Shown: one piece after another, positions 1 through 64,000 of the stretch
Numbering within the stretch: the stretch's first letter is position 1
Layout of the letters: each line of letters opens with the position of its first letter
Assembly (NCBI RefSeq): GCF_036507355.1
Contig: NZ_AP027877.1
Source of the DNA: Escherichia coli
GTDB lineage: Bacteria; Pseudomonadota; Gammaproteobacteria; Enterobacterales; Enterobacteriaceae
Length of the DNA stretch: 64,000 nucleotides
Direction: 5' to 3' (one strand)
Made by a program: the position numbers and the translations under genes
The notes under the pieces: model-generated
The model's database searches: none
What the model was told of the DNA's origin: nothing
What the model saw: only the letters and a program-made list of their open reading frames with translations

Positions 1-13573: not shown

Positions 13574-13665
13574 CGTTTAATTGTTTTTTTTAATAGCGGG
13601 AATAAGGGGCAGAGAAAAGAGTATTTCGGCGACTAACAAAAAATGGCTGTTTGTGAAAAAAATTC

Positions 13666-13692
13666 TAAAGGTTGTTTTACGACAGACGATAA
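13666..13692 (+). promoter_or_regulatory. Sigma-28 (FliA) class 3 promoter of fliC
   Basis: TAAAGGTT-N11-GACGATAA about 75 bp upstream of the fliC ATG. Confidence 0.75.
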
Positions 13693-13768
13693 CAGGGTTG
13701 ACGGCGATTGAGCCGACGGGTGGAAACCCAATACGTAATCAACGACTTGCAATATAGGATAACGAATC

Positions 13769-15436
13769 ATGGCACAAGTCATTAATACCAACAGCCTCTC
13801 GCTGATCACTCAAAATAATATCAACAAGAACCAGTCTGCGCTGTCGAGTTCTATCGAGCGTCTGTCTTCTGGCTTGCGTATTAACAGCGCGAAGGATGAC
13901 GCCGCAGGTCAGGCGATTGCTAACCGTTTTACTTCTAACATTAAAGGCCTGACTCAGGCTGCACGTAACGCCAACGACGGTATTTCTGTTGCACAGACCA
14001 CTGAAGGCGCGCTGTCTGAAATCAACAACAACTTACAGCGTATCCGTGAACTGACGGTTCAGGCTTCTACCGGGACTAACTCCGATTCGGATCTGGACTC
14101 CATTCAGGACGAAATCAAATCTCGTCTGGACGAAATTGACCGCGTATCCGGTCAAACCCAGTTCAACGGTGTGAACGTACTGGCGAAAGACGGTTCGATG
14201 AAAATTCAGGTTGGTGCGAATGACGGCCAGACTATCACTATTGATCTGAAGAAAATTGACTCTGATACGCTGGGTTTGAGTGGATTTAATGTGAATGGTG
14301 GCGGGGCTGTGGCTAATACTGCAGCGACTAAAGATGATTTGGTCGCTGCATCAGTTTCAGCTGCGGTAGGTAATGAATACACTGTCTCTGCTGGCCTGTC
14401 GAAATCAACTGCTGCTGATGTTATTGCTAGTCTCACAGATGGTGCGACAGTAACTGCGGCTGGTGTAAGCAATGGTTTTGCTGCAGGGGCAACTGGAGAT
14501 GCTTATAAATTCAATCAAGCAAACAACACTTTTACTTACAATACCACCTCCACAGCGGCAGAACTCCAATCTTACCTCACGCCTAAGGCGGGGGATACCG
14601 CAACTTTCTCCGTTAAAATTGGTGGCACCAAGCAGGATGTTGTTCTGGCTAGTGATGGCAAAATCACAGCAAAAGACGGGTCTAAACTTTATATTGACAC
14701 CACAGGGAATTTAACCCAAAACGGTGGTGGTACTTTAGAAGAAGCTACCCTCAATGGCTTAGCTTTCAACCACTCTGGTCCAGCCGCTGCTGTACAATCT
14801 ACTATTACTACTGCGGATGGAACTTCAATAGTTCTAGCAGGTTCTGGCGACTTTGGAACAACAAAAACTGCTGGGGCTATTAATGTCACAGGAGCAGTGA
14901 TCAGTGCTGATGCACTTCTTTCCGCCAGTAAAGCGACTGGGTTTACTTCTGGCACTTATACCGTAGGTACAGATGGAGTTGTTAAATCTGGTGGCAATGA
15001 CGTTTATAACAAAGCTGACGGGACGGGATTAACTACTGACAATACCACAAAATATTATTTACAAGATGACGGGTCTGTAACTAATGGTTCTGGTAAAGCT
15101 GTGTATGCTGATGCAACAGGAAAACTAACTACTGACGCTGAAACTAAAGCCGAAACCACCGCCGATCCCCTGAAAGCTCTGGACGAAGCGATCAGCTCCA
15201 TCGACAAATTCCGTTCTTCCCTCGGTGCGGTGCAAAACCGTCTGGATTCCGCAGTCACCAACCTGAACAACACCACTACCAACCTGTCTGAAGCGCAGTC
15301 CCGTATTCAGGACGCTGACTATGCGACCGAAGTATCCAACATGTCGAAAGCGCAGATTATCCAGCAGGCCGGTAACTCCGTGCTCGCAAAAGCCAACCAG
15401 GTACCGCAGCAGGTTCTGTCTCTGCTGCAGGGTTAA
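13769..15436 (+). CDS. fliC: Flagellin FliC (H antigen), 555 aa
   Basis: Conserved flagellin N- and C-terminal domains flanking a Thr/Ala/Gly-rich variable central region. Confidence 0.95.
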
Positions 15437-15479
15437 TCGTCGTAAACTGATTAACTGAGACTGACGGCAACGCCAAATT

Positions 15480-15579
<100 letters not shown>

Positions 15580-15610
15580 ACATGAAGCGCAATTTGTCAG
15601 CAACGTGCTT

Positions 15611-15633
15611 CCCCGCCACCGGCGGGGTTTTTT
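15611..15633 (+). terminator. Rho-independent terminator after fliC
   Basis: CCCCGCCACCGGCGGGG hairpin followed by a T-run. Confidence 0.7.
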
Positions 15634-15755
15634 CTGCATGGAATTTACCGGTAACCCCCAAATAACCCCTCATTTCACCCACTAATCGTCCGATTAAAAA
15701 CCCTGCAGAAACGGATAATCATGCCGATAACTCATATAACGCAGGGCTGTTTATC

Positions 15756-16475
15756 GTGAATTCACTCTATACCGCTGAAGGTGTAATGGATAAACACTCG
15801 CTGTGGCAGCGTTATGTCCCGCTGGTGCGTCACGAAGCATTGCGCCTGCAGGTTCGACTGCCCGCGAGCGTGGAACTTGACGATCTGCTACAGGCGGGCG
15901 GCATTGGGTTACTTAATGCCGTCGAACGCTATGACGCCCTACAAGGAACGGCATTTACAACTTACGCAGTGCAGCGTATCCGTGGCGCTATGCTGGATGA
16001 ACTTCGCAGCCGTGACTGGGTGCCGCGCAGCGTGCGACGCAACGCGCGTGAAGTGGCACAGGCAATAGGGCAACTGGAGCAGGAACTTGGCCGCAACGCC
16101 ACGGAAACTGAGGTAGCGGAACGTTTAGGGATCGATATTGCCGATTATCGCCAAATGTTGCTCGACACCAATAACAGCCAGCTCTTCTCCTACGATGAGT
16201 GGCGCGAAGAGCACGGCGATAGCATCGAACTGGTTACTGATGTTCATCAGCGAGAAAACCCGCTACAACAACTGCTGGACAGTAATCTGCGCCAGCGGGT
16301 GATGGAAGCCATCGAAACGCTGCCGGAGCGCGAAAAACTGGTATTAACCCTCTATTACCAGGAAGAGCTGAATCTCAAAGAGATTGGCGCGGTGCTGGAG
16401 GTCGGGGAATCGCGGGTCAGTCAGTTACACAGCCAGGCCATTAAACGGTTACGCACTAAACTGGGTAAGTTATAA
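15756..16475 (+). CDS. fliA: Flagellar sigma factor sigma-28 FliA (GTG start)
   Basis: 239-aa ORF recognised as FliA (NSLYTAEGVMDKHSLWQRYVPLV...). Confidence 0.93.
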   Translation: MNSLYTAEGVMDKHSLWQRYVPLVRHEALRLQVRLPASVELDDLLQAGGIGLLNAVERYDALQGTAFTTYAVQRIRGAMLDELRSRDWVPRSVRRNAREVAQAIGQLEQELGRNATETEVAERLGIDIADYRQMLLDTNNSQLFSYDEWREEHGDSIELVTDVHQRENPLQQLLDSNLRQRVMEAIETLPEREKLVLTLYYQEELNLKEIGAVLEVGESRVSQLHSQAIKRLRTKLGKL

Positions 16476-16520
16476 CGTCAGTAAATGCCGCACTTTAACT
16501 TTGACTACCAGGAGTTCTTA

Positions 16521-17072
16521 ATGATGGTGCAGCACCTGAAAAGACGGCCATTAAGCCGCTATCTTAAAGACTTTAAACACAGCCAGACCCATTGCGCGCA
16601 TTGCCGTAAATTACTCGATCGCATTACCTTAGTTCGCGACGGCAAAATAGTGAATAAAATCGAGATTTCCCGCCTGGACACGCTGCTTGATGAAAATGGC
16701 TGGCAAACGGAACAAAAATCATGGGCGGCATTGTGCCGATTTTGCGGTGATTTACACTGCAAAACGCAGAGTGATTTTTTCGATATTATCGGCTTTAAGC
16801 AATTTCTTTTTGAGCAAACTGAAATGAGCCCAGGTACGGTGCGTGAATATGTCGTTCGTCTGCGCCGTTTGGGGAATCATCTACACGAGCAAAATATTTC
16901 CCTCGATCAGCTGCAGGACGGTTTCCTTGATGGAATCCTCGCCCCGTGGCTGCCCACCACCAGCACCAACAATTACCGCATCGCATTACGGAAGTATCAA
17001 CACTATCAGCGCCAAACCTGTACCGGACTTGTGCAGAAATCCTCCAGCCTGCCTGCTTCTGATATATATTAA
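16521..17072 (+). CDS. fliZ: Regulator FliZ
   Basis: Product starts MMVQHLKRRPLSRYLKDF after AGGAG; the listed ORF carries 12 extra N-terminal codons. Confidence 0.88.
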   Translation: MMVQHLKRRPLSRYLKDFKHSQTHCAHCRKLLDRITLVRDGKIVNKIEISRLDTLLDENGWQTEQKSWAALCRFCGDLHCKTQSDFFDIIGFKQFLFEQTEMSPGTVREYVVRLRRLGNHLHEQNISLDQLQDGFLDGILAPWLPTTSTNNYRIALRKYQHYQRQTCTGLVQKSSSLPASDIY

Positions 17073-17159
17073 ATAAGAATAAGATGTAGCGGAGTTGTTT
17101 TTGTGTTTACAAACAATGGCTCTACACTGCAAACAGACATAACAACATTCGGGGTGAAT

Positions 17160-19051
<1,892 letters not shown>

Positions 19052-19065
19052 CTCCGGGAACGCTC

Positions 19066-19734
19066 ATGCAAGAAAGTATACAACTGGTTATTGATTCCTT
19101 GCCGTTCCTGCTGAAAGGGGCTGGGTATACGCTGCAACTCAGTATCGGCGGCATGTTTTTTGGCTTACTGCTCGGGTTTATTCTCGCGCTGATGCGCCTG
19201 TCGCCAATCTGGCCCGTGCGCTGGCTGGCGCGTTTTTATATCTCTATTTTTCGTGGTACGCCGCTCATCGCACAACTGTTTATGATCTATTACGGCCTGC
19301 CGCAGTTTGGTATCGAATTAGATCCCATTCCGTCAGCAATGATTGGTCTGTCGCTCAACACTGCCGCCTATGCTGCCGAAACGCTTCGCGCCGCCATTTC
19401 TTCTATTGATAAAGGTCAGTGGGAAGCAGCTGCCAGTATTGGTATGACGCCATGGCAGACTATGCGTCGCGCGATTTTGCCACAGGCGGCGCGGGTGGCG
19501 TTGCCGCCGCTGTCAAACAGCTTTATCAGTCTGGTAAAAGATACGTCGCTGGCCGCGACAATCCAGGTGCCGGAGCTGTTCCGTCAGGCGCAGTTGATTA
19601 CCTCGCGCACGCTGGAAGTGTTCACCATGTACCTGGCGGCTTCGCTCATCTACTGGATCATGGCGACAGTGTTATCGACGTTGCAGAACCATTTTGAGAA
19701 TCAACTTAATCGCCAGGAGAGAGAACCAAAATGA
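19066..19734 (+). CDS. tcyL: Cystine ABC transporter permease TcyL (YecS)
   Basis: 222-aa polar amino-acid ABC permease. Confidence 0.9.
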   Translation: MQESIQLVIDSLPFLLKGAGYTLQLSIGGMFFGLLLGFILALMRLSPIWPVRWLARFYISIFRGTPLIAQLFMIYYGLPQFGIELDPIPSAMIGLSLNTAAYAAETLRAAISSIDKGQWEAAASIGMTPWQTMRRAILPQAARVALPPLSNSFISLVKDTSLAATIQVPELFRQAQLITSRTLEVFTMYLAASLIYWIMATVLSTLQNHFENQLNRQEREPK

Positions 19735-20483
19735 GTGCCATTGAAGTTAAGAACCTGGTGAAAAAATTCCACGGTCAGACGGTGCTGCACGGTATCGACC
19801 TTGAGGTAAAGCCTGGCGAAGTGGTGGCAATTATCGGTCCGAGTGGTTCCGGCAAAACCACGTTGCTACGCAGCATAAATCTGCTGGAACAACCCGAAGC
19901 GGGAACGATCACCGTTGGCGATATCACTATTGATACTGCACGTTCATTAAGTCAGCAAAAATCGCTGATTCGCCAGTTGCGTCAGCACGTCGGGTTTGTC
20001 TTCCAGAACTTTAATTTGTTTCCGCATCGTACGGTGCTGGAGAACATTATTGAAGGGCCGGTGATCGTCAAAGGCGAACCAAAAGAAGAGGCTACGGCGC
20101 GCGCTCGCGAGCTACTGGCAAAAGTTGGGCTGGCCGGTAAAGAAACCAGCTATCCACGTCGTTTGTCTGGCGGTCAACAGCAGCGTGTTGCGATTGCGCG
20201 TGCGCTGGCAATGCGTCCTGAGGTGATTTTGTTTGACGAGCCAACGTCAGCGCTGGATCCAGAGCTGGTGGGCGAAGTCCTGAACACCATCCGTCAGCTG
20301 GCGCAGGAAAAGCGCACGATGGTGATTGTGACACACGAAATGAGCTTTGCCCGGGATGTTGCGGACCGGGCGATCTTTATGGACCAGGGGCGGATAGTCG
20401 AGCAGGGGGCCGCAAAAGCGTTATTTGCCGATCCCAAGCAGCCTCGCACCCGCCAGTTCCTCGAGAAGTTTCTGCTGCAATAA
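19731..20483 (+). CDS. tcyN: Cystine ABC transporter ATP-binding protein TcyN (YecC)
   Basis: Walker A GPSGSGKTT, signature LSGGQQQR, Walker B ILFDEPTSALD; 4-nt overlap with tcyL. Confidence 0.92.
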   Translation: MSAIEVKNLVKKFHGQTVLHGIDLEVKPGEVVAIIGPSGSGKTTLLRSINLLEQPEAGTITVGDITIDTARSLSQQKSLIRQLRQHVGFVFQNFNLFPHRTVLENIIEGPVIVKGEPKEEATARARELLAKVGLAGKETSYPRRLSGGQQQRVAIARALAMRPEVILFDEPTSALDPELVGEVLNTIRQLAQEKRTMVIVTHEMSFARDVADRAIFMDQGRIVEQGAAKALFADPKQPRTRQFLEKFLLQ

Positions 20484-20712
20484 TAAGAAAAAATCAGCCC
20501 CGACGATTCACCTGTCGGGGCGGGACGCCATTTCAAGCCTGATAAAACTGCTTAACAAATCAGCATAACTCATTAATAACATAAGAGAATGCGATGGCTT
20601 GCAAAAGTAATTCATTGCCTGAATAATATAAATTATATATAAATCTTATTTATGTGATAGTTTGAATTATCATTATAAATGATACTCACTCTCAGGGGCG
20701 TTGCGGTTTACT

Positions 20713-21435
20713 ATGCAGGATACGGATTTTTTCAGCTGGCGTCGCACGATGCTGTTGCGTTTTCAGAGGATGGAGACCGCAGAAGAGGTCTACCATGAAA
20801 TTGAGCTTCAGGCTCAGCAGCTGGAGTACGATTACTATTCGTTATGTGTCCGCCACCCGGTACCATTCACTCGACCTAAAGTGGCTTTCTACACCAATTA
20901 CCCTGAGGCGTGGGTTAGTTATTATCAGGCAAAAAACTTTCTCGCAATTGATCCGGTGCTGAACCCTGAAAACTTTAGTCAGGGCCATCTAATGTGGAAT
21001 GATGACTTATTCAACGAAGCACAGCCGTTATGGGAAGCCGCGCGCGCACATGGTTTACGCCGCGGTGTCACTCAGTATTTAATGCTGCCAAACCGGGCGC
21101 TGGGCTTTTTGTCCTTTTCCCGTTGCAGCGCGCGCGAAATACCCATTCTTAGTGATGAACTGCAATTAAAAATGCAGTTACTGGTGCGCGAAAGTCTGAT
21201 GGCTCTGATGCGTTTAAATGATGAAATAGTGATGACGCCAGAGATGAATTTCAGCAAGCGCGAAAAAGAAATTCTGAGGTGGACGGCGGAAGGGAAGACA
21301 TCAGCAGAGATAGCGATGATTTTGTCAATCTCTGAGAATACGGTCAATTTCCACCAGAAAAACATGCAGAAAAAAATTAATGCACCAAATAAGACCCAGG
21401 TTGCCTGTTACGCGGCCGCTACTGGCTTAATTTGA
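20713..21435 (+). CDS. sdiA: LuxR-family quorum-sensing regulator SdiA
   Basis: Product begins MQDTDFFSWRRTMLLRFQ; C-terminal LuxR HTH. Confidence 0.9.
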   Translation: MQDTDFFSWRRTMLLRFQRMETAEEVYHEIELQAQQLEYDYYSLCVRHPVPFTRPKVAFYTNYPEAWVSYYQAKNFLAIDPVLNPENFSQGHLMWNDDLFNEAQPLWEAARAHGLRRGVTQYLMLPNRALGFLSFSRCSAREIPILSDELQLKMQLLVRESLMALMRLNDEIVMTPEMNFSKREKEILRWTAEGKTSAEIAMILSISENTVNFHQKNMQKKINAPNKTQVACYAAATGLI

Positions 21436-21463
21436 TCTCTTTTCTGTCCTGCGTGCCAGATGC

Positions 21464-21500
21464 AAAAACCGGCTGAAAGGCACGCTATCAGCCGGTTTTA
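21464..21500. terminator. Bidirectional terminator between convergent sdiA and yecF
   Basis: AAAAA-CCGGCTGA-loop-TCAGCCGG-TTTT hairpin flanked by A- and T-runs. Confidence 0.6.
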
Positions 21501-21502
21501 TA

Positions 21503-21727
21503 TTACTGACGGTAGGCTTGTTTAATTTGCTTAACCGTTTTGGAAAATACTGCAGCCTGGGTTTCGTCTTCGATCAGCGCAAGCTGTTTTTCCATCTTTA
21601 ACATCACGCGGCCCGCGTCAGCTTGTCCCATCGCCTGCAGCATCAGCGTCAGCATCGCTTTCAGGCAGGAGACTTCATTTGCCAGTTCTTGATTATTCTC
21701 GGCAGTAGAAAAATCAGGCGTACTCAT
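21503..21727 (-). CDS. yecF: Small protein YecF
   Basis: 74-aa ORF in the conserved position between sdiA and uvrY. Confidence 0.75.
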
Positions 21728-22185
21728 TTATTTTCCTCGTCATGTTGCAATGAAAATTTGCGGTGAAAAATGTTAAGGCGGCGGAGTATACCATAAGCTT
21801 TGCTAAAAATAGCAGTGGTTGTTTTTTGAGCGTGATATCGGCAGTGCTATAAAATACGTTAATATAATGACCAATAAATATTTTTATCATGAATGTTTTT
21901 TGCCCGTATTGTTCGGGTTAATTAATGTTACATATTCAGCGGGCTGATTTTCATTTTTGCTGAATAAAGTCAATTTTTGTCACATTTCATCGCAGGGCTT
22001 ACTGTGAAACGATCCCGGAAGCCGTTGGTGACGGGCGTGACCATAACTGTGGACAATCGAATTTACAAAAACGAGAGAAAAATCGAATACCCACCATTTT
22101 TAACGTTTCAAAGTTGCAATAAAAACCGCTAATATACGAATGACTAACTATCAGTAGCGTTATCCCTATTTCTGGAGATATTCCT

Positions 22186-22842
22186 TTGATCAACGTTCTA
22201 CTTGTTGATGACCACGAACTGGTGCGCGCAGGGATACGACGCATTCTGGAAGATATAAAGGGTATAAAAGTCGTCGGTGAGGCATCGTGCGGTGAAGACG
22301 CCGTTAAGTGGTGCCGGGCAAATGCCGTTGACGTGGTGCTAATGGACATGAGTATGCCGGGCATTGGCGGTCTTGAGGCGACGCGTAAAATCGCGCGTTC
22401 CACAGCTGATGTCAAAATCATCATGCTTACCGTCCATACAGAAAACCCTTTACCAGCGAAAGTCATGCAGGCCGGTGCTGCGGGCTACCTCAGCAAAGGC
22501 GCGGCACCGCAGGAAGTCGTGAGTGCGATCCGTTCTGTCTATTCAGGGCAGCGTTACATTGCTTCTGACATCGCTCAACAAATGGCGTTAAGCCAGATCG
22601 AACCAGAAAAAACAGAAAGCCCATTTGCCAGTTTGTCTGAACGTGAATTGCAGATTATGCTGATGATCACCAAGGGCCAGAAGGTCAATGAGATCTCAGA
22701 ACAGCTCAATCTCAGTCCGAAAACGGTGAACAGCTACCGCTATCGTATGTTCAGTAAACTAAACATTCATGGCGATGTTGAGCTGACTCACCTGGCAATT
22801 CGCCATGGTCTGTGTAATGCGGAGACATTATCAAGTCAGTGA
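22186..22842 (+). CDS. uvrY: Response regulator UvrY (BarA/UvrY two-component system), TTG start
   Basis: Receiver domain (LLVDDH...) plus LuxR-type HTH; stop overlaps the uvrC start. Confidence 0.92.
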
Positions 22843-24671
22843 GTGATCAGTTTGACGCAAAAGCGTTTTTAAAAACCGTAACCAGCCAGCCAGGCGTTTA
22901 TCGCATGTACGATGCTGGTGGTACGGTTATCTATGTCGGCAAAGCGAAAGACCTGAAAAAACGGCTTTCCAGCTATTTCCGTAGCAACCTCGCTTCGCGC
23001 AAAACCGAAGCGCTGGTCGCCCAGATCCAGCAAATTGATGTAACGGTTACTCATACAGAAACCGAAGCGCTGTTGCTGGAACACAACTACATCAAACTCT
23101 ATCAGCCGCGTTACAACGTTTTGCTACGCGATGATAAATCATATCCTTTTATCTTCCTGAGTGGCGATACCCACCCGCGTCTGGCGATGCATCGTGGTGC
23201 GAAGCATGCCAAAGGTGAATATTTCGGCCCGTTCCCGAATGGCTATGCCGTACGTGAAACACTGGCGCTACTGCAAAAGATTTTCCCCATTCGCCAGTGC
23301 GAAAATAGTGTTTATCGCAATCGCTCGCGTCCGTGTCTGCAATATCAGATAGGGCGCTGTCTGGGACCGTGCGTTGAAGGACTGGTGAGTGAAGAAGAAT
23401 ACGCTCAGCAGGTCGAGTATGTGCGCCTGTTTTTGTCTGGCAAAGATGATCAGGTGCTTACGCAACTGATTAGCCGTATGGAAACTGCCAGTCAGAATCT
23501 GGAGTTTGAAGAAGCGGCACGTATTCGCGACCAAATTCAGGCGGTGCGACGCGTCACCGAAAAACAGTTTGTGTCCAATACCGGCGACGACCTTGACGTT
23601 ATTGGTGTGGCGTTCGATGCGGGCATGGCTTGTGTCCACGTATTGTTCATTCGTCAGGGCAAAGTGCTCGGCAGCCGCAGCTATTTCCCGAAAGTGCCTG
23701 GCGGTACGGAACTGAACGAGGTGGTGGAAACCTTCGTAGGACAGTTCTATTTACAAGGCAGCCAGATGCGCACCTTACCGGGTGAGATCCTGCTCGATTT
23801 TAATCTTAGCGATAAAACGCTGCTCGCCGATTCCCTTTCAGAACTGGCGGGACGCAAGATTAATGTTCAAACCAAACCTCGTGGCGATAGGGCGCGTTAC
23901 CTGAAACTCGCGCGCACCAATGCGGCGACGGCCTTAACCAGCAAACTTTCGCAGCAATCTACCGTTCACCAGCGGCTTACAGCACTTGCCAGCGTGTTGA
24001 AATTGCCGGAAGTGAAGCGGATGGAGTGCTTTGACATCAGCCATACCATGGGTGAACAAACCGTCGCTTCCTGTGTGGTGTTTGATGCTAACGGCCCGCT
24101 GCGTGCGGAGTATCGGCGCTATAACATTACTGGCATCACGCCGGGCGATGATTATGCGGCGATGAATCAGGTGCTGCGTCGGCGTTATGGTAAAGCCATC
24201 GACGACAGTAAGATCCCGGATGTGATACTTATCGACGGCGGCAAAGGCCAGCTTGCGCAGGCGAAAAATGTCTTCGCCGAACTGGATGTCTCATGGGATA
24301 AAAATCATCCGCTGCTACTTGGCGTTGCCAAAGGAGCAGATCGTAAGGCTGGGCTGGAAACGCTGTTCTTTGAGCCGGAAGGTGAGGGATTCAGTTTGCC
24401 GCCAGATTCTCCCGCGCTGCATGTTATCCAGCATATTCGCGATGAATCACACGATCACGCGATTGGCGGGCACCGTAAAAAACGGGCGAAGGTCAAAAAT
24501 ACCAGTTCCCTGGAAACCATTGAAGGCGTCGGGCCAAAACGCCGGCAAATGTTGTTGAAATATATGGGCGGTTTGCAAGGTTTACGTAACGCCAGCGTCG
24601 AGGAAATTGCAAAAGTGCCGGGTATTTCGCAAGGTCTGGCAGAAAAGATCTTCTGGTCGTTGAAACATTGA
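22839..24671 (+). CDS. uvrC: Excinuclease ABC subunit C UvrC
   Basis: 610 aa with GIY-YIG N-terminus ([24 protein letters not shown]). Confidence 0.95.
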
Positions 24672-24727
24672 TGTCTCTGTAGCAACATAGGGGTAATCTT
24701 ACTGACAACAGATAGTTACCCGTCATT

Positions 24728-25276
24728 ATGCAATTTAATATCCCTACGTTGCTTACACTGTTCCGTGTCATCCTTATCCCATTCTTTGTATTGGTCTTTT
24801 ATCTGCCTGTCACCTGGTCGCCGTTTGCCGCCGCGCTCATTTTCTGCGTCGCGGCGGTGACTGACTGGTTCGATGGTTTTCTGGCACGCCGCTGGAACCA
24901 GAGTACCCGGTTTGGTGCTTTCCTTGACCCTGTAGCAGATAAAGTTCTCGTGGCTATCGCCATGGTGCTGGTAACCGAGCATTACCACAGCTGGTGGGTG
25001 ACCTTACCGGCGGCAACGATGATCGCCCGTGAAATTATTATTTCTGCGCTACGCGAATGGATGGCGGAGTTGGGTAAACGCAGTAGCGTGGCTGTCTCCT
25101 GGATTGGGAAAGTGAAAACCACTGCCCAGATGGTGGCGCTGGCATGGCTGCTGTGGCGTCCGAACATTTGGGTTGAGTACGCCGGTATTGCACTTTTCTT
25201 TGTGGCTGCGGTACTGACTCTGTGGTCAATGTTGCAATATTTGAGCGCTGCGCGTGCAGATTTGCTTGATCAGTGA
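24728..25276 (+). CDS. pgsA: CDP-diacylglycerol--glycerol-3-phosphate 3-phosphatidyltransferase PgsA
   Basis: 182-aa ORF recognised as PgsA. Confidence 0.92.
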
Positions 25277-25326
25277 TCGTTTCGGCGCAATTTTCAGCAA
25301 ACGATCAAAAGTGGTGAAAAATATCG

Positions 25327-25354
25327 TTGACTCATCGCGCCAGGTAAGTAGAAT
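25327..25354 (+). promoter_or_regulatory. Putative sigma-70 promoter of the glyW-cysT-leuZ tRNA operon
   Basis: TTGACT-N16-TAGAAT followed by a GC-rich discriminator, about 70 bp upstream of tRNA-Gly. Confidence 0.5.
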
Positions 25355-25427
25355 GCAACGCATCGAACGGCGGCACTGATTGCCAGACGATAATAAAATC
25401 AAGTGATTAACTGATTGCTTGATGAAT

Positions 25428-25503
<76 letters not shown>

Positions 25504-25557
25504 GTTTAAAAGACATCGGCCTCAAGCGGATGTCTGGCTGAAAGGCCTGAAGAATTT

Positions 25558-25631
25558 GGCGCGTTAACAAAGCGGTTATGTAGCGGATTGCAAATCCGTC
25601 TAGTCCGGTTCGACTCCGGAACGCGCCTCCA
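25558..25631 (+). tRNA. cysT: tRNA-Cys (anticodon GCA)
   Basis: GGCGCGTTAACAAAGCGGTTATGTAGCGGATTGCAAATCCG...CGCGCCTCCA. Confidence 0.95.
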
Positions 25632-25643
25632 ATTTCTTCCCGA

Positions 25644-25730
25644 GCCCGGATGGTGGAATCGGTAGACACAAGGGATTTAAAATCCCTCGGCGTTCGCGCT
25701 GTGCGGGTTCAAGTCCCGCTCCGGGTACCA
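25644..25730 (+). tRNA. leuZ: tRNA-Leu (anticodon UAA), integration target of the island
   Basis: GCCCGGATGGTGGAATCGGTAGACACAAGGGATTTAAAATCCCTCGGCG...CCGGGTACCA, long variable arm. Confidence 0.95.
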
Positions 25731-25805
25731 TGGGAAACATCAGAATAATCAAAGCAATAAGCAGTGTCGTGAAACCACCTTCGGGTGGTTTTTTTGTGCA
25801 TGCAA
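25675..25805 (+). repeat. Left direct repeat (attL): 3' half of tRNA-Leu plus downstream terminator
   Basis: About 131 bp repeated with a few mismatches and a 2-bp indel at 51890-52022. Confidence 0.85.
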
Positions 25806-25969
25806 TTCACGCCCTGTGCATATCCTGTGCTCACGGGGTGCAATGAGCTGCAATCTTCAGCCTGGCAATGCCGAATCGAACGTGTCGCTTCCAGCATAGA
25901 GAACCAGGCCGCTTTGCCTGTTTTCCGGTACGCTTCCGGGAAGGGGGCCGCTGAGCAAGCTGTAATGCT

Positions 25970-26709
25970 CTAGCCACCCTGAGTACAAAGTTGCTTAATT
26001 CGTGCAATCACCTCATCTCTGTACTTCTGGTGTCCGCGCATAGCCCTTGGATGGGCAATTCTGAAACAGATTGCATTACCTGTTTTGAACTCCCATAGCT
26101 TCCCCGGAATGACTGCAGAAGTCTCATAGCCGCCCAGCTCAGTAAGCACCTGTTTTATGATGTAGTCTGTTCTCCGGGCTCCAGATGCAAAGATGATGAA
26201 ATCAGGCTCAAGGTGTTTAATTTGTACCGCCAGCAGCTTCAGCGAGGCAATATAACTTCCTGCACTTCATTTTGAGGGCGATTGAGAGGGGTCAGTCCGT
26301 CGTAATCCCACGCCAGTAGATTGGCATACACGATAGCCTGAGGAGGGATATTAAGCTCCCGGGCCAGCCTGAAATGATACTGCGTGAAGCGGCTACGTGA
26401 TTTGAGGTTAGTGGTGCCATAATTTTGTACCGGAAGATGTTTCCTGTAACGATCTACAGCTTCTTCAACCACCTGCCCGATGGTGACGTCAGGTATAAGT
26501 CCCAACACCCGTGATATCGTATTCTTACCATTCAGAGTATTCCAGCCAGCGGTTTCACGTCCAACCAGCATGATTTTTACCGGTGAGTGCCAGTATTCTT
26601 CAAAGGGCACGGGTAAAAAGACGCCTGAGTATTTATCCTCATTCAGGTTAAATGACTGGGCGTCAACTTCCTGCAATATCCGTTTGTACGCGTCTAATAG
26701 CTTTTCCAT
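25970..26709 (-). pseudogene. Uracil-DNA glycosylase-like gene (family-4-like), apparently split by a frameshift near 26239-26260
   Basis: ORF 26239-26709 (...KIMLVGRETAGWN...) continues in another frame to 25970 (...FRIAHPRAMRGHQKYRDEV...), resembling UDG motif A and the C-terminal HPS-type motif B. Confidence 0.45.
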
Positions 26710-26789
26710 TCTTCAATCCTGCCCCGTAATAAAAACACCTTCAGATATATATTATCTCCATGATATCAATCAGATACATGAGGATAATT

Positions 26790-27989
26790 ATGCAAAAATC
26801 CTTCCGGTTTACCAATGCATCCATCAAAGCCCTACCTGCAAATACTGATACCCGCTCTACAGAGCTTGAGGTATCTGATACCGAAGTTATTGGACTCAAG
26901 TGCCTCTCAGGTCGAACAGGCAACAAGCGCTTCCTTCTGCGGTATACATTCCACGGTACCAAAAAAAGTATCAGTATTGGCAGATTTCCTGAAATTGATG
27001 TGGGAACAGCCCGGCAAATAGCCCGTCGTCACAAAGAAGCGATTGCGCTGGGAAATGACCCTAAAGCGGAGCGAGATAACTACCGCGCGATGCCAACACT
27101 TGGTGAGTTTTTCCATCAAACCTATGTTCCTTATATAAAGCGCCATAAAAAGTCATGGGATAAGGATGTTCAGCGTTTCACGCAATACATTGAACCTCGT
27201 CTGGGAAAGATACGTTACTGCGATCTCAGGGCCAGAGAGATACAACAGGTGCTGTTTGACATGCTGGAGGGGCGTATTCACGGGCAGCAATATGCGCCGT
27301 CTACCTGTAACAGAGCCCTTGCTATTCTGAAAACGATGGGGCGTTATGCGTTGCGACAGGATGTGCTGGAAAAGAATGAAGCCGATAAGATCCCTTTGCT
27401 GAAAGAGAATAATCAGCGGACGCGCTTTTTTGATGCTGATGAGATCAGGCGCATTCTTGACGCTGCTACCCAATATCCCAACAAAGCTGCCGGGGGATTG
27501 ATAGCCATGTTGTTGTTAACCGGTACACGCAAATCAGAAATGCTTAATGTCAGGCATGAACATATCGACCGGGCCAATCGTACTCTGTTCATTCCTTATA
27601 CAAAAAATGGTCGCAGTCGGACGGTATATCTAAGCGATGCCGCATTATCGATTATTGATGCTATCCCACGAGTTGGCAGTAATCCGTATCTGTTCGCCAT
27701 TAAGGATAATGGAAAACCGATATCGGAACCCCGATGGGCATATGAAAAAATACTGGCACAGTGCGGTATAGACAAGAATGAAGTCTGTTTTCACACCACA
27801 CGTCATTCTGTTGCCTCTTTACTGGTTTCGAGTGGTCAATTCAGCCTGTATGACGTTAAAGCCCAACTGGCGCATGCCAGTATTCAGAGTACAGAACGTT
27901 ACGCGAAATTAACACCGGAACGTATGCGTCAGACAGGGCAGGGAGTGACTGACCTGCTTCTGAATACTGCGGCTACGAAGCAGATGTGA
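26790..27989 (+). CDS. Tyrosine recombinase / integrase (P4-like arm domain)
   Basis: N-terminal arm-binding region, catalytic HTTRHSVAS (HxxR) and TERYAKL (Tyr); start taken at MQKSFRF. Confidence 0.85.
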   Translation: MQKSFRFTNASIKALPANTDTRSTELEVSDTEVIGLKCLSGRTGNKRFLLRYTFHGTKKSISIGRFPEIDVGTARQIARRHKEAIALGNDPKAERDNYRAMPTLGEFFHQTYVPYIKRHKKSWDKDVQRFTQYIEPRLGKIRYCDLRAREIQQVLFDMLEGRIHGQQYAPSTCNRALAILKTMGRYALRQDVLEKNEADKIPLLKENNQRTRFFDADEIRRILDAATQYPNKAAGGLIAMLLLTGTRKSEMLNVRHEHIDRANRTLFIPYTKNGRSRTVYLSDAALSIIDAIPRVGSNPYLFAIKDNGKPISEPRWAYEKILAQCGIDKNEVCFHTTRHSVASLLVSSGQFSLYDVKAQLAHASIQSTERYAKLTPERMRQTGQGVTDLLLNTAATKQM

Positions 27990-28019
27990 CTACTTTTTAG
28001 CAAACTATAAATATGGAGA

Positions 28020-28262
28020 ATGAGGATGCATTTAAAATGCCCACAGTGTGGCAGTTGTAATACATTGATAAGTTCAGCAGGAAAACTGCCATCGATAACC
28101 GATAATAAACGCTCTGGGTATATTAGCCTGGAGTTTTTACCTGAAATACTGAAAGAAATTATTAAGGCTATTAAAAAACTATTTGGATTCCTTGAACAGT
28201 GTGAAAGGAATAATGCTCCAGTGCTTATCTGTATGGACTGTGGGTATTATGAAAGAATTTAA
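28020..28262 (+). CDS. Small zinc-ribbon protein (two CxxC pairs)
   Basis: CPQCGSC ... CMDCGYY in an 80-aa ORF. Confidence 0.5.
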   Translation: MRMHLKCPQCGSCNTLISSAGKLPSITDNKRSGYISLEFLPEILKEIIKAIKKLFGFLEQCERNNAPVLICMDCGYYERI

Positions 28263-28357
28263 ATAGAAAACCAATAACTGTAAATAATAGTTATGCGGAT
28301 GTATAAAAACCCCGATACGTTAATCGTATCGGGTTTTTTGTTTATGAGGATCATTCA

Positions 28358-28729
28358 ATGAAATTTGTCTCGAACTGGCAAGACCTGCCGTCGCTCCTTC
28401 TTCCGGAGTCAGTAATGAGTCTGTTGAAAACAGAGCTGGTACTCCCATTTGAAGATGAATACTCTGCAATGAGTTTCTGGGATGAAGTCGGGGTGACATT
28501 AATATATGTCGAGCCCGATGATGTACCTGAAGATATTAAAGCGCAGGTATTAAATGTGATTCATCAGTTAATTGCAAATCCAGAATTTGTAGTCCGTCTG
28601 ACAGATGACTATTACCTGATGCTTTCTGTTACGGAAGATAACGGGAACGGTATTTATCTGTTATTTCACCCCGATTGCCCTCTGAAGGGTATTGATTTAT
28701 TAGTTTCTATGGCCGAATCACGCTATTAA
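28358..28729 (+). CDS. Hypothetical acidic protein (123 aa)
   Basis: ORF in a same-strand cluster; no family recognised. Confidence 0.5.
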   Translation: MKFVSNWQDLPSLLLPESVMSLLKTELVLPFEDEYSAMSFWDEVGVTLIYVEPDDVPEDIKAQVLNVIHQLIANPEFVVRLTDDYYLMLSVTEDNGNGIYLLFHPDCPLKGIDLLVSMAESRY

Positions 28730-28754
28730 ACACAAGCAAAACCAGGAACACAAA

Positions 28755-29288
28755 ATGAGTAAATCAAAATTAGTTAAAAATAATGTTGAGTCAGTTTCGA
28801 AGGAGATTAAAAATGAGGCAGAGGTTATTCATGAAAATCTCAGTGCAGATGAACAAACATTATCTGATGTAAAAGACTATCAGTTGCTCATTGAAACAGG
28901 TCAGGCAGAAAAAATCAGTCCTAAGGCAAGTGGTATGCTGACATGGCAACTGGCGATATCAGAGGTGGACAATGAACTTTATCTTCGTCTGGTGGCAAAT
29001 GGCTGTGGAGGGTTGTTCTCTAAGGACTGGATCTCACTTTCAAAGATTGCATCTGTTCTGGAAACACAACCTGCTACCGGCTTCTCATCCGGAGTATTCA
29101 GGCCGCTATTCAAAGGGGCAAGCACCAACAATGCAGGTTTTCTGGCTGCAGTTTTACGCTCCCCGGATATATGTCTGCTGGAGGCACATCCAGAGAAGTT
29201 ATTTACTCATGTATTATACCCGGACTGGAGGGAGCGGTTGAATAAACTTAATACGATTAGTAGCCAGGAAAAGATTACAGAGGATTAA
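28755..29288 (+). CDS. Hypothetical protein (177 aa)
   Basis: ORF 26 bp after the previous gene; no family recognised. Confidence 0.5.
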   Translation: MSKSKLVKNNVESVSKEIKNEAEVIHENLSADEQTLSDVKDYQLLIETGQAEKISPKASGMLTWQLAISEVDNELYLRLVANGCGGLFSKDWISLSKIASVLETQPATGFSSGVFRPLFKGASTNNAGFLAAVLRSPDICLLEAHPEKLFTHVLYPDWRERLNKLNTISSQEKITED

Positions 29289-29360
29289 TTTATTTCCTGC
29301 ACTGTTATACAACCAGAAATCACCACACACCACTATTTACTTTCTAAAGGAAAATTTATT

Positions 29361-29795
29361 ATGCAAACCCAATATGCCTTAAAACAGGCAGGATTAACTC
29401 TGCCTGTTACTAAAGAATTTCAGCAGCATATTACTACGCTTCTGGCAAATCGGGTTTTACAAAAAATAACTGAGGCAGTGGTTATTAATTTCCGTGATCC
29501 GGACTACAGTGCAGAATCCGGCGGATTTCATCCGGTTGAAATGCGATTCATCCGTCAGGATAACGAATGGTATTTCGATTATGTCACAGACTTTAGTTAC
29601 ATGGGACGAGTCTACCCGGAACTGGAAAAAGAAATTGATTTTTGCTGGTCGGGGAATTATGTCTTCCATTATCTGGCTGGGGATATTTCACTGGCGGCAG
29701 AGAGGAATGAACTCTGGTCCTTATGGGAGGGTAATTTTATGGATTACCTGTCTATGGGGATTTACCGGGTAACGGTAACTGTGGAAAGTTGTTGA
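29361..29795 (+). CDS. Hypothetical protein (144 aa)
   Basis: ORF with plausible spacing; no family recognised. Confidence 0.5.
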   Translation: MQTQYALKQAGLTLPVTKEFQQHITTLLANRVLQKITEAVVINFRDPDYSAESGGFHPVEMRFIRQDNEWYFDYVTDFSYMGRVYPELEKEIDFCWSGNYVFHYLAGDISLAAERNELWSLWEGNFMDYLSMGIYRVTVTVESC

Positions 29796-30096
29796 CCCGT
29801 TATGAACAGGAAGAAAGCGGGCGGCTTTGTAATCTACTGCATGTGGCGTGCATCACAGCATGGAGATGATGTCTCTTTTTCCTGGCTGTTCGCATAAACA
29901 AGTGCAGACACGGGGGATCTCAGATCCCTCGTGATTTTTGCCCCCTATGGTGCATTCTCCAGTAGCAGGGTGATAACGGTTAATCCATTACCCCAACGAC
30001 AGTATTACACCGGTAATAAATGTTCATGAATACAGTTAGTTATGTGGGTTTTGAGGTGGGCTATGTCATCGTTGACGATAACTGAAGGTTTTACAG

Positions 30097-30324
30097 ATGT
30101 ATAAAACTCGCGGTGAAAGGATCGCAGAAAGGCTGTGCTGGATATTACTTCAACTGTATACCGGTAATACGGTATCGGTTAATGATATATGTCAGCGTTT
30201 CGCGGTCAGTCGCCGAACCGGACAGCGTGATTTGTTGAGAGTTGAAACTGTAACGGAAACTATTTCACCTGGAAGGGTAAGGCTGGCAAATTTGATAAGG
30301 GAACGAGTTAGACGAAATTTTTAA
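30097..30324 (+). CDS. Short HTH protein, possibly a remnant of a DeoR/WYL-type regulator
   Basis: VSVNDICQRFAVSRRTGQRDL resembles the N-terminal HTH of WYL/DeoR regulators; only 75 aa. Confidence 0.35.
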   Translation: MYKTRGERIAERLCWILLQLYTGNTVSVNDICQRFAVSRRTGQRDLLRVETVTETISPGRVRLANLIRERVRRNF

Positions 30325-30546
30325 TCGAATCCATATCAATTCTATAAAATATGAAAATTAACGGGAGTAAATATACACTCCCGTTATAATGCAACCTTTT
30401 TTTAACTACTCAAATGATATTAATTTAGGTGCGACAGTGTTTTTATGACATGTTAAATTCGCAAGATCAATAATATCATGAAACAATTTTAGGTAATGCT
30501 GCCAACTTACTGATTTAGTGTATGATGGTGATTTTAAGGTGCTTGC

Positions 30547-30822
30547 GTGGCTTCCATTTCCATCAGATGTCCTTCCTGCTACGCTACTGAAGGCGTGGTG
30601 CGTAACGGCAAAAGCACTGCCGGACATCAGCGCTATCTCTGCTCTCATTACCGTAAAACATGGCAACTACAGTTCACTTACACCGCCTCTCAGCCCGGTA
30701 CGCACCAGAAAATCATTGATATGGCCATGAATGGCGTCGGATGTCGCGCCAGTGCACGCATTATGGGCGTTGGCCTCAACACGGTTTTACGTCACTTAAA
30801 AAACTCAGGCCGCAGTCGGTAA
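30547..30822 (+). CDS. insA: IS1 InsA
   Basis: [40 protein letters not shown]... Confidence 0.92.
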
Positions 30823-30848
30823 CCTAGCGCATACAACCGGGCGGTGAT

Positions 30849-31244
30849 GTGATTGTCTGCGCTGAAATGGACGAACAGCGGGGTTACGTCGGCGCTAAAT
30901 CACGCCAGCGCTGGTTGTTTTACGCGTATGACAGGATTCGGAGGACGGTTGTGGCGCACGTATTCGGTGAACGCACTCTGGCCACACTGGAGCGTCTTCT
31001 GAGCCTGCTGTCGGCCTTTGAGGTCGTGGTATGGATGACGGATGGCTGGCCGCTGTATGAATCCCGCCTGAAGGGAAAGCTGCACGTTATCAGCAAGCGT
31101 TACACTCAGCGCATTGAGCGACATAATCTGAATCTGAGACAACATCTGGCAAGGCTGGGACGGAAGTCACTGTCGTTCTCAAAATCGGTGGAGCTGCATG
31201 ACAAGGTCATCGGGCATTATCTGAACATAAAACACTATCAGTAA
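30849..31244 (+). CDS. insB: IS1 InsB (transposase part; InsAB' made by frameshift)
   Basis: ...[47 protein letters not shown]... Confidence 0.9.
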
Positions 31245-31435
31245 GTTGGAGTCATTACCTGTTTTTGCTGCATATTTGGCCATGCACTTTTGCCATCAAG
31301 TCAGAGAGACAGGGGCACCGTAAGAGACGAAGGTTGCTGCCTGTGATGAGAGGTTATCAGCAATTACAATGGTCACTAATATTTACATAATGTCGGAGAA
31401 CATCATTTTAGTTGAAATAATATAAAGGCGGTTCT

Positions 31436-31762
31436 ATGTATTTACATATCAGAAAGTATCAACTCGTAAATGCGAGATGGCGTGATATCATTGATTTGAC
31501 GGATTATGAAGAAACAATCAAGCAGGTTGTGAGTACATTATTTGGAAATGATTTTATTGAGGTCAGAGTTGAAACGCGTTGTTTTATTCTGACAGTAAAC
31601 AGTACAAGCAGTAAAATACCACACGGCATACTGGTGAATATGGGGAAAAGGCTGGCGGCGAATCTCCAGAGTATCACCTGTCATGCCATGCGGATCTATC
31701 ATGTAAATGGCCATCCTGACGCGCGGCAGTTATTTCACTGTTTTGATGCCGATTGCCTGTGA
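31436..31762 (+). CDS. Hypothetical protein (108 aa)
   Basis: ORF between IS1 and the convergent polymerase gene; no family recognised. Confidence 0.4.
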   Translation: MYLHIRKYQLVNARWRDIIDLTDYEETIKQVVSTLFGNDFIEVRVETRCFILTVNSTSSKIPHGILVNMGKRLAANLQSITCHAMRIYHVNGHPDARQLFHCFDADCL

Positions 31763-31810
31763 TTAAGCCCCCAACTTCTGTTAAAGGAGTTGGGGGAGAT
31801 TTAACGGTTA

Positions 31811-34474
31811 TCAGACTGGAAGACAGAATGTCGGATATTTACGGGCTATGATATCCATCAGTGACTTCATTCGCGGTGTTACAGAACTAAATTTCATTTG
31901 GGGTATTTTTGCTCTTACCGCATTTTTTACATCAGTCACCGTTACTGAATAGCCTTCTGACGTCAGCCATTCAGCAACCTCTTTACAGGAATAACTTTTT
32001 TTATCTTTCAGCATCAGCCCCCATTGGCACTGAGTCAGCGCCCGGAGAAATAGTCTGACTAAAATATCATCACTACGTTTGCTTCCGACTTTTAGTTTCA
32101 TATCAGAAAACACCGTCCGGCAATAGAGAAAATCACACCAGTCATCCCAGTCAGCCAGGGTCTTCAGTGTATGCGTTTGCCGCCAGTCGTCGAAAAGGGA
32201 GCGTTGCTGCAGAGCCTCTTCCATATTATCCCACGGGCGGGAAAACATCAGTAGATGCCCTTCATTCATGGCGGGCCGTACGGGCTGGCGTTTGAAATCG
32301 AATTCCAGATTAAGACGGATATCCTGTTCCCGGGATACCAGATCGCTTTCCGAGAGCCACATCTCACGCGTTGATATCAACGTACTTCGGGATAACGTCT
32401 GACCGGGTAAACGATTAAGGTAAAGATCTACCATATAGTCGTTATAGTCACTGCGTGGAATATCGGCAGGAGGTTTGACGCCAGCCCTGGCATGAACAAC
32501 AGGTTTTCCCTGAATCGCTTTATAGGTTAACTGCCCCCGGGTTTTCATGGCGATAAGCTGGCTGACCTCATGCTTACATGTCAACATTGATGAACCCGGA
32601 TCAACAATATCGCACAGCGACTGGAAGCGGGAAGACAGTGGACCGCTCATGTTTATCTTGTCAAGTGGGCAATTTGTCAAAAAACCATCGGTTGTGACGC
32701 TGACAACCGATGAATCAGAAGGCAAAGCATTCATGAGTTCCCCGACAACGGCGCGGATAAATCCCGTCACATGCGCAGCAAAGAATGGCTGAGTAACCGA
32801 TGATGGTGGGAGGGATCTGTTTAATCCACGGGCAGTATCAAAGGCGGTTTTGGCGCGAAGGCCCTGAGCAAGTTTGCCATAAAGCGAGTTGCCAATTTCT
32901 TTCCAGAATTTCTCCTCCAAAGAACCCTTAATATGGCGATTACGGTTCTCACGGACCTGTTGAACAAAGGGAAGAAACACCGATGTTGATTCGCTGTTAT
33001 GTGGGGAGGTGTCACAGATCCAGGGGACGATGATCCCATTATGGATCGTCATCTCTGCCCCGAGCGACAGAGCAAGTTCGATTTCAGGTGCCGTTGCCCA
33101 TGATTCGCCACTTAATGGAAAGAATAACCCATATTGATCGGTCCGAACCGGCAGGCTGGGATAGGGAACTGATTCCGGGAACCGAAATGTGACAAGCGCA
33201 AATCCCATCACATGCCCACAGTAATCGTCCGGATTTTTACTGAGGCGGATGTTTCCGTAATCGGGTATGAGGATATCTAATAGCCCGGTGGTATACGCTC
33301 CAGCCAGATCGTAGTCATACCAGTGATCAGACGGTGTAACCCCCATCATAAAACACTCATTGCGTCCGCCGTGGTAACAGTTGATCGGGAACGTTTCAAA
33401 CAACTCTCTTGAAGGAACACTGGCGGGGTTTTTAATCGTCCGGAATGCCTGTTTCTCCGTGAGCCAGAGTTCACGGGTTTTAATGTGTGTCCCAAGGCAG
33501 ACTTCAGGAGACATATTGTTTTCTTTAAGTGTTTTGGTGAACCGTGAAACTGCCATCGCCCCGATGGTGGCGGGGACACGATCAATCATCAGCTCCCGGG
33601 CGCAAAAATTGCGAACCTGTAAAGCATAACGAACCGCAATCTCGGCATCCCGCAGAGCATAGGCTTCAAACCCTGCTCTGTCGCCCAGAAGATATTCACG
33701 CATATTGGTTATGGAATAAGGTGCAGGAATGGTGAGTTTGGGAAGACCCAGTAATTCACCACATTCAGCCAGACCCATACCCCCGGGAGTGATAAGCAGT
33801 GTATCGATGAAAGCTACGTTACTGCAACGCGGAGGGGAAGTTCGTTTGTCAAACATTATCTGTTCAGTCTTTACGCGACGTTCCTGCTGTTCATCAAAAT
33901 CGATACCGTAACGATTTTTGAAGCTGCTGACAGTACCGCGTATTCCTTTCAGAAGAATTTTGTAGTCTGACCAGAAATTGGCAAAGGAGGCGATATCCGC
34001 ACGAATGAAATGCGCATATATATTAATAATACCGGGCCATTTTGTAATCACACCCGTTTCAAGAAGCGGTGTAATCGTTTGACAGAGAAATTCCTTAAAA
34101 GACAGTCGGGATTTTTTCTGTGAGTCAGGTGGATAGATAATGTTCGATATACCAGTGTTATCGGGTAAGACGACATAACTCTGATATGACAGAATATCAT
34201 TCTGTTGTGTTTCAGGATTGAAAACATATTCGGTATCAAAACCGATATGGAGTGTCAGGTCACTTGAAATAACAGATACTTTTTTTGATGCAGGTGGTAT
34301 CACAGGATAATCATCAAGCGTTTTAGGTCTTTTAAGATTGAGCGCTGGCTCTGAAGTCACGGACTGATACCCCGAGGCGGCAGCGAGGATATCCTGCAAA
34401 TTATGGCTCATAGTTAACTCCGAAAAAATGCCGGGAGCTGTGTCCCGGCATAAAGAATCAAGATTTAATAACAT
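31811..34474 (-). CDS. Family-B DNA polymerase of the primer-independent PolB (piPolB) type
   Basis: Exo I FDTEY, motif B KEIGNSLYG (KxxxNSxYG), motif C-like VTTDG, and KTRG in AMKTRGQLTY in place of the KxY motif; 887 aa. Confidence 0.85.
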   Translation of the reverse strand: MLLNLDSLCRDTAPGIFSELTMSHNLQDILAAASGYQSVTSEPALNLKRPKTLDDYPVIPPASKKVSVISSDLTLHIGFDTEYVFNPETQQNDILSYQSYVVLPDNTGISNIIYPPDSQKKSRLSFKEFLCQTITPLLETGVITKWPGIINIYAHFIRADIASFANFWSDYKILLKGIRGTVSSFKNRYGIDFDEQQERRVKTEQIMFDKRTSPPRCSNVAFIDTLLITPGGMGLAECGELLGLPKLTIPAPYSITNMREYLLGDRAGFEAYALRDAEIAVRYALQVRNFCARELMIDRVPATIGAMAVSRFTKTLKENNMSPEVCLGTHIKTRELWLTEKQAFRTIKNPASVPSRELFETFPINCYHGGRNECFMMGVTPSDHWYDYDLAGAYTTGLLDILIPDYGNIRLSKNPDDYCGHVMGFALVTFRFPESVPYPSLPVRTDQYGLFFPLSGESWATAPEIELALSLGAEMTIHNGIIVPWICDTSPHNSESTSVFLPFVQQVRENRNRHIKGSLEEKFWKEIGNSLYGKLAQGLRAKTAFDTARGLNRSLPPSSVTQPFFAAHVTGFIRAVVGELMNALPSDSSVVSVTTDGFLTNCPLDKINMSGPLSSRFQSLCDIVDPGSSMLTCKHEVSQLIAMKTRGQLTYKAIQGKPVVHARAGVKPPADIPRSDYNDYMVDLYLNRLPGQTLSRSTLISTREMWLSESDLVSREQDIRLNLEFDFKRQPVRPAMNEGHLLMFSRPWDNMEEALQQRSLFDDWRQTHTLKTLADWDDWCDFLYCRTVFSDMKLKVGSKRSDDILVRLFLRALTQCQWGLMLKDKKSYSCKEVAEWLTSEGYSVTVTDVKNAVRAKIPQMKFSSVTPRMKSLMDIIARKYPTFCLPV

Positions 34475-35096
34475 TTACTACAGATTTGAAAATATCGGTT
34501 TTGCGTGATTCATCATCTACATGGATAAAGGAAACGAGTTTCCTGCCTGCTTTAATCAGGATACCGCGTTGCGTCTTTTCCACAGACGGGGTAACGTGTG
34601 CAGATAACAGACAATGTTCATGTAAATGAAGAAACTTTTTTGAGGCGTAGCCGCCATGTAATCGGGCTTGAATGTCAAGATACATATCATCAAGAGAACC
34701 GGGTTCTCCTGATTCACTCAATACCGGATAACCCTTCTTATCAAAGAGGTTAAGGATAGATTTACTATCATGTTCGAACAGGGTAACACCGTAAATGTAT
34801 TTCATTCGAAAGGTGAGGGAATCGGTGGTGTAGACCTCCTCCTGACGATTGAAATTTTTGAGACGCCTGGCTAATTCATTAAAAACAGCACGAGCAGTAG
34901 CCGTGTCCTGCAGGGTGTAGGTATAAAGTACGAAGCCATCTGTGCCGATGAGCTTTACTAAGTTGTCCATAATCGTGATAGCGAGAACTAATGCAAAGGA
35001 TAGATATTTTTCATCGTTGTCTACAGCTGTGTTTGCTGCTTCAGGAAGAATGTTCAGTGCATTATTAGCATTATTTGCTGTGTTCTTAGTAACCAT
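34458..35096 (-). CDS. Hypothetical protein (212 aa) co-transcribed upstream of the polymerase
   Basis: Overlaps the polymerase start by 17 nt and the AlpA-like gene stop by 11 nt. Confidence 0.55.
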   Translation of the reverse strand: MVTKNTANNANNALNILPEAANTAVDNDEKYLSFALVLAITIMDNLVKLIGTDGFVLYTYTLQDTATARAVFNELARRLKNFNRQEEVYTTDSLTFRMKYIYGVTLFEHDSKSILNLFDKKGYPVLSESGEPGSLDDMYLDIQARLHGGYASKKFLHLHEHCLLSAHVTPSVEKTQRGILIKAGRKLVSFIHVDDESRKTDIFKSVVNVIKS

Positions 35097-35286
35097 TTAT
35101 ATCACCTTTAAGTTTGTTTTGACGATGTGCATTTTCCCACTCAACAATATCATCAAGAGAGAATCGTATAGCCCGCCCAATTCTGATGAAGGGCGGGAGT
35201 TTTCCGGGGTTGCGCGATATATCTGACGCAACCGTGGATGCAGAAAGATTAAATCTTTCTGCGAACTGCTTAATGGTTAAATACAT
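35086..35286 (-). CDS. AlpA-family phage-type regulator / excisionase-like HTH protein
   Basis: 66 aa, MYLTIKQFAERFNLSASTVASDISRNPGKLPPFIRIGRAIRFSLDDIVEW, typical AlpA/Xis HTH_17. Confidence 0.75.
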   Translation of the reverse strand: MYLTIKQFAERFNLSASTVASDISRNPGKLPPFIRIGRAIRFSLDDIVEWENAHRQNKLKGDINGY

Positions 35287-35436
35287 AAACCTCCGGTTTC
35301 AGAGAATAAGAAGCCACGCGGATTTAATATCAATCCACATTCTGTGATGACTTAATGCAGGGCCCTGCAGAAGCATGCAATGACAATACCGTCCTTAAAC
35401 GAGTGTTGCATCAATCACGAATCACAGATCATAGGT

Positions 35437-36564
35437 TCATTTTGTGTCATAACTTTCTATGACCTGAGAAACCACTGCGTGTGATGTCGCTGCATTGTGA
35501 AAAGCGTAGCGACGGGTCGCCGTGAGTGAATGGTGATTTAGCAGATGGGAAGCGATTGCAATATCCCCGGTCGCCTGTAGTACCCGGGTGGCAAAGGTAC
35601 GGCGCAGGTCATGCATCCGCAGGTTATCAATGTTGGCATCCCGACAAATACGGGCAAAGGTTGCACGCGGATATGCCAGAGGGCGGGCATTGTCGGTTAG
35701 TTGTGGAAAAATGTAAGTTTTGCTGAGCATCAGGTCCTGCTGGCACTGGACAACTGCAATGGCTGGAAGTGCAAGTGGGCAGGTGAAAGGGTGTCCGGAC
35801 TTTGTATCAGGCAGTATGAGTTGATGCATATCCGGGTGCCAGTACTCCCATTTCAGGGTACATACCTCACCAATACGCATCCCCGTATAAAGAGCAAGCA
35901 ATATAGAATCAGCTGCCGGTGTTTGCAGCGCTGTTGCTGCGTTAATAAAGCGCGGGATTTCTGTCGCTGACAGTGTGCGATAGCGAATGTTATTTTCTTT
36001 CAGATAGCGGACATGTGACATCGGGGAATGTGTGATCCATCCAGCACGTACTGCCAGAGAGCATATTTTGGACAATATTGCGAGGATACGGTTTACTGTT
36101 GACGGACGTAATTTTTCCCGTAAGCCAGCAGCATATTGTTCTAGTTCTCCTGCCGTGATGTCGCGAAGTTGCCGCTTGCCCCAGAACGGGCGAACGTAGA
36201 GGTTGAGTTTTGACAACTCTGACTGAGGACTCTTTTTATACAACTGCAAATCCGGTAGCCACAGGTCATTGATGGCCTGTTCCACAGTGAATCGACGGGA
36301 CTGAACAGCAAGGCGATTTTTATCGGCAAGCAGGTTCATCACATGCTGACGGGCATCCTCAATGCAGAGATGAGGGAATTCACCCAGTGTTTCATATATA
36401 CGTTGATTTTTGATGGTGGCGCGAAAGGCCAGCGTGATCCGTTTTGGATATACCAGTGCACGCAGGTTTTGGCACTGAATATCACGGTATTCCTGACAAC
36501 CCGTGAGGGGATGTGGAAGTTGGTGAATTGATTTGTTGCTGAAACGCAGATCCAGAATAGGCAT
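35437..36564 (-). CDS. Second tyrosine recombinase / integrase
   Basis: Catalytic HDLRRTFATRV (HxxR) and TRRYAF (Tyr), plus core-binding-like N-terminal region. Confidence 0.85.
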   Translation of the reverse strand: MPILDLRFSNKSIHQLPHPLTGCQEYRDIQCQNLRALVYPKRITLAFRATIKNQRIYETLGEFPHLCIEDARQHVMNLLADKNRLAVQSRRFTVEQAINDLWLPDLQLYKKSPQSELSKLNLYVRPFWGKRQLRDITAGELEQYAAGLREKLRPSTVNRILAILSKICSLAVRAGWITHSPMSHVRYLKENNIRYRTLSATEIPRFINAATALQTPAADSILLALYTGMRIGEVCTLKWEYWHPDMHQLILPDTKSGHPFTCPLALPAIAVVQCQQDLMLSKTYIFPQLTDNARPLAYPRATFARICRDANIDNLRMHDLRRTFATRVLQATGDIAIASHLLNHHSLTATRRYAFHNAATSHAVVSQVIESYDTK

Positions 36565-36706
36565 CGTATTTCTCCTGTAAATGACACTGGAAAAATACGA
36601 TGTGAGGTTATAGTCTGCCAGTTACAGCTTTCACAGTTCATCAGGTGAAAAATGCTGATTCGGATATAATGGCAACACAATTCCATGTCGCCATTATATT
36701 AAGAAA

Positions 36707-37837
36707 CTACAGTTTCATGATCTTGTTCGCTATTTTTTCGAAGTAAACCTCATTCTTAAGAAGAGTGATATTGTTAGTTTGAACACCCAGACCACTGGAG
36801 GTTGACTGGAAGTTGAGTGAACCACTTATCACGGTGGACTTTCCTGATAAAAATGAAATCAACTCCTTGGAAGATGGTGCCCACTCAGGGTTTAAGAGTA
36901 ATGCAATGTAGATATATGTCTTACGAAGCAATTGTTCGATATCTTTTTTATACCCCGTAGTGTTTTGCTTACCTTTAATGCAAATTGATTTGATTATGAA
37001 CTCATCAGGGCTGGTTAAAGGCGTTTTAAACTTATTCAGTGATCCATCGTTATGAATGACTTCATAAGGCAGCATAGATAAAATGATCAATGCAATCATT
37101 TTAGGATGATAAAGGTAGTTATCACGAATGATTTTTCCTGCCTTCATTGTATTGAGTGTTGTTTGAATAAATACAAAAAGATATTCAGAGCAAAAGTAAC
37201 AAAACACAAGCCAGGATAGGTCAATGGCTGGAATGTTAATATCCTTAGGTAGTTTGTTTAGCCAGTATTCAGACTTCAAAAAGGTCCTGATTTCAACAGT
37301 ATATTCATGCATTTTTGCGCTGAAATCAAGCATTGCTACTTGACCTGATTGTTCCGTAACTGTGTGGTCTATAAATGTTAGTGTATTGCACATTTTATCC
37401 AGCGTGTTTTGAAAACAAGAAAGGAGTTCGGCATTATTATTACCATTAACCGCAGATGAAAGTTCAGTTGCAATAAATGCATCCAGTAGCATACAGATTT
37501 TTTTCGGAATGACATTTTTACGGGATTGCTGTGAATAGAAATATACTGCCAGTAAATTAAAGGCAGTGCACTCCTTTTTTAACCATTGTTCGAGCACTGG
37601 GACGTGCTGAAAAAAATTGATATGCTTAGCAGTAGATGCTGATGGAGATAGTACATGAAGAATATCTACAGCAGGCTTCATTTGCAATATTTGATCGGAT
37701 TCGGTAGTCGTCATTAGTTCCAGTAATTGCTGTTCAGAAAATAGTTTAGACAGGTGATCAATGTCTTTTTGGTATTGGTTAAGTTTTTTTAAATTCCCCG
37801 GTACACGGGTTACATTGTTTTTCATTTTCTCGAACAT
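36707..37837 (-). CDS. Hypothetical protein (376 aa), AT-rich orphan
   Basis: Long ORF in visibly AT-rich DNA; no motif recognised. Confidence 0.55.
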   Translation of the reverse strand: MFEKMKNNVTRVPGNLKKLNQYQKDIDHLSKLFSEQQLLELMTTTESDQILQMKPAVDILHVLSPSASTAKHINFFQHVPVLEQWLKKECTAFNLLAVYFYSQQSRKNVIPKKICMLLDAFIATELSSAVNGNNNAELLSCFQNTLDKMCNTLTFIDHTVTEQSGQVAMLDFSAKMHEYTVEIRTFLKSEYWLNKLPKDINIPAIDLSWLVFCYFCSEYLFVFIQTTLNTMKAGKIIRDNYLYHPKMIALIILSMLPYEVIHNDGSLNKFKTPLTSPDEFIIKSICIKGKQNTTGYKKDIEQLLRKTYIYIALLLNPEWAPSSKELISFLSGKSTVISGSLNFQSTSSGLGVQTNNITLLKNEVYFEKIANKIMKL

Positions 37838-38239
37838 AATTTTATCCTCGTTTGAATTAATACACTGATTTAAAAAGTAGCATGTCGTGTTAGCGAGGTA
37901 ATCCTAAAACGTGAATGGGATCAGGGGCAAGCTTGAATCTGCGTAAGGATATGGCTTAAATTTAATGGTGTAATTAGTGGATTAGAGGCTTATAGCTATT
38001 TAAATACAATAAGTTATGACGGTGTGTGGCGGGTGTAAATCGGTTAGTTTTTATGGTTAAAATATGAGCGCTATGAGGTTTCAGAGATGGTGGTGTTTAA
38101 ATTACATAAAACCAAGGCCTGATAATCAGTATCAATACCGGAACGATGTCATATGATTAACACTGTCTATGGCATTGATAATGATCTATGCAAGGCTGAA
38201 ATTAGCTCTGCTTCACGATGATATAGTGTTCTATAAAGA

Positions 38240-39475
38240 TTAAAAGGAAATAAACAGAGCCTTTCGCCGATGAATCAATGTGCTGATTTCCCTCAAATCA
38301 GCCTCAATACTACCAACATCACCAAAGACTTCACCTCTAATCTCACTTCGATTTTTCATGAAATTGGTGCTTAATAAGCTTTCTTTTTTTAATGCCATTA
38401 ATTTTGGTTTTATATCGTTATAGAAATGCTTACGGCTTACCCTGATGCTATGAATCGAGTAGTAAACTGTTTTATACATCAAAAATATAAGTAACTGGCC
38501 GAGAAGATATTCTTTTTCAATGTATTTATATTGAGAGGATTTTTCGCGTTTCGCCAGGTAGAAAACATGAGGTGCGATGATGGTGGGGATAAAATCCAGT
38601 GCTGGAGAGGTTTTGGTTTTTTCTGTTTCTCTTCCGGATTGAAGATGTTGAAGTACAGAGTATACAATGCTTAAAATTATGGCGTTACTTATATTATTAA
38701 TTGCAGTTGGGTAAATATGCAGATTGCTTATCAATTCTGAAAGGCAAAGTAAAACACCAGTGATGTTGGGTTTTCTGCCGGAGATTGTGGTGCTGTTGAA
38801 AATGTGACGATTCTTACGACTTATATTGACAAGTTTATGAGTGCAGAACTCTATATGTTCGACGATTTTATCTTGACTATTTTTAATGTATTTTGAAATG
38901 TTAGTGATCCGGCCATTCAACGTTAGTTCATCAAGCAATATATCATTTTTAATATTGCGAATTTCATCGCAATGTTCACATTGAGAAACTATCTCATGTA
39001 ATACATAACTCGAAGTATTGCGTGACGATGCTGATATGTAATCTAAAATGGAATGCTCGACTTTGATTTTTTGTTTGTATTTTTTAATGCACTGTTTGAT
39101 TGTTTTTTGTAGAGTATTTGAGATGTGTTTTTTATATTCTTTTAGAAAATCTTGCTCTAAAAAGAGTGAGGAGAAGATCAACTGCTGGCGAGATAATTTA
39201 ATCTCAGGCTTGATCAATTTAATCCGAAAAACTCTTCCCTCCAACTCATAGCTGAACATGGAAGATAAGTCATAGTGGGGTGATAAATGTTCGAGTAACG
39301 ACATTCGTGTATTCATTAGCCGCTTGAATTTATGGTCAGCATACATAAGTGTTTTTTTTATTTGCTCATCATAAAGTGGGCCGATAGCGCAGTTGGCAAT
39401 ACTCATTCTATCCGGAGACCTCCAGTCAGCAGGGGAATCACATTGACGGTCATCATTACTATCAAAGGGCATCAA
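38240..39475 (-). CDS. Hypothetical protein (411 aa), AT-rich orphan
   Basis: Long ORF in visibly AT-rich DNA; no motif recognised. Confidence 0.55.
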   Translation of the reverse strand: MMPFDSNDDRQCDSPADWRSPDRMSIANCAIGPLYDEQIKKTLMYADHKFKRLMNTRMSLLEHLSPHYDLSSMFSYELEGRVFRIKLIKPEIKLSRQQLIFSSLFLEQDFLKEYKKHISNTLQKTIKQCIKKYKQKIKVEHSILDYISASSRNTSSYVLHEIVSQCEHCDEIRNIKNDILLDELTLNGRITNISKYIKNSQDKIVEHIEFCTHKLVNISRKNRHIFNSTTISGRKPNITGVLLCLSELISNLHIYPTAINNISNAIILSIVYSVLQHLQSGRETEKTKTSPALDFIPTIIAPHVFYLAKREKSSQYKYIEKEYLLGQLLIFLMYKTVYYSIHSIRVSRKHFYNDIKPKLMALKKESLLSTNFMKNRSEIRGEVFGDVGSIEADLREISTLIHRRKALFISF

Positions 39476-39778
39476 CGTTGCCGATTATGGATGATGTCAG
39501 CTTCACACACCAGTACGGGTGATATATGGATCATCATTACCCCAACGGCAGTTTTACACCATGGCTAATATGGATGCTATCTTACTAAGATAATTGGTTT
39601 TTAGCGAGTGACGAGCCAGGTTGTGTCAGTCTGTCTCATGTCGATATTACGGGGATGATGCAAACCTGAATGCTGCGATATTGGCGTGTCAGGGGAGGCA
39701 TCTTACGGTATCATTTACCGCAATTTTTAAGATGCAAAGCCCTGCATCGCTAGCTTTTTCTTCAGACCAGGATGATTC

Positions 39779-41302
39779 ATGAACGACAAAATCAGTCAGG
39801 ACACGATCAACAAAGCCCTGTGGGCCGCGTGTGATACGTTCCGTGGCACCATCAGTGCTGATACCTATAAAGACTTTATCCTTACCATGCTGTTCCTCAA
39901 GTACATTTCAGATGTCTGGCAGGATCACTACGACGAATATAAAGTGCAATATGGCGATGCGCCGGAACTGATTGAAGCGATGATGGCGAACGAGCGCTTC
40001 GTGTTGCCGAAAAGCGCCAGTTTCTATGCGTTGTACGAGCGACGTCATGAGCCGGGCAACGGTGAGCGTATCGATCAGGCGCTGCATGCGATTGAAGAAG
40101 CCAACGGCACCAAACTGAAAGATGCCGGGAAAAGTGTCTTCCAGGATATTTCGTTTAACACTGACCGTCTGGGCGAAGAAAAACAGAAGAACACCATCCT
40201 GCGTCAGTTGCTGGAAGACTTTGCCGGTGAAGATCTTAACCTGAAGCCAAGCCGTGTCGGTACGCTGGACGTTATCGGTAATGCTTACGAATATCTGATC
40301 AAAAACTTTGCTGCCAGCGGTGGGCAGAAAGCCGGGGAATTCTATACCCCGCCGGAAGTTTCGGACCTGATTGCTGAACTGCTCGATCCGCAACCGGGTG
40401 ATACCATCTGCGATCCGGCCTGTGGTTCGGGTTCATTGTTGATGAAGTGTGGGCGTAAAATTGTCTCCGGGCATGATAGTCGTAACTATGCATTGTTCGG
40501 TCAGGAAGCGATCGGTTCTACGTGGTCGCTGGCGAAAATGAATATGTTCCTGCACGGGGAAGACAACCATAAAATCGAGTGGGGCGATACCATTCGTAAC
40601 CCGAAGCTGCTCGATAAAAATGGCGACCTGATGCTGTTTGATATCGTGACCGCTAACCCACCGTTCAGCCTCGATAAGTGGGGCCATGACGAGGCCGAGA
40701 ACGATAAGTTTGGCCGTTTTCGTCGCGGTGTACCGCCGAAGACTAAAGGAGATTACGCTTTTATCTCGCATATGATCGAAACCCTGAAACCGGGAACTGG
40801 CCGTATGGGCGTAGTTGTGCCACACGGTGTGCTTTTCCGTGGCTCCAGCGAAGGTAAAATTCGCCAGAAACTGATCGACGAAAATTTGCTGGATGCGGTA
40901 ATTGGTCTGCCGGAAAAACTGTTCTACGGTACGGGGATTCCGGCTGCGATTCTGATTTTTAAAAAGCAGAAAGTTGATGACAAGGTGCTGTTTATCGATG
41001 CCAGCCGTGAATTCAAGGCAGGTAAAAACCAGAACCAGCTTAGCGAAGAAAACATTAAGAAAATCGTCAAGACCTACCGTGATGGCGATAACGTCGAGAA
41101 ATACGCCTATCTTGCCAGCCTGAAGGAAATTCAGGACAACGACTATAATCTCAATATCCCGCGCTATGTCGATACCTTTGAAGAAGAGGATGAGATTGAC
41201 CTGCTGGCGGTGCGAGCAGAACGCGAGCAACTGAAGGCGGAATTGGCGAAGCTGGAAACGGAGATGGCTGGATATTTGAAGGAGTTGGGTTATGGCTCGT
41301 GA
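39779..41302 (+). CDS. hsdM: Type I restriction-modification methyltransferase subunit HsdM
   Basis: N6-adenine MTase motifs (DPACGSGS, TANPPFS), 507 aa. Confidence 0.92.
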   Translation: MNDKISQDTINKALWAACDTFRGTISADTYKDFILTMLFLKYISDVWQDHYDEYKVQYGDAPELIEAMMANERFVLPKSASFYALYERRHEPGNGERIDQALHAIEEANGTKLKDAGKSVFQDISFNTDRLGEEKQKNTILRQLLEDFAGEDLNLKPSRVGTLDVIGNAYEYLIKNFAASGGQKAGEFYTPPEVSDLIAELLDPQPGDTICDPACGSGSLLMKCGRKIVSGHDSRNYALFGQEAIGSTWSLAKMNMFLHGEDNHKIEWGDTIRNPKLLDKNGDLMLFDIVTANPPFSLDKWGHDEAENDKFGRFRRGVPPKTKGDYAFISHMIETLKPGTGRMGVVVPHGVLFRGSSEGKIRQKLIDENLLDAVIGLPEKLFYGTGIPAAILIFKKQKVDDKVLFIDASREFKAGKNQNQLSEENIKKIVKTYRDGDNVEKYAYLASLKEIQDNDYNLNIPRYVDTFEEEDEIDLLAVRAEREQLKAELAKLETEMAGYLKELGYGS

Positions 41303-42566
41303 TTCGCTTTACCCAGTGAGCGTTAAAGCTGGAAAACCGATCCTTGGAATGCTACCTACAGGATGGCAAAAGTTATCATTAGAAAAGTGCTTAAATATAG
41401 AGGCAAGAAAGGCATATATACAAGATAATCAAGAGTATGACTTAGTTACAGTAAAGCGCTCCAGAGGTGGCGTAATAAGACGTGAGCATCTTAAAGGAAA
41501 AGATATCTCCGTAAAAAGTCAATTCTATATTAAAGAAGGCGACTTTCTCATATCAAAACGACAAATTGTGCACGGTGCTTGCGGTCTTGTACCTAAAGAA
41601 CTTTCTGGCTCAATTGTATCGAATGAATATTGTGTGCTTACAGGGAAGTCCGGTTTTTATCTTCCTTATATGGAATTTCTATCGGAGTCTCTATATTTCC
41701 AGCAAACCTGCTTCCACTCTAGCATTGGTGTGCACATAGAGAAAATGATTTTTAAGTTAGATAGTTGGTTTAAGTGGCCATTTAATATCCCCCCACTGTC
41801 TGAACAAAAGAGAATCGTTAAAATCCTGTCAACCTGGGATAAGGCGATTTCGGTGACGGAAAAGCTTCTCACCAACAGTCAGCAGCAGAAAAAAGCCCTG
41901 ATGCAGCAATTGCTTACCGGGAAAAAACGCTTGCTGGATGAGAGGGGGGTGAGGTTTAGTGGGGAGTGGAAGAGAGTAAAACTGGGTGCGATAGCCGATA
42001 TGAACAGTGGAGGTACTCCGAAATCAACGGTTGAAGAGTATTATGGCGGGAATATCCCATGGGTATCTATTTCTGATATGACATCTAATGGAAAGTGGAT
42101 TGCTACAACTGAAAAATATCTGACTGAATTAGGATTGAACAGTTCATCCGCAAGAATATATCCAAAAAACTCGGTTCTTTATGCTATGTATGCTTCTATA
42201 GGTGAATGCAGCATTGCTGCTGTAAATTTAACATCTTCGCAGGCAATCTTGGGTATTAGACCAAAAGATTGTTTAAATTATGAGTTTTTATATTTCTATC
42301 TTACATCATTAAAAGAAAAAATAAAACTGCAAGGCCAGCAAGGTACACAGTCCAACCTAAACGCCGGAATGGTTAAAGAGTTTGAACTAGACTTACCCAG
42401 TATAAGAGAACAACAAAAAATCGCCGCCGTCCTGTCCGTCGCCGATGCCGAAATCTCCACGCTGGAGAAAAAACTCGCCTGCCTGAGAGATGAGAAAAAA
42501 GCCCTGATGCAACAGCTACTGACTGGCAAACGTCGTGTTAAGGTCGATGAGGCGGTTGCCGAATGA
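41292..42566 (+). CDS. hsdS: Type I R-M specificity subunit HsdS
   Basis: Two target-recognition domains separated by repeated conserved helices (KKALMQQLLTGKKRL / KKALMQQLLTGKRRV); overlaps hsdM. Confidence 0.9.
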   Translation: MARDSLYPVSVKAGKPILGMLPTGWQKLSLEKCLNIEARKAYIQDNQEYDLVTVKRSRGGVIRREHLKGKDISVKSQFYIKEGDFLISKRQIVHGACGLVPKELSGSIVSNEYCVLTGKSGFYLPYMEFLSESLYFQQTCFHSSIGVHIEKMIFKLDSWFKWPFNIPPLSEQKRIVKILSTWDKAISVTEKLLTNSQQQKKALMQQLLTGKKRLLDERGVRFSGEWKRVKLGAIADMNSGGTPKSTVEEYYGGNIPWVSISDMTSNGKWIATTEKYLTELGLNSSSARIYPKNSVLYAMYASIGECSIAAVNLTSSQAILGIRPKDCLNYEFLYFYLTSLKEKIKLQGQQGTQSNLNAGMVKEFELDLPSIREQQKIAAVLSVADAEISTLEKKLACLRDEKKALMQQLLTGKRRVKVDEAVAE

Positions 42567-43246
42567 AACTGACGAAAAGCGGTCCACTGACTGACCGGGA
42601 AATCGACTGGCTGGAAGAAATATTAATGAAGTATGGAATGGATGATTCTGTACTCTGTTTCTCTGAGCTGGATGGATTGCTGACGGCGATTTTATCAGGT
42701 CCAAATATGGTTTCACCCAATATCTGGCTGAGTGCTATTTGGGGAGGAGGCGATTATCATCCGAAATGGTCATCTGAGAGAGAGATGGAGCGTTTTGTCA
42801 GTCTGTGTTTTCAGCATATGAACGATATCGCTGGTTGCCTTTATGACGCCCCTGAACTGTTTGAGCCGATTTTCAATGAGCGTGAGGTAAAGGGGGAAAA
42901 ATATACCATTGTGGAAGAGTGGTGTTTTGGTTATATGAAAGGAAAGTCACTGGATGACTGGTCTGGTCTTCCCGGTGAGTTACGGCCTTCTCTGGAAGTG
43001 ATCGCTCTTCATGGCGTGGAGAAGAATTTTCCTGTACTTGAGAAAATGACCAGAGAGCAGTTTGAGAAAAGTATTTCCCTTATTAAGCCTGCTGCACTGG
43101 CACTTTATCAGTACTGGTTGTCAGTGAGAATGTCAGAGGCATCATCCCGGCCTGTTCCAGTGAAGGGGGCAGAAAACATGCCCGGGCGAAATGACCCGTG
43201 TCCGTGTGGCAGCGGTAAAAAATTTAAGAAGTGCTGTCTGCATTGA
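42563..43246 (+). CDS. YecA-like UPF0149 protein with C-terminal SEC-C metal-binding motif, nested in the hsd operon
   Basis: Aligns along its length with chromosomal YecA at 52141-52806; ends [20 protein letters not shown]; ATGA overlap with the hsdS stop. Confidence 0.8.
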   Translation: MKLTKSGPLTDREIDWLEEILMKYGMDDSVLCFSELDGLLTAILSGPNMVSPNIWLSAIWGGGDYHPKWSSEREMERFVSLCFQHMNDIAGCLYDAPELFEPIFNEREVKGEKYTIVEEWCFGYMKGKSLDDWSGLPGELRPSLEVIALHGVEKNFPVLEKMTREQFEKSISLIKPAALALYQYWLSVRMSEASSRPVPVKGAENMPGRNDPCPCGSGKKFKKCCLH

Positions 43247-43295
43247 TGAATCTTCATGTGACCAGTAGCGAGTAGCGCCAGAAAGAAAAGGATTA

Positions 43296-46200
43296 ATGAT
43301 GAACCAGACGTACACGCCTAAATTCCAGGAAGAATACAGCGCCAAAATTCCGGCACTGACGTTACTGACCAGCCTCGGCTGGACGTTTTTATCTCCGAAA
43401 CAGATTATGGATTACCGGGGCTATAAACAGGATGAGGTGGTGCTGCGTCCGGTTCTGCGTGAAGAGCTGTCGAAGCGTTCCTTTATGGCGGGTGGCAAAA
43501 CCTGCCAGTTATCGGAAAAAGCACTGGATAACCTGATATCACAGGTCTGTTCTCCGGCGCTGAATGAAGGGCTGCTCAAAGCCAATGAACGGATGTATAA
43601 CCATCTGCTCTACGGTATCGCCGTCACGGAGTTTGTCGATGGCAAGAAGGTGAACCCCACCATTGCGCTGATCGACTGGGAACATCCGGAAAGTAACCAG
43701 TTCCATTTTACCGAAGAATTTACGGTATTGCGGTCAGGCGGTGTCGAAACCCGCAGGCCGGATATTGTGTGTTTTGTGAATGGTATCCCGCTGGCCGTCA
43801 TTGAAGCGAAAAGCCCGGCGGGTCACGGCAAGAAAGGGCCAACCATTGACGAAGGGATATCCCAGAGTATCCGCAATCAGCTCAACGACGAAATCCCGCA
43901 GCTGTTTGCTTACAGCCAGATATTACTGTCGATTAACGGGCATGACGGGCGCTACGGTACCTGTCATACACCAATGAAATTCTGGGCGGCATGGCGCGAA
44001 GAAGATATTACTTACGCGCAGATGTATGCGCTGCGCAACCATAAGTTATCGACTGAACAAATTCATGCGTTGTTTGATGATCGTCCTTCAGTCGATCTCA
44101 AATGGTATCAACAGTTAATCGATGGGGGGGAACTGGCAGTCAGCGGGCAGGATAAGCTGCTCATCAGTCTGCTTTCACCGGAACGTCTGCTGGAGATGAC
44201 CCGCTTCTTCACCCTGTTTGATAAAAAAACCGGAAAAATTGTTGCCCGCTATCAGCAGGTGTTCGGTATTAAAAGACTGCTGGAACGCATCAGTACCCGC
44301 AGACCAGACGGGGGCAGGGAAGGTGGGGTGATCTGGCATACCACGGGGTCAGGTAAATCTTACACCATGGTATTCCTCAGCAAGGCGCTGATTCTTCATG
44401 ACAGCCTGAAGCAGTGTCGTATTGTGGTGGTGACGGACCGCGTGGACCTTGAAGGGCAGCTCAGCGGCACTTTTGTCTCTGGTGGCGAACTGGCAGGGAA
44501 GGATGATAAGGCCAAAGCGATGGCAACCTCAGGTCAGAAGCTGGCACAGCAGATTGGCTCTGGTAAAGAACGTATAATCTTTACCCTTATCCAGAAATTT
44601 AACTCAGCGACAAAATTGCCTGAATGCGTCAACACCAGCCCCGACATCATCGTTCTGATTGATGAAGGACACCGTAGCCAGGGTGGTGAGAACCATGTGC
44701 GAATGAAACTGGCACTGCCGAACGCCGCCTTTGTGGCATTTACTGGTACGCCATTGCTAAAAGAAGATAAGACCACCAATAAATTCGGGCCGATTGTCCA
44801 CGCTTATACCATGCAGCGAGCGGTAGAAGATAAAGCCGTTACACCTTTGCTGTATGAAGAACGTATTCCCGACCTTGAGGTTAACGATCGGGCAATAGAT
44901 GCCTGGTTTGATCGTATTACCGATGGGTTAAGCGAAGCGCAAAAAGCCGACCTTAAGCGTAAATATGCCCGTAAAGGTGAGGTTTATAGTGCAGATGATC
45001 GCATCCGTCTGATCGCACTCGATATCGCCACGCACTTCTCGAAGAATATTGATGAGGGGCTGAAAGGCCAGCTTGCCTGCGACAGCAAGATTTCCGCCAT
45101 CAAATATAAAAAGTATCTTGATGAAGCCGGGTTGTTTGAGTCAGCAGTAGTTATCAGCCCGCCGGATACCCGGGAAGGGAATACCGAAGTGGATGAAAGC
45201 AAACTGCCGGAAGTGACGAAATGGTGGAAGGATAATGTCGGCACGCAGGATGAGTCTGTGTATACCCGTAATATCATCAGTCGTTTCGATACCGATGAGA
45301 AGCTCAAATTGCTGATAGTCGTTGATAAACTGCTCACCGGGTTTGATGAGCCGAAGAATACCGTGCTGTATATCGACAAGCCGCTTAAGTCCCACAACCT
45401 TATCCAGGCGATTGCGCGGGTGAACCGACTGCATCCACTAAAAAAGTTCGGTCTGCTGATTGATTATCGCGGTATTCTGGCTGAGCTGGACACGACTATC
45501 GGCAAATATCAGGACCTCGCCTCCCGAACTCAGGGCGGATACGATATCAAAGATATTGACGGGCTGTACAGCGCCATGAGCTCTGAATACAAGCGCCTGC
45601 CGCATCTGTATAACCAGCTGTGGGCCATATTTGCCGGTGTTAAAAACAAAAATGATACTGAGCAGTTACGTGCGGTACTGGTGCCTAAAATGGAAGAACG
45701 TGACGGAGAGATGGTCGATATCCATCAGAAAACCCGTGATGATTTCTTCGAGGCGTTAACGGCCTTTGCCGGATGCCTGAAAGTGGCACTGCAGTCCGCT
45801 ACCTTCTTCACCGACAAGAGCTTTACGGAACAAGACCGAAATCTCTATAAAGAAACCGTAAAACAGATGTCCAGCCTGCGCCAGTGGGCGATGCAGGTAA
45901 GTGGAGAGCAGGTCAATTATGACGACTACGCTGAGCAGGTGAAAAAACTGCTGGATAAGCATGTCACCGGCGTTGAGGTTCGTGAACCGGATGGCGTGTA
46001 TGAAGTCGGTAAAATGGGCAAGAGCGAAAAGCCCGAAGAGTGGGACAACAATAAAACCCGCAATGAAACCGACATCATTAAAACCCGCGTGACGAAGATG
46101 ATTGAGCAGGAATTGCGTGATGACCCGTATGCTCAGGAGGCATTTTCAAAACTCCTGCGTATGGCTATCGAAGAGGCTGAAAAACTGTTTGACCATCCGC

Positions 46201-46583
46201 TGAAACAGTACCTTTTGTTCCGTGAATTTGAAGAACAGGTTGAAGCCCGTAAGCTCAGCGATATCCCGGATGCACTGGCGGTAAACAAGCATGCTCAGGC
46301 GTATTACGGTGTATTTAAAAAAGAGCTACCTGAGGTTTTTGCGGTAAACGACGTTCAGGTGCAGGATAAGTGGACCAAGCTGGCTTTTGAAGTGGACAAC
46401 ATTATCGTCAAAGCGGTGGCAGAAAACTCCCTGAACCCCCAGGACATTGAGAAAGTCGTTAAGACAAGTCTGCTACCACTGCTGTTTACGGCCTGCCGGG
46501 AAATTGGTGCCGGAATGAATCAGGTTAACCGTATTGTGGAAACCATCATCCAGATACTGCGCGTTGGTTTGATGAAATCATGA
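43296..46583 (+). CDS. hsdR: Type I restriction endonuclease subunit HsdR
   Basis: 1095 aa; Walker A TGSGKSYT and DEAH-like box DEGHRS. Confidence 0.92.
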   Translation: MMNQTYTPKFQEEYSAKIPALTLLTSLGWTFLSPKQIMDYRGYKQDEVVLRPVLREELSKRSFMAGGKTCQLSEKALDNLISQVCSPALNEGLLKANERMYNHLLYGIAVTEFVDGKKVNPTIALIDWEHPESNQFHFTEEFTVLRSGGVETRRPDIVCFVNGIPLAVIEAKSPAGHGKKGPTIDEGISQSIRNQLNDEIPQLFAYSQILLSINGHDGRYGTCHTPMKFWAAWREEDITYAQMYALRNHKLSTEQIHALFDDRPSVDLKWYQQLIDGGELAVSGQDKLLISLLSPERLLEMTRFFTLFDKKTGKIVARYQQVFGIKRLLERISTRRPDGGREGGVIWHTTGSGKSYTMVFLSKALILHDSLKQCRIVVVTDRVDLEGQLSGTFVSGGELAGKDDKAKAMATSGQKLAQQIGSGKERIIFTLIQKFNSATKLPECVNTSPDIIVLIDEGHRSQGGENHVRMKLALPNAAFVAFTGTPLLKEDKTTNKFGPIVHAYTMQRAVEDKAVTPLLYEERIPDLEVNDRAIDAWFDRITDGLSEAQKADLKRKYARKGEVYSADDRIRLIALDIATHFSKNIDEGLKGQLACDSKISAIKYKKYLDEAGLFESAVVISPPDTREGNTEVDESKLPEVTKWWKDNVGTQDESVYTRNIISRFDTDEKLKLLIVVDKLLTGFDEPKNTVLYIDKPLKSHNLIQAIARVNRLHPLKKFGLLIDYRGILAELDTTIGKYQDLASRTQGGYDIKDIDGLYSAMSSEYKRLPHLYNQLWAIFAGVKNKNDTEQLRAVLVPKMEERDGEMVDIHQKTRDDFFEALTAFAGCLKVALQSATFFTDKSFTEQDRNLYKETVKQMSSLRQWAMQVSGEQVNYDDYAEQVKKLLDKHVTGVEVREPDGVYEVGKMGKSEKPEEWDNNKTRNETDIIKTRVTKMIEQELRDDPYAQEAFSKLLRMAIEEAEKLFDHPLKQYLLFREFEEQVEARKLSDIPDALAVNKHAQAYYGVFKKELPEVFAVNDVQVQDKWTKLAFEVDNIIVKAVAENSLNPQDIEKVVKTSLLPLLFTACREIGAGMNQVNRIVETIIQILRVGLMKS

Positions 46584-47335
46584 GTGAAAAAGAATCGCCA
46601 TCAATGAAAGCGTTACGCATTGTCTATGGTGATGATGTCATCACCGTACAGTGTGTTCCGCGTCAGGTCGTAAAGGGCAGGGTGCTCATCAAGGTTTATC
46701 CGGACTGCCGGGTTGTGGCCTCTGTACCGCCTGAAACACCGGAGCACGAGGTATTGTCTGCGCTGAAAAAAAGAGGGCGCTGGATATACCAGCAACTGCG
46801 TGATTTCAGGGAGCAACAGACACACATTGTTCCGCGTCAGTATGTCAGCGGAGAAAGCCATTATTATCTCGGTAAGCAATATCAGTTGAAAGTGACAGAA
46901 GACGCTACTGTGCCGCAACGAGTGAAAATGTTGCGTGGGCGTCTGGAAGTGACTGTCAGACACAAATCGGCAGAAAAGATTAAAGCCTTGCTGGCTGAAT
47001 GGTATCGGGAACGTGCCAGAGATGTTTTTCAGCGCAGGCTTGATTTACTGATTCCGCAGACCCTTTGGGTCAGTGAGCGTCCTCCGATACGTCTGCGGGC
47101 GATGCAAACGCAATGGGGCAACTGTTCAGCAAAAGGCTGTCTGACCCTGAATCCATGGCTGGTTAAGGCATCCTCAGAATGTATCGATTATGTTTTGCTA
47201 CATGAGTTATGCCATGTGGCTGAGCACAACCACAGCGAGGAGTTTTACCGTCTGATGGGGCAGGTTATGCCTGGGTGGGAAAAGGTCAAGAAACGACTGG
47301 ATGGGATGGCTGGGATGTTGTTGGCTGATATGTAA
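46580..47335 (+). CDS. HExxH zinc metallopeptidase (M48/YgjP-like) after hsdR
   Basis: HELCH motif; ATGA overlap with the hsdR stop. Confidence 0.7.
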   Translation: MSEKESPSMKALRIVYGDDVITVQCVPRQVVKGRVLIKVYPDCRVVASVPPETPEHEVLSALKKRGRWIYQQLRDFREQQTHIVPRQYVSGESHYYLGKQYQLKVTEDATVPQRVKMLRGRLEVTVRHKSAEKIKALLAEWYRERARDVFQRRLDLLIPQTLWVSERPPIRLRAMQTQWGNCSAKGCLTLNPWLVKASSECIDYVLLHELCHVAEHNHSEEFYRLMGQVMPGWEKVKKRLDGMAGMLLADM

Positions 47336-47393
47336 CTTATCAATATGAGTTCTTAAGGGTTTGGTCAGTCTCGTTAATGTAGGGAGTATAATA

Positions 47394-49232
47394 ATGAGTA
47401 AGTTAGATAATAAAATTGAAGCACGCCATCGTAATTTGTTTGATGTTCTAAATGCGCAAAAATATACCGTTGATTACTTTCAGCGCGAGTATAGCTGGGG
47501 TGAGAAACATATTGAAGAGTTGGTTACAGACTTAACATCTGCGTTTCTCAATGAATACACCGTCGGTGATTCTCGGGAGCAGGGTGAAAACTACAATAAT
47601 TATTACTTAGGACCATTTGTTGTGAGTAGTAAAGATGGGAAACGGAGTATTATTGATGGTCAGCAACGACTGACTTCATTAACTTTATTTCTAATTTACC
47701 TCCATAACCTTCAGAAAGAACTTAAATATGAAGAGAAAATAGAATCAATGATTTTCTCCGAGTTACGTGGCAGCAAATCATTCAATATAGTAGTTGAAGA
47801 CAGAATACCTTGCATGGAAGCATTGTTTAATTTTGGTAGCTATAGTTTAGTTGATGGGGATGATGAGTCAACCCATAACATGGTGGAGAGATATCAGAAT
47901 ATCACAGATGCTTTTCCTGATGAATTAAAAGGTCAGGCTTTTCCTTTTTTTATCGACTGGCTTAAGTATAACGTTATTATGGTTGAGATAGTTGCCTATT
48001 CAGATGAAAACGCATATACCATCTTTGAGACTATGAATGACCGAGGATTAAATCTTACTCCGTCCGAAATGCTTAAAGGTTTTTTACTTTCACGCTTTCA
48101 TCAGGGAGATAAACGCCAAAAGGTAAATGAACTCTGGAAAAAAGCGATGATGGATTTAAAAAACTATGATAAAGATGAAGACCAACGTTTTTTCCAGTCA
48201 TGGTTGCGTGCTCAATATGCTGATACAATACGCCCGGGTAAAGCTGGTTCAAAAAATGAAGACTTTGAAAAAATAGGTACGCGTTTTCATAGCTGGGTTA
48301 GAGATAATCTTCAGGCGGTGGGATTGGACCCAGATAATGGTGAGACATTCGAACGATTTATACAAAAAAACTTTTTGTTTTATTTGAATGCCTATACACA
48401 AATACTGAATGCTGAGAGAGCATTAACGCACCAACTGGAATATGTATTTTATATCCACCATTGGGGTATTGCACCTACTTTAAGTTTCCCTTTGATGTTG
48501 GCTCCATTAAATGTAGGTGACAGTCCTGATGCTGTGATAGCCAAAATAAACCTGGTGGCGCGCTATATTGAAACATTTGTTGTTCGTCGTTCTGTTAATT
48601 TCCGAAAATTCTCTGCCAGTTCTATTCGTTACACAATGTACAGTCTTGTTAAAGAAATTCGTGGTAAAAGTATTGAAGAATTAAAAGATTTGTTATCTAA
48701 GAAGTTATCCGAAATGCCAGATACTTTTGCAGGAATGGAAGAGTTTCGTCTCCATGGTCAAAACTATCGTTTTGTGAAGTTTTTGCTTTCTCGTATAACT
48801 GCGTGGGTTGAGCAGCAAGCCGGAATGAGTACAACCTTCATTACATATTATCAGCCAGAACACGGTAAGCCATTTGAAGTCGAGCATATTTGGGCCGATA
48901 AATATGAACGTTACTCTGATGAGTTTGAACAAGAGCACGAATTTAACAATTACAGAAATCGCTTAGGTGATTTGGTTTTATTACCTAGAGGCTCAAACCA
49001 GTCATATGGTGATTTGTGTTACGATCAAAAGCAACCTCATTACATCAAAGAGAATCTCCTGGCTAAATCGTTATGCCCATTGGCATATATGAATAACCCT
49101 AATTTCAATCAGTTGAGAAATGTATTCGGATTGCCTTTCAAACCACATGATTCATTTAAAAAACAAGATGTCGATGAACGACAGTCTTTGTATAAAATAA
49201 TTTGTGAGAATATTTGGGACCATAATTTATAG
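47394..49232 (+). CDS. GmrSD-like DUF262/DUF1524 nuclease (type IV restriction-like)
   Basis: N-terminal DGQQR hallmark (IIDGQQRLTSL) and C-terminal His-Me-finger-like FEVEHIWAD; GGGAG RBS before ATG 47394. Confidence 0.7.
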   Translation: MSKLDNKIEARHRNLFDVLNAQKYTVDYFQREYSWGEKHIEELVTDLTSAFLNEYTVGDSREQGENYNNYYLGPFVVSSKDGKRSIIDGQQRLTSLTLFLIYLHNLQKELKYEEKIESMIFSELRGSKSFNIVVEDRIPCMEALFNFGSYSLVDGDDESTHNMVERYQNITDAFPDELKGQAFPFFIDWLKYNVIMVEIVAYSDENAYTIFETMNDRGLNLTPSEMLKGFLLSRFHQGDKRQKVNELWKKAMMDLKNYDKDEDQRFFQSWLRAQYADTIRPGKAGSKNEDFEKIGTRFHSWVRDNLQAVGLDPDNGETFERFIQKNFLFYLNAYTQILNAERALTHQLEYVFYIHHWGIAPTLSFPLMLAPLNVGDSPDAVIAKINLVARYIETFVVRRSVNFRKFSASSIRYTMYSLVKEIRGKSIEELKDLLSKKLSEMPDTFAGMEEFRLHGQNYRFVKFLLSRITAWVEQQAGMSTTFITYYQPEHGKPFEVEHIWADKYERYSDEFEQEHEFNNYRNRLGDLVLLPRGSNQSYGDLCYDQKQPHYIKENLLAKSLCPLAYMNNPNFNQLRNVFGLPFKPHDSFKKQDVDERQSLYKIICENIWDHNL

Positions 49233-49290
49233 CAAAGTTAGGGTGTTAATTAATCTGTAATGGCATCATGATTTTTAAAAGGAGGTTGAA

Positions 49291-50418
49291 TTGCGTTCTG
49301 AAACGTTTTTTGTCAAATTTATTGAACAACTGAAAGGTATTTCGGTTGAGGATGATGTTGAATTCAATTTTTTTGAATTGGGTGGTTCCGGATATCTCGA
49401 AAATCCAACTACGGATTTGATGGCTTTGTTTATGGGAGCCCAGAAAATGGTGCCGCCATGGTTGCTCAAAGCATTGCTATGTTGCCTGGATGATTCCCTC
49501 GATGTTGATGAAATTGATTTCACTTCTCTGGAGCTAATGAGAGAGGCCCGAACAGAAGATGGGAAATATATTGATATTCTTATCAGACATGATGAATTCA
49601 TTATAGGTATTGAGCATAAAGTTCTGGCTGATACATATAATCCTTTTCCCAGCTATGTAAGTCTCATTGATAGTTACGGCGGCAACAATCAAAAACTATT
49701 TCGCTGTATATTAAAGCCTGACGGTAACAGCGCTAAAGGCGTAGACGGTTGGCAACTGATCAATTATTCACTGCTGCTGGAAACCGCCATTCGACGTCTG
49801 GGGTTGGAGATGATGAATCAAGAGTTCAGCAAGTGGACTGTTTTTTATCAGGAGTTTTTAAGTCATCTTAAAAAATTGAGTGAGGTTAGTATGGATAAGG
49901 TATCTGATAAAAATGTGGAGTTTGTCACTGAAAATTTCTCAGCTTTGATAAAATCGGTTCAACTGCTGGAAATGTACCAAAATGCTATCACCGAGGAAGC
50001 TAAATCGGTTGTCTCAGAGGTATTGCCTGATATTCATATTGCAACAGGTATTAATAACTGGAAGGGTTACTATAAAGCAATTCATCTGATGCCGGGATGC
50101 TGGGGGCAAGGTAAAACAGGAATTACGTTAGTTTATCGCCCTTCAGAGGATGGACGAGATGAAGCTGAGTTCTACGTATATGGATGGATACATTCAGATG
50201 ATTACCCTGAAGTTAATGCACTAAAAGAAGAAATAAGAGTTGCTTTAAGTGCTGGAGATTTCATTCCAACAGCTAGCCCTGAGGACTATGAAGTATCAAT
50301 TACTGGGAAGGGGAAAGTGCTTGAACTGAGTTTTTGGGGGAATACGAGAAGCAAAAAAGATGCACTGGTTCTTCTTAAGGATATGACTAAGTGGATGGAC
50401 TCAAAAATAAGAACATAA
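49291..50418 (+). CDS. PD-(D/E)xK-type nuclease-fold protein (TTG start)
   Basis: Candidate catalytic core ...GKYIDILIRHDEFIIGIEHKV (D...ExK); AAGGAGG RBS. Confidence 0.55.
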   Translation: MRSETFFVKFIEQLKGISVEDDVEFNFFELGGSGYLENPTTDLMALFMGAQKMVPPWLLKALLCCLDDSLDVDEIDFTSLELMREARTEDGKYIDILIRHDEFIIGIEHKVLADTYNPFPSYVSLIDSYGGNNQKLFRCILKPDGNSAKGVDGWQLINYSLLLETAIRRLGLEMMNQEFSKWTVFYQEFLSHLKKLSEVSMDKVSDKNVEFVTENFSALIKSVQLLEMYQNAITEEAKSVVSEVLPDIHIATGINNWKGYYKAIHLMPGCWGQGKTGITLVYRPSEDGRDEAEFYVYGWIHSDDYPEVNALKEEIRVALSAGDFIPTASPEDYEVSITGKGKVLELSFWGNTRSKKDALVLLKDMTKWMDSKIRT

Positions 50419-50522
50419 AGTAATATGACTGAGTGATGACGATCTTTTTTAAATTGTGGATTATTAGGCTGGTAATTGAAGCGCCGAATAGACAGATATT
50501 GGAATAAAAGGAGAATATTCAA

Positions 50523-51704
50523 ATGATTTATCAGTGTGATACTTGCAGTAGAACGACTTTTGAGGTTAATTGTCCCTGGTGTAGTGGAGTTTCGCCTGTA
50601 AAAACGTCTGCATGGGGTTCAGCATCATCGACCGCACAAGCAATAGGCATACAACGTATGACACCATTGAATCCATCGTTTTATCCCGAATTTCAGTATC
50701 GTTCAAAGGGTGTTCTAAAAGATCTATTTGGGAAAAAGAAAGAGCAAACTCAGCTTAATCAATTGCTTGAAAATGTTCTCAAAAAATACTCCAGTTTAAA
50801 AGATCCATATTTTACTAACTTCATTTACACTTCCAGATTCTCACATAATAATAAATCGGAAGCAGATTACTCAACAGATAATGGTACATACTCCGAATTA
50901 CAACTTTTCCGTGAGGTGTTGGTCAGAAAAGGGTTCAATGAGCTTGAGCAGTTACCTGAGCTATTAGATAAATTACTCCTTACCACGTCATTTAACGCTC
51001 TTTATTATGGTTTCGCTAAGGAAGTTAAACGGCATATTAAATCCACACTTACTGAATCCTTGAAGTCATGGATTGAGGAAGCGGGTACCACTTTTAGGGC
51101 AGATCTTTCATTGTTTCTATTCTATATATGGAGCAATAAAATAGAGTTCTCATCAGTAGAGTTCAATGAAAAAGCGGAGGCTACGCCTGGTGTTCCTTTA
51201 GTTTCATTTGATGAAGTTAAAAAATACTTAGCTGTGTGCGAACATATTTATTTTGATATTCTGGTTGATAGATTAGCTACACGGCTCGAACATTTTAACC
51301 CTAACAAATTCGTCACCATGTATTTAGTTGATGCAATGGACGGTTTCCAGTTTGAAGATTTCCTTGTGGAAGTATTCCAGACTATGGGCTATGACGTCAA
51401 AGAAACCAAGAGAACGCAAGATCAGGGGGCAGATCTCTTCGTCACTCGATTTGGTAAGGATATGGTTATTCAGGCGAAAAATTATTCTGGTTCTGTAGGT
51501 AACTCGGCGGTGCAGCAGGTGATCTCTGCTAAAACATTCTATGGTTGTGATGAGGCGATGGTTGTGACTAATTCCTACTTCACACGCTCTGCCAAAGAAT
51601 TAGCTGAATCAGCCTTGGTACGTTTGATCGACAGGGATGAACTGCAAAAGTATCTGGATGATTACAATCAGAAGATAATTGAAGATTTCCAGTCAAACTC
51701 GTAA
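50523..51704 (+). CDS. Zinc-ribbon protein with C-terminal Mrr-like restriction endonuclease domain
   Basis: N-terminal CDTCS...CPWC; C-terminal ...GADLFVTRFGKDMVIQAKNYSGSVG... resembles the Mrr catalytic domain. Confidence 0.6.
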   Translation: MIYQCDTCSRTTFEVNCPWCSGVSPVKTSAWGSASSTAQAIGIQRMTPLNPSFYPEFQYRSKGVLKDLFGKKKEQTQLNQLLENVLKKYSSLKDPYFTNFIYTSRFSHNNKSEADYSTDNGTYSELQLFREVLVRKGFNELEQLPELLDKLLLTTSFNALYYGFAKEVKRHIKSTLTESLKSWIEEAGTTFRADLSLFLFYIWSNKIEFSSVEFNEKAEATPGVPLVSFDEVKKYLAVCEHIYFDILVDRLATRLEHFNPNKFVTMYLVDAMDGFQFEDFLVEVFQTMGYDVKETKRTQDQGADLFVTRFGKDMVIQAKNYSGSVGNSAVQQVISAKTFYGCDEAMVVTNSYFTRSAKELAESALVRLIDRDELQKYLDDYNQKIIEDFQSNS

Positions 51705-51889
51705 CTTTGCAGTCATATAGATATAGCAAAGGACAGGTAGGCCTCCGTGAGAGGGGGACTTACCTGTGCAGATTCTGTGCTCAAAGTTATCCAAGTCTAT
51801 CTATTTACTGCCAATTACAGTAAAATGAGTAAGCAATTACAGCAAAGTTTCGCAATGCACTGCTATGTAACTCATTGATCCTGCGTAGA

Positions 51890-52022
51890 ATTTAAAATCC
51901 CTCGGCGTTCGCGCTGTGCGGGTTCAAGTCCCGCTCCGGGTACCATGGGAAAGATAAGAATAAAATCAAAGCAATAAGCAGTGTCGTGAAACCACCTTCG
52001 GGTGGTTTTTTTGTGCCTGCAA
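51890..52022 (+). repeat. Right direct repeat (attR): copy of tRNA-Leu 3' half plus terminator
   Basis: Matches 25675-25805 with a few mismatches and a 2-bp indel; begins inside the anticodon arm, so no complete tRNA here. Confidence 0.85.
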
Positions 52023-52140
52023 CTTGTCGTTACACCCTCCTTAATTTTTAATCACCGGCAAAGCCACTCAAAAAGTATCTCTGATACGGACCGGCATGTA
52101 AGATAGGTGTTGGCGAGTTGAGATCCACAAGGAAAAGCGT

Positions 52141-52806
52141 ATGAAAACGGGACCGTTAAACGAAAGTGAGTTGGAATGGCTGGACGATATTCTGACCAAA
52201 TACAACACTGACCACGCCATCCTTGATGTGGCGGAGCTGGACGGTTTATTGACGGCGGTGTTGAGTTCTCCGCAAGAGATTGAACCGGCACAGTGGCTGG
52301 TTGCCGTGTGGGGTGGGGCTGACTATGTGCCGCGCTGGGCGTCAGAGAAAGAGATGACGCGCTTTATGAACCTGGCTTTTCAACATATGGCCGATACCGC
52401 AGAGCGTCTGAACGAATTCCCGGAGCAGTTTGAGCCGTTATTCGGCTTGCGAGAAGTTGATGGCAGCGAGCTGACGATTGTTGAGGAGTGGTGCTTTGGC
52501 TATATGCGGGGCGTGGCACTTTCTGACTGGTCAACATTGCCCGATTCGTTAAAACCAGCGCTGGAGGCGATAGCGCTGCACGGTACTGAGGAAAACTTCG
52601 AGCGGGTAGAGAAGATGTCGCCAGAAGCGTTTGAAGAGAGCGTAGATGCCATTCGACTGGCGGCGCTTGATCTACATGCGTACTGGATGGCGCATCCGCA
52701 GGAAAAAGCTGTTCAGCAACCGATCATAGCAGAAGAGAAACCGGGGCGTAACGATCCTTGCCCGTGCGGTAGTGGTAAGAAATTTAAGCAGTGCTGCCTG
52801 CATTAA
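52141..52806 (+). CDS. yecA: UPF0149 SEC-C-motif protein YecA
   Basis: 221 aa ending [20 protein letters not shown]; leuZ-adjacent position restored once the island is ignored. Confidence 0.9.
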
Positions 52807-52815
52807 GAAGTCAAA

Positions 52816-52845
52816 TTGGGTGTCAGCGTTAATTCTGGCACCCAA
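52816..52845. terminator. Hairpin between convergent yecA and tyrP
   Basis: TTGGGTG...CACCCAA inverted repeat. Confidence 0.45.
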
Positions 52846-52867
52846 TAAGGAATTTGAGGCTATCTAA

Positions 52868-54079
52868 TCACCCCACTTCTGGTAACAACCCTGCCGCAAT
52901 CAAAAATTGCACGCCAATCACAGCAATACCACAGAGAAACACCACCACCAGCGCCGGACGACCACCTTTGACCCGGTAACCCGCTTGAGGATTGTGCTTT
53001 CTGCTTTGCCAGGTCAACAGCGAAGGGATAATCAATGCCAGTACCGCCAGCGCCACACCGGCGTAACCCAGCGCCATCACAAATCCTCGTGGATAAAACA
53101 GTGCAAACGCCAACGGCGGCAGAAAGGTAATTGCACCAGTTTGCAATCTTCCACCAACGGTATTTGAACGCTGAAACAAATCAGCCAGATAATCAAATAA
53201 GCCTAACGCAACGCCGAGAAATGACGTGGCGAGGGCTAAATCAGCAAATAAATGCACTGCCAGCTCAACATGCGGAGAGGCCACCATTTCGCGTAACGCC
53301 TGTAACAGCCCGTTTAATCCGGCATGATTAGCCAGCAATCCCATAAAGGTTGTTGAATCAATGCTGCCAAGCGTCGCCACCTGCCAGAAAATATATGCCA
53401 CCAGGGGGATCGCACTACCGGTTATAAACACCCAGCGTAGCTTACGAATGTTGCCATCCATATAGCTGACAATACTCGGCACGCTACCGTGAAAACCAAA
53501 CGACGTAAAAATCACCGGGATTGCAGACAGTGCCAGCCCCTGTTGCAACGGCAGGGTTAAAAGATTCACTTTGTGAATATGCGGTAGCAGCAATACCAGC
53601 ATCACCACCAGAAAAATAATTTTGGCGCTGAACAGAAAACGGTTAAATAAATCGACCAGCGATGTTCCAACACAAACCACGCCACCGGCAACAAAAGTGA
53701 ACAACAGCACGCCAGCGGTTGCCGACATTGAAATACCTGTCCAGTCGCTGATGCTGGAGGCCAACAATTCACCGGCACCGCTGATGTATGCCGCAGTCAG
53801 AGCATACATTAAGAACATCATACTGAAGCCCGTCAGCCATTGACCGTAGCGTCCCAGATAGCGTTTTGCCAGCGTGCCCAGACCGGTATCTGCCGGAACA
53901 TGCTGGTACACCTCCAGCAGTAATAGCGCCGTGTAGCACATCAACGCCCAAAGCCCAATCAACAAGATTAACGTAACGCTAAAACCAACACCGGCCGCAG
54001 CCAGCGGCATTGCCAGCATGCCTGCGCCAATTGTGGTTCCCGCCACGATAAAAACACTTCCCAGGGTTCTGTTTTTCAC
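52868..54079 (-). CDS. tyrP: Tyrosine-specific transporter TyrP
   Basis: 403-aa polytopic permease recognised as TyrP. Confidence 0.92.
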
Positions 54080-54269
54080 GCTTTCTTCTGTCCTGACGAT
54101 CTTTATGAGTGATATCTGCGGCGCAGGTTAAGGCATAACGGCTGCTTCGTCAAACCGACGTTACATATGGTGTAAATATAAATGTACAATAAAAAGCATT
54201 CAGTCCTGCGCTGGCGCAAAGTCTTCATAAGCGGCAATCGCTACGCTAGGCTTTTTTTGAGGAGGAACG

Positions 54270-54509
54270 ATGGACTCTATTCACGGTCATGAAGTGTTAA
54301 ATATGATGATTGAATCAGGCGAGCAATATACGCATGCCAGTCTGGAAGCTGCGATTAAAGCGCGTTTTGGTGAACAGGCACGTTTTCACACCTGCTCGGC
54401 AGAAGGGATGACAGCGGGAGAGCTGGTAGCGTTTCTGGCAGCAAAAGGCAAATTTATACCTTCAGAAGACGGTTTTTCGACCGATCAGAGTAAGATTTGC
54501 CGTCACTGA
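54270..54509 (+). CDS. yecH: Small protein YecH
   Basis: 79-aa ORF in the conserved position next to ftnA. Confidence 0.75.
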   Translation: MDSIHGHEVLNMMIESGEQYTHASLEAAIKARFGEQARFHTCSAEGMTAGELVAFLAAKGKFIPSEDGFSTDQSKICRH

Positions 54510-54516
54510 TTTGAAA

Positions 54517-54538
54517 CGGCGGCAGAAACCTGCCGCCG
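54517..54538. terminator. Hairpin between convergent yecH and ftnA
   Basis: CGGCGGCAG-AAAC-CTGCCGCCG. Confidence 0.5.
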
Positions 54539-54545
54539 GAGAGCA

Positions 54546-55043
54546 TTAGTTTTGTGTGTCGAGGGTAGAGAGTTCTTTGTCGATAAAATACAGACCTTCG
54601 CCGCTTTTGCCTGCCAGGCTTAATTTATCAATAATCGATTTGAACAGTTTCTCTTCTTCATGCTGCTCAGAAACATACCACTGCAGGAAATTAAATGTTG
54701 GGTAGTCCTGATTGGTCATTGCAGCATGAGCCAGTTCGTTAATTTTCTGGGTGATTAATTGTTCGTGTTTATAGGTTTCCTGGAATAATTCATCAAGTGA
54801 GGAATATTCAGCAAACGGAGATTCAACGGTATTAATACGCGGTAAATTGCCGGTATCAGTCAGGTAATCAAACAGACGCTGCATATGCGTCATCTCTTCC
54901 TGGGCGTGACGGCGCAGGAACGCGGCAGCACCTTCGAAGGTATGATAGCTGCACCAGGCGCTCATTTGCTGATAAAGCAGTGAAGAGTACAGTTCCAGGT
55001 TCATCTGCTCATTAAGTTTTTCAATCATTTCTGGTTTCAGCAT
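54546..55043 (-). CDS. ftnA: Ferritin FtnA
   Basis: Product begins [30 protein letters not shown]; the listed ORF has 5 extra N-terminal codons. Confidence 0.9.
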
Positions 55044-55213
55044 GATAGTGCTCCACAAAGGTTATATTTGTTGCTGTGGCGTCACTATAATTTGTTATTT
55101 TATTATTTGCAAAAGGTAAAATATAAACTTCAATTATTAAAAATACGAATGGGAATAAAACGCATTACCGCTATTTCTTTAATCAGCGAAGATCCCCTCG
55201 CTGATTAAAATAT

Positions 55214-55537
55214 TTAGAGAAAGACAGGGAAGGCGGAATGATGGCACTGATATGACAAAGTGAATTCCGTATTCAAACATAAGGAACCCGCAAAAAGGCT
55301 ACAGTTGCCTACTGGCTGACCAAAGGGGATCGCGTGGGTATAGCCTTCCTGTTGGCATGCGCGATCGGCGATCCCGCGACTGACATAACGATCGGTATGG
55401 GCATGCTGCAAAAAAGCCTGGTCATAAACCAACCGTACAATACCTGTTGCCGCGTCAACTTCGCTCACATGGGCCTGGCGAGTAACCGTACACCCCGCCA
55501 GCGTTATTAATGAAAGAGTCAGAATCAGAAGTCTCAT
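55214..55537 (-). CDS. yecR: Lipoprotein YecR
   Basis: 107 aa with lipobox (LAGC). Confidence 0.75.
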   Translation of the reverse strand: MRLLILTLSLITLAGCTVTRQAHVSEVDAATGIVRLVYDQAFLQHAHTDRYVSRGIADRACQQEGYTHAIPFGQPVGNCSLFAGSLCLNTEFTLSYQCHHSAFPVFL

Positions 55538-55799
55538 GGTCCAGCCAGAAGAGTAAGAGAAAGCACTATTTTACGCGTTACAGCGCTGCGACAATGGCCG
55601 GAAAAGACGCCTGGCAGGCGCTATTTCTTGCCATCTGTAGGTGTCAGAAATAGGGGGGCTGTTTTTTGATTATCATTTTTATAACATTAAAGGGGTATTT
55701 ATGTGATTTGTATCACATAAAGATTGATTTTTGTGATGGTTGTCATATTATAAGCGCAAAGACAATAACACCTGTATAACAAATGGTCGGAGTGCCGCG

Positions 55800-55886
55800 A
55801 TGAAACTGCGCAAAATCCTGAAAAGTATGTTCAATAACTATTGCAAGACGTTCAAAGACGTACCGCCAGGCAATATGTTCCGATAA
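55800..55886 (+). CDS. azuC: Small membrane-associated protein AzuC (28 aa)
   Basis: ATG at 55800 encodes MKLRKILKSMFNNYCKTFKDVPPGNMFR; too short for the ORF track. Confidence 0.7.
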   Translation: MKLRKILKSMFNNYCKTFKDVPPGNMFR

Positions 55887-56000
55887 CAAAAAACCTGCTC
55901 CGGCAGGTTTTTTTGTGTCCTGATGACGGTGGATGTGACTATCGCTGAAGATGTGAAGCCGCTACTATAACGGCTTTCAAAATGCTATCAGGAGTTTACG

Positions 56001-56252
56001 ATGTCCCAGCCGCTGAATGCCGATCAGGAACTGGTTTCTGATGTGGTTGCTTGCCAGTTGGTTATCAAACAAATTCTGGATGTTCTCGATGTAATCGCGC
56101 CCGTTGAAGTTCGCGAAAAAATGTCCAGCCAGCTGAAGAATATCGACTTTACTAACCATCCCGCCGCCGCAGACCCGGTCACCATGCGGGCAATCCAAAA
56201 AGCCATCGCGCTGATTGAACTCAAGTTTACCCCACAGGGCGAATCCCATTAA
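56001..56252 (+). CDS. yecJ: Small protein YecJ
   Basis: 83-aa ORF, conserved neighbour of ftnB. Confidence 0.75.
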
Positions 56253-56330
56253 AAAACCGCTGCTTCAAAAAGATGAGGCAGCGGTTTCTCAAAAACTTCA
56301 TCGGCGCAATGCATTAGCGCCGATGTATGA

Positions 56331-56834
56331 TCAATGCAGCTGGTGTGACACGACATTCAGAACATGTTGGTCGGTCTGCACTGGGCACATACCAGCAAGT
56401 TTCGCACTGCGCACTTCATCAAGAATGGTTTGCAGCAACAGGCCATCATGCTGCTGTTCTTTTTCCAGATCGCGCAGGAAATTGACGGTTGAATCATCAT
56501 TCAGTTCTTTCGCTTCATCGGCTAACTGCGCCAGCGTGCTTGAACGTTGCTCGTATTCTTCCATCGTTTTTTGGAACAGTTCTTCCAGAGAGTTCAGTTT
56601 TTCACCGGGAACATCAATGGCTTTAACGATGGGGGTAGCGCCGACACTCTTCATAAAGTTAAACATGCGCATCATTTGGGTCACATTACTCTGTGCCTGG
56701 GCGCGAAGGAAAGTGGCGGTGCCGTTCAGACTCTGTTCAGAACACCAGTTACTCAGGTGAAGGTAGAGATTGGATGCGTAAAACTCGCGGTTCATTTGAG
56801 AGTTGAGTTTGAGAAGCATTCCAGCGGTTGCCAT
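56331..56834 (-). CDS. ftnB: Ferritin-like protein FtnB
   Basis: 167-aa ferritin-fold ORF. Confidence 0.88.
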
Positions 56835-57630
56835 ACCTAATATCCTTATATCCAGAAGTGGAGAGGTGCAAGATAAATCAAAACACCATAATTACTGTTT
56901 GCAGAATAATTCCTTTCTGCCGGTCCGAAATGTGATCGTGGAGTCAATTCTGACGATGCTCTGAAATAAGAATAACGTCTGAACGGGTATAAGAAAATGC
57001 TTAAATCATCAAGTTTATATATTTTTACATTTCATTGATGAAATCAATGTAACTGCAATGAATTTTAATGATAGTGCTTTTTGTATCTTGTTGATATTAA
57101 TCGATGAATTTGAATTCATGATGAAGTGATGATTTTATAAAACGTTTTTTCATTTTTGCGAGATGGCTCTCATTATACGTGTTCTGTTAATTAATGAGCA
57201 CAGTGATAATTAATGGCGAAATGAATGACGCGCATTTTCCACATCTTTGAGTTGTGGTTATTACACCATTTCAAAAACTCAACGCCAGGTAATGCGGCCT
57301 ATTGACTGGTTAAAAAGAAGACATCCCGCATGGGTACCAAAGACAACAAGGATTTCCAGGCTAATCTTATGGATTAATCTGCTGTGCATTCGACAATTTG
57401 TCTGACAAATTGGCTTTCCCTTATGTCTTTTCCCGCTAAATTTATGCACGTTCTCACTGTAATTCTGCGATGTGATATTGCTCTCCTATGGAGAATTAAT
57501 TTCTCGCTAAAACTATGTCAACACAGTCACTTATCTTTTAGTTAAAAGGTAATGCTTTGTTTTCCGATTAATTTAACGAATGTCATTCGTTTTTGCCCTA
57601 CACAAAACGACACTAAAGCTGGAGAGAACC

Positions 57631-58620
57631 ATGCACAAATTTACTAAAGCCCTGGCAGCCATTGGTCTGGCAGCCGTTATGTCACAATCCGCTATGGCGG
57701 AGAACCTGAAGCTCGGCTTTCTGGTGAAGCAACCGGAAGAGCCGTGGTTCCAGACCGAATGGAAGTTTGCCGATAAAGCCGGGAAGGATTTAGGATTTGA
57801 GGTTATTAAGATTGCCGTGCCGGATGGCGAAAAAACATTGAACGCGATCGACAGCCTGGCCGCCAGTGGCGCAAAAGGTTTCGTTATTTGTACTCCGGAC
57901 CCGAAACTCGGCTCTGCCATCGTGGCGAAAGCGCGTGGCTACGATATGAAAGTCATTGCCGTGGATGACCAGTTTGTTAACGCCAAAGGTAAGCCAATGG
58001 ATACCGTTCCTCTGGTGATGATGGCGGCGACCAAAATTGGCGAACGTCAGGGCCAGGAACTGTATAAAGAGATGCAGAAACGTGGCTGGGATGTCAAAGA
58101 AAGCGCGGTGATGGCGATTACCTCCAACGAACTGGATACGGCTCGTCGCCGTACTACGGGTTCTATGGATGCGCTGAAAGCTGCAGGATTCCCGGAAAAA
58201 CAAATTTATCAGGTACCTACCAAATCTAACGACATCCCCGGGGCATTTGACGCTGCCAACTCAATGCTGGTTCAACATCCGGAAGTTAAACATTGGCTGA
58301 TCGTCGGTATGAACGACAGCACCGTGCTGGGCGGCGTACGCGCGACGGAAGGTCAGGGCTTTAAAGCGGCCGATATCATCGGTATCGGTATTAACGGTGT
58401 GGATGCGGTGAGCGAACTGTCTAAGGCACAGGCAACCGGCTTCTACGGTTCCCTGTTGCCAAGCCCGGACGTACATGGTTATAAGTCCAGCGAAATGCTT
58501 TACAACTGGGTAGCAAAAGGTGTTGAACCGACCAAATTCACCGAAGTTACCGACGTGGTGCTGATCACGCGTGACAACTTTAAAGAAGAACTGGAGAAAA
58601 AAGGTTTAGGCGGTAAGTAA
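57631..58620 (+). CDS. araF: L-arabinose-binding periplasmic protein AraF
   Basis: Product begins MHKFTKALAAIGLAAVMSQSAMA; GGAGAG RBS before ATG 57631. Confidence 0.92.
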   Translation: MHKFTKALAAIGLAAVMSQSAMAENLKLGFLVKQPEEPWFQTEWKFADKAGKDLGFEVIKIAVPDGEKTLNAIDSLAASGAKGFVICTPDPKLGSAIVAKARGYDMKVIAVDDQFVNAKGKPMDTVPLVMMAATKIGERQGQELYKEMQKRGWDVKESAVMAITSNELDTARRRTTGSMDALKAAGFPEKQIYQVPTKSNDIPGAFDAANSMLVQHPEVKHWLIVGMNDSTVLGGVRATEGQGFKAADIIGIGINGVDAVSELSKAQATGFYGSLLPSPDVHGYKSSEMLYNWVAKGVEPTKFTEVTDVVLITRDNFKEELEKKGLGGK

Positions 58621-58689
58621 TTTGCCGGAAAAATTCCCCTCTGCATGATGCAGAGGGGGTGTGAACGACCAGTGATTCACGGAGACGTT

Positions 58690-60204
58690 ATGCAACAGTC
58701 TACCCCGTATCTCTCATTTCGCGGCATCGGTAAAACGTTTCCCGGCGTTAAGGCGCTGACGGATATTAGTTTTGACTGCTATGCCGGTCAGGTTCATGCG
58801 TTGATGGGTGAAAATGGCGCAGGAAAATCAACTCTCTTAAAAATCCTCAGCGGCAACTATGCGCCAACCACGGGTTCTGTAGTGATTAATGGGCAGGAAA
58901 TGTCCTTTTCCGACACGACCGCAGCACTTAACGCGGGTGTGGCGATTATTTACCAGGAACTGCATCTCGTGCCGGAAATGACCGTCGCGGAAAACATCTA
59001 TCTCGGCCAGCTGCCGCATAAAGGCGGCATTGTGAATCGCTCATTGCTGAATTATGAGGCGGGTTTACAACTTAAACATCTTGGTATGGATATTGACCCG
59101 GACACGCCGCTGAAATATCTCTCCATTGGTCAGTGGCAGATGGTTGAAATCGCCAAGGCGCTGGCGCGTAACGCTAAAATTATCGCCTTTGATGAGCCAA
59201 CCAGCTCCCTTTCTGCCCGCGAAATCGACAATCTTTTCCGCGTTATTCGTGAACTGCGAAAAGAGGGGCGGGTGATCTTATACGTTTCTCACCGTATGGA
59301 AGAAATATTTGCCCTCAGCGATGCCATCACTGTCTTTAAAGATGGACGTTATGTCAAAACCTTTACCGATATGCAGCAGGTTGACCACGACGCGCTGGTG
59401 CAGGCGATGGTCGGGCGCGACATTGGCGATATCTACGGCTGGCAACCGCGTAGTTATGGCGAGGAGCGCCTGCGTCTTGATGCTGTGAAAGCACCAGGCG
59501 TGCGTACGCCAATAAGTCTGGCGGTTCGCAGTGGTGAAATTGTTGGGCTGTTTGGTCTGGTAGGGGCGGGGCGTAGCGAATTAATGAAAGGCATGTTTGG
59601 CGGGACGCAAATCACCGCCGGTCAGGTTTATATCGACCAACAGCCGATCGATATTCGTAAACCGAGCCACGCCATTGCCGCAGGCATGATGCTCTGCCCG
59701 GAAGATCGCAAAGCGGAAGGCATTATTCCCGTGCACTCCGTTCGCGACAATATCAACATCAGTGCCAGACGTAAACATGTGCTCGGCGGTTGTGTAATCA
59801 ACAACGGTTGGGAAGAAAACAATGCCGATCACCACATTCGTTCGCTCAACATCAAAACGCCGGGCGCGGAGCAACTGATCATGAATCTCTCAGGCGGAAA
59901 TCAGCAAAAAGCCATTCTGGGCCGCTGGTTATCGGAAGAGATGAAGGTCATTTTGCTGGATGAACCTACGCGCGGCATTGATGTTGGCGCTAAGCACGAA
60001 ATATATAACGTAATTTATGCGCTGGCGGCGCAGGGTGTGGCGGTGCTGTTTGCCTCCAGCGACTTACCTGAAGTCCTCGGCGTTGCCGACCGGATTGTGG
60101 TGATGCGGGAAGGTGAAATCGCCGGTGAATTGTTACACGAGCAGGCAGATGAGCGTCAGGCACTGAGCCTTGCGATGCCTAAAGTCAGCCAGGCAGTTGC
60201 CTGA
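58690..60204 (+). CDS. araG: Arabinose ABC transporter ATP-binding protein AraG
   Basis: Product begins [23 protein letters not shown]; two ABC domains (GENGAGKST; LSGGNQQK). Confidence 0.92.
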
Positions 60205-60215
60205 GTAAGGAGAGT

Positions 60216-63571
<3,356 letters not shown>

Positions 63572-63577
63572 GAGCGG

Positions 63578-64000
63578 TTAATCTCCCGTAAGTGGAACTA
63601 ACAGCACATCGACCTCACTTGAGGCAATCACTCTTTTCGCCGAGCAGGATGCTCGCGAAAAGAAACTGTGATTGTGATTACCGCAAATCACCAAATCGAA
63701 ATGATATTTGCGACAAACTTCCAGAATATGTTCGCTTAACTCACCGTAGGCAATAAACGTCTTGTCAACGGGATACCCCGCATCCTGAATTAACTTATCA
63801 AGAAAGCTTTGCGTTTCTTCCTGCATCACGCTGCGTAAATCTTCAAGCATCGGCGCAGCTAATTGATTGTACATTTCCGGGTCGGAAGCGAGAGTAATTA
63901 AACTGATGTGTCCCTTTACTGGCCTGGCGATAGATACCGCTTTTGCCAGCAGTTGCTGACTTTCCGGTGTAACCGCAACAGCGACAAGAATATTGCTATA
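63578..64000 (-). CDS. uspC: Universal stress protein UspC, C-terminal part (start lies beyond the window end)
   Basis: Minus-strand frame open to the window edge; ...MYNQLAAPMLEDLRSVMQEETQSFLDKLIQDAGYPVDKTFIAYGELSEHILEVCRKYHFDLVICGNHNH... matches UspC. Confidence 0.8.
   Translation of the reverse strand, partial: YSNILVAVAVTPESQQLLAKAVSIARPVKGHISLITLASDPEMYNQLAAPMLEDLRSVMQEETQSFLDKLIQDAGYPVDKTFIAYGELSEHILEVCRKYHFDLVICGNHNHSFFSRASCSAKRVIASSEVDVLLVPLTGD

Follow-up and report, generated by a model that had tools for sequence, protein, structure and literature searches.

The fliC locus and its flanking genes

The window, by which we mean the whole 64 kb stretch of Escherichia coli DNA analysed here, carries fliC at its normal chromosomal locus between fliD and fliA, and not at a second flagellin locus of the fljB, flkA or fllA type. 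The gene order, with fliT, fliS and fliD on the minus strand and fliC, fliA and fliZ on the plus strand, is collinear with that of K-12 (Table 1). The coordinates and the length of the reading frame stand exactly as the sequence-only reading gave them, and its naming of the gene is borne out by protein family matches: Flagellin_N (PF00669) covers residues 5-140 of the product (E 1.4e-46), Flagellin_C (PF00700) covers residues 468-553 (E 4.7e-32), and the NCBIfam model NF005953 for FliC/FljB family flagellins matches the protein over its full length with 791 bits (cut-off 619). The N- and C-terminal helical domains that mark a protein as a FliC/FljB flagellin are thus both present. Between them lies a further Pfam domain, PF12445 ('FliC'), at residues 333-459 (E 8.9e-30).

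Table 1. Coordinates of fliC, its regulatory elements and the neighbouring flagellar genes in the window
Feature	Position	Strand	Remarks
fliG	182-1177	-	tblastn: full length, 100% identical to K-12
fliF	1170-2828	-	tblastn: full length, 99.6% identical to K-12
fliE	3043-3357	+	tblastn: full length, 100% identical to K-12; start of the fliE-fliR region
fliT	11297-11662	-	full length, 100% identical to K-12
fliS	11662-12072	-	full length, 99.3% identical to K-12
fliD (filament cap)	12097-13503	-	divergent from fliC; full length, 99.8% identical to K-12
Putative sigma-28 (FliA) type class 3 promoter motif, TAAAGGTT-N11-GACGATAA	13666-13692	+	77 bp upstream of the fliC ATG
fliC coding sequence, H31 genotype	13769-15436	+	ATG start, 555 aa and stop; reading frame without internal stop
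fliC N-terminal conserved region, residues 1-175 (D0/D1 filament-core helices)	13769-14293	+	93.7% identity to K-12; Flagellin_N
fliC variable, surface-exposed region, residues 176-460 (H specificity)	14294-15148	+	contains PF12445; 4-36% identity to K-12
fliC C-terminal conserved region, residues 461-555 (D1/D0 helices)	15149-15433	+	Flagellin_C; 92-100% identity to K-12 from residue 476
fliC 3' UTR with REP-like repeats	15440-15633	+	equivalent of the K-12 annotated FliX sRNA region
Intrinsic terminator: hairpin CCCCGCC-ACC-GGCGGGG (15611-15627) and T run	15611-15636	+	7 G-C pairs, 3-nt loop; conserved in K-12
fliA (sigma-28)	15756-16475	+	full length, 99.6% identical to K-12
fliZ	16521-17072	+	after fliA; full length, 98.4% identical to K-12

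The protein was also described, from the sequence, as a pair of conserved ends around a Thr/Ala/Gly-rich middle, and this too is what we find. Residues 1-150 and 476-555 are 92-100% identical to K-12 FliC, and the N-terminal conserved region is invariant across the seven alleles that we aligned. Residues 176-460 consist of 16.1% Thr, 15.8% Ala and 13.7% Gly, so that these three residues make up 45.6% of the region, against some 23-24% of the termini.

The elements that surround the gene are equally well preserved. Across the entire 64 kb, the pattern TAAAGNTT-N10-12-GNCGATAA was matched only once, at the fliC promoter, with 0.02 matches expected by chance; the fliD-fliC intergenic region that contains it is identical to that of K-12 at 263 of 265 positions, and the promoter motif itself is identical. 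By analogy with the K-12 promoter, this motif would be expected to function as one here. Downstream, the K-12 annotation places the ncRNA fliX immediately after fliC, and the fliC-fliA intergenic region of the window, which spans both the FliX stretch and the terminator hairpin, is identical to K-12 at 312 of 320 positions. At its gathering threshold, Rfam returned only three tRNAs from the window and no family in the fliC 3' UTR, and the FliX assignment is therefore based on the K-12 annotation together with the 97.5% identity.

Regions of the flagellar regulon that lie outside the 64 kb window include flhDC, the flg genes, flhBAE and most of fliH-fliR. Nothing within the window speaks against fliC expression, and the gene is predicted to be expressed. 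Should it be, established flagellin biology indicates how its product would be used. FliA (sigma-28) would transcribe fliC from the class 3 promoter, and FliC, with FliS as its chaperone, would leave the cell by way of the flagellar type III apparatus and polymerise beneath the FliD cap. The N- and C-terminal helices (approximately residues 1-175 and 461-555) would then form the filament core and the surface recognised by TLR5, and the variable middle (approximately residues 176-460) would fold into the surface domains that are visible to antibodies and define the H type.

Allele type, strain G4/9 and the flagellar phenotype

The allele was placed by a megablast search with fliC against 5,426 complete E. 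coli genomes, 5,373 of which carry the gene. One genome, that of strain G4/9, is 100% identical to the window fliC, with 0 nucleotide differences; one group of genomes lies at about 98.5%, and another, which includes strain 536, at about 96.6%. MS6192 (ST101) differs from the window by 25 nt and a single amino acid (K283E), for 98.5% nucleotide identity, and strain 536 differs by 56 nt and 7 amino acids, for 96.6% identity over 100% of the length. All three share with the window the chromosomal locus and the length of 1668 bp and 555 aa; 536 and MS6192, unlike the window, have Glu in place of Lys at residue 283. The serotype of E. coli 536 is O6:K15:H31 (PMC6598517), and MS6192, a member of ST101 Clade 1, was typed as H31 by its authors with SerotypeFinder and EcOH. 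The H31 reference strain is HW33, with sequence AF345849.1 (PMC4753304); strains 536 and MS6192 stand in for it here, and both lie well above the 85% nucleotide identity used as the threshold for in-silico H typing (10.1101/860726).

The central 861 nt was also searched alone, in sensitive mode, against the same 5,426 genomes. About 80 genomes matched, with identities that are for the most part 97% or higher, 79 of them at 95% or more and one at 90-95%, and the next classes were the ATCC 8739-like alleles at about 65% nucleotide identity and the H28 alleles at about 73% over half the length. No other H-type allele comes equally close to the window centre, and a clean gap in identity extends down to about 65%. 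Since 536 and MS6192 lie this close to the window and the next central class stands at about 65%, the comparison with these two strains assigns the allele to the H31 genotype by a wide margin. Overall, we put at roughly nine in ten the probability that the window gene is an intact structural gene for flagellin, in its normal position between fliD and fliA, carrying an H31 allele. Serologically, an antigen of this sequence would be predicted to react as H31.

This is an ordinary H31 allele that is already known from many public genomes: the exact 555-aa protein is the representative of a 214-member cluster at 90% and occurs on more than 170 public contigs (NCBI, ENA and Logan). As such, it reveals no new biology. 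The distribution of differences from MS6192 (locus L003, 3001-4668) is uneven: of the 25 changed nucleotides, 21 lie in the conserved ends, and the central stretch of about 855 nt accounts for the other 4. Such a mosaic pattern suggests that an H31 cassette may move between backgrounds, with recombination breakpoints inside the conserved ends, and recombination of this kind would fit the report that two H31 strains gave differing results in fliC-directed PCRs (PMC4753304).

The one complete genome with an identical fliC deserves closer attention. G4/9 is one of the six genotypes of the probiotic Symbioflor 2, which have been described as 'all H-' and 'nonmotile (flagella absent)' (PMC5063008; PMC5138452); a literature search for an H type assigned to G4/9 in silico yielded no more than the statement 'all H-'. 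From position 6155 to 25436 the window shows zero mismatches to G4/9, so that fliC and its flanks are identical in the two. We nevertheless reject the idea that the window is G4/9 itself: side by side the two show 33,081 mismatches, the identity is limited to 6155-25436, and, by BLAST, the IS elements to the left of that segment and the island to its right are not the same.

In the G4/9 chromosome, NZ_CP060073.1 1839129-1840461 (locus L005, 4809-6141), yedL is followed by an IS3 element and then by shiA; at the same position after yedL, K-12 has yedN, intG, fliE-fliR and about 30 kb more. The fliE-fliR region and the genes that follow are missing from G4/9, a loss of about 40 kb in K-12 terms, and the IS3 abuts shiA directly. 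We also searched with a chimeric probe composed of the H31 centre and 250-nt pieces of fliF, fliI, fliM and fliR. It matched at one place in the G4/9 chromosome, compared with five in each of the 11 other H31 genomes among the matches listed, and the fliF, fliI, fliM and fliR pieces had no match in the G4/9 chromosome. The lack of these four genes plausibly explains how G4/9 can be H- and nonmotile despite an intact H31 fliC, and the missing fliE-fliR region is the likely cause of that phenotype.

G4/9 also raises the question of whether the window fliC is similarly intact but silent, in which case the window would derive from a nonmotile (H-) strain with a cryptic H31 genotype, invisible to serotyping. 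That a strain sharing 100% of fliC and its flanks has been published as H- and nonmotile (PMC5063008), with probe matches reduced to one place from the five seen in the other H31 genomes listed, lends some substance to this scenario, as do the course of the G4/9 IS3 from yedL into shiA, the occurrence of the same IS3 in the window at 3673-5084, and a further public context (L009), which encodes the identical protein and has the deletion form. We nonetheless consider a silent gene unlikely, because the window keeps fliE, fliF and fliG intact beside the IS3, the three genes are likewise retained in 20 similar public contexts (the L008 type) that encode the identical protein, none of the flagellar genes visible in the window is shortened, and the promoter does not differ from that of K-12. 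A window lacking fliE-fliR in the manner of G4/9 is in any case rejected by the full-length presence of fliE, fliF and fliG.

At the same time, G4/9 qualifies what the allele can be used for. The sequence-only reading held that the variable region determines the H serotype and could type the strain, and proposed comparison with an H-antigen allele database; run in equivalent form, through strain 536 and MS6192, that comparison returned H31. The window fliC therefore gives the strain an H genotype and places the window beside the probiotic genotype G4/9. The typing claim holds for genotype only, since G4/9, with the identical fliC, has been published as H- and nonmotile: when serotypes are predicted in silico, the antigen can be read from an intact fliC only in a strain that has the remainder of the flagellar regulon.

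A further alternative is that the allele represents an antigenically distinguishable sub-factor, or a new type near H31, and not H31 proper. Six of the seven substitutions that separate the window from strain 536 do fall within the variable region or next to it (G178K, D244N, K283E, G286S, T396A and A447V), and the separate types H1 and H12 are themselves only 44 nt and 7 amino acids apart (PMC4753304). Set against this, the ST101 allele one amino acid away was called H31 by both standard databases, the variation accepted within H28 reaches 8% of nucleotides (PMC4753304), and there is no closer named type, the next class lying at about 65%. We judge a separate type to be very improbable, and retain H31 proper as the assignment.

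Outer domains compared with K-12 and the sheath flagellins

The sequence-only reading took the gene for a non-K-12 H-antigen allele with a central region much longer than that of K-12 FliC, which it put at about 498 aa, and it named identity of the centre to the K-12 H48 allele as the finding that would overturn this view. That size is correct, in that MG1655 fliC is 1497 bp and encodes 498 aa, and the centre proved far from identical. Over residues 176-450, identity to K-12 is 4-36% per 25-residue block, and a BLASTP comparison of the two variable regions yields no more than a local match of 101 residues (E 3e-4). The Pfam content of the middle differs as well: K-12 FliC contains Flagellin_D3 and FLIC_barrel, whereas the FliC proteins of the window and of strain 536 contain PF12445. 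As to length, the window protein is indeed longer, by 57 residues, its variable region measuring about 285 aa where that of K-12 measures about 228 aa; this is secondary, however, and the more important difference between the two proteins is one of domain make-up. The K-12 and window genes thus share locus, promoter, 3' UTR and terminator and are nearly identical in the protein termini, but their centres show essentially no relationship, either in sequence or in Pfam domain content. An H48 allele, or a mere length variant of H48, can be dismissed despite near-identity to K-12 in the fliC termini and both intergenic regions, given a centre that departs from MG1655 in sequence and in domains alike.

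A much better match for the outer region is found elsewhere in the species. In a phmmer search, the window FliC aligned over its full length to 7SQJ and 7SN7 (E ~1e-180) and to 7SN4 (E 4e-154), the first two being FliC filaments of EPEC O127:H6 and the last FliC of EHEC O157:H7 (PMC8931119). In H6 and H7 filaments, the outer domains D2-D4 dimerise or tetramerise into an outer sheath, and the K-12 outer domains are Salmonella-like and unrelated to them (PMC8931119). By BLASTP, the variable region of the window is 33.6% identical to that of EPEC H6 over all 285 aa (E 6e-22), so that BLASTP and phmmer agree on homology to the outer domains of the H6/H7 sheath class. In our seven-allele alignment, overall amino acid identity to the window FliC is 85% for the ATCC 8739-type protein, 80% for H28 and 68% for H6. 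The ATCC 8739-type (572 aa) and O145:H28 (580 aa) proteins share the architecture of the window FliC and have variable regions collinear with its own, but they are different antigen types whose centres show only the low nucleotide identities given above. EPEC H6 and EHEC H7 FliC, although alignable from end to end, are of other H types, and in the outer domains their identity to the window protein is only about one third.

Judged by these sequence comparisons, the outer region of the window flagellin is homologous to D2-D4 of the E. coli H6/H7/H28 group, and is not an elongated form of the Salmonella-like D2/D3 of K-12. Structural prediction adds little. An AlphaFold2 model of FliC built on a shallow seven-sequence alignment was of low confidence (mean pLDDT 59.7, pTM 0.40), and Foldseek searches with it placed 7SN4, 9N59 and 7SQD at the top (E 1e-30 to 3e-20), ahead of Salmonella (1e-18). 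These top matches are sheath flagellins of H7, Azotobacter and Achromobacter, but their TM-scores are no higher than 0.27-0.32. The ranking is consistent with the H6/H7 class, yet with so poor a model the fold lends it little support, and the assignment depends mainly on sequence homology. A search of the PDB by sequence found no H31 filament structure. By analogy with H6 and H7, we think it possible, at somewhat less than even odds, that the H31 flagellin builds an outer-domain sheath with a pairing geometry of its own. If it does, H31 strains would be expected to show the same changes in waveform and tumbling that have been described for H7.

Insertion sequences and a defence island in the window

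Two adjacent insertion sequences occupy positions 3673-6154, between fliE and yedL (6296-6775). The first, an IS3-family element at 3673-5084, is 99.9% identical to the G4/9 copy. The second lies in a 1070-bp segment (5085-6154) that is absent from G4/9 and from the public contexts L008 and L009, and contains an open reading frame at 5144-6145 (333 aa) in which Pfam finds HTH_38 and rve domains, as in IS30-type transposases. The frame resembled a leucine-rich-repeat gene that is annotated in relatives, a reading that we reject in favour of the IS30-type transposase. The yedN/intG interval of K-12 is reduced in the window to 319 and 148 bp.

On the far side of the flagellar genes, from about 25900 to 51704, lies an integrase-bearing island rich in restriction and defence genes, flanked by tRNA-Gly/Cys/Leu (25428-25730) on the left and by yecA (52141) on the right. 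Within it, a block at 31259-39475 is largely absent from G4/9 and contains a second integrase (35437-36564, minus strand), along with four other open reading frames, all on the minus strand, at 31811-34474 (887 aa), 34458-35096 (212 aa), 36707-37837 (376 aa) and 38240-39475 (411 aa). None of these four has a match in Pfam or PADLOC; owing to their location in a defence island, they are candidates for an undescribed system.

The remainder of the island is more readily recognised. It encodes a type I restriction-modification system (M at 39779-41302, S at 41292-42566 and R at 43296-46583), an M48 peptidase, a PDC-S26-like PD-(D/E)XK protein (49291-50418) and an Mrr-like nuclease (50523-51704). 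GmrSD, at 47361-49232, is intact in the window, whereas in G4/9 it is interrupted by IS903B; G4/9 in turn carries an additional SIR2 gene, in a stretch of about 1.8 kb before yecA that is without counterpart in the window.

Follow-up and report, generated by a model that had tools for sequence, protein, structure and literature searches.

In the 64-kb stretch of E. coli DNA analysed here (64,000 nt of contig NZ_AP027877.1, hereafter the window), the 3' half of leuZ, the gene for tRNA-Leu(UAA), occurs twice in direct orientation together with the terminator that follows it. The two copies lie 26 kb apart and differ slightly, which raises the question of how the second copy arose, which of the two is native to the chromosome, and where the foreign DNA joins the host DNA. 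The repeats are very probably recombinant att sites, formed when a 26-kb pipolin entered leuZ by tyrosine-recombinase recombination and its attP brought along its own tRNA 3' half and terminator. As such they are an already described feature of pipolins, real but ordinary. Conserved att-like direct repeats of E. coli pipolins overlap a tRNA-Leu gene between pgsA and yecA (PMC7385651, PMC9710591, PMC11551731). These repeats, treated in PMC5695915 as well, have been used to delimit pipolins, one of them serving as the reference query of ExplorePipolin, and the att-mediated mobilisation of pipolins "still needs to be confirmed in vivo" (PMC9710591).

The repeat pair and the tRNA operon

The direct repeats occupy positions 25675–25805 (131 nt) and 51890–52022 (133 nt), and both the repeat search and the pairwise alignments reproduce exactly the coordinates, the few substitutions and the 2-bp indel given in the preliminary description. 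The repeat search returns the pair as two collinear blocks, 25675–25748/51890–51963 and 25747–25805/51964–52022, separated by the indel alone. In the global alignment 128 of 133 columns are the same, and the copies differ by three substitutions and one 2-bp indel: C at 25738 on the left corresponds to G at 51953 on the right, C at 25741 to A at 51956, and A at 25800 to C at 52017, while the dinucleotide AA at 51962–51963 is present in the right copy only. Identity is lost sharply outside the pair on either side. Chance similarity can be excluded, since only three families of direct repeats of at least 30 nt exist in the window and two of them are the halves of the att pair; the collinearity extends over the 133 columns and is not a short chance stretch of tRNA.

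The left repeat lies at the end of the glyW-cysT-leuZ operon (25428–25730, + strand), in which ARAGORN recognises tRNA-Gly (25428–25503), tRNA-Cys (25558–25631) and an intact tRNA-Leu(UAA), anticodon taa (25644–25730), the last being leuZ, the integration target. The annotation of the empty site in K-12 J53 lists these three tRNAs too. On the + strand the left repeat (B-O-P') comprises leuZ positions 32–87 and the 75 nt downstream, so that it starts at the final base of the 5' arm of the anticodon stem, and it would be element-borne to the right of the crossover. The right repeat (P-O-B', + strand) contains only tRNA positions 32–87 (51890–51945); ARAGORN calls no tRNA within 51890–52022 and folding gives no tRNA fold. 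This repeat appears to hold the displaced native 3' part of leuZ, followed by the native terminator hairpin and T-run, and it ends 118 nt upstream of the chromosomal yecA (52141–52806, + strand), an open reading frame annotated at the empty site as well. The island thereby has a whole tRNA gene at one end and, in direct orientation at the opposite end, a fragment of that gene, an arrangement that is one of the hallmarks used by Islander. In the pipolin papers the repeat overlapping the tRNA is by convention called attR (PMC7385651, PMC9710591); in the orientation of the window this is the left repeat.

Each copy contains a hairpin of the form GAAACCACC-UUCG-GGUGGUUUU followed by a U-run. The left one (25771–25795, + strand) has a 9-bp stem, a UUCG loop and seven T, with a folding energy of −15.3 kcal/mol (z −3.6), and the right one (51988–52012, + strand) has the same stem and loop and likewise seven T, with −14.8 kcal/mol (z −2.8). 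Both predicted structures are G+C-rich hairpins with a U-run directly 3', as is characteristic of Rho-independent terminators, and they are predicted to end transcription on each side of the island. Direct folding found both, while a consensus terminator scan of the window reported neither; we suspect that the simple scan extends the stem of the att hairpin into the T-run. The earlier picture of an intact leuZ at the left repeat, and of a tRNA 3' fragment with a second terminator hairpin in front of yecA, is borne out by the tRNA search, the alignment and the folding.

The island between the repeats

The 26 kb between leuZ and yecA are bounded by the att repeats and begin with a gene conserved in pipolins (26239–26709, − strand; phrog_29550, profile positions 1–154 of 293), which is truncated or frameshifted here. 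Its homologue is annotated as "frameshifted" in the HKUOPY1 island and is an intact 741-nt gene in other pipolins. Next to it, adjoining the tRNA-side att, is a tyrosine recombinase whose N-terminal part (residues 17–106) is an arm-DNA-binding domain (26760–27989, + strand; Pfam Arm-DNA-bind_3, 5e-14, and Phage_integrase, 1e-23; phrog_1 integrase), which corresponds to IntSXT of the pipolin literature. A second tyrosine recombinase, corresponding to IntP2 (35437–36564, − strand; Pfam Phage_integrase, 3e-21), is accompanied by an excisionase-like helix-turn-helix protein (35086–35286, − strand; phrog_66 "excisionase and transcriptional regulator", 4e-7), an arrangement that has been described for pipolins (PMC11551731). 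The subfamily names IntSXT and IntP2 are those of that paper and are putative here.

The hallmark gene, which codes for the primer-independent family B DNA polymerase piPolB, is an 887-aa open reading frame on the − strand (31811–34474), whose likely start at M22 would put the end of the gene at 34411. Its profile matches are weak (PHROG DNA polymerase, 8e-7; Pfam DNA_pol_B_2, E = 0.0098) and NCBIfam has no family for it. What settles its identity is the piPolB-specific KH-X8-KTRG motif, KHEVSQLIAMKTRG, with K613, H614, K623 and R625 counted from M22, the second methionine; the same residue numbers have been published for the piPolB of E. coli 3-373-03_S1_C2 (PMC5695915). In piPolBs KTRG replaces the KxY of other family B polymerases. 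The DxE, KxxxNSxYG and TTD motifs are present as well.

The island also contains small conserved genes, including a homologue of DUF2787, which is annotated in the 99.9% identical HKUOPY1 island, and an IS1 remnant. The right part (39779–51704, + strand) is defence cargo according to PADLOC hits and the RefSeq annotation of homologous pipolins. It includes the hsdM, hsdS and hsdR genes of a type I restriction-modification system, a YecA-family protein (PDC-S12, 42563–43246), an open reading frame at 46580–47335 whose homologues in other pipolins are annotated as M48 metallopeptidase, and a DUF262/HEC-06-like protein, PDC-S26 and an Mrr-like restriction endonuclease. The same defence systems are listed for enterobacterial pipolins (PMC11551731).

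The preliminary description had called the element a pipolin, and this identification is secured by the KH-X8-KTRG motif at the published residue numbers. Together with att direct repeats at a tRNA-Leu gene between pgsA and yecA, an arm-domain recombinase near att, a second recombinase with its excisionase, and DUF2787, the motif identifies the island, by its sequence, as a typical E. coli pipolin. Its site, repeat architecture and hallmark gene are those of the E. coli pipolins described previously (Redrejo-Rodriguez 2017; Flament-Simon 2020; ExplorePipolin 2022; Mateo-Caceres 2024), and published elements have the same core genes and cargo types (type I restriction-modification, PDC-S12, HEC-06, PDC-S26). 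Unlike other pipolins, the element in the window carries IS1 where those carry WYL and DUF726 genes, and its left-end gene is truncated.

Allelic differences and the position of the crossover

The left junction was searched in 5426 complete E. coli genomes and is present in 500 of them, leaving about 4900 without it. In the sampled empty-site genomes, the match to the left flank ends at 25805 (query 1–406, with a few rows ending at 395–398) and that to the right junction starts at 51890 or 51891. In K-12 J53 the order is uvrC-pgsA-glyW-cysT-leuZ-yecA-tyrP, with a single repeat between the two flanks, which is the empty site that Islander looks for, and at each of the four variable positions its attB agrees with the right copy. 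All sampled rows with a single-copy site that overlaps tRNA-Leu match the 133-nt right copy at 100% identity, while a copy at least 99% like the left repeat occurs in only 183 of 5424 genomes. All four differences are therefore located in the leuZ-side copy.

The same distribution of alleles is observed elsewhere. In six further E. coli pipolins or pipolin remnants the yecA-side repeat is of the host type, save for one 1-nt insertion, and the leuZ-side repeat carries element alleles. Pipolins of other E. coli strains share the 2-bp deletion as well as the changed bases at 25738 and 25741. Across genera, the deletion is present in all attLs that were aligned, and the two substitutions are found in Shimwellia, Buttiauxella and Intestinirhabdus. 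Since the right copy equals the empty site, the differences are all leuZ-side and the three clustered ones are recurrent, the comparison supports a polymorphism between attP and attB as the source of the divergence, as opposed to decay since insertion. Of the two explanations that had been offered for the divergence, an attP that differed from attB thus stands, and an old insertion does not.

On its own, the alignment of the two copies in the window confines the crossover to 25675–25737, its left bound being the start of the identity between attL and attR at 25675. Other pipolins narrow this interval. In strain 2452 the T stem of leuZ in the leuZ-side repeat has a compensatory change of a C-G pair to T-A, while the yecA-side copy has the host pair. 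The 2452-type left repeat occurs in 141 genomes, with two att copies in 39 of the 40 listed. The T-stem allele is also present at pipolin junctions in Citrobacter and Buttiauxella. Because this T-stem variant is linked to the element in the 2452-type attL, the crossover would have to lie to the left of 25704. The one listed genome with a single 2452-type copy was considered as an excision scar and rejected, as it contains a pipolin devoid of its right end, beside an IS4-family element.

A narrower interval is obtained from the pipolin of Citrobacter sp. Res13, whose right end is 98.9–100% identical to the window up to 51906, 91.4% identical in 51907–52022 and 52.6% identical beyond 52022 (Fisher's exact test for the switch at 51906/51907, p = 2e-4), while the flanking host genes of the two are about 77–82% identical. 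The drop in identity, set against the level of the host genes, points to a switch from element to host DNA within 51890–51906, equivalent to 25675–25691, a 17-nt interval that rests on this one cross-genus comparison. The two att copies of Res13 have the same variable-arm type, so that this pair by itself carries no signal. The interval (25675–25691, + strand; ATTTAAAATCCCTCGGC) comprises the last base of the 5' arm of the anticodon stem, the anticodon loop (TTTAAAA, 25676–25682), the 3' arm of the stem and the first bases of the variable arm. Mapping against the att sites of other pipolins, which the preliminary description had proposed as a check, hence places the strand exchange at or adjoining the anticodon loop, probably within 25675–25691 and firmly within 25675–25703. 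A further indication comes from an unrelated P2-like prophage, whose identity block begins 1 nt from that of the pipolin, at the 5' edge of the anticodon loop.

The mode of insertion suggested by these data would be as follows. The attP of the circular element would have a 131-nt copy of its own, spanning the final 56 nt of leuZ and the next 75 nt, terminator hairpin included, and strands would be exchanged at or near the anticodon loop, within 25675–25691. The leuZ-side repeat to the right of the crossover would be element DNA, which rebuilds a working tRNA gene and its terminator, and the host 3' half and terminator would end up ahead of yecA, at a distance of 26 kb. In this position the native terminator would stop read-through from the last gene of the island, which is on the same strand as yecA. 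The three substitutions and the indel would represent differences between the element copy and the E. coli copy, not mutations acquired since insertion.

Split tRNA genes that are restored by the incoming island, with a displaced fragment left behind, are well known, and a class with a crossover in the anticodon loop exists (PMC4383910). The gene split, restoration and displaced 3' fragment at leuZ are those of these "A" class islands (Williams 2002; Islander, PMC4383910), and comparative mapping places the crossover where that class has it. The identity block in the window differs in running 75 nt past the 3' end of the tRNA, so that the terminator of the operon is duplicated too. Most described identity blocks of tRNA islands end at or near the tRNA end.

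Three other accounts of the repeat pair were weighed against site-specific insertion at the anticodon loop. If the copies had been alike at integration and had diverged afterwards by mutation, an old insertion would explain why they differ at 5 of 133 columns, and there is decay elsewhere in the element, namely the IS1 remnant and the truncated left-end gene. This is highly improbable, for all four differences are in one copy while the other equals the attB of K-12 and the sampled empty sites, the left alleles recur in other E. coli pipolins and in other genera, and both junctions are 99.9–100% identical to those of the HKUOPY1 island. The probability is smaller still, practically negligible, that a transposase-like or self-synthesizing mechanism, as in the PolB-encoding casposons and polintons, produced the repeat by duplicating the target site. 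The family B polymerase of the element brings such a mechanism to mind, and pipolins have been placed among the self-synthesizing elements (PMC7385651). Casposons and polintons are recognised by terminal inverted repeats and an exact, short target duplication; a search of the island ends found no terminal inverted repeats pairing them, which argues against a mechanism of the transposon type, and the repeat is 131 nt long and inexact, one copy having foreign alleles. The element has two tyrosine recombinases and an Xis-like gene, and the P-O-P' middle junctions in tandem arrays (see below) are what site-specific recombination predicts. The remaining account accepts the junctions and places the exchange further 3', in the T loop, at the 3' end of the tRNA, or by homologous recombination anywhere in the 131-nt block. 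It would agree with the interval of 25675–25737 that the window alone allows, and sites in the T loop and at the T/acceptor junction are common for tRNA islands (PMC4383910). Mosaic left repeats also exist, with host-type alleles at the equivalents of 25738–25745 in the WP4 remnant and in the middle att of O145; they show that gene conversion or homologous exchange between copies occurs as well and could blur the mapping. The T-stem alleles, with element bases of both strands on the leuZ side and host bases on the yecA side, the sharp identity switch at 51906/51907, and the start of the pipolin and P2-like blocks within 1 nt of each other at the 5' edge of the anticodon loop nevertheless make an exchange further 3' rather improbable.

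Candidate arm motifs, recombinases and re-use of the site

Beyond the repeats, the two ends of the island share a 21-nt motif, CCTGTGCAnATnCTGTGCTCA, which consists of two CTGTGC hexamers 11 nt apart and has exactly two matches in the window, compared with none expected. One (CCTGTGCATATCCTGTGCTCA, 25813–25833, + strand) lies in the P' arm, 8 nt past the left repeat, and is a candidate arm-type integrase site; the other (CCTGTGCAGATTCTGTGCTCA, 51763–51783, + strand) belongs to the P arm and precedes the right repeat by 106 nt. The left-end motif is kept in all seven E. coli pipolin left ends that were chosen without reference to it. On the right side, conservation among pipolins with unrelated cargo begins at the motif, and partial matches to the right junction start at query positions 261–266, or 51760–51765 of the window. 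The lone hexamer shows no enrichment in the window (28 occurrences against 32 expected), and 2452-type elements have a mutated form of the copy that lies inside the tRNA, for which reason only the double motif is proposed as a site. Its placement and conservation, together with the Arm-DNA-bind_3 domain of the integrase that adjoins the tRNA, lead us to propose that the motifs at 25813 and 51763 are arm-type sites of the 26760–27989 integrase.

A scan with the motif over one genome per species gave 15 loci, in Enterobacter, Citrobacter, Shimwellia, Buttiauxella, Franconibacter, Atlantibacter, Intestinirhabdus and E. coli. Every match in a P' arm is preceded by the terminator segment of about 75 nt, and upstream of this segment, wherever the locus extends far enough, is the 3' half of tRNA-Leu. 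The stem of the hairpin is invariant in the pipolin attLs of eight genera, while the loop is TTCG, TCCG or TACG; the Atlantibacter attL has one extra base directly before the stem. A tRNA-Leu(UAA) is called at 10 of 10 cross-genus attLs scanned. Alignment of ten attL tRNAs (those of the window, of 2452 and of eight cross-genus loci) reveals compensatory double changes in five pairs, and in Buttiauxella warmboldiae a chimera of a host-type 5' half (G7) and a 2452-type 3' half (U66) results in a G·U pair. The compensatory changes and the chimera indicate that the 3' halves travel with the element and stay under selection for tRNA function.

The site is used repeatedly and by more than one kind of element. 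A synthetic P-O-P' query, with which an excised circular or plasmid-borne attP was sought in complete E. coli assemblies, found no such form; all 14 genomes that matched have chromosomal tandem arrays with three att copies each. Of these arrays, that of strain 2017.10.01CC was examined and has a full pipolin beside leuZ and a remnant beside yecA, an order that agrees with later arrivals entering the rebuilt tRNA gene. The P-O-P' sequences of E. coli SCPM-O-B-8794 and Intestinirhabdus alba, both draft genomes, were considered as circles and rejected, as a second, different pipolin left end lies beside leuZ in each genome; they are middle junctions like those of the complete genomes. In O157:H7 a P2-like prophage remnant is situated between the same repeats, and in O145:H28 a P2-like prophage is followed by a middle att and then by a pipolin remnant. 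These prophages have the same target and orientation as pipolins, with a repeat of about 125 nt that includes the terminator hairpin, and, like pipolins, they form tandem arrays with pipolin remnants. They differ in having phage structural genes, in the position of the integrase, which is at the yecA-side end, unlike that of the pipolin, and in their arm sequences, which lack the 21-nt motif at the junctions seen.

Of the two pipolin recombinases, the arm-domain integrase at 26760–27989 is most likely the enzyme for leuZ, and IntSXT is reported to be ubiquitous in pipolins and encoded near the integration site (PMC11551731). The internal IntP2-like enzyme with its excisionase (35086–36564) is an unlikely candidate in its stead. 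In its favour, it is paired with the Xis-like gene, the att is shared by P2-like prophages that have a phage integrase, and prophage IntP2 enzymes probably share the target (PMC11551731). Against this, the prophage integrase is equally distant from both pipolin recombinases (24–26% identity to either), and the one detectable arm-binding domain, which would match the arm motifs, is that of the arm-domain integrase, the universal recombinase of pipolins (PMC11551731). Moreover, three degraded remnants between att copies all keep the left-end gene and none keeps the IntP2-like gene, while two of the three retain the arm-domain integrase in truncated form.

With the arm-domain integrase as the enzyme, the identity block might be part of a functional attP module of about 290 bp (51760–51889 joined to 25675–~25840), and no mere passive by-product of integration. 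The module would be bounded by the motifs and bound by the arm domain of the integrase, and the 7-nt anticodon loop would be the place of exchange. Read-through from the tRNA operon into the island would be blocked by the terminator that the element brings, and transcription from the island into yecA by the displaced native one. This extended reading is put forward tentatively, and we give it slightly less than an even chance.

For the organism, the repeats precisely delimit a 26-kb defence island, and the sole tRNA-Leu(UAA) gene found in the window appears as a chimera of host and element. The literature search found no paper combining "pipolin" and "attP", and neither the crossover position nor the arm motifs are present in the descriptions of pipolins that were found; the crossover map and the arm motif may therefore be small additions. 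In the pipolin field, this comparative mapping of the crossover to the anticodon loop and the candidate arm motif offer concrete substrates for excision and integration experiments, while the 14 genomes with tandem arrays and the P2-like prophages at the same att demonstrate re-use of the site. If the attP module exists as outlined, pipolin integration and excision could be demonstrated on a defined substrate for the first time, in vivo or in vitro, and cells carrying a pipolin would make a chimeric tRNA-Leu(UAA) with a foreign 3' half.

Repeated motifs in the attachment arms

The arms that adjoin the two att repeats of the pipolin, the P' arm beside the leuZ-side repeat and the P arm beside the yecA-side repeat, each carry one copy of a 21-nt motif, CCTGTGCAnATnCTGTGCTCA (25813-25833 and 51763-51783), which is made of two CTGTGC hexamers 11 nt apart. 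No copies other than these two are present in the window. The right-hand copy coincides exactly with the onset of conservation among pipolins with unrelated cargo, and the motif is a candidate arm-type integrase site.

GCAAT(G/C/T) pentamers, counted by eye and post hoc, also occur in the arms, with four on the plus strand within about 70 nt of the P' arm (25801-25870) and two in the P arm (51837-51862). The cluster could form a further group of protein-binding sites, or it could have arisen by chance.

Prophages and tandem elements at leuZ

The leuZ att of the pipolin is also used by P2-like prophages of E. coli O157:H7 (locus L007, repeats at 28151-28275 and 49270-49402) and O145:H28 (locus L008, att at 14827-14959). 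The prophage repeat is about 125 nt long and starts 1 nt away from the start of the pipolin repeat. The prophage integrase is located at the yecA-side end and shows only 24-26% identity to the two pipolin tyrosine recombinases. In the O145:H28 locus the prophage and a pipolin remnant are arranged in tandem.

Middle att junctions of the P-O-P' type, found in E. coli 2017.10.01CC (locus L025, 20001-20376), E. coli SCPM-O-B-8794 (L011) and Intestinirhabdus alba (L023), show that a pipolin can stand in tandem at leuZ with a second pipolin or a remnant of one. In E. coli 2017.10.01CC the intact element is the one adjoining leuZ. Three att copies are present in 14 complete E. coli genomes. The pipolin of E. 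coli 2017.04.02CC (L009) has a single att copy. From about 39346 onward the right part of the element is interrupted beside an IS4-family (ISVsa5) transposase, which suggests that the second att copy, on the right, has disappeared.

Cargo and decay of the window pipolin

The type I restriction-modification operon of the island contains, between hsdS and hsdR, a YecA-family gene (42563-43246, plus strand; PADLOC PDC-S12), a paralogue known as a frequent cargo gene of pipolins. It is 57% identical to chromosomal yecA (52141-52806, plus strand), which lies directly outside the right att repeat. Within hsdS, a 38-nt direct repeat (41887-41924 and 42493-42530) codes for a repeated KKALMQQLLTGK segment, which we take to be the conserved repeat that usually separates the target-recognition domains in the specificity subunits of type I systems.

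An IS1 remnant with inverted repeats (30478-31273) takes the place of the WYL/HTH and DUF726 genes of other pipolins (L005, L006), and is about 308 bp shorter than its counterpart in the otherwise near-identical pipolin of E. coli HKUOPY1. The conserved left-end gene (26239-26709, minus strand) is truncated, covering only positions 1-154 of the 293 in profile phrog_29550; it is intact, at 741 nt, in other pipolins, and its HKUOPY1 homologue is annotated as frameshifted.

Probable transfer between genera

The right-end cargo of the window pipolin (Mrr-like nuclease and PDC-S26), together with the P arm, has relatives of 98.4-98.6% identity in other genera, namely in Citrobacter sp. Res13 (L015, 1-1747) and in Intestinirhabdus alba (2849-5284). 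The flanking core genes of Res13, by comparison, are only ~77-82% identical to those of the window, a difference that indicates recent inter-genus transfer.

Follow-up and report, generated by a model that had tools for sequence, protein, structure and literature searches.

Organization of the leuZ-yecA interval

In the window (the whole stretch of 64,000 nucleotides of Escherichia coli DNA that was analyzed), the interval between leuZ and yecA holds a 26.2-kb insert (26,215-26,217 bp of inserted DNA), the features of which are listed in Table 1. The insert follows an array of tRNA-Gly, tRNA-Cys, and tRNA-Leu(taa) genes at 25428-25730 (ARAGORN); a search of positions 25000-52500 against Rfam at gathering thresholds gave nothing beyond these three tRNAs. 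It is bounded by direct repeats of 131 and 133 bp, which are 97% identical (three substitutions and a 2-nt indel). The first 56 nt of each repeat correspond to the 3' half of leuZ, and both repeats include the leuZ terminator hairpin. Direct repeats of this length in 27 kb cannot have arisen by chance. The repeat on the leuZ side has the variants shared by pipolins and that on the yecA side is of the K-12 type, which is the signature of recombination between attP and attB.

The measured lengths agree with the initial annotation, in which an element of about 26 kb with imperfect repeats of about 130 bp was described between leuZ and yecA; the range given there, 25731-52022, spans the inserted DNA but also takes in part of one repeat. 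The GC content of the island is 0.437 (43.7%), compared with 0.501 and 0.484 for the flanking DNA. This contrast is real but moderate, and the "markedly more AT-rich" composition that had been noted applies only to 36.7-39.5 kb and 47.4-51.7 kb (GC 0.36-0.38).

The literature places the pipolins of E. coli and Enterobacterales at the 3' end of tRNA-Leu in the pgsA-yecA interval. The insert occupies this site, between pgsA and yecA, and leuZ and yecA are adjacent (the site is empty) in 3,780 of 5,426 complete E. coli genomes, including K-12; the interval is thus not filled in all E. coli.

Table 1. Features of the leuZ-yecA interval, with positions in the window
Feature	Position	Strand	Evidence or remark
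tRNA-Leu(UAA) leuZ, integration target	25644..25730	+	ARAGORN, Rfam; intact, K-12-identical (alignment)
tRNA-proximal att repeat, 131 bp	25675..25805	.	"attR" in pipolin literature; element-type variants downstream of tRNA
UDG-like gene, pseudogene	25970..26709	-	Frameshifted near 26248; tblastn against intact 247-aa allele of strain 0H15
Tyrosine recombinase adjoining tRNA (IntSXT position)	26790..27989	+	Arm-DNA-bind_3 and Phage_integrase; R, HxxR, Y motifs
80-aa ORF with cysteine pairs	28020..28262	+	phrog_32727
Conserved pipolin core orphan, 123 aa	28358..28729	+	Equivalent position in E. tarda pipolin
Conserved pipolin core orphan, 177 aa	28755..29288	+	Equivalent position in E. tarda pipolin
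DUF2787 protein, pipolin core marker	29361..29795	+	RefSeq annotation, synteny; PMC11551731
Conserved box copy 1 (CATTACCCCAACGACAGTATTACACC)	29986..30011	+	85 nt upstream of 75-aa HTH gene
75-aa HTH protein, DeoR-like N-terminal HTH	30097..30324	+	Conserved in pipolins of other genera
DUF726 gene, 3' remnant (about 27 codons)	30406..30491	-	Cut by IS1
IS1, 768 bp, insA/insB with frameshift	30492..31259	+	No target-site duplication
108-aa orphan beside piPolB	31436..31762	+	Position conserved
piPolB, primer-independent family-B DNA polymerase, 866 aa	31811..34411	-	All catalytic motifs intact
212-aa orphan upstream of piPolB	34458..35096	-	No family match
Excisionase-like HTH (HTH_17/AlpA type), 66 aa	35086..35286	-	phrog_66; HTH_17 on E. 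tarda homologue
Second tyrosine recombinase (IntP2 position, beside excisionase)	35437..36564	-	Catalytic motifs present
376-aa orphan	36707..37837	-	Helical; no homology or fold match
410-aa orphan	38240..39472	-	Always beside 376-aa orphan
Conserved box copy 2 (CATTACCCCAACGGCAGTTTTACACC)	39535..39560	+	218 nt upstream of hsdM
Type I restriction-modification (R-M) operon	39779..47335	+	Annotation, PADLOC
hsdM	39779-41302	+	
hsdS	41292-42566	+	
YecA-like SEC-C protein (PDC-S12)	42563-43246	+	
hsdR	43296-46583	+	
YgjP/M48 peptidase	46580-47335	+	
GmrSD-like DUF262 nuclease	47394..49232	+	GmrSD_N and GmrSD_C; nearest PADLOC class HEC-06
PD-(D/E)XK nuclease family protein	49291..50418	+	PADLOC candidate class PDC-S26
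Mrr-like restriction endonuclease	50523..51704	+	C-terminal Mrr_cat
yecA-proximal att repeat, 133 bp	51890..52022	.	Partial leuZ copy, then native K-12-type sequence

The DNA polymerase

The polymerase gene is enclosed by the att-like terminal repeats. The signature of piPolB was defined by the D-x-E of ExoI, the PolA Asp, the PolC motif changed to SxTTDG, and KH-X8-KTRG replacing KxY. The 866-aa protein contains the full set (D59/E61, D368, S571-V-T-T-D-G576, and K613-H614-X8-K623-T-R-G626), and the residue numbers are the same as for the residues mutated in PMC5695915, so that the assignment of a family-B polymerase with the piPolB signature was confirmed. The protein is identical at 857 of 866 positions (99.0%) to the polymerase of the described pipolin of ETEC H10407, and 68% identical to the enzyme of a syntenic pipolin of Edwardsiella tarda. 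By contrast, the generic profiles barely recognized it (Pfam DNA_pol_B_2, E = 0.0094), and neither an NCBIfam match nor a PDB sequence match was obtained; PHROG DNA polymerase families matched at 7e-07 and 5e-05. Its identity rests on the motifs, the published numbering, and the near-identity to published enzymes.

A length of 887 aa had been given for this protein, which we correct to 866 aa. The 21 additional codons run into the upstream ORF, include a terminator-like hairpin, and lack a Shine-Dalgarno sequence, and GGAG stands 6 nt before the ATG at 34411, the start also used by RefSeq. The 887-aa start was rejected on these grounds and because only the 866-aa start reproduces the published residue numbering. 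The polymerase gene was found in 295 of the 5,426 complete genomes, on chromosomes only, and the whole island in 177 genomes.

Recombinases and the core module

The two tyrosine recombinases are intact and lie at the positions expected for IntSXT and IntP2; their family assignment is by position. The excisionase-like HTH protein scored 24.1 bits against TIGR01764, under the cut-off of 28.8 bits. The DUF2787 protein is annotated as such in a near-identical RefSeq copy, and PF10980 is recorded on its homologues. The element has two modules, a core next to the tRNA and a distal cargo module. Read from the tRNA side, the core module comprises the UDG-like gene, the integrase at the IntSXT position, orphans, DUF2787, the HTH gene, piPolB, the excisionase-like HTH gene, the integrase at the IntP2 position, and two further orphans. 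The two tyrosine recombinases, excisionase-like HTH, family-B polymerase, IS1, and restriction cargo of the initial annotation were all found.

Decay of the core

The UDG-like gene, a type-4 UDG in the pipolin literature (PMC7385651), had also been noted at this place; it is present but is a frameshifted pseudogene, and RefSeq marks it "frameshifted". Comparison with H10407 and 0H15 indicated that IS1 stands in for about 1.9 kb of core DNA with the DUF726 gene and an HTH-WYL-WCX regulator. The WYL regulator, a core gene of pipolins, is consequently absent here; as present in H10407/0H15, it is 72% identical to an HTH_DeoR-WYL-WCX protein of E. tarda. An identical IS1 junction was found in 94 genomes, many of 4.55-4.86 Mb, and the copy belongs to a common sublineage marked by the UDG-like frameshift and the IS1-associated deletion of the DUF726 and WYL genes. 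The absence of the WYL gene is a secondary loss in this sublineage and no argument against pipolin membership. With the WYL gene missing and the UDG-like gene broken, regulation or mobility of this copy may have suffered. The genes for piPolB, the excisionase-like protein, and the two integrases are still intact, as are the two att repeats.

Defense cargo

The distal module is made up of nucleic-acid defense genes, namely the type I R-M operon (including PDC-S12 and the YgjP peptidase), the GmrSD-like nuclease, PDC-S26, and the Mrr-like endonuclease. An IS1-flanked version of the hsd module, 97.6% identical to the one here, is located on the conjugative Klebsiella plasmid pKP048, which fits the published model of cargo exchange. 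Much of the cargo had been called uncharacterized; most of it belongs to named defense classes already reported for pipolins, and the truly unknown genes do exist but are orphans on the core side.

The conserved boxes and the orphan gene pair

A box of 24-26 nt (TTACCCCAACGRYAGTWTTACACC) occurs in two direct copies and is strictly conserved in pipolins of several genera. It is invariant while both flanks diverge, and the two-box arrangement was seen in at least six genera.

The 376-aa and 410-aa orphans gave only AbiJ_NTD4 (E = 0.013) in searches against PADLOC, NCBIfam, PHROGs, and Pfam. Their homologues fall into no more than 13 and 18 clusters, and every organism named by a source belongs to Enterobacterales. 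The AlphaFold models had pLDDT values of 40 (unusable) and 62, and Foldseek searches of PDB and AFDB50 returned uncharacterized family members only. A hydropathy scan (Kyte-Doolittle) gave no predicted transmembrane segments.

The box and the orphan pair go unmentioned in the pipolin papers cited here (PMC5695915, PMC7385651, and PMC11551731), and both the box pair and the conserved gene pair may be new. As a tentative suggestion, which is more speculative than probable, the box could be an undescribed cis-regulatory or recombination signal through which the 75-aa HTH protein or the WYL protein would couple expression of the defense cargo or of the orphan pair to the state of the element. To our knowledge, no such transcriptional control circuit has been reported for type I R-M on a mobile island.

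Identity of the element and alternative explanations

The gene order corresponds to the published core and cargo of enterobacterial pipolins, and we conclude, with a probability of roughly 0.93, that the island is an E. coli pipolin of the canonical kind, one of the integrative mobile elements that are defined by piPolB, as the initial annotation had it. The sequence shows that the element entered the 3' half of leuZ by site-specific recombination of a tyrosine recombinase, with the crossover within 25675-25737; the tRNA was rebuilt on insertion, and a segment of about 131 bp, made up of the tRNA 3' half and the terminator, was duplicated. From the literature, one integrase or both, acting with the excisionase, may excise the element as a circle, which piPolB would replicate. 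Intercellular transfer probably relies on helper elements, as the element has neither conjugation nor virion genes.

Part of this scheme could have come to an end in the present copy, if a pipolin by descent is now an immobile, vertically inherited island, kept only for its restriction and defense cargo after the loss of WYL, DUF726, and UDG. The frameshift in the UDG-like gene and the IS1 without target duplication, replacing 1.9 kb including the WYL regulator, would suit such a history; the shared IS1 junction in 94 genomes is compatible with clonal inheritance, and in strain I4 the island persists at leuZ without piPolB, IntP2, or the excisionase. However, piPolB, the integrases, the excisionase-like gene, and the att repeats are intact here with all catalytic residues present, and the incongruence of pipolin and host phylogenies in the literature indicates ongoing transfer. 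We regard immobility as a real possibility, though the less likely outcome. The role of the polymerase may also be questioned. In vitro, according to the pipolin literature, piPolB primes and extends DNA unaided, but the pipolin papers cited here hold no demonstration of in vivo excision, a circular form, or piPolB-driven episomal replication, and "self-replicating", as the element had been called, is therefore a label and not a demonstrated property. Expression of piPolB raised the survival of E. coli after mitomycin C and UV (PMC5695915), its neighbor genes are of DNA-repair or defense type, and in a related island (L008) the place of piPolB is taken by a DUF927 protein; piPolB might accordingly be a DNA-damage-tolerance or defense enzyme for the host or the island, in an island driven purely by integrases. 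This is unlikely in view of the conservation of piPolB, the most conserved gene of these elements, the strong under-representation of islands missing only piPolB (PMC11551731), and the plasmid pipolins known from the literature in other taxa.

A nested structure would make the 26-nt boxes the att sites of an inner module of about 10 kb (the 75-aa HTH gene, piPolB, the excisionase gene, IntP2, and orphans) within an outer IntSXT island. The direct boxes bracket exactly the IntP2-excisionase-piPolB segment, an arrangement that recurs in at least six genera, and secondary acquisition of IntP2 was suggested in PMC11551731. Yet the box lacks the dyad symmetry typical of tyrosine-recombinase core sites, and copy 2 is carried along with the hsd module to plasmids in which the inner module is absent. 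Furthermore, no single-box DUF2787-hsdM junction was found in the 5,426 E. coli genomes searched; the sole genome with DUF2787 and hsdM adjacent, that of the piPolB-less strain I4, has retained the two boxes and goes back to a deletion at a 6-bp microhomology. Boxes as att sites of a nested IntP2 element are thus unsupported, and we consider such a composite very improbable. Integration at a tRNA, the integrases, the excisionase-like gene, and the matches of several core ORFs to PHROG families of unknown function could also belong to a prophage remnant, a phage satellite, or an integrative conjugative or mobilizable element. However, neither the ORFs nor the RefSeq annotation of the 99.4% identical copy included capsid, terminase, lysis, or primase-helicase genes, and no relaxase, type IV secretion, oriT, or coupling protein was found in these sources or in the NCBIfam hits. 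A phage collection matched the island at IS1 only. With their hallmark genes absent, these readings were rejected.

The canonical pipolin reading is correct but ordinary, since pipolins at leuZ, piPolB, the att repeats, and the defense cargo have already been described in detail. This copy is of value as an annotated example, with clean boundaries, of a decayed sublineage that is common. As a natural mutant, it could help to show whether excision or maintenance requires WYL, DUF726, and UDG, and the box pair and orphan pair are small, concrete leads on pipolin regulation.

Comparison with known systems

E. coli pipolins have been described by Redrejo-Rodriguez 2017 (PMC5695915), Flament-Simon 2020 (PMC7385651), and Mateo-Caceres & Redrejo-Rodriguez 2024 (PMC11551731), the described set being the reference element of strain 3-373-03_S1_C2, the ETEC H10407 pipolin, and the LREC/GenBank set. 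The element here shares with them the tRNA-Leu site between pgsA and yecA, the att repeats, the piPolB numbering, the core order (UDG, integrase, orphans, and DUF2787, then piPolB, excisionase, and the second integrase), and the cargo classes type I R-M, PDC-S12, PDC-S26, and HEC-06-like. It differs from the H10407 pipolin in the frameshifted UDG-like gene, in IS1 in place of DUF726 and the WYL regulator, and in having no adjacent P2-like prophage and hence no third att repeat. The nearest RefSeq relative, RM14721 (99.4% identical), carries a distal SIR2 gene that is missing here.

The E. tarda pipolin (GCA_048082445.1, L007/L011) has an identical gene order, from pgsA and the integrase through Mrr, and likewise contains the orphan pair, the 212/220-aa ORF, the 108-aa ORF, and both boxes. 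It differs in the sequence of piPolB (68% identical), in an intact WYL regulator, in a GTPase-like gene at the position of the E. coli DUF726, and in lacking IS1 and the GmrSD gene.

Defense islands integrated at tRNA genes (for example GMT islands and P. aeruginosa cDHS; PMC11551731) likewise combine a small maintenance core with variable defense cargo and lack conjugation and virion genes, but they have no piPolB and their core genes are others. Casposons and polintons are also integrative and encode their own family-B polymerase; however, they have a protein-primed PolB, Cas1 or retrovirus-like integrases, and terminal inverted repeats, whereas the element here has piPolB, tyrosine recombinases, and direct repeats derived from a tRNA gene.

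Insertion site and att repeats

The initial annotation had placed an insert bounded by direct repeats between leuZ and yecA, which are adjacent in K-12, and this was borne out. Three tRNA genes, tRNA-Gly, tRNA-Cys and tRNA-Leu(taa), were located with ARAGORN, in agreement with Rfam (see the table). Two adjoining families from the repeat finder proved to be one repeat, with copies of 131 bp on the leuZ side and 133 bp on the yecA side; three substitutions and one 2-nt indel distinguish them. The repeat begins with the 3' half of leuZ (56 nt), and its remaining part contains the leuZ terminator hairpin; leuZ was restored intact at insertion. The inserted DNA amounts to 26,215-26,217 bp. For the empty site, a query was made in which the leuZ and yecA sides are fused around a single repeat copy, and it aligned without interruption in 3,780 of the 5,426 complete E. 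coli genomes searched, one of which is K-12 MG1655. The DNA had also been described as markedly more AT-rich than its surroundings. Its GC content between the repeats (43.7%) is indeed below that of the flanks (50.1% and 48.4%); the strong deviation (36-38% GC) is found in two stretches, 36.7-39.5 kb and 47.4-51.7 kb.

Both repeats were aligned with the empty site of K-12. On the yecA side the repeat was the same as K-12 throughout, even past the tRNA in the part where the copies diverge, and the leuZ-side repeat had other bases there (CATCAGAAT--AATC, and GTGCATGCAA). These variants are all common to RM14721, the nearest RefSeq relative, and the first set is also present in the pipolin-bearing strain 0H15. 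The two copies share 63 identical nt (25675-25737). As judged from these alignments, the pattern is the footprint of site-specific recombination between attP and attB, with the crossover placed inside the 63-nt segment.

Features of the leuZ-yecA region, in order from leuZ (positions in the window)
Feature	Position	Strand	Remarks
tRNA-Gly, tRNA-Cys, tRNA-Leu(taa)	25428-25730		
att repeat, leuZ side	25675-25805		
UDG-like gene	25970-26709	minus	frameshift near 26248
First tyrosine recombinase			Arm-DNA-bind_3 and Phage_integrase domains
Three small ORFs			no known function
DUF2787 gene			
Box copy 1	29986-30011		
HTH gene			75 aa
IS1	30492-31259		
ORF			108 aa
piPolB gene	ATG at 34411		866 aa
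Hairpin	34428-34451	minus	terminator-like, GC-rich with T-run; between the 212-aa ORF stop and the piPolB start
Orphan			212 aa
Excisionase-like HTH			66 aa
Second tyrosine recombinase			27% identical to the first
Orphan	36707-37837	minus	376 aa
Orphan	38240-39472	minus	410 aa
Box copy 2	39535-39560		
Type I R-M operon	39779-47335		hsdM-hsdS-[YecA-like SEC-C protein = PDC-S12]-hsdR-[YgjP/M48 peptidase]
GmrSD-type nuclease	47394-49232		nearest class HEC-06
PDC-S26	49291-50418		PD-(D/E)XK nuclease
Mrr-like nuclease	50523-51704		
att repeat, yecA side	51890-52022		

Polymerase

The family-B polymerase with a piPolB signature was recognized correctly, but its length of 887 aa was not: the true start is the ATG in the table, with GGAG 6 nt upstream, and RefSeq annotates the 866-aa form. 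The longer reading was rejected, as its 21-codon extension overlaps the preceding ORF and holds the terminator-like hairpin (34451-34428). This hairpin could attenuate piPolB expression, or separate it from that of the upstream excisionase and 212-aa genes. In the 866-aa numbering, D59-x-E61, D368, S-x-T-T-D-G (571-576) and K613-H614-X8-K623-T-R-G coincide exactly with the positions that were mutated or singled out when the E. coli 3-373-03_S1_C2 enzyme was characterised biochemically (PMC5695915). Two features define piPolB against other family-B polymerases, namely KTRG in place of KxY and the change of the first Asp of the PolC motif to Thr (PMC5695915), and both are present here. Among generic libraries, Pfam DNA_pol_B_2 (E=0.009) and two PHROG polymerase families were matched, and no match was obtained in NCBIfam or among PDB sequences; such weak matches are expected because the group is divergent.

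Core genes and IS1

The core order of the island is that of the published enterobacterial pipolin core, in which IntSXT lies near the tRNA, DUF2787 and WYL genes are present, and IntP2 and then the excisionase stand beside piPolB (PMC11551731); by position, the two recombinases here are candidate IntSXT and IntP2 members. The two tyrosine recombinases and the AlpA-like HTH of the initial annotation were recovered, the latter as the excisionase-like gene; R, HxxR and Y motifs are kept in both recombinases. The UDG-like gene is also there, although not intact: RefSeq marks it 'frameshifted' in two near-identical islands, and it is intact in strain 0H15. Both of its reading frames are only ~79% identical (protein) to the 0H15 allele; besides being a pseudogene, it is therefore a divergent allele.

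The IS1, likewise found as annotated, has no target-site duplication (flanks, ACAATTTTA and TGTTTTTGC). It stands in for ~1.9 kb found in strain 0H15 and in the literature-named pipolin of ETEC H10407, comprising a DUF726 gene save its last ~27 codons and an entire 300-aa HTH regulator, which is 72% identical to an Edwardsiella tarda protein with HTH_DeoR, WYL and WCX domains. Thus, the published core marker WYL is absent here because the replaced segment held this regulator. The identical IS1 junction occurs in 94 complete E. coli genomes, and it therefore marks a common WYL-less pipolin sublineage and no private event.

The 376-aa and 410-aa orphans (36% GC), between the second integrase and hsdM, are adjacent in all examined E. 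coli-lineage pipolins and in E. tarda. Both families are small (13 and 18 clusters among 5.8 billion proteins), and no profile or family match was obtained with PADLOC, NCBIfam, PHROGs or Pfam. The AlphaFold model of the 410-aa protein was poor (pLDDT 40), and that of the 376-aa protein was moderate (pLDDT 62, rising to about 90 in a helical core); Foldseek returned solely uncharacterised relatives, with no fold match. In a pipolin-like island on a Logan contig (ERR1891491_286, 3829-12293), DUF2787 and two integrases occur together with a homologue of the 410-aa orphan at 45% identity; piPolB is absent from this island, and a DUF927 protein is in the place of the polymerase.

Defence cargo

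Cargo was assigned with PADLOC and Pfam, and the restriction/defence genes noted at the outset could each be given a class (see the table). Type I R-M, PDC-S12, PDC-S26 and HEC-06 are named as enterobacterial pipolin cargo in a 2024 survey, which also describes exchange of these systems with plasmids (PMC11551731). In accord with this, the whole hsd module (window 39484-47334) recurs at 97.6% identity on pKP048, a conjugative plasmid of Klebsiella pneumoniae (4763-12612 of the plasmid locus). There, IS1 flanks the module at each end, an arrangement suggestive of its capture and exchange by way of IS1. In the phage collection, IS1 was the sole match within the island. The YecA-like UPF0149/SEC-C gene of the hsd operon (42563-43246) is 57% identical to chromosomal yecA (52141-52806), which lies 9 kb away, just outside the island.

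Conserved 26-nt box

The island has a 26-nt direct repeat (24-26 nt, TTACCCCAACGRYAGTWTTACACC), of which 24/26 positions agree and none was expected by chance. Copy 1 precedes the 75-aa HTH gene by 85 nt. Copy 2 precedes hsdM by 218 nt, in the intergenic space that this gene shares with the divergently oriented 410-aa orphan. The repeat is without mention in the cited pipolin literature. A scan with TTACCCCAACGNNNNNWTTACAC, in which one genome per species was used, gave 18 matches. Fifteen were in Enterobacterales (Enterobacter, Citrobacter, Buttiauxella, Intestinirhabdus, Atlantibacter and Franconibacter), all beside pipolin core genes or the hsd module, always at one of the same two positions and usually as a same-strand pair. 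One match, in a Nanosynbacter MAG contig, likewise adjoins hsdM (99.6% identical); the last two (Pontibacter and an Oligoflexales MAG) adjoin neither. The 23-nt core is invariant or 1-2 bases off even where the flanks have diverged beyond recognition. Both copies are kept in E. tarda, and copy 2 moves with the hsd module, being present on pKP048.

The boxes were considered as att sites of a nested IntP2 element. Strain I4 bears on this: in no other of the E. coli genomes searched are DUF2787 and hsdM neighbours. Its island at leuZ (NZ_CP195978.1; 9487-9771 of the I4 locus) is a derivative of the same island that arose through a deletion of window 30129-39412 (9.3 kb) with 6-bp microhomology. 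The deletion spans the HTH gene to the 410-aa orphan, so that piPolB is lost along with the excisionase-like gene and second integrase. Both boxes are retained, with the breakpoints at distances of 117 and 122 nt from them; site-specific excision at the boxes is therefore unsupported. The box may serve as an operator or as a signal for recombination, and a putative site bound by the small HTH protein, or else by the WYL regulator, is more likely than an att site.

Mobility and comparison with known pipolins

Taken together, the sequence shows a site-specific insertion into leuZ, with intact polymerase, recombinases and att sites and with plasmid-shared defence cargo. Priming and extension of DNA by this type of polymerase have been proven in vitro (PMC5695915). 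Following the literature, the element would excise as a circle, the circle would be replicated by piPolB, and transfer between cells would be helper-dependent; the cited pipolin literature contains no in vivo demonstration of these three steps. The main rival explanation is that this decayed sublineage has become a fixed defence island. All pipolin-defining features that can be tested in silico are present save the WYL core gene, the absence of which is a secondary loss.

The whole island (at least 80% coverage) was found in 177 complete E. coli genomes, and the polymerase gene alone (at least 95% nucleotide identity) in 295, chromosomal in all. The nearest whole-island relative is RM14721 (99.4% identity). 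In the backbone, ~3.4 kb of lower-GC DNA (window ~3514-6885), between an integrase-fragment pseudogene beside fliE and yedK, is absent from RM14721. The flagellin gene gave a partial-length match to RM14721 (79% over ~490 nt, window 13769-14259), and the two backbones therefore differ in flagellar antigen type. In RM14721, an extra SIR2-family gene (30818-32317 of its locus) separates the Mrr-like gene from the att repeat; this gene is absent here (window 51704-51740), and the distal cargo end thus varies. The polymerase is identical at 857/866 positions to that of the H10407 pipolin and 68% identical to that of the fully syntenic E. tarda pipolin. The identification as a pipolin is correct and already known; the element type, site, polymerase and cargo classes have been published (PMC5695915, PMC7385651, PMC9710591, PMC11551731), and RefSeq contains near-identical copies.

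Follow-up and report, generated by a model that had tools for sequence, protein, structure and literature searches.

A frameshifted uracil-DNA glycosylase-like gene in an Escherichia coli pipolin and the divergent protein family to which it belongs

An interrupted gene at the tRNA end of a pipolin

The window, a 64,000-nt stretch of contig NZ_AP027877.1 (GCF_036507355.1), is Escherichia coli chromosome. It carries uvrC, pgsA, tRNA-Gly, tRNA-Cys and tRNA-Leu(UAA), followed by an integrated element bounded by two att direct repeats (Table 1). The tRNA-proximal repeat overlaps the 3′ part of tRNA-Leu. The DNA polymerase of the element has the motifs KH at residues 613–614 and KTRG at 623 (PGAP numbering), matching the published residues K613/H614 of the E. 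coli primer-independent polymerase piPolB (PMC5695915). The piPolB motifs, the tyrosine recombinase and the att repeats at tRNA-Leu therefore identify the element as a pipolin. It is a typical E. coli pipolin. Besides the integrase, it encodes a further recombinase, together with several nucleases and a type I restriction-modification system. In the annotation of the identical pipolin of RM14721, an IS1 family transposase (programmed frameshift) has inserted at about 30855–31552, separating piPolB from a DUF2787 gene cluster.

E. coli pipolins are known for a 'UDG' (uracil-DNA glycosylase) gene beside a XerC-like recombinase at the tRNA-Leu end, which has been used for phylogenies (PMC7385651; PMC11551731). 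An ORF of 212 aa on the minus strand (34458–35096), directly upstream of piPolB and 46 nt before its PGAP start, was considered as the true pipolin UDG. It was dropped, since it had no Pfam match and published descriptions have the UDG at the tRNA end. This ORF overlaps the longest piPolB ORF by 17 nt and has a conserved counterpart in RM14721, annotated 'hypothetical protein'. The gene studied here is the same gene in the same position as the UDG of E. coli pipolins (Flament-Simon et al. 2020, PMC7385651; Mateo-Caceres et al. 2024, PMC11551731), but the window copy has a 1-nt deletion. Neither 'frameshift' nor 'pseudogene' occurs as a word in PMC7385651. The first-pass annotation had located the gene next to attL. 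An att repeat does adjoin the gene, but the tRNA-Leu end of the E. coli pipolin was named attR (PMC7385651). The longest ORF of the divergent integrase begins at ATG 26760, 50 nt off the start of the UDG-like gene, and the PGAP start is at 26790. The intergenic region of 50–80 nt must contain both promoters.

The UDG-like gene is split over two reading frames of the minus strand. Translation confirmed the 5′ ORF that had been described as ending at a TGA: it has 156 codons from ATG 26709 to TGA 26241–26239, and its 156-aa product is UniProt A0A2X1QCW9. This part retains beta-1, the motif-A-like GRETAGWNT (26562–26536, with the Gly50 codon at 26562–26560) and the invariant Asn130 (26322–26320). 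The VGRETAGWN reported earlier for the N-terminal part is present. The adjacent frame runs from 26266 to TAG 25972–25970 and stays open for about 88 codons beyond the TGA of the 5′ ORF. It encodes the peptide as first described, ...FRIAHPRAMRGHQKYRDEVIARIKQLCTQGG, also written ...LKLLAVQIKHLEPDFIIFASG...CFRIAHPRAMRGHQKYRDEVIARIKQLCTQGG. The third minus-strand frame has stops throughout. The proposal that both parts belong to one UDG-sized protein held, as a single indel joins them; the joined protein has 246 aa, not about 245.

Table 1. Features of the pipolin and of the UDG-like gene in the window, and the partner ORF in other contigs
Feature	Position	Strand	Evidence and remarks
tRNA-Leu(UAA), pipolin integration site	25644..25730	+	ARAGORN; PGAP in identical genome RM14721
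tRNA-proximal att direct repeat (attR)	25675..25805		~131 nt; 97–98% identical to 51890–52022
UDG-superfamily-like pseudogene, whole	25970..26709	-	740 nt; translations, alignment to intact alleles, PGAP label
3′ open frame	25970..26266	-	residues 155–246, His220-Pro221-Arg222 (26053–26045), C-terminal helix
5′ ORF	26239..26709	-	154 native residues + Pro-Arg + TGA
Frameshift site	26248..26249	-	one A absent between both bases; alignment column 473
Tyrosine integrase	26790..27989	+	divergent from UDG-like gene; PGAP start
piPolB, primer-independent family-B DNA polymerase	31811..34411	-	PGAP 'DNA polymerase'; weak PF03175 match
Distal att direct repeat	51890..52022		far end of ~26.3-kb pipolin
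109–113-aa partner ORF	L004 7672–8001; L007 7657–7986; L030 4766–5095; L032 7647–7988		

The deletion, its distribution and its age

The site of the frameshift was located by alignment to intact alleles from other pipolins, as the first-pass annotation had proposed. The alleles of ETEC1720 and HUE1 have 741 nt and encode the 246-aa protein WP_106661694.1 as an uninterrupted CDS. In comparison with them, the window has exactly one indel: an A is missing between 26249 (T) and 26248 (G), at codon 154/155. The intact site reads GTTATATTAGCC, the window GTTATATT-GCC; in a longer context, ...GTTATATTAGCCTCG... stands against ...GTTATATTGCCTCG... (GTTATATT-GCCTCG). The deletion-bearing form of the site is GTTATATTGCC, where base-retaining alleles have GTTATATTAGCC. 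Leu154 is preserved in the window allele (TTA to TTG), and Pro-Arg-stop then supplants the protein from Ala155-Ser156 onward. The deletion costs residues 155–246. Gone with them are the invariant His-Pro motif, the C-terminal helix, part of a long helix and the rest of the core-sheet strands. On identical sequence in RM14721, PGAP labels the gene as "hypothetical protein, frameshifted".

A megablast survey of 5,426 complete E. coli genomes detected the UDG-like gene in 531, and 16 genomes were 100% identical to the window over 881 nt. Alleles were counted in complete E. coli genomes by exact matches of a 61-nt probe centred on the frameshift site. The frameshift allele was present in 29 genomes. 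Intact alleles were much more common, with the HUE1-type 61-mer in 127 genomes and the ETEC1720-type in 11. Sources of the carriers listed are dog, human, sewage, chicken, pig, wild bird, frog, sediment and cave. When 60 records were drawn at regular intervals from the ranked 531 genomes, only the 4 closest rows had the 740-nt length. Identical piPolB genes occur in genomes with and without the deletion.

The first-pass annotation had left open whether the gene is a pseudogene or contains a sequencing or assembly indel. The latter would mean that the gene is really intact, and a 1-nt indel is indeed the commonest type of assembly error. Such an error is very unlikely here. The lost A stood between TT and G, outside any homopolymer, and the identical 61-nt allele recurs in the 29 complete genomes from varied hosts and sources, including the 16 with full identity over 881 nt. 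Strain GS04 retains the deletion alongside additional SNPs, and PGAP labels this copy as frameshifted, too; the allele has thus outlasted later divergence. The shared allele and the non-homopolymer site favour a real inherited pseudogene. Judged from these sequences, the missing A is very probably a real mutation and not an assembly artefact. We conclude that the deletion was probably inherited within one pipolin lineage.

A functional two-ORF arrangement, in which the ribosome undergoes a programmed −1 frameshift or two polypeptides are made from a split gene, is less probable still, to the point of being negligible. Both frames are open and undegraded as such a gene would have them, but the recency of the deletion accounts for this. 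The overlap of both frames lacks a slippery heptamer of the type X XXY YYZ, and programmed frameshifting was rejected for this reason. A separate second polypeptide would be short: translation of the 3′ part from its first in-frame start codon, a GTG, would yield only 59 aa. Orthologues with the same two-ORF arrangement would have refuted the first-pass reading; most of them consist of one ORF, and the frameshift allele is limited to the closest relatives. All in all, inactivation of a conserved pipolin UDG-like gene by a real single-nucleotide deletion at codon 154/155 can be stated with considerable confidence. A functional glycosylase can presumably not come from the window copy.

The intact gene is maintained by selection. 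Pairwise dN/dS values were calculated after Nei-Gojobori for eight intact alleles, the FORC_031 allele and the window. They were mostly 0.10–0.21, with 0.27–0.51 for a few pairs of low divergence and dS up to 0.79, which indicates purifying selection on the intact gene. Apart from the deletion, one synonymous change separates the window allele from that of HUE1. The inactivation appears to be recent, because the allele is otherwise a single synonymous change away from an intact one.

Other copies are disrupted in other ways. Strain F1267 has a UDG-like gene with a 13-nt deletion (L023 31–758), and the FORC_031 allele has no stop codon (L021 31–771). In about 10 of the 60 sampled rows, the 5′ end is truncated beside IS elements (e.g., L017 12001–12642). 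A separate frameshift leads to a 153-aa product representing 253 database members. The window gene is likely one among several independently disrupted E. coli copies. These independent disruptions show that the UDG-like gene is often lost in E. coli. Another disrupted form has a C-terminal frameshift yielding 284 aa.

Fold and relatives of the intact protein

Profile searches did not reveal the nature of the protein. The first-pass annotation had suggested an HMM search of the repaired protein with UDG profiles. The repaired or intact E. coli protein had no Pfam match even at E ≤ 10, no match in NCBIfam and PADLOC, and no UDG match in a profile search of PDB sequences. PHROGs contained only the unnamed family phrog_29550. 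The link to the UDG superfamily came only from structure and distant relatives. An AlphaFold2 model of the intact protein, calculated with 37 homologues, reached a pLDDT of 89.6 and a pTM of 0.89. In a Foldseek search of the PDB, all 35 matches at E ≤ 0.001 were UDG superfamily proteins. Among 35 distant relatives, PF03167 was the sole recurring Pfam family (2 at E ≤ 0.001, 17 at E ≤ 0.1). By its predicted fold, the intact 246-aa alpha/beta protein with a central parallel sheet is a divergent member of the UDG superfamily.

Homologues were found in 186 clusters by a word-indexed search and in 477 clusters at 50% identity by an exhaustive search. Nearly all have 240–260 aa, and they occur in Gammaproteobacteria and beyond. 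A few bear the automatic UniProt name "Uracil-DNA glycosylase-like domain-containing protein". Tyr8, Gly50, Glu52, Asn130, Ser156, Pro169, Phe174, Phe208, Arg217, His220 and Pro221 are invariant in an alignment of closer homologues (A2) and in an alignment of the wider family (A3). In the model, GRETAGW follows the strand 46–50, Asn130 closes the strand 126–130 (beta-2), and HPR is located after the last strand 213–218, ahead of the C-terminal helix. We take these positions to be motif A, the base-recognising asparagine and motif B of the UDG superfamily. The invariant Glu52, Asn130 and His220-Pro221 are then at canonical active-site locations of the model. Glycosylase activity is a prediction from the fold and the motif positions. 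The family may represent a clade that Pfam does not see, with about 477 clusters at 50% identity and the motifs GRETxGW, N and HPR.

The gene is not tied to piPolB. In complete E. coli genomes, piPolB was present in 295, in comparison to the 531 with the UDG-like gene. In the two loci examined, this excess is due to pipolin remnants and not to another element. In E. coli O145 RM12275-C1 (L016 7507–12741), for example, a pipolin remnant has an intact UDG-like gene. The integrase of this remnant is truncated, as is a frameshifted CDS that is probably piPolB, and a P4-like prophage lies between the UDG-like gene and the tRNA. No piPolB was seen near the homologues of Stutzerimonas, Marinobacter, Pseudoalteromonas, Proteus, Pectobacterium, Intestinirhabdus and Atlantibacter. 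Atlantibacter hermannii encodes an intact 256-aa homologue (L026 8001–8771) alone between eutC and the tRNA-Leu/pgsA/uvrC locus, with no integrase or piPolB within 8 kb, and thus resembles an element that survives as a remnant. A phage origin was rejected, as a tblastn search of 50,697 phage records did not find the UDG-like gene (0 matches).

Outside the Enterobacterales, the UDG-like gene has a companion. An ORF of 109–113 aa is located directly upstream in contigs of Stutzerimonas, Marinobacter, Pseudoalteromonas and marine Pseudomonas. In the loci examined there, it always precedes the UDG-like gene, with an overlap or a gap of ≤15 nt. Some homologues have the partner fused N-terminally to the UDG-like domain (P0123, P0121); the N-terminus of P0123 matched the partner with E = 6.5e-15 in a small database. 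The partner had no match in Pfam, NCBIfam or PADLOC. It was not found in the window or in the enterobacterial loci examined.

Neighbouring genes in Proteus, Pectobacterium and Intestinirhabdus encode Mrr-like and PD-(D/E)XK nucleases and type I restriction-modification systems. A DUF6361 protein and a helicase are neighbours in one locus, and an ADP-ribosyl glycohydrolase, WYL/BrxR regulators and Zorya genes (one locus) were also present beside homologues. In Pectobacterium (L013 8001–13219) and Intestinirhabdus (L028 8001–16738), only an att-like repeat derived from tRNA-Leu separates the UDG-like gene from the nuclease and type I restriction-modification genes. The proteins of the latter are 96–99% identical to the far-end cargo of the window (43296–51704). 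This arrangement is the junction expected of a circular or tandem form. It also shows that nearly identical cargo moves between genera.

Possible function and comparison with known glycosylases

The intact enzyme would act as a monofunctional DNA glycosylase that flips a pyrimidine, perhaps one with a phage-type modification, into its pocket and leaves an abasic site. It would be cargo of the island, serving defence or repair, and stand apart from the piPolB replication machinery. Alternatively, it may act in ordinary uracil repair or assist piPolB. Accessory UDG folds have precedents: the vaccinia D4 protein is an accessory of the E9 polymerase, and some phage family-A polymerases have UDG-like domains. 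Applied to the pipolin, the protein would be a UDG-fold accessory of the replicase without a repair or defence activity, and its loss would affect pipolin replication. This is improbable. The many piPolB-free contexts weaken an accessory role: homologues in the seven genera from Stutzerimonas to Atlantibacter are without piPolB nearby, the gene is more frequent in E. coli than piPolB, and it stays intact in pipolin remnants. The invariance of the residues at catalytic positions also speaks against the accessory role. A glycosylase carried as cargo is the preferred reading.

The pipolin UDG-like gene and the frameshifted label on identical RefSeq copies were already known, and the finding is an ordinary one. 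The window adds another example of decayed cargo on a mobile element, and this pipolin lineage is without a working copy of the UDG-like gene. In annotation, neither the 156-aa ORF nor the 59-aa ORF merits a gene call of its own. The intact family, with its UDG fold, purifying selection, retention in remnants and defence-type neighbourhoods, is a reasonable candidate for an antiviral DNA glycosylase. If the defence reading is true, the window shows a recently lost pipolin defence gene. Pipolins that share identical piPolB genes but differ in having the frameshift or the intact allele are near-matched natural pairs for testing this idea.

The first-pass annotation had seen a resemblance to family-4 UDGs. 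Membership of the UDG superfamily stands by fold, but the assignment to family 4 does not. The consensus of family-4 UDGs is GE(A/G)PG for motif A and HPS for motif B; the pipolin protein has GRETxGW and HPR instead. It shares 10–15% identity with family-4 UDGs (Thermotoga maritima 1L9G, Thermus thermophilus 1UI0) and with UdgX, is about 50 residues longer than these and is without their PF03167 match. Family-4 enzymes bind a 4Fe-4S cluster with four cysteines, whereas the pipolin protein has only Cys215 and Cys242. The invariance of Cys215 is confined to the closer homologues (A2), and no cysteine is invariant across A3. With two cysteines and none invariant in the wider family, the protein therefore lacks a 4Fe-4S cluster. 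Judged by motifs and cysteines, the pipolin protein is not a family-4 UDG.

The Brig enzymes are among the closest known parallels. Brig1 and Brig3, both of the UDG superfamily, are established as antiviral glycosylases and are each encoded beside an ADP-ribosyl glycohydrolase (PMC11078745; PMC13160076), and Brig2 is a further defence enzyme with a UDG fold (bioRxiv 10.1101/2025.10.29.685425). A direct relationship to Brig1 was rejected: hhalign of A2 and A3 against Brig1 (PMC11078745 supplement) gave probabilities of 0.3% and 0.2%, both below 1%. Among the entries seen in the shortened Brig2 tables, no accession number of the pipolin family occurred. Brig1 has a motif of the GLNPG type, unlike the GRETxGW of the pipolin family. 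The location in defence-type islands without piPolB, often with the 109-aa partner, suggests by analogy a Brig-like antiviral glycosylase. We tentatively consider that the intact family could be an uncharacterised clade of the UDG superfamily that, like Brig1–3, acts against modified-base phages, together with the 109-aa partner outside the Enterobacterales; this full reading is a possibility with less than even support. Like Brig1, Brig2 and Brig3, the pipolin family has a UDG-superfamily fold that sequence methods barely detect and is encoded in mobile or defence islands. Family homologues in L032–L034 adjoin an ADP-ribosyl glycohydrolase, as do Brig1 and Brig3.

Follow-up and report, generated by a model that had tools for sequence, protein, structure and literature searches.

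Two complete tyrosine integrases, one att-proximal and one beside piPolB, in an Escherichia coli pipolin inserted at leuZ

The window, i.e. the whole 64-kb stretch of E. coli DNA that was analyzed, contains a 26-kb pipolin inserted at leuZ, the gene of tRNA-Leu(UAA) (25644-25730, plus strand; ARAGORN, Rfam tRNA and K-12 annotation). LeuZ is the final gene of glyW-cysT-leuZ and the integration target of the pipolin; the element also sits at this cluster in those loci of other genera in which host flank is visible. The element is bounded by a direct repeat of 131-133 bp. Its attL copy (25675-25805; repeat search and alignment with K-12 attB) extends from the anticodon loop through the tRNA 3' end to the 3'ETS-leuZ region and terminator, and its attR copy (51890-52022; repeat search) has the same sequence as the unoccupied K-12 site. 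Since attR equals attB and attL carries element-specific variants from 25734 on, the crossover, as mapped by this alignment, must have occurred within 25675-25733. Repeat search and Rfam revealed only these two att copies in the window and no further tRNA-like fragment.

The att-proximal integrase, Int1 (399 aa; 26790-27989, plus strand), was defined by Pfam, catalytic alignment and orthologues. Its longest ORF opens at 26760, and the start conserved across genera and used by RefSeq is 26790 (MQKSFRFTN...), which, given the limits of the attL repeat, lies 985 bp inside attL, in agreement with a preliminary description that placed one integrase about 1 kb from this site. Pfam recognizes Arm-DNA-bind_3 (53.8 bits), a P4/SXT-like arm-binding domain, and Phage_integrase (84.7 bits); the protein is the 'IntSXT' of the pipolin literature. 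A divergent, swappable patch is confined here to ~26750-28340, the right border of which coincides with the bidirectional hairpin terminator closing the Int1 cassette (28311-28333; terminator scan and divergence map). An alternative E. coli int1 allele is 98% identical in nucleotides to Buttiauxella Int1, the piPolB genes of these elements being 67% identical. Judged from these sequence comparisons, the Int1 gene forms a self-contained cassette exchanged between pipolin lineages, its evolution being decoupled from that of piPolB; such modular exchange is a detail added to the published picture.

Adjoining Int1 lies the remnant of a 246-aa gene (25969-26709, minus strand; PHROG_29550 and RefSeq), which is frameshifted here, leaving a 156-aa ORF at 26239-26709; its equivalent is labelled 'frameshifted' by RefSeq in near-identical loci and is intact in others. 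Its product has no Pfam or PDB match, and the gene is probably that named UDG in pipolin papers. On the other side are three core genes for proteins of 123, 177 and 144 aa (28358-29795, plus strand; ORFs and RefSeq), which are kept in all loci compared, the 144-aa protein being DUF2787 (Pfam PF10980 on the Salmonella homologue). An IS1 insertion (30492-31252, plus strand; blastn against the loci L004 and L001, and annotations) then stands in place of ~1.9 kb in which intact pipolins encode DUF726 and a WYL/YafY-type regulator (the L004 regulator matches Pfam WYL/WCX/HTH_DeoR); the IS1-associated deletion has removed the WYL regulator and most of DUF726.

The interior integrase, Int2 (375 aa; 35437-36564, minus strand; Pfam, solved-structure alignment and orthologues), heads a tight same-strand string, int2-xis-orf212-piPolB. 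It matches Phage_int_M (28.9 bits) and Phage_integrase (77.3 bits) and is the 'IntP2' of the pipolin literature. The following xis (35086-35286, minus strand; Pfam, NCBIfam and PHROG) encodes a 66-aa HTH_17 excisionase or AlpA-like regulator, matching HTH_17 with 36.5 bits and PHROG_66, 'excisionase and transcriptional regulator', while scoring 24.1 bits against the excisionase domain TIGR01764, under its cut-off of 28.8. Pfam Phage_AlpA is not matched by this neighbour, initially designated AlpA-like. The xis protein is identical in 10 of 10 E. coli loci (dN = 0), and in every lineage int2 is immediately followed by an excisionase-type HTH gene. Orf212 (34458-35096, minus strand; ORF list and cross-locus comparison), to which no function is assigned, shares 11 nt with xis and adjoins piPolB; its place is conserved, its sequence evolves fast, and it has no match in Pfam, NCBIfam or PDB. 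The primer-independent family B DNA polymerase piPolB (31811-34474, minus strand, with the RefSeq-equivalent start at 34411; a weak Pfam DNA_pol_B_2 match and RefSeq 'DNA polymerase') is 99-100% identical to copies in many E. coli pipolins and ~47-48% identical to the Aeromonas type. Upstream of int2, on its strand, are two conserved orphan genes of 376 and 411 aa (36707-39475, minus strand; ORFs, and Salmonella homologues at the same place). A cargo module follows (39779-51704, plus strand; ORFs and RefSeq annotation of near-identical loci), with type I restriction-modification genes hsdM, hsdS and hsdR, a YecA paralogue, an M48 peptidase, a DUF262 protein, a PD-(D/E)XK nuclease and a restriction endonuclease.

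Both integrase genes are present and full-length where they were first described, and the HxxR and tyrosine motifs then reported belong to a whole R-K-H-R-H-Y set in each protein: R247/K272/H335/R338/H362/Y371 in Int1 and R230/K255/H318/R321/H344/Y353 in Int2. Alignment places these residues opposite those of solved structures (XerA and Xer-like), and none of them varies among 21 orthologues (10 of Int1 and 11 of Int2). Aligned end to end, the two proteins are 27% identical (E 3e-30), which marks them as homologues and, as had been proposed, excludes a recent duplication. Their dN/dS values are ~0.03 for Int1, the strongest constraint, and ~0.15 for Int2; piPolB has 0.17. That one of the genes might be an inactive remnant finds precedents in single strains, since Int1 is cut by IS21 in CP024275 and fragmented in C. 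koseri, Int2 is frameshifted in AP042630, and decayed islands keep truncated Int1 stubs. For the present element, with complete catalytic sets in two full-length genes and purifying selection on both across alleles, this idea is highly improbable and refuted at the sequence level.

The N-terminal domain of Int2 is predicted to adopt a P4-like arm-type DNA-binding fold: its model (pLDDT 83.6) matches 3jtz with a TM score of 0.82 and an rmsd of 2.4 Å, followed by 3rmp and 3ju0, although the AF2 alignment took in four P4-like or Int1 sequences and a profile of Int2 sequences alone finds the same PDB arm domains only at E 0.5-0.9. Compared with the E. coli proteins, the amino acid identities of Int2 and piPolB are 77 and 72% in Buttiauxella, 68 and 66% in Salmonella and 37 and 48% in Aeromonas, indicating that Int2 co-diverges with piPolB.

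Candidate binding sites were found next to both ends of the element. Tandem YCTGTGC pairs with 11-bp spacing lie 8 bp inside attL (25813-25834, plus strand; candidate P' arm site) and 105 bp before attR (51763-51784, plus strand; candidate P arm site); the motif scan found just these two in 64 kb, with 0.03 expected, both in the att inner flanks. The left pair is conserved in Citrobacter, Buttiauxella and Enterobacter loci, and in Aeromonas its position is taken by two copies of TTTCTTGTC, 11 bp apart, with the same geometry but different sequence. A second repeat family, [GC]CAAT, forms four motifs in the attL inner flank (25802-25869, plus strand) and three, including CAATTACAG twice, in the attR inner flank (51811-51856, plus strand); of the three clusters that the scan detected across the window, against a shuffled mean of 0.8, two fall in these flanks. 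The tandem motifs in both flanks are candidate arm-type sites and may belong to Int1, Int2 or Xis, since both proteins and the motifs change together in the available loci, which we count against the explanation proposed below. Another repeat brackets int2 in all lineages tested but one: copy S1, ATGAACTGTGA (36631-36641, minus strand), lies 77 nt upstream of the int2 start, and copy S2, ATGATCTGTGA (35422-35432, minus strand; motif comparison), lies 4 nt past its stop and 146 nt upstream of xis. S1 and S2 are lineage-specific direct repeats placed like promoter elements; each of six enterobacterial loci has precisely two copies, and in Aeromonas another motif occupies both positions.

Among 5,426 complete E. 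coli genomes, piPolB (at least 80% coverage) is present in 281, Int2 plus xis in 262, the contiguous int2-xis-orf212-piPolB string in 272 and the whole left arm with both integrases in 248. Two recombinases are thus the norm, with the layout recovered in ~250-270 of ~280 piPolB-positive genomes; all piPolB matches are chromosomal, and no episomal pipolin was found in this sample. The same gene order recurs in 10 E. coli loci and in 14 others (Citrobacter, Salmonella, Buttiauxella, Intestinirhabdus, Enterobacter, Aeromonas and a metagenome). The two-integrase architecture, normal for enterobacterial and Aeromonas pipolins, is already known from published surveys, in which the gammaproteobacterial core has IntSXT by att and IntP2 followed by an excisionase by piPolB (Flament-Simon et al. 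2020, PMC7385651; Mateo-Caceres et al. 2024, PMC11551731). Every complete gammaproteobacterial pipolin has an att-proximal IntSXT, and in all Enterobacterales IntP2 and the excisionase are near piPolB (PMC11551731). Our search of the pipolin literature turned up no assay of excision or integration.

We regard it as fairly probable that the element carries a standard Enterobacterales-type recombination core in leuZ, with two arm-binding integrases in separate modules having different roles; by sequence, both genes would encode functional heterobivalent tyrosine integrases. One module would be the monocistronic Int1 cassette, which has an upstream region of its own and ends at the bidirectional terminator. 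As leuZ-specific integrase, Int1 would join attP to the tRNA gene by a crossover lying between the anticodon loop and a point just beyond the CCA end, using tandem arm-type repeats that flank the core on both sides, like P4-like integrases. The other would be the packed int2-xis-orf212-piPolB string, in which two upstream regions share the S1/S2 repeat, suggesting co-regulation. Int2 and the excisionase-type HTH would be expressed together with the polymerase and would therefore act in the phase of excision and replication, where Int2 might serve excision or assist as an auxiliary recombinase at the same att sites, or use a secondary site. Promoter and terminator scans gave no support to the proposed transcription units, and we count against this explanation that the excisionase adjoins Int2, not Int1, and that all piPolB matches in the complete E. 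coli genomes are chromosomal. The long retention of both integrases under purifying selection implies non-redundant roles, as the preliminary description had envisaged, but its specific version of integration versus resolution is less likely, given the predicted arm domain and the excisionase beside Int2.

By adjacency alone, Int2 and Xis would be an integration-excision pair, leaving Int1 as an accessory or alternative-site integrase. The constant position of the HTH gene, the invariance of xis in E. coli, the predicted arm domain of Int2 and its co-divergence with piPolB would fit; nevertheless we consider this arrangement unlikely, because Int1 is att-proximal and under the strongest constraint, IntSXT is present in every complete gammaproteobacterial pipolin whereas IntP2 is absent from distant Vibrionales and some Aeromonadales pipolins that are integrated all the same (PMC11551731), and lineages with Int1 truncated to its arm domain look immobile, having lost apparent horizontal transfer (PMC7385651). 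Equally doubtful is that Int2 resolves multimers of an excised, piPolB-replicated circle like P1 Cre-lox or F ResD-rfsF, even if int2 shares a gene string with the replicative polymerase and resolvase roles have been proposed for the serine enzymes that pipolins outside the Gammaproteobacteria carry as second recombinases (PMC11551731). Around int2 the analysis found no core site with inverted repeats, S1/S2 being direct repeats, episomal pipolins are missing from the complete E. coli genomes, and both integrases score 85 and 59 bits against XerC/XerD cut-offs of 335. An arm-type domain and an excisionase are marks of directional integrases, and we know of no resolvase of the Xer, Cre or ResD type with such a domain and an adjacent excisionase; the predicted P4-like domain would therefore argue against a simple Xer- or Cre-type resolvase.

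A composite origin had also been suggested. As recent tandem accretion at leuZ of two elements with one integrase each, followed by loss of the internal att, it is very improbable and already contradicted by layout conservation, despite tandem pipolins in Vibrio (PMC11551731) and the rearrangement witnessed by IS1 here. Only two att copies remain without further tRNA-like fragments, gene order is identical down to 47% piPolB identity, the core DUF2787 and WYL genes lie between both integrases in all loci compared, and Int2 follows piPolB in divergence. The recurrence of the layout from E. coli to Aeromonas indicates that it is ancestral; an ancient acquisition of the Int2-Xis module, as previously suggested (PMC11551731), is possible.

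The element closely resembles the 'IntSXT + IntP2-Exc' gammaproteobacterial pipolins (PMC11551731; PMC7385651; Redrejo-Rodriguez et al. 2017, PMC5695915) in its tRNA-Leu site with direct repeats at both ends, att-proximal integrase near the DUF2787 gene, second integrase and excisionase beside piPolB, and restriction and defence cargo; nothing essential differs, apart from the loss of WYL/DUF726 and the frameshifted 246-aa gene. With P4-like (CP4/HPI-type) islands it shares Arm-DNA-bind_3 N-domains (Int1 by Pfam, Int2 by predicted fold), integration into the 3' portion of a tRNA gene, a portion which the element restores, and a small HTH excisionase or regulator, and the annotated attP arm repeats of satellite P4 resemble the tandem motifs flanking the core. 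However, P4 Int is only 20-23% identical to the pipolin integrases, no similarity of xis to P4 Vis or P2 Cox was detected, P4 replicates by a primase-helicase rather than a primer-independent PolB, and the pipolin has two such integrases in one element. The catalytic domain of P2 Int is closer to Int2 than to Int1 (BLASTP 1.7e-12 versus 1e-8; Int2 against 5c6k, E 3e-8 in the solved-structure search), which agrees with the published 'IntP2' label; its identity to P2 Int is 27%, over core and catalytic domains only, the N-domain of Int2 appears P4-like instead, and the pipolin excisionase is an HTH_17 protein, not Cox-like. Older pipolin annotation labelled these genes 'XerC-like'. Int1 and Int2 have the catalytic fold and residues of tyrosine recombinases in common with XerC/XerD and Cre/ResD, but no inverted repeat resembling dif, lox or rfsF was found, and both proteins fall far under the Xer equivalog cut-offs and differ from these recombinases by an N-terminal arm-type domain, predicted in the case of Int2.

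The insert in this E. coli chromosome lies between uvrC-pgsA-glyW-cysT-leuZ and yecA-tyrP-ftnA-ftnB-araF, and is bounded by att direct repeats of 131-133 bp (attL 25675-25805, attR 51890-52022) which extend from the tRNA-Leu(UAA) anticodon loop across the 3' end of the tRNA and the operon terminator. Between these repeats it carries a family B polymerase of 866-887 aa (31811-34474, minus strand). This has 99-100% identity with the protein annotated as 'DNA polymerase' in many E. coli strains and 48% with a distant primer-independent polymerase (piPolB), by which the 26.2-kb insert is a pipolin. The core features present in the window include the piPolB gene and the direct repeats at a tRNA gene, as well as an att-proximal integrase and, next to piPolB, a second integrase with an excisionase after it, according to the published definition (PMC11551731). 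A DUF2787 core gene is located at 29361-29795 (RefSeq name, with PF10980 matched on a homologue), while an IS1 (30492-31252) has taken the place of about 1.9 kb which, in intact pipolins, codes for a DUF726 hydrolase-like protein and a WYL/YafY-type regulator; owing to this IS1-associated deletion, the core regulator WYL is missing from the window copy.

The earlier observation holds in all its details: the two tyrosine recombinases previously noticed in the element were recovered as open reading frames at the coordinates given for them, namely the att-proximal Int1 (26790-27989, plus strand), the conserved start of which is at 26790 and not at the ATG upstream at 26760, and the interior Int2 (35437-36564, minus strand). 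Both match the Phage_integrase family of Pfam (PF00589, cut-off 27.1 bits), with 84.7 bits for Int1, in which it follows an Arm-DNA-bind_3 domain, and 77.3 bits for Int2, in which it is combined with Phage_int_M. The HxxR and catalytic Tyr motifs reported for both proteins belong to a complete R-K-H-R-H-Y set in each by residue-level alignment (Int1: R247, K272, H335, R338, H362 and Y371; Int2: R230, K255, H318, R321, H344 and Y353), the residues having been placed by alignment to XerA and Xer-like structures and with 21 orthologues, in all of which they are invariant. The proteins share 27% identity over their entire length (E 3e-30), in agreement with the view that they are not recent duplicates. 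That one of them might be an inactive remnant lacking the RHRY residues is contradicted by the completeness of both catalytic sets and by the low dN/dS of both genes. In ten fetched E. coli pipolin loci, the median dN/dS computed by the Nei-Gojobori method is 0.03 for Int1, 0.15 for Int2, 0.17 for piPolB and 0.33 for orf212 (the gene between xis and piPolB); the small HTH gene xis has zero dN and up to four synonymous changes. Neither integrase appears to be decaying as a class. Single-strain knock-outs do occur, Int1 being interrupted by IS21 in CP024275 and Int2 frameshifted in AP042630, and Int1 is fragmented in one Citrobacter koseri copy. A tblastn search of 50,697 phage records with both integrases returned nothing above 29% identity and gave no useful placement, the best matches for Int1 and Int2 being the same Ralstonia phages.

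The two-recombinase layout is already published and typical of pipolins. At least one tyrosine recombinase is very often present in E. coli pipolins (Flament-Simon et al. 2020, PMC7385651), and the later analysis of 9,740 piPolBs inferred a primary role for the att-proximal integrase, called IntSXT, and a secondary role for the interior one, called IntP2, which was possibly a later acquisition (Mateo-Caceres et al. 2024, PMC11551731). Of 5,426 complete E. coli genomes, 281 contain piPolB (at least 80% coverage), 262 Int2 together with xis, 272 the contiguous string int2-xis-orf212-piPolB and 248 the entire left arm with both integrases; all matches in these genomes are chromosomal, with no plasmid-borne copy. 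Outside E. coli we compared 14 loci, 11 obtained from a pattern scan with one genome per species and three from protein look-ups, which belong to Citrobacter (3), Salmonella (2), Buttiauxella (2), Intestinirhabdus, an Enterobacter MAG, Aeromonas (4) and a compost metagenome. The order int2-xis-(orfX)-piPolB is found in all 14; an Int1-type gene is present in every locus that reaches far enough and adjoins glyW-cysT-leuZ wherever the tRNAs are in view. The survey thus agrees with the published picture, and it excludes that the layout arose recently in this strain as a composite or by accretion in tandem, which would be one form of the composite origin suggested in the preliminary description. 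As originally stated, the two-integrase observation contains nothing beyond the published description of pipolins, of which the element had correctly been recognized as a member.

The two integrases follow different patterns of variation. In E. coli pipolins that are otherwise 97-100% identical, Int1 alleles differ with a dS of about 1.0-1.1 and a dN of 0.03, and sliding comparison delimits a sharply bounded divergent patch (about 26750-28340) consisting of the Int1 gene plus 350 bp downstream, at the end of which there is a bidirectional hairpin terminator (28311-28333). This hairpin is the only clear signal in promoter and terminator consensus scans around both integrases, which gave fewer promoter-like matches than shuffled sequences. 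The alternative E. coli Int1 allele matches Int1 from the pipolin of Buttiauxella noackiae with 98% identity in nucleotides and 100% in amino acids; in that pipolin, piPolB and Int2 have just 67-73% nucleotide identity to their E. coli counterparts. The allele is also 98% identical in nucleotides to that of the Enterobacter pipolin, and the polymerase genes of the Buttiauxella and Enterobacter elements are only 67-68% identical in nucleotides to the E. coli one. The amino acid identities of Int2 and piPolB run in parallel in every comparison (97 and 99%, 77 and 72%, 68 and 66%, 37 and 48%, respectively). By this pattern, Int1 is a swappable cassette and Int2 travels with the polymerase. Int1-like genes occur in 441 E. 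coli genomes versus 295 with piPolB, and the three extra Int1-bearing genomes that we inspected contain IS-deleted or decayed remnants, still at leuZ.

Between attL and Int1 there is also a conserved gene of 246 aa (25969-26709, minus strand), frameshifted in the window, which is probably the UDG-annotated gene of the pipolin papers; searches of Pfam, NCBIfam and PDB sequences returned no match to it. In E. coli KGu016 (NZ_CP091704.1, 2082543-2086872), a decayed island of 4 kb at leuZ keeps only this gene and an Int1 stub cut to its arm domain, beyond which come an AAA ATPase and an HNH endonuclease; it shows pipolin ends persisting as small defence islets.

Integration versus resolution had been proposed as a possible division of labour between the recombinases, and the architecture of Int2 bears on this point. 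The N-domain of Int1 matches Arm-DNA-bind_3 (PF13356) with 53.8 bits (cut-off 27) and the structure 3ju0 with E 3.6e-5. The N-terminus of E. coli Int2 has no Pfam match to Arm-DNA-bind_3, yet it aligns with the arm domain of Int1, and an Aeromonas-type orthologue of Int2 (39% identical) reaches 28.0 bits with that family, barely above the cut-off of 27; a profile built from Int2 sequences only finds 3ju0 and 3jtz at no better than E 0.5-0.9. An AlphaFold model of Int2 residues 1-105 (pLDDT 83.6), the input alignment of which included four P4-like or Int1 sequences, finds its top three PDB matches among the arm-type binding domains that P4-like integrases carry, namely 3jtz (TM 0.82, rmsd 2.4 A), 3rmp and 3ju0, with every other match at E of at least 0.3. 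Moreover, neither integrase reaches the cut-off of the NCBIfam equivalogs for XerC and XerD (TIGR02224 and TIGR02225), both lying far below it: with the XerC model, the cut-off of which is 335, the scores are 85.1 bits for Int1 and 58.7 bits for Int2, and XerD is similar. With its modelled arm-type domain, Int2 looks like a directional integrase rather than a simple resolvase.

The small gene adjoining Int2, xis (66 aa; 35086-35286, minus strand), had been described as AlpA-like. It encodes an HTH_17 protein (36.5 bits, cut-off 27) matching excisionase families, including PHROG_66 'excisionase and transcriptional regulator', but falls short of the curated excisionase TIGR01764 (24.1 bits, cut-off 28.8) and has no match to Pfam Phage_AlpA at E 0.01; a protein identical to it is named 'AlpA family transcriptional regulator' by RefSeq in some genomes. 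The gene has 11 nt in common with orf212, which in turn abuts piPolB, a packing which fits a single transcription unit. The orf212 slot (34458-35096, minus strand) always holds a gene, which evolves very fast: the Salmonella gene is 49% and the Buttiauxella gene 30% identical to that of the window, and in Aeromonas orf212 is undetectable, a 150-aa ORF occupying the same slot. No family or structure match was found for orf212, and searches of solved-structure sequences with xis, orf212 and the 246-aa gene gave nothing usable.

The sequence ATGAnCTGTGA is present exactly twice per locus, on the int2 strand, in the window and five other enterobacterial loci. The first copy, S1 (36631-36641, minus strand in the window), lies 67-80 nt upstream of the int2 start in these six loci, and the second, S2 (35422-35432, minus strand), 4-14 nt past the int2 stop and 120-150 nt upstream of xis. 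The four Aeromonas-type loci contain a different motif, ATGCATGTGnTGTCAATG, in the same two positions bracketing int2, again in exactly two copies per locus. The repeat is probably a shared operator or promoter element, through which int2 and xis-orf212-piPolB would be regulated together. Its identification with CRP or LexA boxes was dropped, as by eye only the TGTGA half-site fits. The palindrome TGCAGGGCCCTGCA between int2 and xis was also considered as a core site, and was rejected because it is absent from the Enterobacter locus.

Alignment with the K-12 site indicates that attR is identical to the empty attB, whereas attL has element-specific changes from 25734 onwards; the crossover therefore falls within 25675-25733, from the anticodon loop to just past the CCA, and the 3' half of the tRNA with its trailer is supplied by the element. 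No other tRNA-like fragment, which might have been a second att site for Int2, was found when the element was scanned with Rfam. The att repeat also covers the small RNA 3'ETS-leuZ, which the K-12 annotation describes as a sponge of RyhB and RybB, and after integration the expressed glyW-cysT-leuZ operon finishes in the element's own copy (25731-25805, versus the native-type copy at 51946-52022). Relative to the native sequence, this copy has three substitutions and a deletion of 2 nt within the A-rich stretch right after the tRNA, plus a single change near the terminator (GGGAAACATCAGAATAATC vs GGGAAAGATAAGAATAAAATC). The variant is found in nine of ten aligned E. coli attL sequences (the window and eight fetched loci) and in two Buttiauxella loci, and by virtue of it pipolin carriage may alter the sponge. 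Directly outside attR lies the host yecA (52141-52806, plus strand), to which a YecA (SEC-C motif) paralogue in the element has 57% identity; the paralogue (42563-43246, plus strand) is located between hsdS and hsdR of the element's type I restriction-modification operon.

Just inside the two att repeats, tandem pairs of YCTGTGC with 11-bp spacing are located at 25813-25834 and 51763-51784, both on the plus strand; they are exactly two in the 64-kb window, versus 0.03 expected by chance. A second motif family, clusters of [GC]CAAT, occupies both inner flanks (25802-25869 and 51811-51856). Aeromonas pipolins have a different tandem pair, TTTCTTGTC, with the same 11-bp spacing in the equivalent place, in a cross-genus comparison that covers the attL side only. 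These strongly non-random pairs and clusters are candidate arm-type or excisionase binding sites. Co-variation of the arm motif with the motif bracketing int2, which share CTGTG in enterics and TGTC in Aeromonas, was considered as a sign of a single binding protein; the shared cores of just 4-5 nt are too short to serve as evidence.

The role of the second integrase is a matter of conjecture in the pipolin literature, in which we came across no experiment that follows the excision or integration of a pipolin. As the most likely mechanism we infer that Int1 is the leuZ-specific integrase and would handle a complex attP in the manner of P4-type heterobivalent enzymes, and that Int2 and Xis would be produced along with the polymerase and act during excision and replication of the element. 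All the data presented here also agree with the published alternative, in which IntSXT performs both reactions and IntP2 has a secondary part; that Int2 and Xis form the main pair is compatible too, but fits them less well. The architecture of Int2, with its modelled arm-type N-domain and its distance from the Xer cut-offs, is least consistent with a Cre- or Xer-like resolution function; the resolution half of the division of labour originally proposed is disfavoured accordingly.

A broader reading, which we consider unlikely as a whole, would combine Int1 as an interchangeable leuZ-docking cassette with Int2-Xis-piPolB as one inducible excise-and-replicate regulon switched via S1 and S2, both integrases working on one attP in which the YCTGTGC pairs and the [GC]CAAT clusters would be two families of arm repeats. 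Either the WYL regulator, lost in the window copy, or Xis itself might be the switch. To our knowledge, no intasome of two integrases that is coupled to a self-priming polymerase has been reported. The additions made here are leads for experiments, not discoveries: the swappable Int1 cassette and the co-evolution of Int2 with piPolB, together with the predicted arm-type fold of the Int2 N-domain, the two att-arm repeat families and the repeat bracketing int2, offer handles for experiments on the movement of defence-carrying, self-replicating islands. Compared with known systems, Int2 is closer to the integrase of P2 than Int1 is, in agreement with its published label of IntP2 and serving here as the proxy for the IntSXT and IntP2 classes of Smyshlyaev et al., and the layout of the pipolin att flanks resembles the annotated tandem arm repeats of the P4 attP.

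Follow-up and report, generated by a model that had tools for sequence, protein, structure and literature searches.

A conserved 25-nt sequence at two intergenic positions of enterobacterial pipolins as a candidate promoter-operator element

Pipolins are recently defined and widespread defence islands that carry a primer-independent DNA polymerase, piPolB. The papers dealing with them, including Sci Rep 2020 and NAR 2024, describe terminal att repeats, two integrase families, and a bimodular structure of backbone and cargo. In the pipolin literature searched, the att repeats are the only cis-element described: it contains no mention of an internal repeat or promoter, no occurrence of the core motif string reported below, and no published work on pipolin gene control. 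A 64-kb stretch of Escherichia coli DNA (hereafter "the window") nevertheless harbors a pipolin in which one short sequence is found twice in intergenic DNA, as direct repeats 9.5 kb apart. An earlier note on this DNA proposed that the two copies could be recombinase sites, module boundaries, or a shared regulatory element. Which of these functions, if any, does the repeat serve?

The pipolin of the window and its internal repeat

The pipolin of the window is found in tRNA-Leu(taa), a gene of the glyW-cysT-leuZ cluster, with pgsA on one side and yecA on the other. The features needed for the present analysis are the following.

25675-25805 and 51890-52022: att repeats of the pipolin, about 131 bp, which derive from tRNA-Leu and delimit a 26-kb island
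26760-27989: IntSXT-type integrase, followed by two orphan genes and then by the DUF2787 gene
29361-29795: DUF2787 gene, with its stop at 29795
29909-29943, plus strand: intrinsic terminator of the DUF2787 gene, an invariant hairpin with a T run, which sets the upstream limit of the copy-1 promoter region
29959-29975, plus strand: upstream box of copy 1, CCAGTAGCAGGGTGATA, the GGTGATAAC part of which is kept in nearly all copy-1 lineages
29987-30011, plus strand: core of copy 1, ATTACCCCAACGACAGTATTACACC, 25 nt
30097-30324, plus strand: small winged-HTH gene, 75 aa, with a weak HTH_11/DeoR match, the first gene 3' of copy 1
30478-31273: IS1, followed by an orphan gene
31811-39475, minus strand: leftward operon, with copy 2 in its upstream region
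31811-34474, minus strand: piPolB
35086-35286, minus strand: excisionase-like HTH
35437-36564, minus strand: IntP2-type tyrosine recombinase
39510-39524, plus strand: upstream box of copy 2, CCAGTACGGGTGATA, found in only some copy-2 lineages
39536-39560, plus strand: core of copy 2, ATTACCCCAACGGCAGTTTTACACC, which is the consensus form, 25 nt
39779-41302, plus strand: hsdM, first gene of the type I restriction-modification (R-M) cargo, 219 nt 3' of copy 2

The leftward operon is composed of a 411-aa orphan, a 376-aa orphan (p376), the IntP2-type tyrosine recombinase, the excisionase-like HTH, a 212-aa orphan, and piPolB. Its 411-aa gene, starting at 39475 on the minus strand, is the left neighbour of copy 2, to the right of which other defence cargo is found beyond the type I R-M system. 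Searches of defence and phage families with the neighbouring orphans (376, 411, 212, and 108 aa) returned no match. Both copies are oriented like the gene on their right. Copy 1 is located 44 nt past the DUF2787 terminator and 80-86 nt ahead of the start codon, while the core of copy 2 is located 61-88 nt from the start codon of the leftward operon. The two segments lie where the earlier note had placed them (29959-30020 and 39510-39570), and its description of both as non-coding holds, copy 1 being comprised between 29795 and 30097 and copy 2 between 39475 and 39779. IS1, piPolB, the internal tyrosine recombinase, and orphan genes are indeed enclosed by the two segments.

The similarity of the two segments is not of the kind that arises by chance in AT-rich DNA, an eventuality raised from the outset. 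Gapped local alignment of the two 300-nt neighbourhoods yields a score of 57, as compared to 18 ± 2.4 (maximum 29) for random pieces of the window. Furthermore, when up to 3 mismatches are allowed, the core has only two occurrences in the 64 kb of the window, and none in 100 dinucleotide shuffles. No further degenerate copies of the core were detected in the 64-kb window with up to 5 mismatches, and the heptamers TTAC[AC]CC are not enriched at other places in the window. Ungapped alignment bears out the 26-bp core at 24/26 identity claimed at first sight: it reads CATTACCCCAACG[A/G]CAGT[A/T]TTACACC, copy 1 being CATTACCCCAACGACAGTATTACACC (29986-30011) and copy 2 CATTACCCCAACGGCAGTTTTACACC (39535-39560) in this 26-nt count. 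The flanks, which had also been called similar, are so on the left side only. The left flanks CCAGTAGCAGGGTGATA and CCAGTACGGGTGATA score 20, as compared to 10.4 ± 2.0 for shuffled sequences (6 of 2000 shuffles reach 20, p ~0.003), and have in common a 15-17-nt upstream box, CCAGTA(GCA/C)GGGTGATA. The right flanks are at chance level, their score being reached by 1902 of 2000 shuffles. Since only the left flank is shared, the repeated unit consists of the 25-26-nt core and the 15-17-nt box upstream of it, and is not a uniform 60-bp repeat.

The core contains no inverted repeat. Its sole internal similarity is that of the direct heptamers TTACCCC and TTACACC, 17 nt apart, and the GGTGATAAC sequence upstream of it forms an imperfect inverted partner in some lineages only. 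A MITE or IS remnant and a general repeat of the REP or ERIC type were both rejected, as only two copies are present per element and none is found elsewhere in the window. Like the pipolin att repeats (ExplorePipolin; Sci Rep 2020; NAR 2024), the two copies are direct repeats within the same element; unlike them, the core is 25 bp long, internal, and of unrelated sequence. An att-related origin was accordingly discarded, the repeats at 25675-25805 and 51890-52022 having no relation to the core.

Conservation of the core among pipolins

Both copies are found in the divergent E. coli pipolin L002, with an identical core and differing flanks. At a larger scale, a 20-base pattern was used to scan one genome per species across 100,044 species. 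This species scan returned 14 loci, 13 of which belong to Enterobacterales, usually with two per contig, in the genera Enterobacter, Citrobacter, Buttiauxella, Intestinirhabdus, Atlantibacter, and Franconibacter. The 14th is a 2.7-kb contig labelled Nanosynbacter, which matches a Klebsiella plasmid. All 14 loci are pipolin or pipolin-derived DNA. A looser scan of metagenomes yielded 36 pipolin or plasmid contexts, together with 2 chance matches. In E. coli itself, the copy-1 region is found at a median of one place per genome (321 genomes).

As a guard against circularity, other loci were fetched through homologues of the small HTH and of the 376-aa orphan rather than through the core. These protein-anchored loci originate from Serratia, Scandinavium, Citrobacter, Enterobacter, Hafnia, Edwardsiella, Phytobacter, and further E. 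coli lineages, and the backbone proteins of these elements share only 30-77% identity with those of the window. Both copies are present wherever the fetched sequence covers both positions (L022-L026, L028, L029, L031, L033-L036, and L075-L079). Every pipolin examined that has the small HTH gene displays the copy 1 site ahead of it, and wherever the fetched sequence includes the intergenic region between p376 and the cargo, copy 2 is found there. The check for the element in other pipolins, called for by the earlier note, is positive: species, protein-anchored, and metagenome scans retrieve the element across lineages. The opposite outcome, a motif missing from related elements, does not hold, the core being found in pipolins of many enterobacterial genera.

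In the protein-anchored set, the information content of copy 1 amounts to 1.76 bits per column in the core versus 0.8-1.3 in the flanks, and that of copy 2 to 1.89 bits per column versus 0.5-1.1. Substitutions in the core are concentrated in its centre (positions 13-16 and 18-19). No change was found in the blocks CCCCAACG and TTTTACAC, including in the copies that diverge most, those of Edwardsiella and Phytobacter, while the flanks become unalignable. The variant found in these two genera reads GTT[A/T]CCCCAACGGTGATTTTACAC[T/C], with a 1-nt insertion in copy 2 of Phytobacter. The core is therefore what is looked for in an operator, a discrete conserved island in the promoter regions of diverged relatives. 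At least fourteen enterobacterial genera have it, near-unchanged, at both intergenic positions, and it is a real, strongly constrained cis-element specific to pipolins.

Promoter-like anatomy of the two copies and candidate regulators

Each copy displays hexamers resembling those of a sigma-70 promoter, part of them within the core and part in its right flank.

30004-30009, plus strand: putative -35 of copy 1, ATTACA (4/6), replaced by TTTACA (5/6) in most lineages
30026-30035, plus strand: putative -10 region of copy 1, ATGAAT followed by ACAG, a weak form of the conserved GATATTACAG box, 16 nt past the -35
39553-39558, plus strand: putative -35 of copy 2, TTTACA, core positions 18-23, 5/6 as compared to TTGACA
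39578-39583, plus strand: putative -10 of copy 2, TATCTT, exactly 19 nt past TTTACA
39589-39594, plus strand: second putative -10 of copy 2, GATAAT, 29-34 nt past the core, where a TA-rich hexamer is found in all right-flank families

At copy 1, TTTACA is found in 16 of the 22 distinct sequences, and the exact TTTACA-16-GATATT arrangement is kept in 14 of them. The GATATTACAG box is conserved at this copy while the 16-nt spacer varies. A promoter consensus scan calls TTTACA-16-GATATT at copy 1 of L023. The window itself harbors a weaker form, ATTACA-16-ATGAAT, with 7/12 consensus positions (3/6 in ATGAAT), and the promoter scanner called no promoter at either copy of the window. With the promoter placed in this way at copy 1, the core would extend from about -51 to -27, and the invariant TTACCCCAACG from about -50 to -40. 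In L067, a metagenomic pipolin, an LRAT-like gene takes the place of the small HTH; the core is retained together with a -10-like TTTAAT, which fits a promoter needed whatever gene follows.

At copy 2, TTTACA-19-TATC[T/C/A]T is kept in 21 of the 25 distinct sequences, across otherwise dissimilar flank families, the U2 and Hafnia families being devoid of TATCNT. The 19-nt spacer is longer than the optimal 16-18 nt. Moreover, hsdM is 219 nt away and possesses a better promoter-like site of its own at 39686-39714, so that copy 2 could serve the leftward operon instead. In L023, a TTTACA-17-GATATT arrangement is predicted on the minus strand, to the right of copy 2. A leftward sigma-70 promoter directly adjoining copy 2 was considered and rejected: TATACT abuts the core in some flank types, is unconserved, and the scanner calls no such promoter.

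What is observed, then, is a two-copy layout with set positions relative to genes, an extreme conservation, and consensus matches at constant spacing. These features tip the balance slightly towards each copy being a promoter-plus-operator cassette of the enterobacterial pipolin backbone. From them we infer the usage of the hexamers and the binding of a protein to the 5' block of the core, for which the binders named below are candidates. Among the three functions initially put forward, the shared regulatory element is the best supported, by the promoter-region position, by TTTACA with a -10-like hexamer at fixed distance, and by the conserved island.

As a promoter-plus-operator cassette, the core would supply the sigma-70 -35 TTTACA through its 3' block TTTTACAC, the -10-like hexamer being provided at a fixed distance by the variable flank. 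A sequence-specific protein would bind the 5' block TTACCCCAACG, which is C-rich, invariant, and located around -50 to -40. Copy 1 would drive the small HTH operon, directly past the DUF2787 terminator. Copy 2 would belong to a control region from which the p376-IntP2-Xis-piPolB operon and the cargo diverge, and would point to the cargo, which is the type I R-M system in the window and a UvrD/PD-(D/E)XK gene in other pipolins (L022 and L025). A single regulator would thereby couple both transcription units that flank the replication/recombination module.

Several proteins may act as this regulator. The small HTH encoded beside copy 1 is a textbook candidate for autoregulation. It belongs to a family confined to these elements, and shares 40% identity with the N-terminal winged HTH of the pipolin WYL regulator. 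The core has neither a dyad nor a regular direct-repeat symmetry, an uncommon situation for the target of an HTH dimer. The idea that autoregulation by the small HTH accounts for the site on its own is weakened by L067, in which both cores are present without the small HTH or the WYL regulator. Other possible binders, judged from the gene content, include the excisionase-like HTH, the WYL regulator, the two integrases, and host factors. Motifs of host factors (LexA, CRP, Fur, IHF, TyrR, PurR, sigma-54, sigma-32, and sigma-E) were searched for by eye, with no convincing match in the core, the one partial resemblance being to a DnaA box in the 3' block (8/9).

A simpler alternative dispenses with any dedicated regulator: the core would be a promoter only, a duplicated extended -35/upstream region with a 5' block that aids RNA polymerase. 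TTTACA with a conserved -10 at fixed spacing is what such a promoter would display, but the -35 and -10 are themselves tolerated in weaker forms (ATTACA, TATACA, and ATGAAT), and the 11-nt invariance upstream of the -35 across genera exceeds that of ordinary promoters. This invariant block, TTACCCCAACG, is C-rich, unlike the A/T-rich UP elements. The core does persist when the downstream gene changes, as in L067, and on Klebsiella plasmids without any backbone genes, as expected of a stand-alone promoter. On the whole, the promoter-only alternative appears unlikely.

Elements of the proposed kind have precedents in other mobile elements. Apl of phage 186 or Cox of phage P2 bind both the early promoter switch and attP, and lambda has the operators OL and OR. 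As in these systems, the same short sequence is found at two distant intergenic promoter regions of one mobile element, and one pipolin copy is located in a divergent control region beside integrase and excisionase genes. In contrast, the pipolin core is asymmetric, without the dyad of cI-type operators or the 10-bp-phased repeats of Cox and Apl, and neither copy is at an att site. A resemblance also exists with the C-box of R-M controllers, since a small HTH gene is found behind a conserved box and a second box is located upstream of an R-M operon. However, C-boxes are palindromic and lie beside the C gene inside a type II R-M operon, whereas pipolins have an asymmetric box, 9.5 kb separate the HTH gene from the R-M genes in the window, and the R-M system is of type I. 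Furthermore, the pipolin box also precedes non-R-M cargo, namely the UvrD/PD-(D/E)XK gene of L022 and L025.

Recombination, mosaic joints, and other roles considered

Beyond regulation, the core might be the place at which the IntP2-type tyrosine recombinase and an excisionase-like partner carry out site-specific recombination, a function that we hold to be quite unlikely. A 9.5-kb circle with piPolB on it would be excised by recombination of copy 1 with copy 2, and exchange between copies 2 of two elements, together with att, would result in a cargo swap. The direct repeats indeed bracket the recombinase, excisionase-like, and piPolB genes, but one or two genes separate copy 2 from the recombinase gene. 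The literature offers no explanation of what IntP2 does in pipolins; however, the related IntP2 integrases of neighbouring prophages use a tRNA-Leu att site. The identity between copies is limited to ~25 bp, a typical length for an att core, yet no inverted arms surround a 6-8-bp overlap. On reading the sequence, TTACCCCAA and TTTTACACC, which would be the arms, do not form reverse complements, and TTACCCC/TTACACC are direct. A Xer/dif-like site was rejected as well, as neither the 11-6-11 architecture nor arms of the ATAA-N6-TTAT type are found on either strand.

The centres of the cores also differ between the two copies of an element in about two thirds of lineages. They differ by 1-4 nt in the window, L018, L022, L025, L028, L031-L036, L055, L067, L071/L072, L075, and L078, and are identical in L002, L014, L023, L076, and L077. 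Such a heterology would block strand exchange, and it counts against recombination only if the overlap lies centrally.

Recombination products were searched for with chimeric 800-nt queries, joining the left side of copy 1 to the right side of copy 2 (deletion) or the left side of copy 2 to the right side of copy 1 (circle). No deletion, circle, or tandem junction at the core was found in 5,426 E. coli genomes, nor any precise copy 1/copy 2 fusion in the 525 matching ones. A degenerate fusion pattern had no match in metagenome contigs, and no chimeras were found among the 36 metagenome contexts. A near-match in strain I4 turned out to be a microhomology (AGA) deletion, with one end within the HTH gene and the other within the 411-aa gene, both cores being kept 259 bp apart. 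The breakpoints of plasmid capture and of deletions are located at IS elements or microhomology rather than at the core. With no junctions in genomes or metagenome contigs, no inverted arms, and mostly differing centres, the idea of recombinase sites is not supported.

The recombination hypothesis nevertheless draws support from joints between lineages that fall at the edges of the core (L022 versus L023, and L028 versus L033) or within it (the hybrid core of L006 and L070). The left flanks of L022 and L023 are 98% identical, and the two sequences are unrelated from the second base past the core, with UvrD/PD-(D/E)XK cargo in one and hsdM in the other. Conversely, L028 and L033 are 95-98% identical on the right side and unalignable on the left. 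At copy 1 of L006 and L070, an A-type left half is joined to a B-type right half. In Hafnia, a U-type proximal flank is combined with hsdM. An elaborate form of the recombination hypothesis makes the core the substrate of a secondary IntP2/excisionase pair, which would swap defence-cargo modules by exchange at copy 2 and att, and release a mini-circle by exchange between copies 1 and 2. If true, it would explain the bimodular structure as well as lineage joints exactly at the core, but we regard it as improbable.

RecA-dependent exchange in E. coli requires about 25 bp of identity as a minimum. As the sole patch of identity in fast-diverging intergenic DNA, the core may offer diverged pipolins a passive place for crossover. 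The simplest reading of the joints is that they would be a consequence of the conservation of the core, and not a proof of a dedicated recombinase site. The suggestion that the copies are module boundaries is thus partly retained: lineage joints are found at the edges of the core or inside it, but a second joint is located near the hsdM start, where the hsdM genes of the window and L002 are 94% identical and the 200 nt directly past the core only 67-75%. The earlier note also called for a check of whether rearranged variants break at these sites, which is the case for lineage mosaics but not for the I4 deletion, for L015, or for plasmid capture. In L015, from Atlantibacter, the whole backbone is missing, and a break at the core was rejected, as the joint is 33 nt left of it, inside a remnant of the first pipolin gene. 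Core-mediated plasmid capture was also rejected: 349 plasmids, mostly Klebsiella IncFIB/FII, carry copy 2 and the R-M cargo on a segment bounded by an IS1 end located 41 nt to the left of the core.

A comparison can be made with the integron platform (Pc and attI) and with the Acinetobacter pdif sites used by XerC/D, in which a short site is also located at the joint of a recombinase-encoding backbone and exchangeable cargo. As in integrons, a promoter of the pipolin backbone may read into the downstream cargo. Unlike these systems, the pipolin has no attC-like or second site at the far end of its cargo, and its core has neither the 11-6-11 Xer architecture nor inverted arms, with no recombination products found. 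Moreover, the pipolin cargo is made of large multi-gene systems, with the extra joint near the hsdM start.

It is highly improbable that the core is a replication site of the excised element, either as a primer-independent start for piPolB or as a DnaA-box origin. The copies flank the piPolB module, and a 2017 paper speculates on episome replication from multiple origins; however, no sequence specificity of piPolB is reported in the searched text. TTTTACACC and TTATACACC match the DnaA-box consensus TTWTNCACA at 8/9 positions, but a match of this quality is expected by chance in ~2% of 25-mers (a rough estimate), and the final A is missing. Neither iterons, an AT-rich unwinding region, nor a hairpin accompany the core, and an iteron-type origin, with at least 3 tandem repeats beside an AT-rich region, was rejected, as the core forms single units 9.5 kb apart. 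Very little credence can likewise be given to the core acting as RNA (a shared leader motif, sRNA target, or small structured RNA): a leftward operon starting to the right of copy 2, as in the minus-strand prediction of L023, would put the core in a leader, but the core of copy 1 is upstream of the predicted start, no Rfam family matches at the core (only tRNAs match in the window), and both copies fold on both strands no better than shuffles (z -1.1 to +1.2).

The core belongs to a familiar class of elements, and the mobile island that carries it is poorly understood. It marks the place where diverged pipolins recombine, and it gives a concrete handle on pipolin control, being associated with a small regulator gene and with the point at which the polymerase/recombinase operon and the exchangeable defence cargo part. 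The box offers a bait for its regulator, and can be mutated to learn the timing of piPolB, recombinase, and cargo expression. If it is true that a backbone promoter reads into whatever cargo is installed, this would provide a mechanism for the idea of the pipolin as a "bimodular platform".

Probable recent spread of the restriction-modification module

The sequence of hsdM (window 39779-41302) is 90-100% identical at the nucleotide level among pipolin lineages whose backbone proteins share 30-77% identity. The 200 nucleotides upstream of the gene (within window 39561-39778) are just 60-79% identical across loci. Set against the diverged backbone and upstream DNA, the high identity of hsdM points to a recent spread of the type I restriction-modification (R-M) module, with a joint near the hsdM start. 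The module and the larger cargo block to which it belongs display the following features, copy 2 being the hsdM-proximal copy of the 25-nt core:

Window 40879-40916, 41887-41924 and 42493-42530: 38-nt direct repeat
Klebsiella pneumoniae plasmid NZ_CP022125.1 (locus L021), 8980-18294, window counterpart 39495-47335: cargo block on a plasmid
JARKOR010000040.1 (locus L007), 2.7 kb: contig with copy 2, labelled as belonging to a MAG of Candidatus Nanosynbacter

The direct repeat has one copy near the end of hsdM and two in hsdS, and this hsdS pair probably represents the internal duplication usual in type I specificity subunits. The plasmid-borne block comprises copy 2, hsdM, hsdS, a YecA-like gene, hsdR, an M48/SprT-like gene, and DUF262. 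It is carried at 96-98% identity by 349 plasmids, most of them conjugative Klebsiella IncFIB/FII plasmids, and starts at an IS1 end, which lies 41 nt to the left of the core; the -10-like hexamer TATCTT is altered to TGTCTT in the plasmid lineage. The MAG contig holds the junction of IS1 end, copy 2, and hsdM, which shows no differences from its Klebsiella plasmid counterpart where the two were compared; enterobacterial contamination of the Nanosynbacter MAG is the almost certain explanation.

Pipolins with lost or replaced backbone genes

Four other loci document rearrangements around the two cores:

E. coli I4, NZ_CP195978.1 (L020), 6500-6560: natural deletion
Atlantibacter sp. RC6 (L015), 3250-3850: backbone-less derivative
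Enterobacter (L032), 11129-20237: operon-replacement pipolin
Metagenome contig OGTM01000132.1 (L067), 5460-6066: pipolin variant

The deletion in E. coli I4, at an AGA microhomology, has taken out all the DNA between codon 12 of the small HTH gene and the 5' portion of the 411-aa gene, and with it IS1, piPolB, both HTH proteins, and the internal recombinase IntP2. DUF2787, the R-M cargo, and two cores 259 bp apart are kept, making this a piPolB-less pipolin. In Atlantibacter, what is left of the first pipolin gene comes after the tRNA-Leu and its att site, and only 33 nt separate this remnant from copy 2 and the hsdM gene beyond it; the defence cargo is kept and the entire backbone is gone. 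The Enterobacter pipolin harbors a truncated GTPase gene, followed by genes for an Ank/sigma-70-like protein, HATPase, Z1, DUF4420, and AIPR instead of the piPolB/IntP2 operon, and still has copy 1 (the DUF2787-proximal core) and the small HTH operon. In the metagenomic variant, a 160-aa LRAT/NlpC-P60-like gene replaces the small HTH gene after copy 1, a perfect TATAAT lies directly 3' of the core, and the inter-core distance is only 7.3 kb.

Candidate regulatory elements around the two copies

Window 29909-29933: terminator hairpin after DUF2787, CACGGGGGATCTCAGATCCCTCGTG, with a counterpart at this position in every locus
Window 39706-39760: two terminator-like hairpins before hsdM, CGGTATCATTTACCG and GATGCAAAGCCCTGCATC, with a T run
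Window 30003-30011 and 39552-39560: core 3' block, TTTTACACC (TTATACACC in locus L025)
Window 30097-30324 and locus L022 12404-13330: small HTH and WYL-domain regulator compared

The DUF2787 hairpin is invariant or shows single-base changes only in all genera examined, a conservation level equal to that of the core. The core 3' block, in either form, fits the DnaA-box consensus TTWTNCACA at 8/9 positions, a match with a roughly estimated chance of ~2% in a 25-mer. The pre-hsdM hairpins lie within the final 75 nt upstream of the hsdM start and are kept across flank families; the predicted promoter of hsdM overlaps with the first. They could exert attenuation or antitermination control on the R-M operon.

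In the pipolin WYL-domain regulator, the N-terminal winged HTH has a stand-alone paralogue: the small HTH protein adjoining copy 1 (75-78 aa), which is 40% identical to it across a 42-aa alignment (E = 1e-8). Other lineages have WYL, GTPase, and 135-aa genes between the small HTH gene and piPolB; the window's pipolin lacks all three and has IS1 in their place. The same DNA could be contested between the small HTH protein and the WYL sensor-regulator.

Follow-up and report, generated by a model that had tools for sequence, protein, structure and literature searches.

InsAB', the transposase of IS1, is produced by a −1 frameshift at an A6C motif and prefers to act in cis, and IS1 favours AT-rich targets. 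Adjacent deletions promoted by this element have been known since the 1970s, and the classical cases in the gal region are said to have been described by Reif and Saedler in 1975. The serial extension of IS-adjacent deletions and the loss of the target duplication are documented in E. coli long-term lines, and in the Lenski lines the deletions next to IS150 "increased in size over time" (PMC11708052).

Pipolins of E. coli that are integrated at tRNA-Leu carry attachment repeats, two integrases, a DUF2787 gene, the polymerase gene piPolB and defence cargo (PMC7385651, PMC11551731). In gammaproteobacterial pipolins, a WYL-domain gene is counted as a core gene beside DUF2787 and piPolB (PMC11551731). 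Insertion sequences have already been noted in some E. coli pipolins, for example in strain L37 (PMC7385651).

The IS1 described here lies in a 64,000-nucleotide stretch of E. coli DNA, referred to as the window. The locus resembles the IS1 deletions of the gal region and the IS150 deletions of the Lenski lines in that one IS end is fixed, the losses are nested, the duplication is gone and the IS is kept. Unlike the IS150 series, it was reconstructed from natural isolates, and its dependence on transposase is deduced. The IS family, the missing duplication and the explanation by adjacent deletion are all already known, and the event is of a textbook kind. As an IS without target duplication beside a deletion in a natural isolate, the locus is of descriptive value. 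Three points are of note: a widespread lineage has lost a core regulator, IS1 has been active repeatedly at this place, and an IS1 sublineage with an amber stop exists at several loci.

The pipolin and its IS1 element

The island spans 26 kb and is bounded by direct repeats at both ends, with tRNA-Leu(taa) at the left (Table 1). The two attachment repeats bracket the IS1, which therefore lies inside the pipolin. The gene set comprises two tyrosine integrases, a DUF2787 gene, an 887-codon piPolB ORF and restriction-type nucleases, and thus shows the combination that marks pipolins, namely piPolB between direct repeats at a tRNA gene together with tyrosine integrases and DUF2787. The cargo arm (39779-51704) encodes a type I restriction-modification system, an M48 peptidase, a GmrSD-type nuclease, a PD-(D/E)XK nuclease and an Mrr-like endonuclease. 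Such a cargo agrees with the description of pipolins as defence islands. The window shares attachment repeats, both integrases, DUF2787, piPolB and defence cargo with the described E. coli pipolins, and differs from them (PMC7385651, PMC11551731) in lacking the WYL-domain core gene and a DUF726 gene, owing to the IS1-associated deletion. Of 17 ORFs of the window that were scanned, a set that excludes the ORFs at 39779-47335, none contained a WYL domain. The gene is present in the IS1-free pipolin of strain CT02 (L004) at 3287-4189.

Table 1. Features of the pipolin and of the IS1 locus (window coordinates)
Feature	Position	Strand	Basis or remark
Left pipolin attachment repeat	25675-25805	+	overlaps 3' end of tRNA-Leu(taa)
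Small stand-alone HTH gene, 75 aa, intact, conserved	30097-30324	+	strain G4/9 annotation "DeoR family transcriptional regulator"
Terminator-like hairpin between convergent small HTH and DUF726 genes, retained	30359-30386	.	L004 2360-2387
DUF726 hydrolase-like gene remnant, last 86 bp (stop and ~27 codons)	30406-30491	-	
IS1, 768 bp, full-length, transposase-defective	30492-31259	+	sequence, Pfam
IRL, left terminal inverted repeat; end point of all three nested deletions	30492-30514	+	
insA, 91 aa, open; Ser12Tyr (30581 C>A), zinc-ribbon Cys35Tyr (30650 G>A)	30547-30822	+	
A6C programmed −1 frameshift motif	30798-30804	+	sequence
Amber stop TAG (from TCG, Ser in sister copies), insB' frame	30825-30827	+	
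Putative gene-conversion patch, nine substitutions matching "internal stop" IS1 sublineage	30826-30962	+	
Rest of insB' frame	30828-31244	+	DDE_Tnp_IS1 domain, 244 bits
IRR, right terminal inverted repeat; junction with TGTTTTTGC common to ~108 complete E. coli genomes	31237-31259	+	
Kept 176 bp of former divergent WYL-regulator/orf108 intergenic region	31260-31435	.	
orf108, conserved pipolin hypothetical gene, downstream of IS1	31436-31762	+	
piPolB, primer-independent family-B DNA polymerase, intact	31811-34474	-	relatives' annotation "DNA polymerase type-B family protein"
Right pipolin attachment repeat	51890-52022	+	

In size and termini, the element conforms to the IS1 family (~768 bp, ~23-bp imperfect repeats starting with GGTRATG). 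Its left end reads GGTAATGCTGCCAACTTACTGAT and its right end ...ATCAGTAAGTTGGAGTCATTACC, and the terminal repeats agree at 20 of 23 positions. Like known IS1 elements, it contains insA and insB' frames and an A6C −1 frameshift site. The frames encode the InsA zinc ribbon and HTH (Zn_ribbon_InsA PF03811, 65 bits; HTH_Tnp_IS1 PF12759, 103 bits) and the IS1-type DDE domain of InsB' (DDE_Tnp_IS1 PF03400). It is unlike known IS1 in carrying an amber stop in the InsAB' frame and a Cys to Tyr exchange in the zinc ribbon, and in lacking a 9-bp target duplication. The flanks are ACAATTTTA on the left (30483-30491) and TGTTTTTGC on the right (31260-31268), in agreement with the original prediction of exact ends and differing flanks. 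No target-site duplication of 8-11 bp was found around the element, even when shifted positions were considered; the family normally leaves 9 bp (8-11 bp). An adjacent deletion would account for its absence.

The element is 98.6% identical to its sister copy, which occupies the corresponding place in the pipolin of strain PK5074 (L001), and widespread E. coli copies labelled "IS1 family transposase" show the same 98.6% identity to it. In comparison with the IS1A/IS1B copies in L006 and L007, 71-72 positions differ (~90.7% identity). The window holds no second IS1 copy, and most E. coli are multi-copy, with IS1 at a median of 11 places per genome. In strain HKUOPY1, from a giant panda, the pipolin copy is the sole match to this IS1, found at one place in the record. 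Thus, the element travels with the pipolin, and a resident IS1 population is not required as its source.

DNA and genes missing beside the left end of IS1

The region 29000-32800 was used as a query against 5,426 complete E. coli genomes, 125 of which hold at least 80% of it, including the IS1. About 60 of the ~125 IS1-bearing loci were inspected row by row. The IS1 occupies the same position in all of the best 60 of the 125 genomes, and nearly all of these span 308 bp more than the window. In L001, the extra 308 bp lie directly left of IRL and hold, by alignment, a minus-strand 118-codon ORF. A further type found in two genomes (L002) has kept 34 of the 308 bp and lost 274 bp, with its breakpoint exactly at IRL. 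The IS1 of L001 is also without a duplication (GTGGCTCCG on the left, TGTTTTTGC on the right). Some IS1-bearing pipolins have an extra IS903B in the same interval and a span that is ~1.06 kb longer.

IS1-free alleles were sought with a query consisting of the two L001 flanks joined without IS1. At least 80% of this query is held by 236 genomes, many of them without IS1. Strain L37, whose pipolin carries the IS1 allele described here, was also among the matches to this query. In two IS1-free alleles, L004 and that of strain Z1323CEC0016 (L003), the L001 flanks are separated by 1,602 bp (L004 2801-4402). The alignment with IS1-less pipolins that the original prediction had proposed as a check was thereby carried out, and it shows that the window lacks 1,910 bp (L004 2493-4402), with the breakpoint at L004 2492. 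In total, there are three nested left breakpoints (1,602 bp; a further 308 bp in the window; a further 274 bp in L002), each abutting base 1 of IRL. The claim of an IS1-associated adjacent deletion or rearrangement, as opposed to a simple insertion, is borne out by the missing 1,910 bp and by the nesting of breakpoints at one IS1 end. A missed or degenerate duplication is ruled out, as the flanks lie 1,910 bp apart in IS1-free alleles, with unrelated DNA between them. The anatomy of the element, the missing DNA and the nested breakpoints leave hardly any room for doubt, and the same applies to the mosaic IS1 and the stop codon described below.

Junctions were counted with 60-mers in the 5,426 complete E. 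coli genomes, which yielded 108 right junctions and 102 primary left junctions. Queries of 300 bp and 60 bp for the window-type junction merge two half-matches between which L001-type genomes have 308 bp, and the number of window-type junctions is therefore given as an upper bound, the 108 right junctions minus the 102 primary left junctions. The window's exact left junction did not occur among the matches listed. The first deletion, with its junctions in ~100 genomes, is thus old and shared. The losses beyond the 1,602 bp are rare, later and independent.

The 1,602-bp segment of L004 contains the first 154 codons of the DUF726 gene, a 61-bp spacer, the gene of a 300-aa regulator and 213 bp of DNA upstream of it. 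In the window, the 1,910 bp lost correspond to most of the DUF726 gene, the complete regulator and the 213 bp. The DUF726 gene encodes an alpha-beta-hydrolase-like protein of 272 aa (L004 2407-3225; DUF726, 28 bits in Pfam). In L003, the closest IS1-free relative sampled (98.4%), the gene is annotated at 2407-2928 with 173 aa as against 272 aa, and it may be decaying independently of IS1.

The lost regulator consists of HTH_DeoR (33.8 bits), WYL (41.5 bits) and WCX (39.2 bits) domains, and matches the PADLOC WYL models with 76 bits. WYL transcriptional regulators of the BrxR/CapW type reportedly belong to defence islands, as attributed to Picton et al. (2022), a study cited in PMC11551731. The lost protein is like them in its order of HTH, WYL and WCX and in its match to the PADLOC WYL models. 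It is absent from the window, where its loss is the point of relevance. A PADLOC scan of the DUF726 protein, orf108 and DUF2787 gave no match to a defence system.

The regulator and orf108 were formerly divergent, and the deletion took the leftward 213 bp of their intergenic region, including two palindromes. These are located in L004 at 4329-4355 (ACATGTGGAC...GTCCATGTGT) and at 4366-4389 (TCAGGGTGATAATTATTATCCTGA), and would adjoin window position 31260 on the left. They are candidate operators and disappeared along with the regulator gene. For orf108, a promoter-like site (L004 4496-4524) is retained.

A widespread E. coli pipolin lineage, the window included, therefore lacks a WYL regulator that is treated as core in the literature, and is also without the hydrolase-like neighbour gene and the likely operator region. 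Since ~100 finished E. coli genomes and the window keep the island without WYL, the regulator is dispensable for the island to stay integrated. As material for identifying what the regulator controls, there are natural pipolins with and without the WYL gene whose remaining sequence is ~98% identical.

The small HTH gene left of the IS1 had been interpreted as a possible remnant of a lost regulator. This interpretation does not hold, as the ORF occurs in IS1-free pipolins and belongs to a conserved family of 75-78 aa. The left-flank DNA containing it is also found in L003 and L004 (~98.6-98.9% identical), and the ORF was therefore not created by the IS1 event. A database search returned 26 relatives; those with full cover measure 75-87 aa, mostly 75-78. 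Full-length homologues occur in E. coli and, at 73-77% identity, in Citrobacter, Enterobacter, Serratia and Scandinavium. An alignment of eight of the sequences, 75-78 aa in length, shows 43 invariant positions. In strain G4/9, the DNA over the gene is 73% identical and the protein length is kept. The match to HTH_11 is weak (21.4 bits, below the 25-bit cut-off in Pfam), and the ORF does not have the HTH, WYL and WCX domains and the ~230-320 aa of YafY/WYL-type regulators. Its identity to the N-terminus of the lost regulator is 27%. The regulator gene that did disappear is another one, encoded on the opposite strand on the right-hand side of the left breakpoint; the deletion took all of it, and nothing of it remains. 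The annotation is corrected accordingly, with the small HTH gene as a real conserved gene.

Other IS1 elements have entered the same neighbourhood. The IS1 of L005 (2340-3107) and that of L006 (1703-2470) have clean 9-bp duplications, TTGATATGG and TCTGCTGCC, respectively, and served as positive controls. Both are in opposite orientation and are situated within ~1.5 kb, in pipolins that are intact apart from these insertions, which lie inside the DUF2787 and DUF726 genes or between them. The short AT-rich stretch is a repeated IS1 target. Strain G4/9 (L007, NZ_CP060073.1) carries an IS1B (5418-6185) without duplication just after the small HTH gene. Its pipolin resumes at the equivalent of window position 38259, the gap corresponding to window ~30400-38258, and is without piPolB, orf108, the WYL gene, the DUF726 gene and one integrase. 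The chromosomal flank of G4/9 is 100% identical to window 19000-25400, and the pipolin is a different, IS1B-truncated allele. Altogether, at least six independent IS1 events have affected this stretch: the loss of 1,602 bp, its extensions by 308 bp and by 274 bp, two simple insertions, and the IS1B with loss of piPolB.

A mosaic IS1 with a closed transposase frame

The element had originally been taken for an intact IS1, which does not apply to its coding capacity. From the A6C motif, the −1 frame reads KKLRPQSVT* and ends seven codons past the frameshift site, where the PK5074 copy reads on. The amber TAG lies beyond the insA stop codon (30820-30822) and therefore cannot be avoided by any frameshift. 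It prevents the InsAB' transposase from being made. The element is a defective member of its family, with the A6C motif present yet the open InsAB' fusion closed. Cys35Tyr affects the fourth zinc-ribbon cysteine of InsA (CSHCRKTW to CSHYRKTW). Neither this exchange nor Ser12Tyr was found in the other IS1 copies compared, and both are private to the window. InsB' contains the further changes Trp to Arg and Ser to Gly. PGAP (NCBI) annotates IS1 copies that share this stop as pseudogenes with "internal stop", and the annotation of the window IS1 is likewise corrected to a pseudogene. Unless transposase is given in trans, the element would be an immobile fossil.

The substitutions are unevenly distributed. 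The window differs from L001 at 11 positions in the 768-bp IS1 (1.4%) and at 12 positions in 6,900 bp of flanks (0.17%; Fisher p = 4e-6), with only one flank difference within ~1.4 kb on each side of IS1. Nine of the 11 IS1 differences, including the TAG, are confined to a 137-bp patch (30826-30962), and only those at 30581 and 30650 are private to the window. All nine patch bases are identical in L010 and L011, and eight of them in L008, L012 and L013, which differ at 30879. Resident L001-type sites are found on both sides of the patch, at 30509 and 30773 on the left and at 14 sites from 31015 to 31256 on the right. A foreign patch of 137-241 bp that is of resident type on both sides indicates gene conversion and not a single crossover, with a defective IS1 sublineage as the probable donor. 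Two other origins of the differences are ruled out: random decay, as nine of the 11 form a shared haplotype of "internal stop" copies, and IS1A/IS1B admixture, as eight of the 11 window bases do not occur in the IS1A/B-type copies used for comparison.

With 30800-30990 as the query, the tract was found 100% identical in strain ES4, both in the chromosome and in a small plasmid, and at 99.0-99.5% in strains H10407, EH10-18-47 and several other E. coli genomes. The best match in a plasmid collection searched for the tract donor was pCE35-5 (98.3%). Copies with the amber stop are located at unrelated loci, namely fdeC in the ES4 chromosome (L010), 4.1-kb plasmids (L011 and L008), and sites in H10407 (L012) and EH10-18-47 (L013). 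In L013, the element sits in a c-di-GMP phosphodiesterase gene and has a perfect 9-bp duplication (CATTTTGGT). Because amber-stop copies occur at several loci, one with a perfect duplication, it seems that transposase-dead IS1 has moved, presumably in trans, or that the stop-bearing tract spreads by gene conversion.

Proposed course of events

According to the proposed course, an IS1 entered the conserved core arm of a tRNA-Leu E. coli pipolin, most likely in the AT-rich divergent intergenic region at the right junction, IRR/TGTTTTTGC. We infer that this junction is the original one, as it is AT-rich and intergenic, IS1 favours AT-rich targets, and the later events all took place on the side of IRL. 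The IRL end would then have driven leftward deletions by intramolecular transposition, in which the end attacks a nearby site on the same molecule and the DNA between is lost. In a first step, 1,602 bp would have been removed (154 codons of DUF726, the whole HTH-WYL-WCX gene and 213 bp upstream), giving rise to the allele now seen in ~100 complete genomes. In a second step in the window lineage, another 308 bp would have been lost, leaving 86 bp of the DUF726 gene. With each such deletion, one of the two 9-bp repeats left by the insertion is lost, and the flanks would therefore no longer match. Separately, an IS1 tract of 137-241 bp would have been overwritten by gene conversion, which brought the amber stop into the InsAB' frame. 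Two private InsA missense changes, one in a zinc-ribbon Cys, may have followed. As the present copy cannot make InsAB', the 308-bp deletion would either predate the conversion or have used transposase in trans.

Three nested breakpoints fixed at the outermost base of IRL are the footprint of IS-promoted adjacent deletion. It is only this footprint that the sequence preserves, and transposase-mediated adjacent deletion is accordingly regarded as moderately probable. The main alternative, conceivable though rather unlikely, is RecA-dependent homologous recombination at each deletion step between the resident IS1 and a second IS1 of the same orientation further left, which would yield a chimeric IS1 bordered by the newcomer's flank on the left and by the resident's flank on the right. 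The window IS1 has evidently recombined with another IS1, and recombination between IS1 copies has thus operated here; foreign IS1 sequence is present inside it, the neighbourhood has been hit repeatedly (independent IS1 in L005, L006 and L007), and such recombination is a common cause of missing duplications (PMC11708052). However, the foreign patch is bounded by resident sequence on both sides, where a single crossover would give a left/right chimera. Moreover, the IS1 of L002 is free of the foreign tract (2 differences from L001) and yet has its own deletion, and three insertions in the same orientation would be needed, whereas those in L005 and L006 are opposite.

The absence of an intermediate allele, with IS1 and a 9-bp duplication beside an intact WYL gene, among the rows inspected would also fit a replacement of the 1,602 bp in one step, in which the IS1 was inserted or captured at a deletion or break and never had a duplication. 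Events of this "IS-del" kind are reported for IS5 and IS481 (PMC11708052). In the long-term lines, however, all 14 of 14 IS-deletion events consisted of an insertion followed by an adjacent deletion (PMC11708052), and the later extensions of 308 bp and 274 bp show the same IS1 end generating adjacent deletions, which makes a single step very improbable. An assembly artefact, with contigs mis-joined at a repeated IS1 and substitutions arising as consensus errors from collapsed copies, can be given almost no weight. It would be in line with the multi-copy nature of IS1 in most E. coli and with the absence of the window's exact left junction among the rows inspected. Against this, the right junction is identical in ~108 finished genomes, the left flank is collinear with the pipolin and ends exactly at base 1 of IRL, and finished genomes contain a comparable independent deletion (L002). 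In addition, nine of the 11 substitutions represent a real haplotype of other genomes and not random error.

Transposase-mediated adjacent deletion thus remains the preferred reading. Beyond it, a recurrent, selected erosion of the regulatory core of pipolins, combined with the spread of amber-stop IS1 as a non-autonomous parasite through trans-mobilisation and gene conversion, can be imagined but is improbable. If selection were involved, removal of the WYL repressor could favourably alter the expression of orf108, piPolB or the defence cargo. The WYL-minus allele, which is also without the candidate operators, occurs in ~100 genomes, the sources of which are diverse and include hosts as well as the environment.
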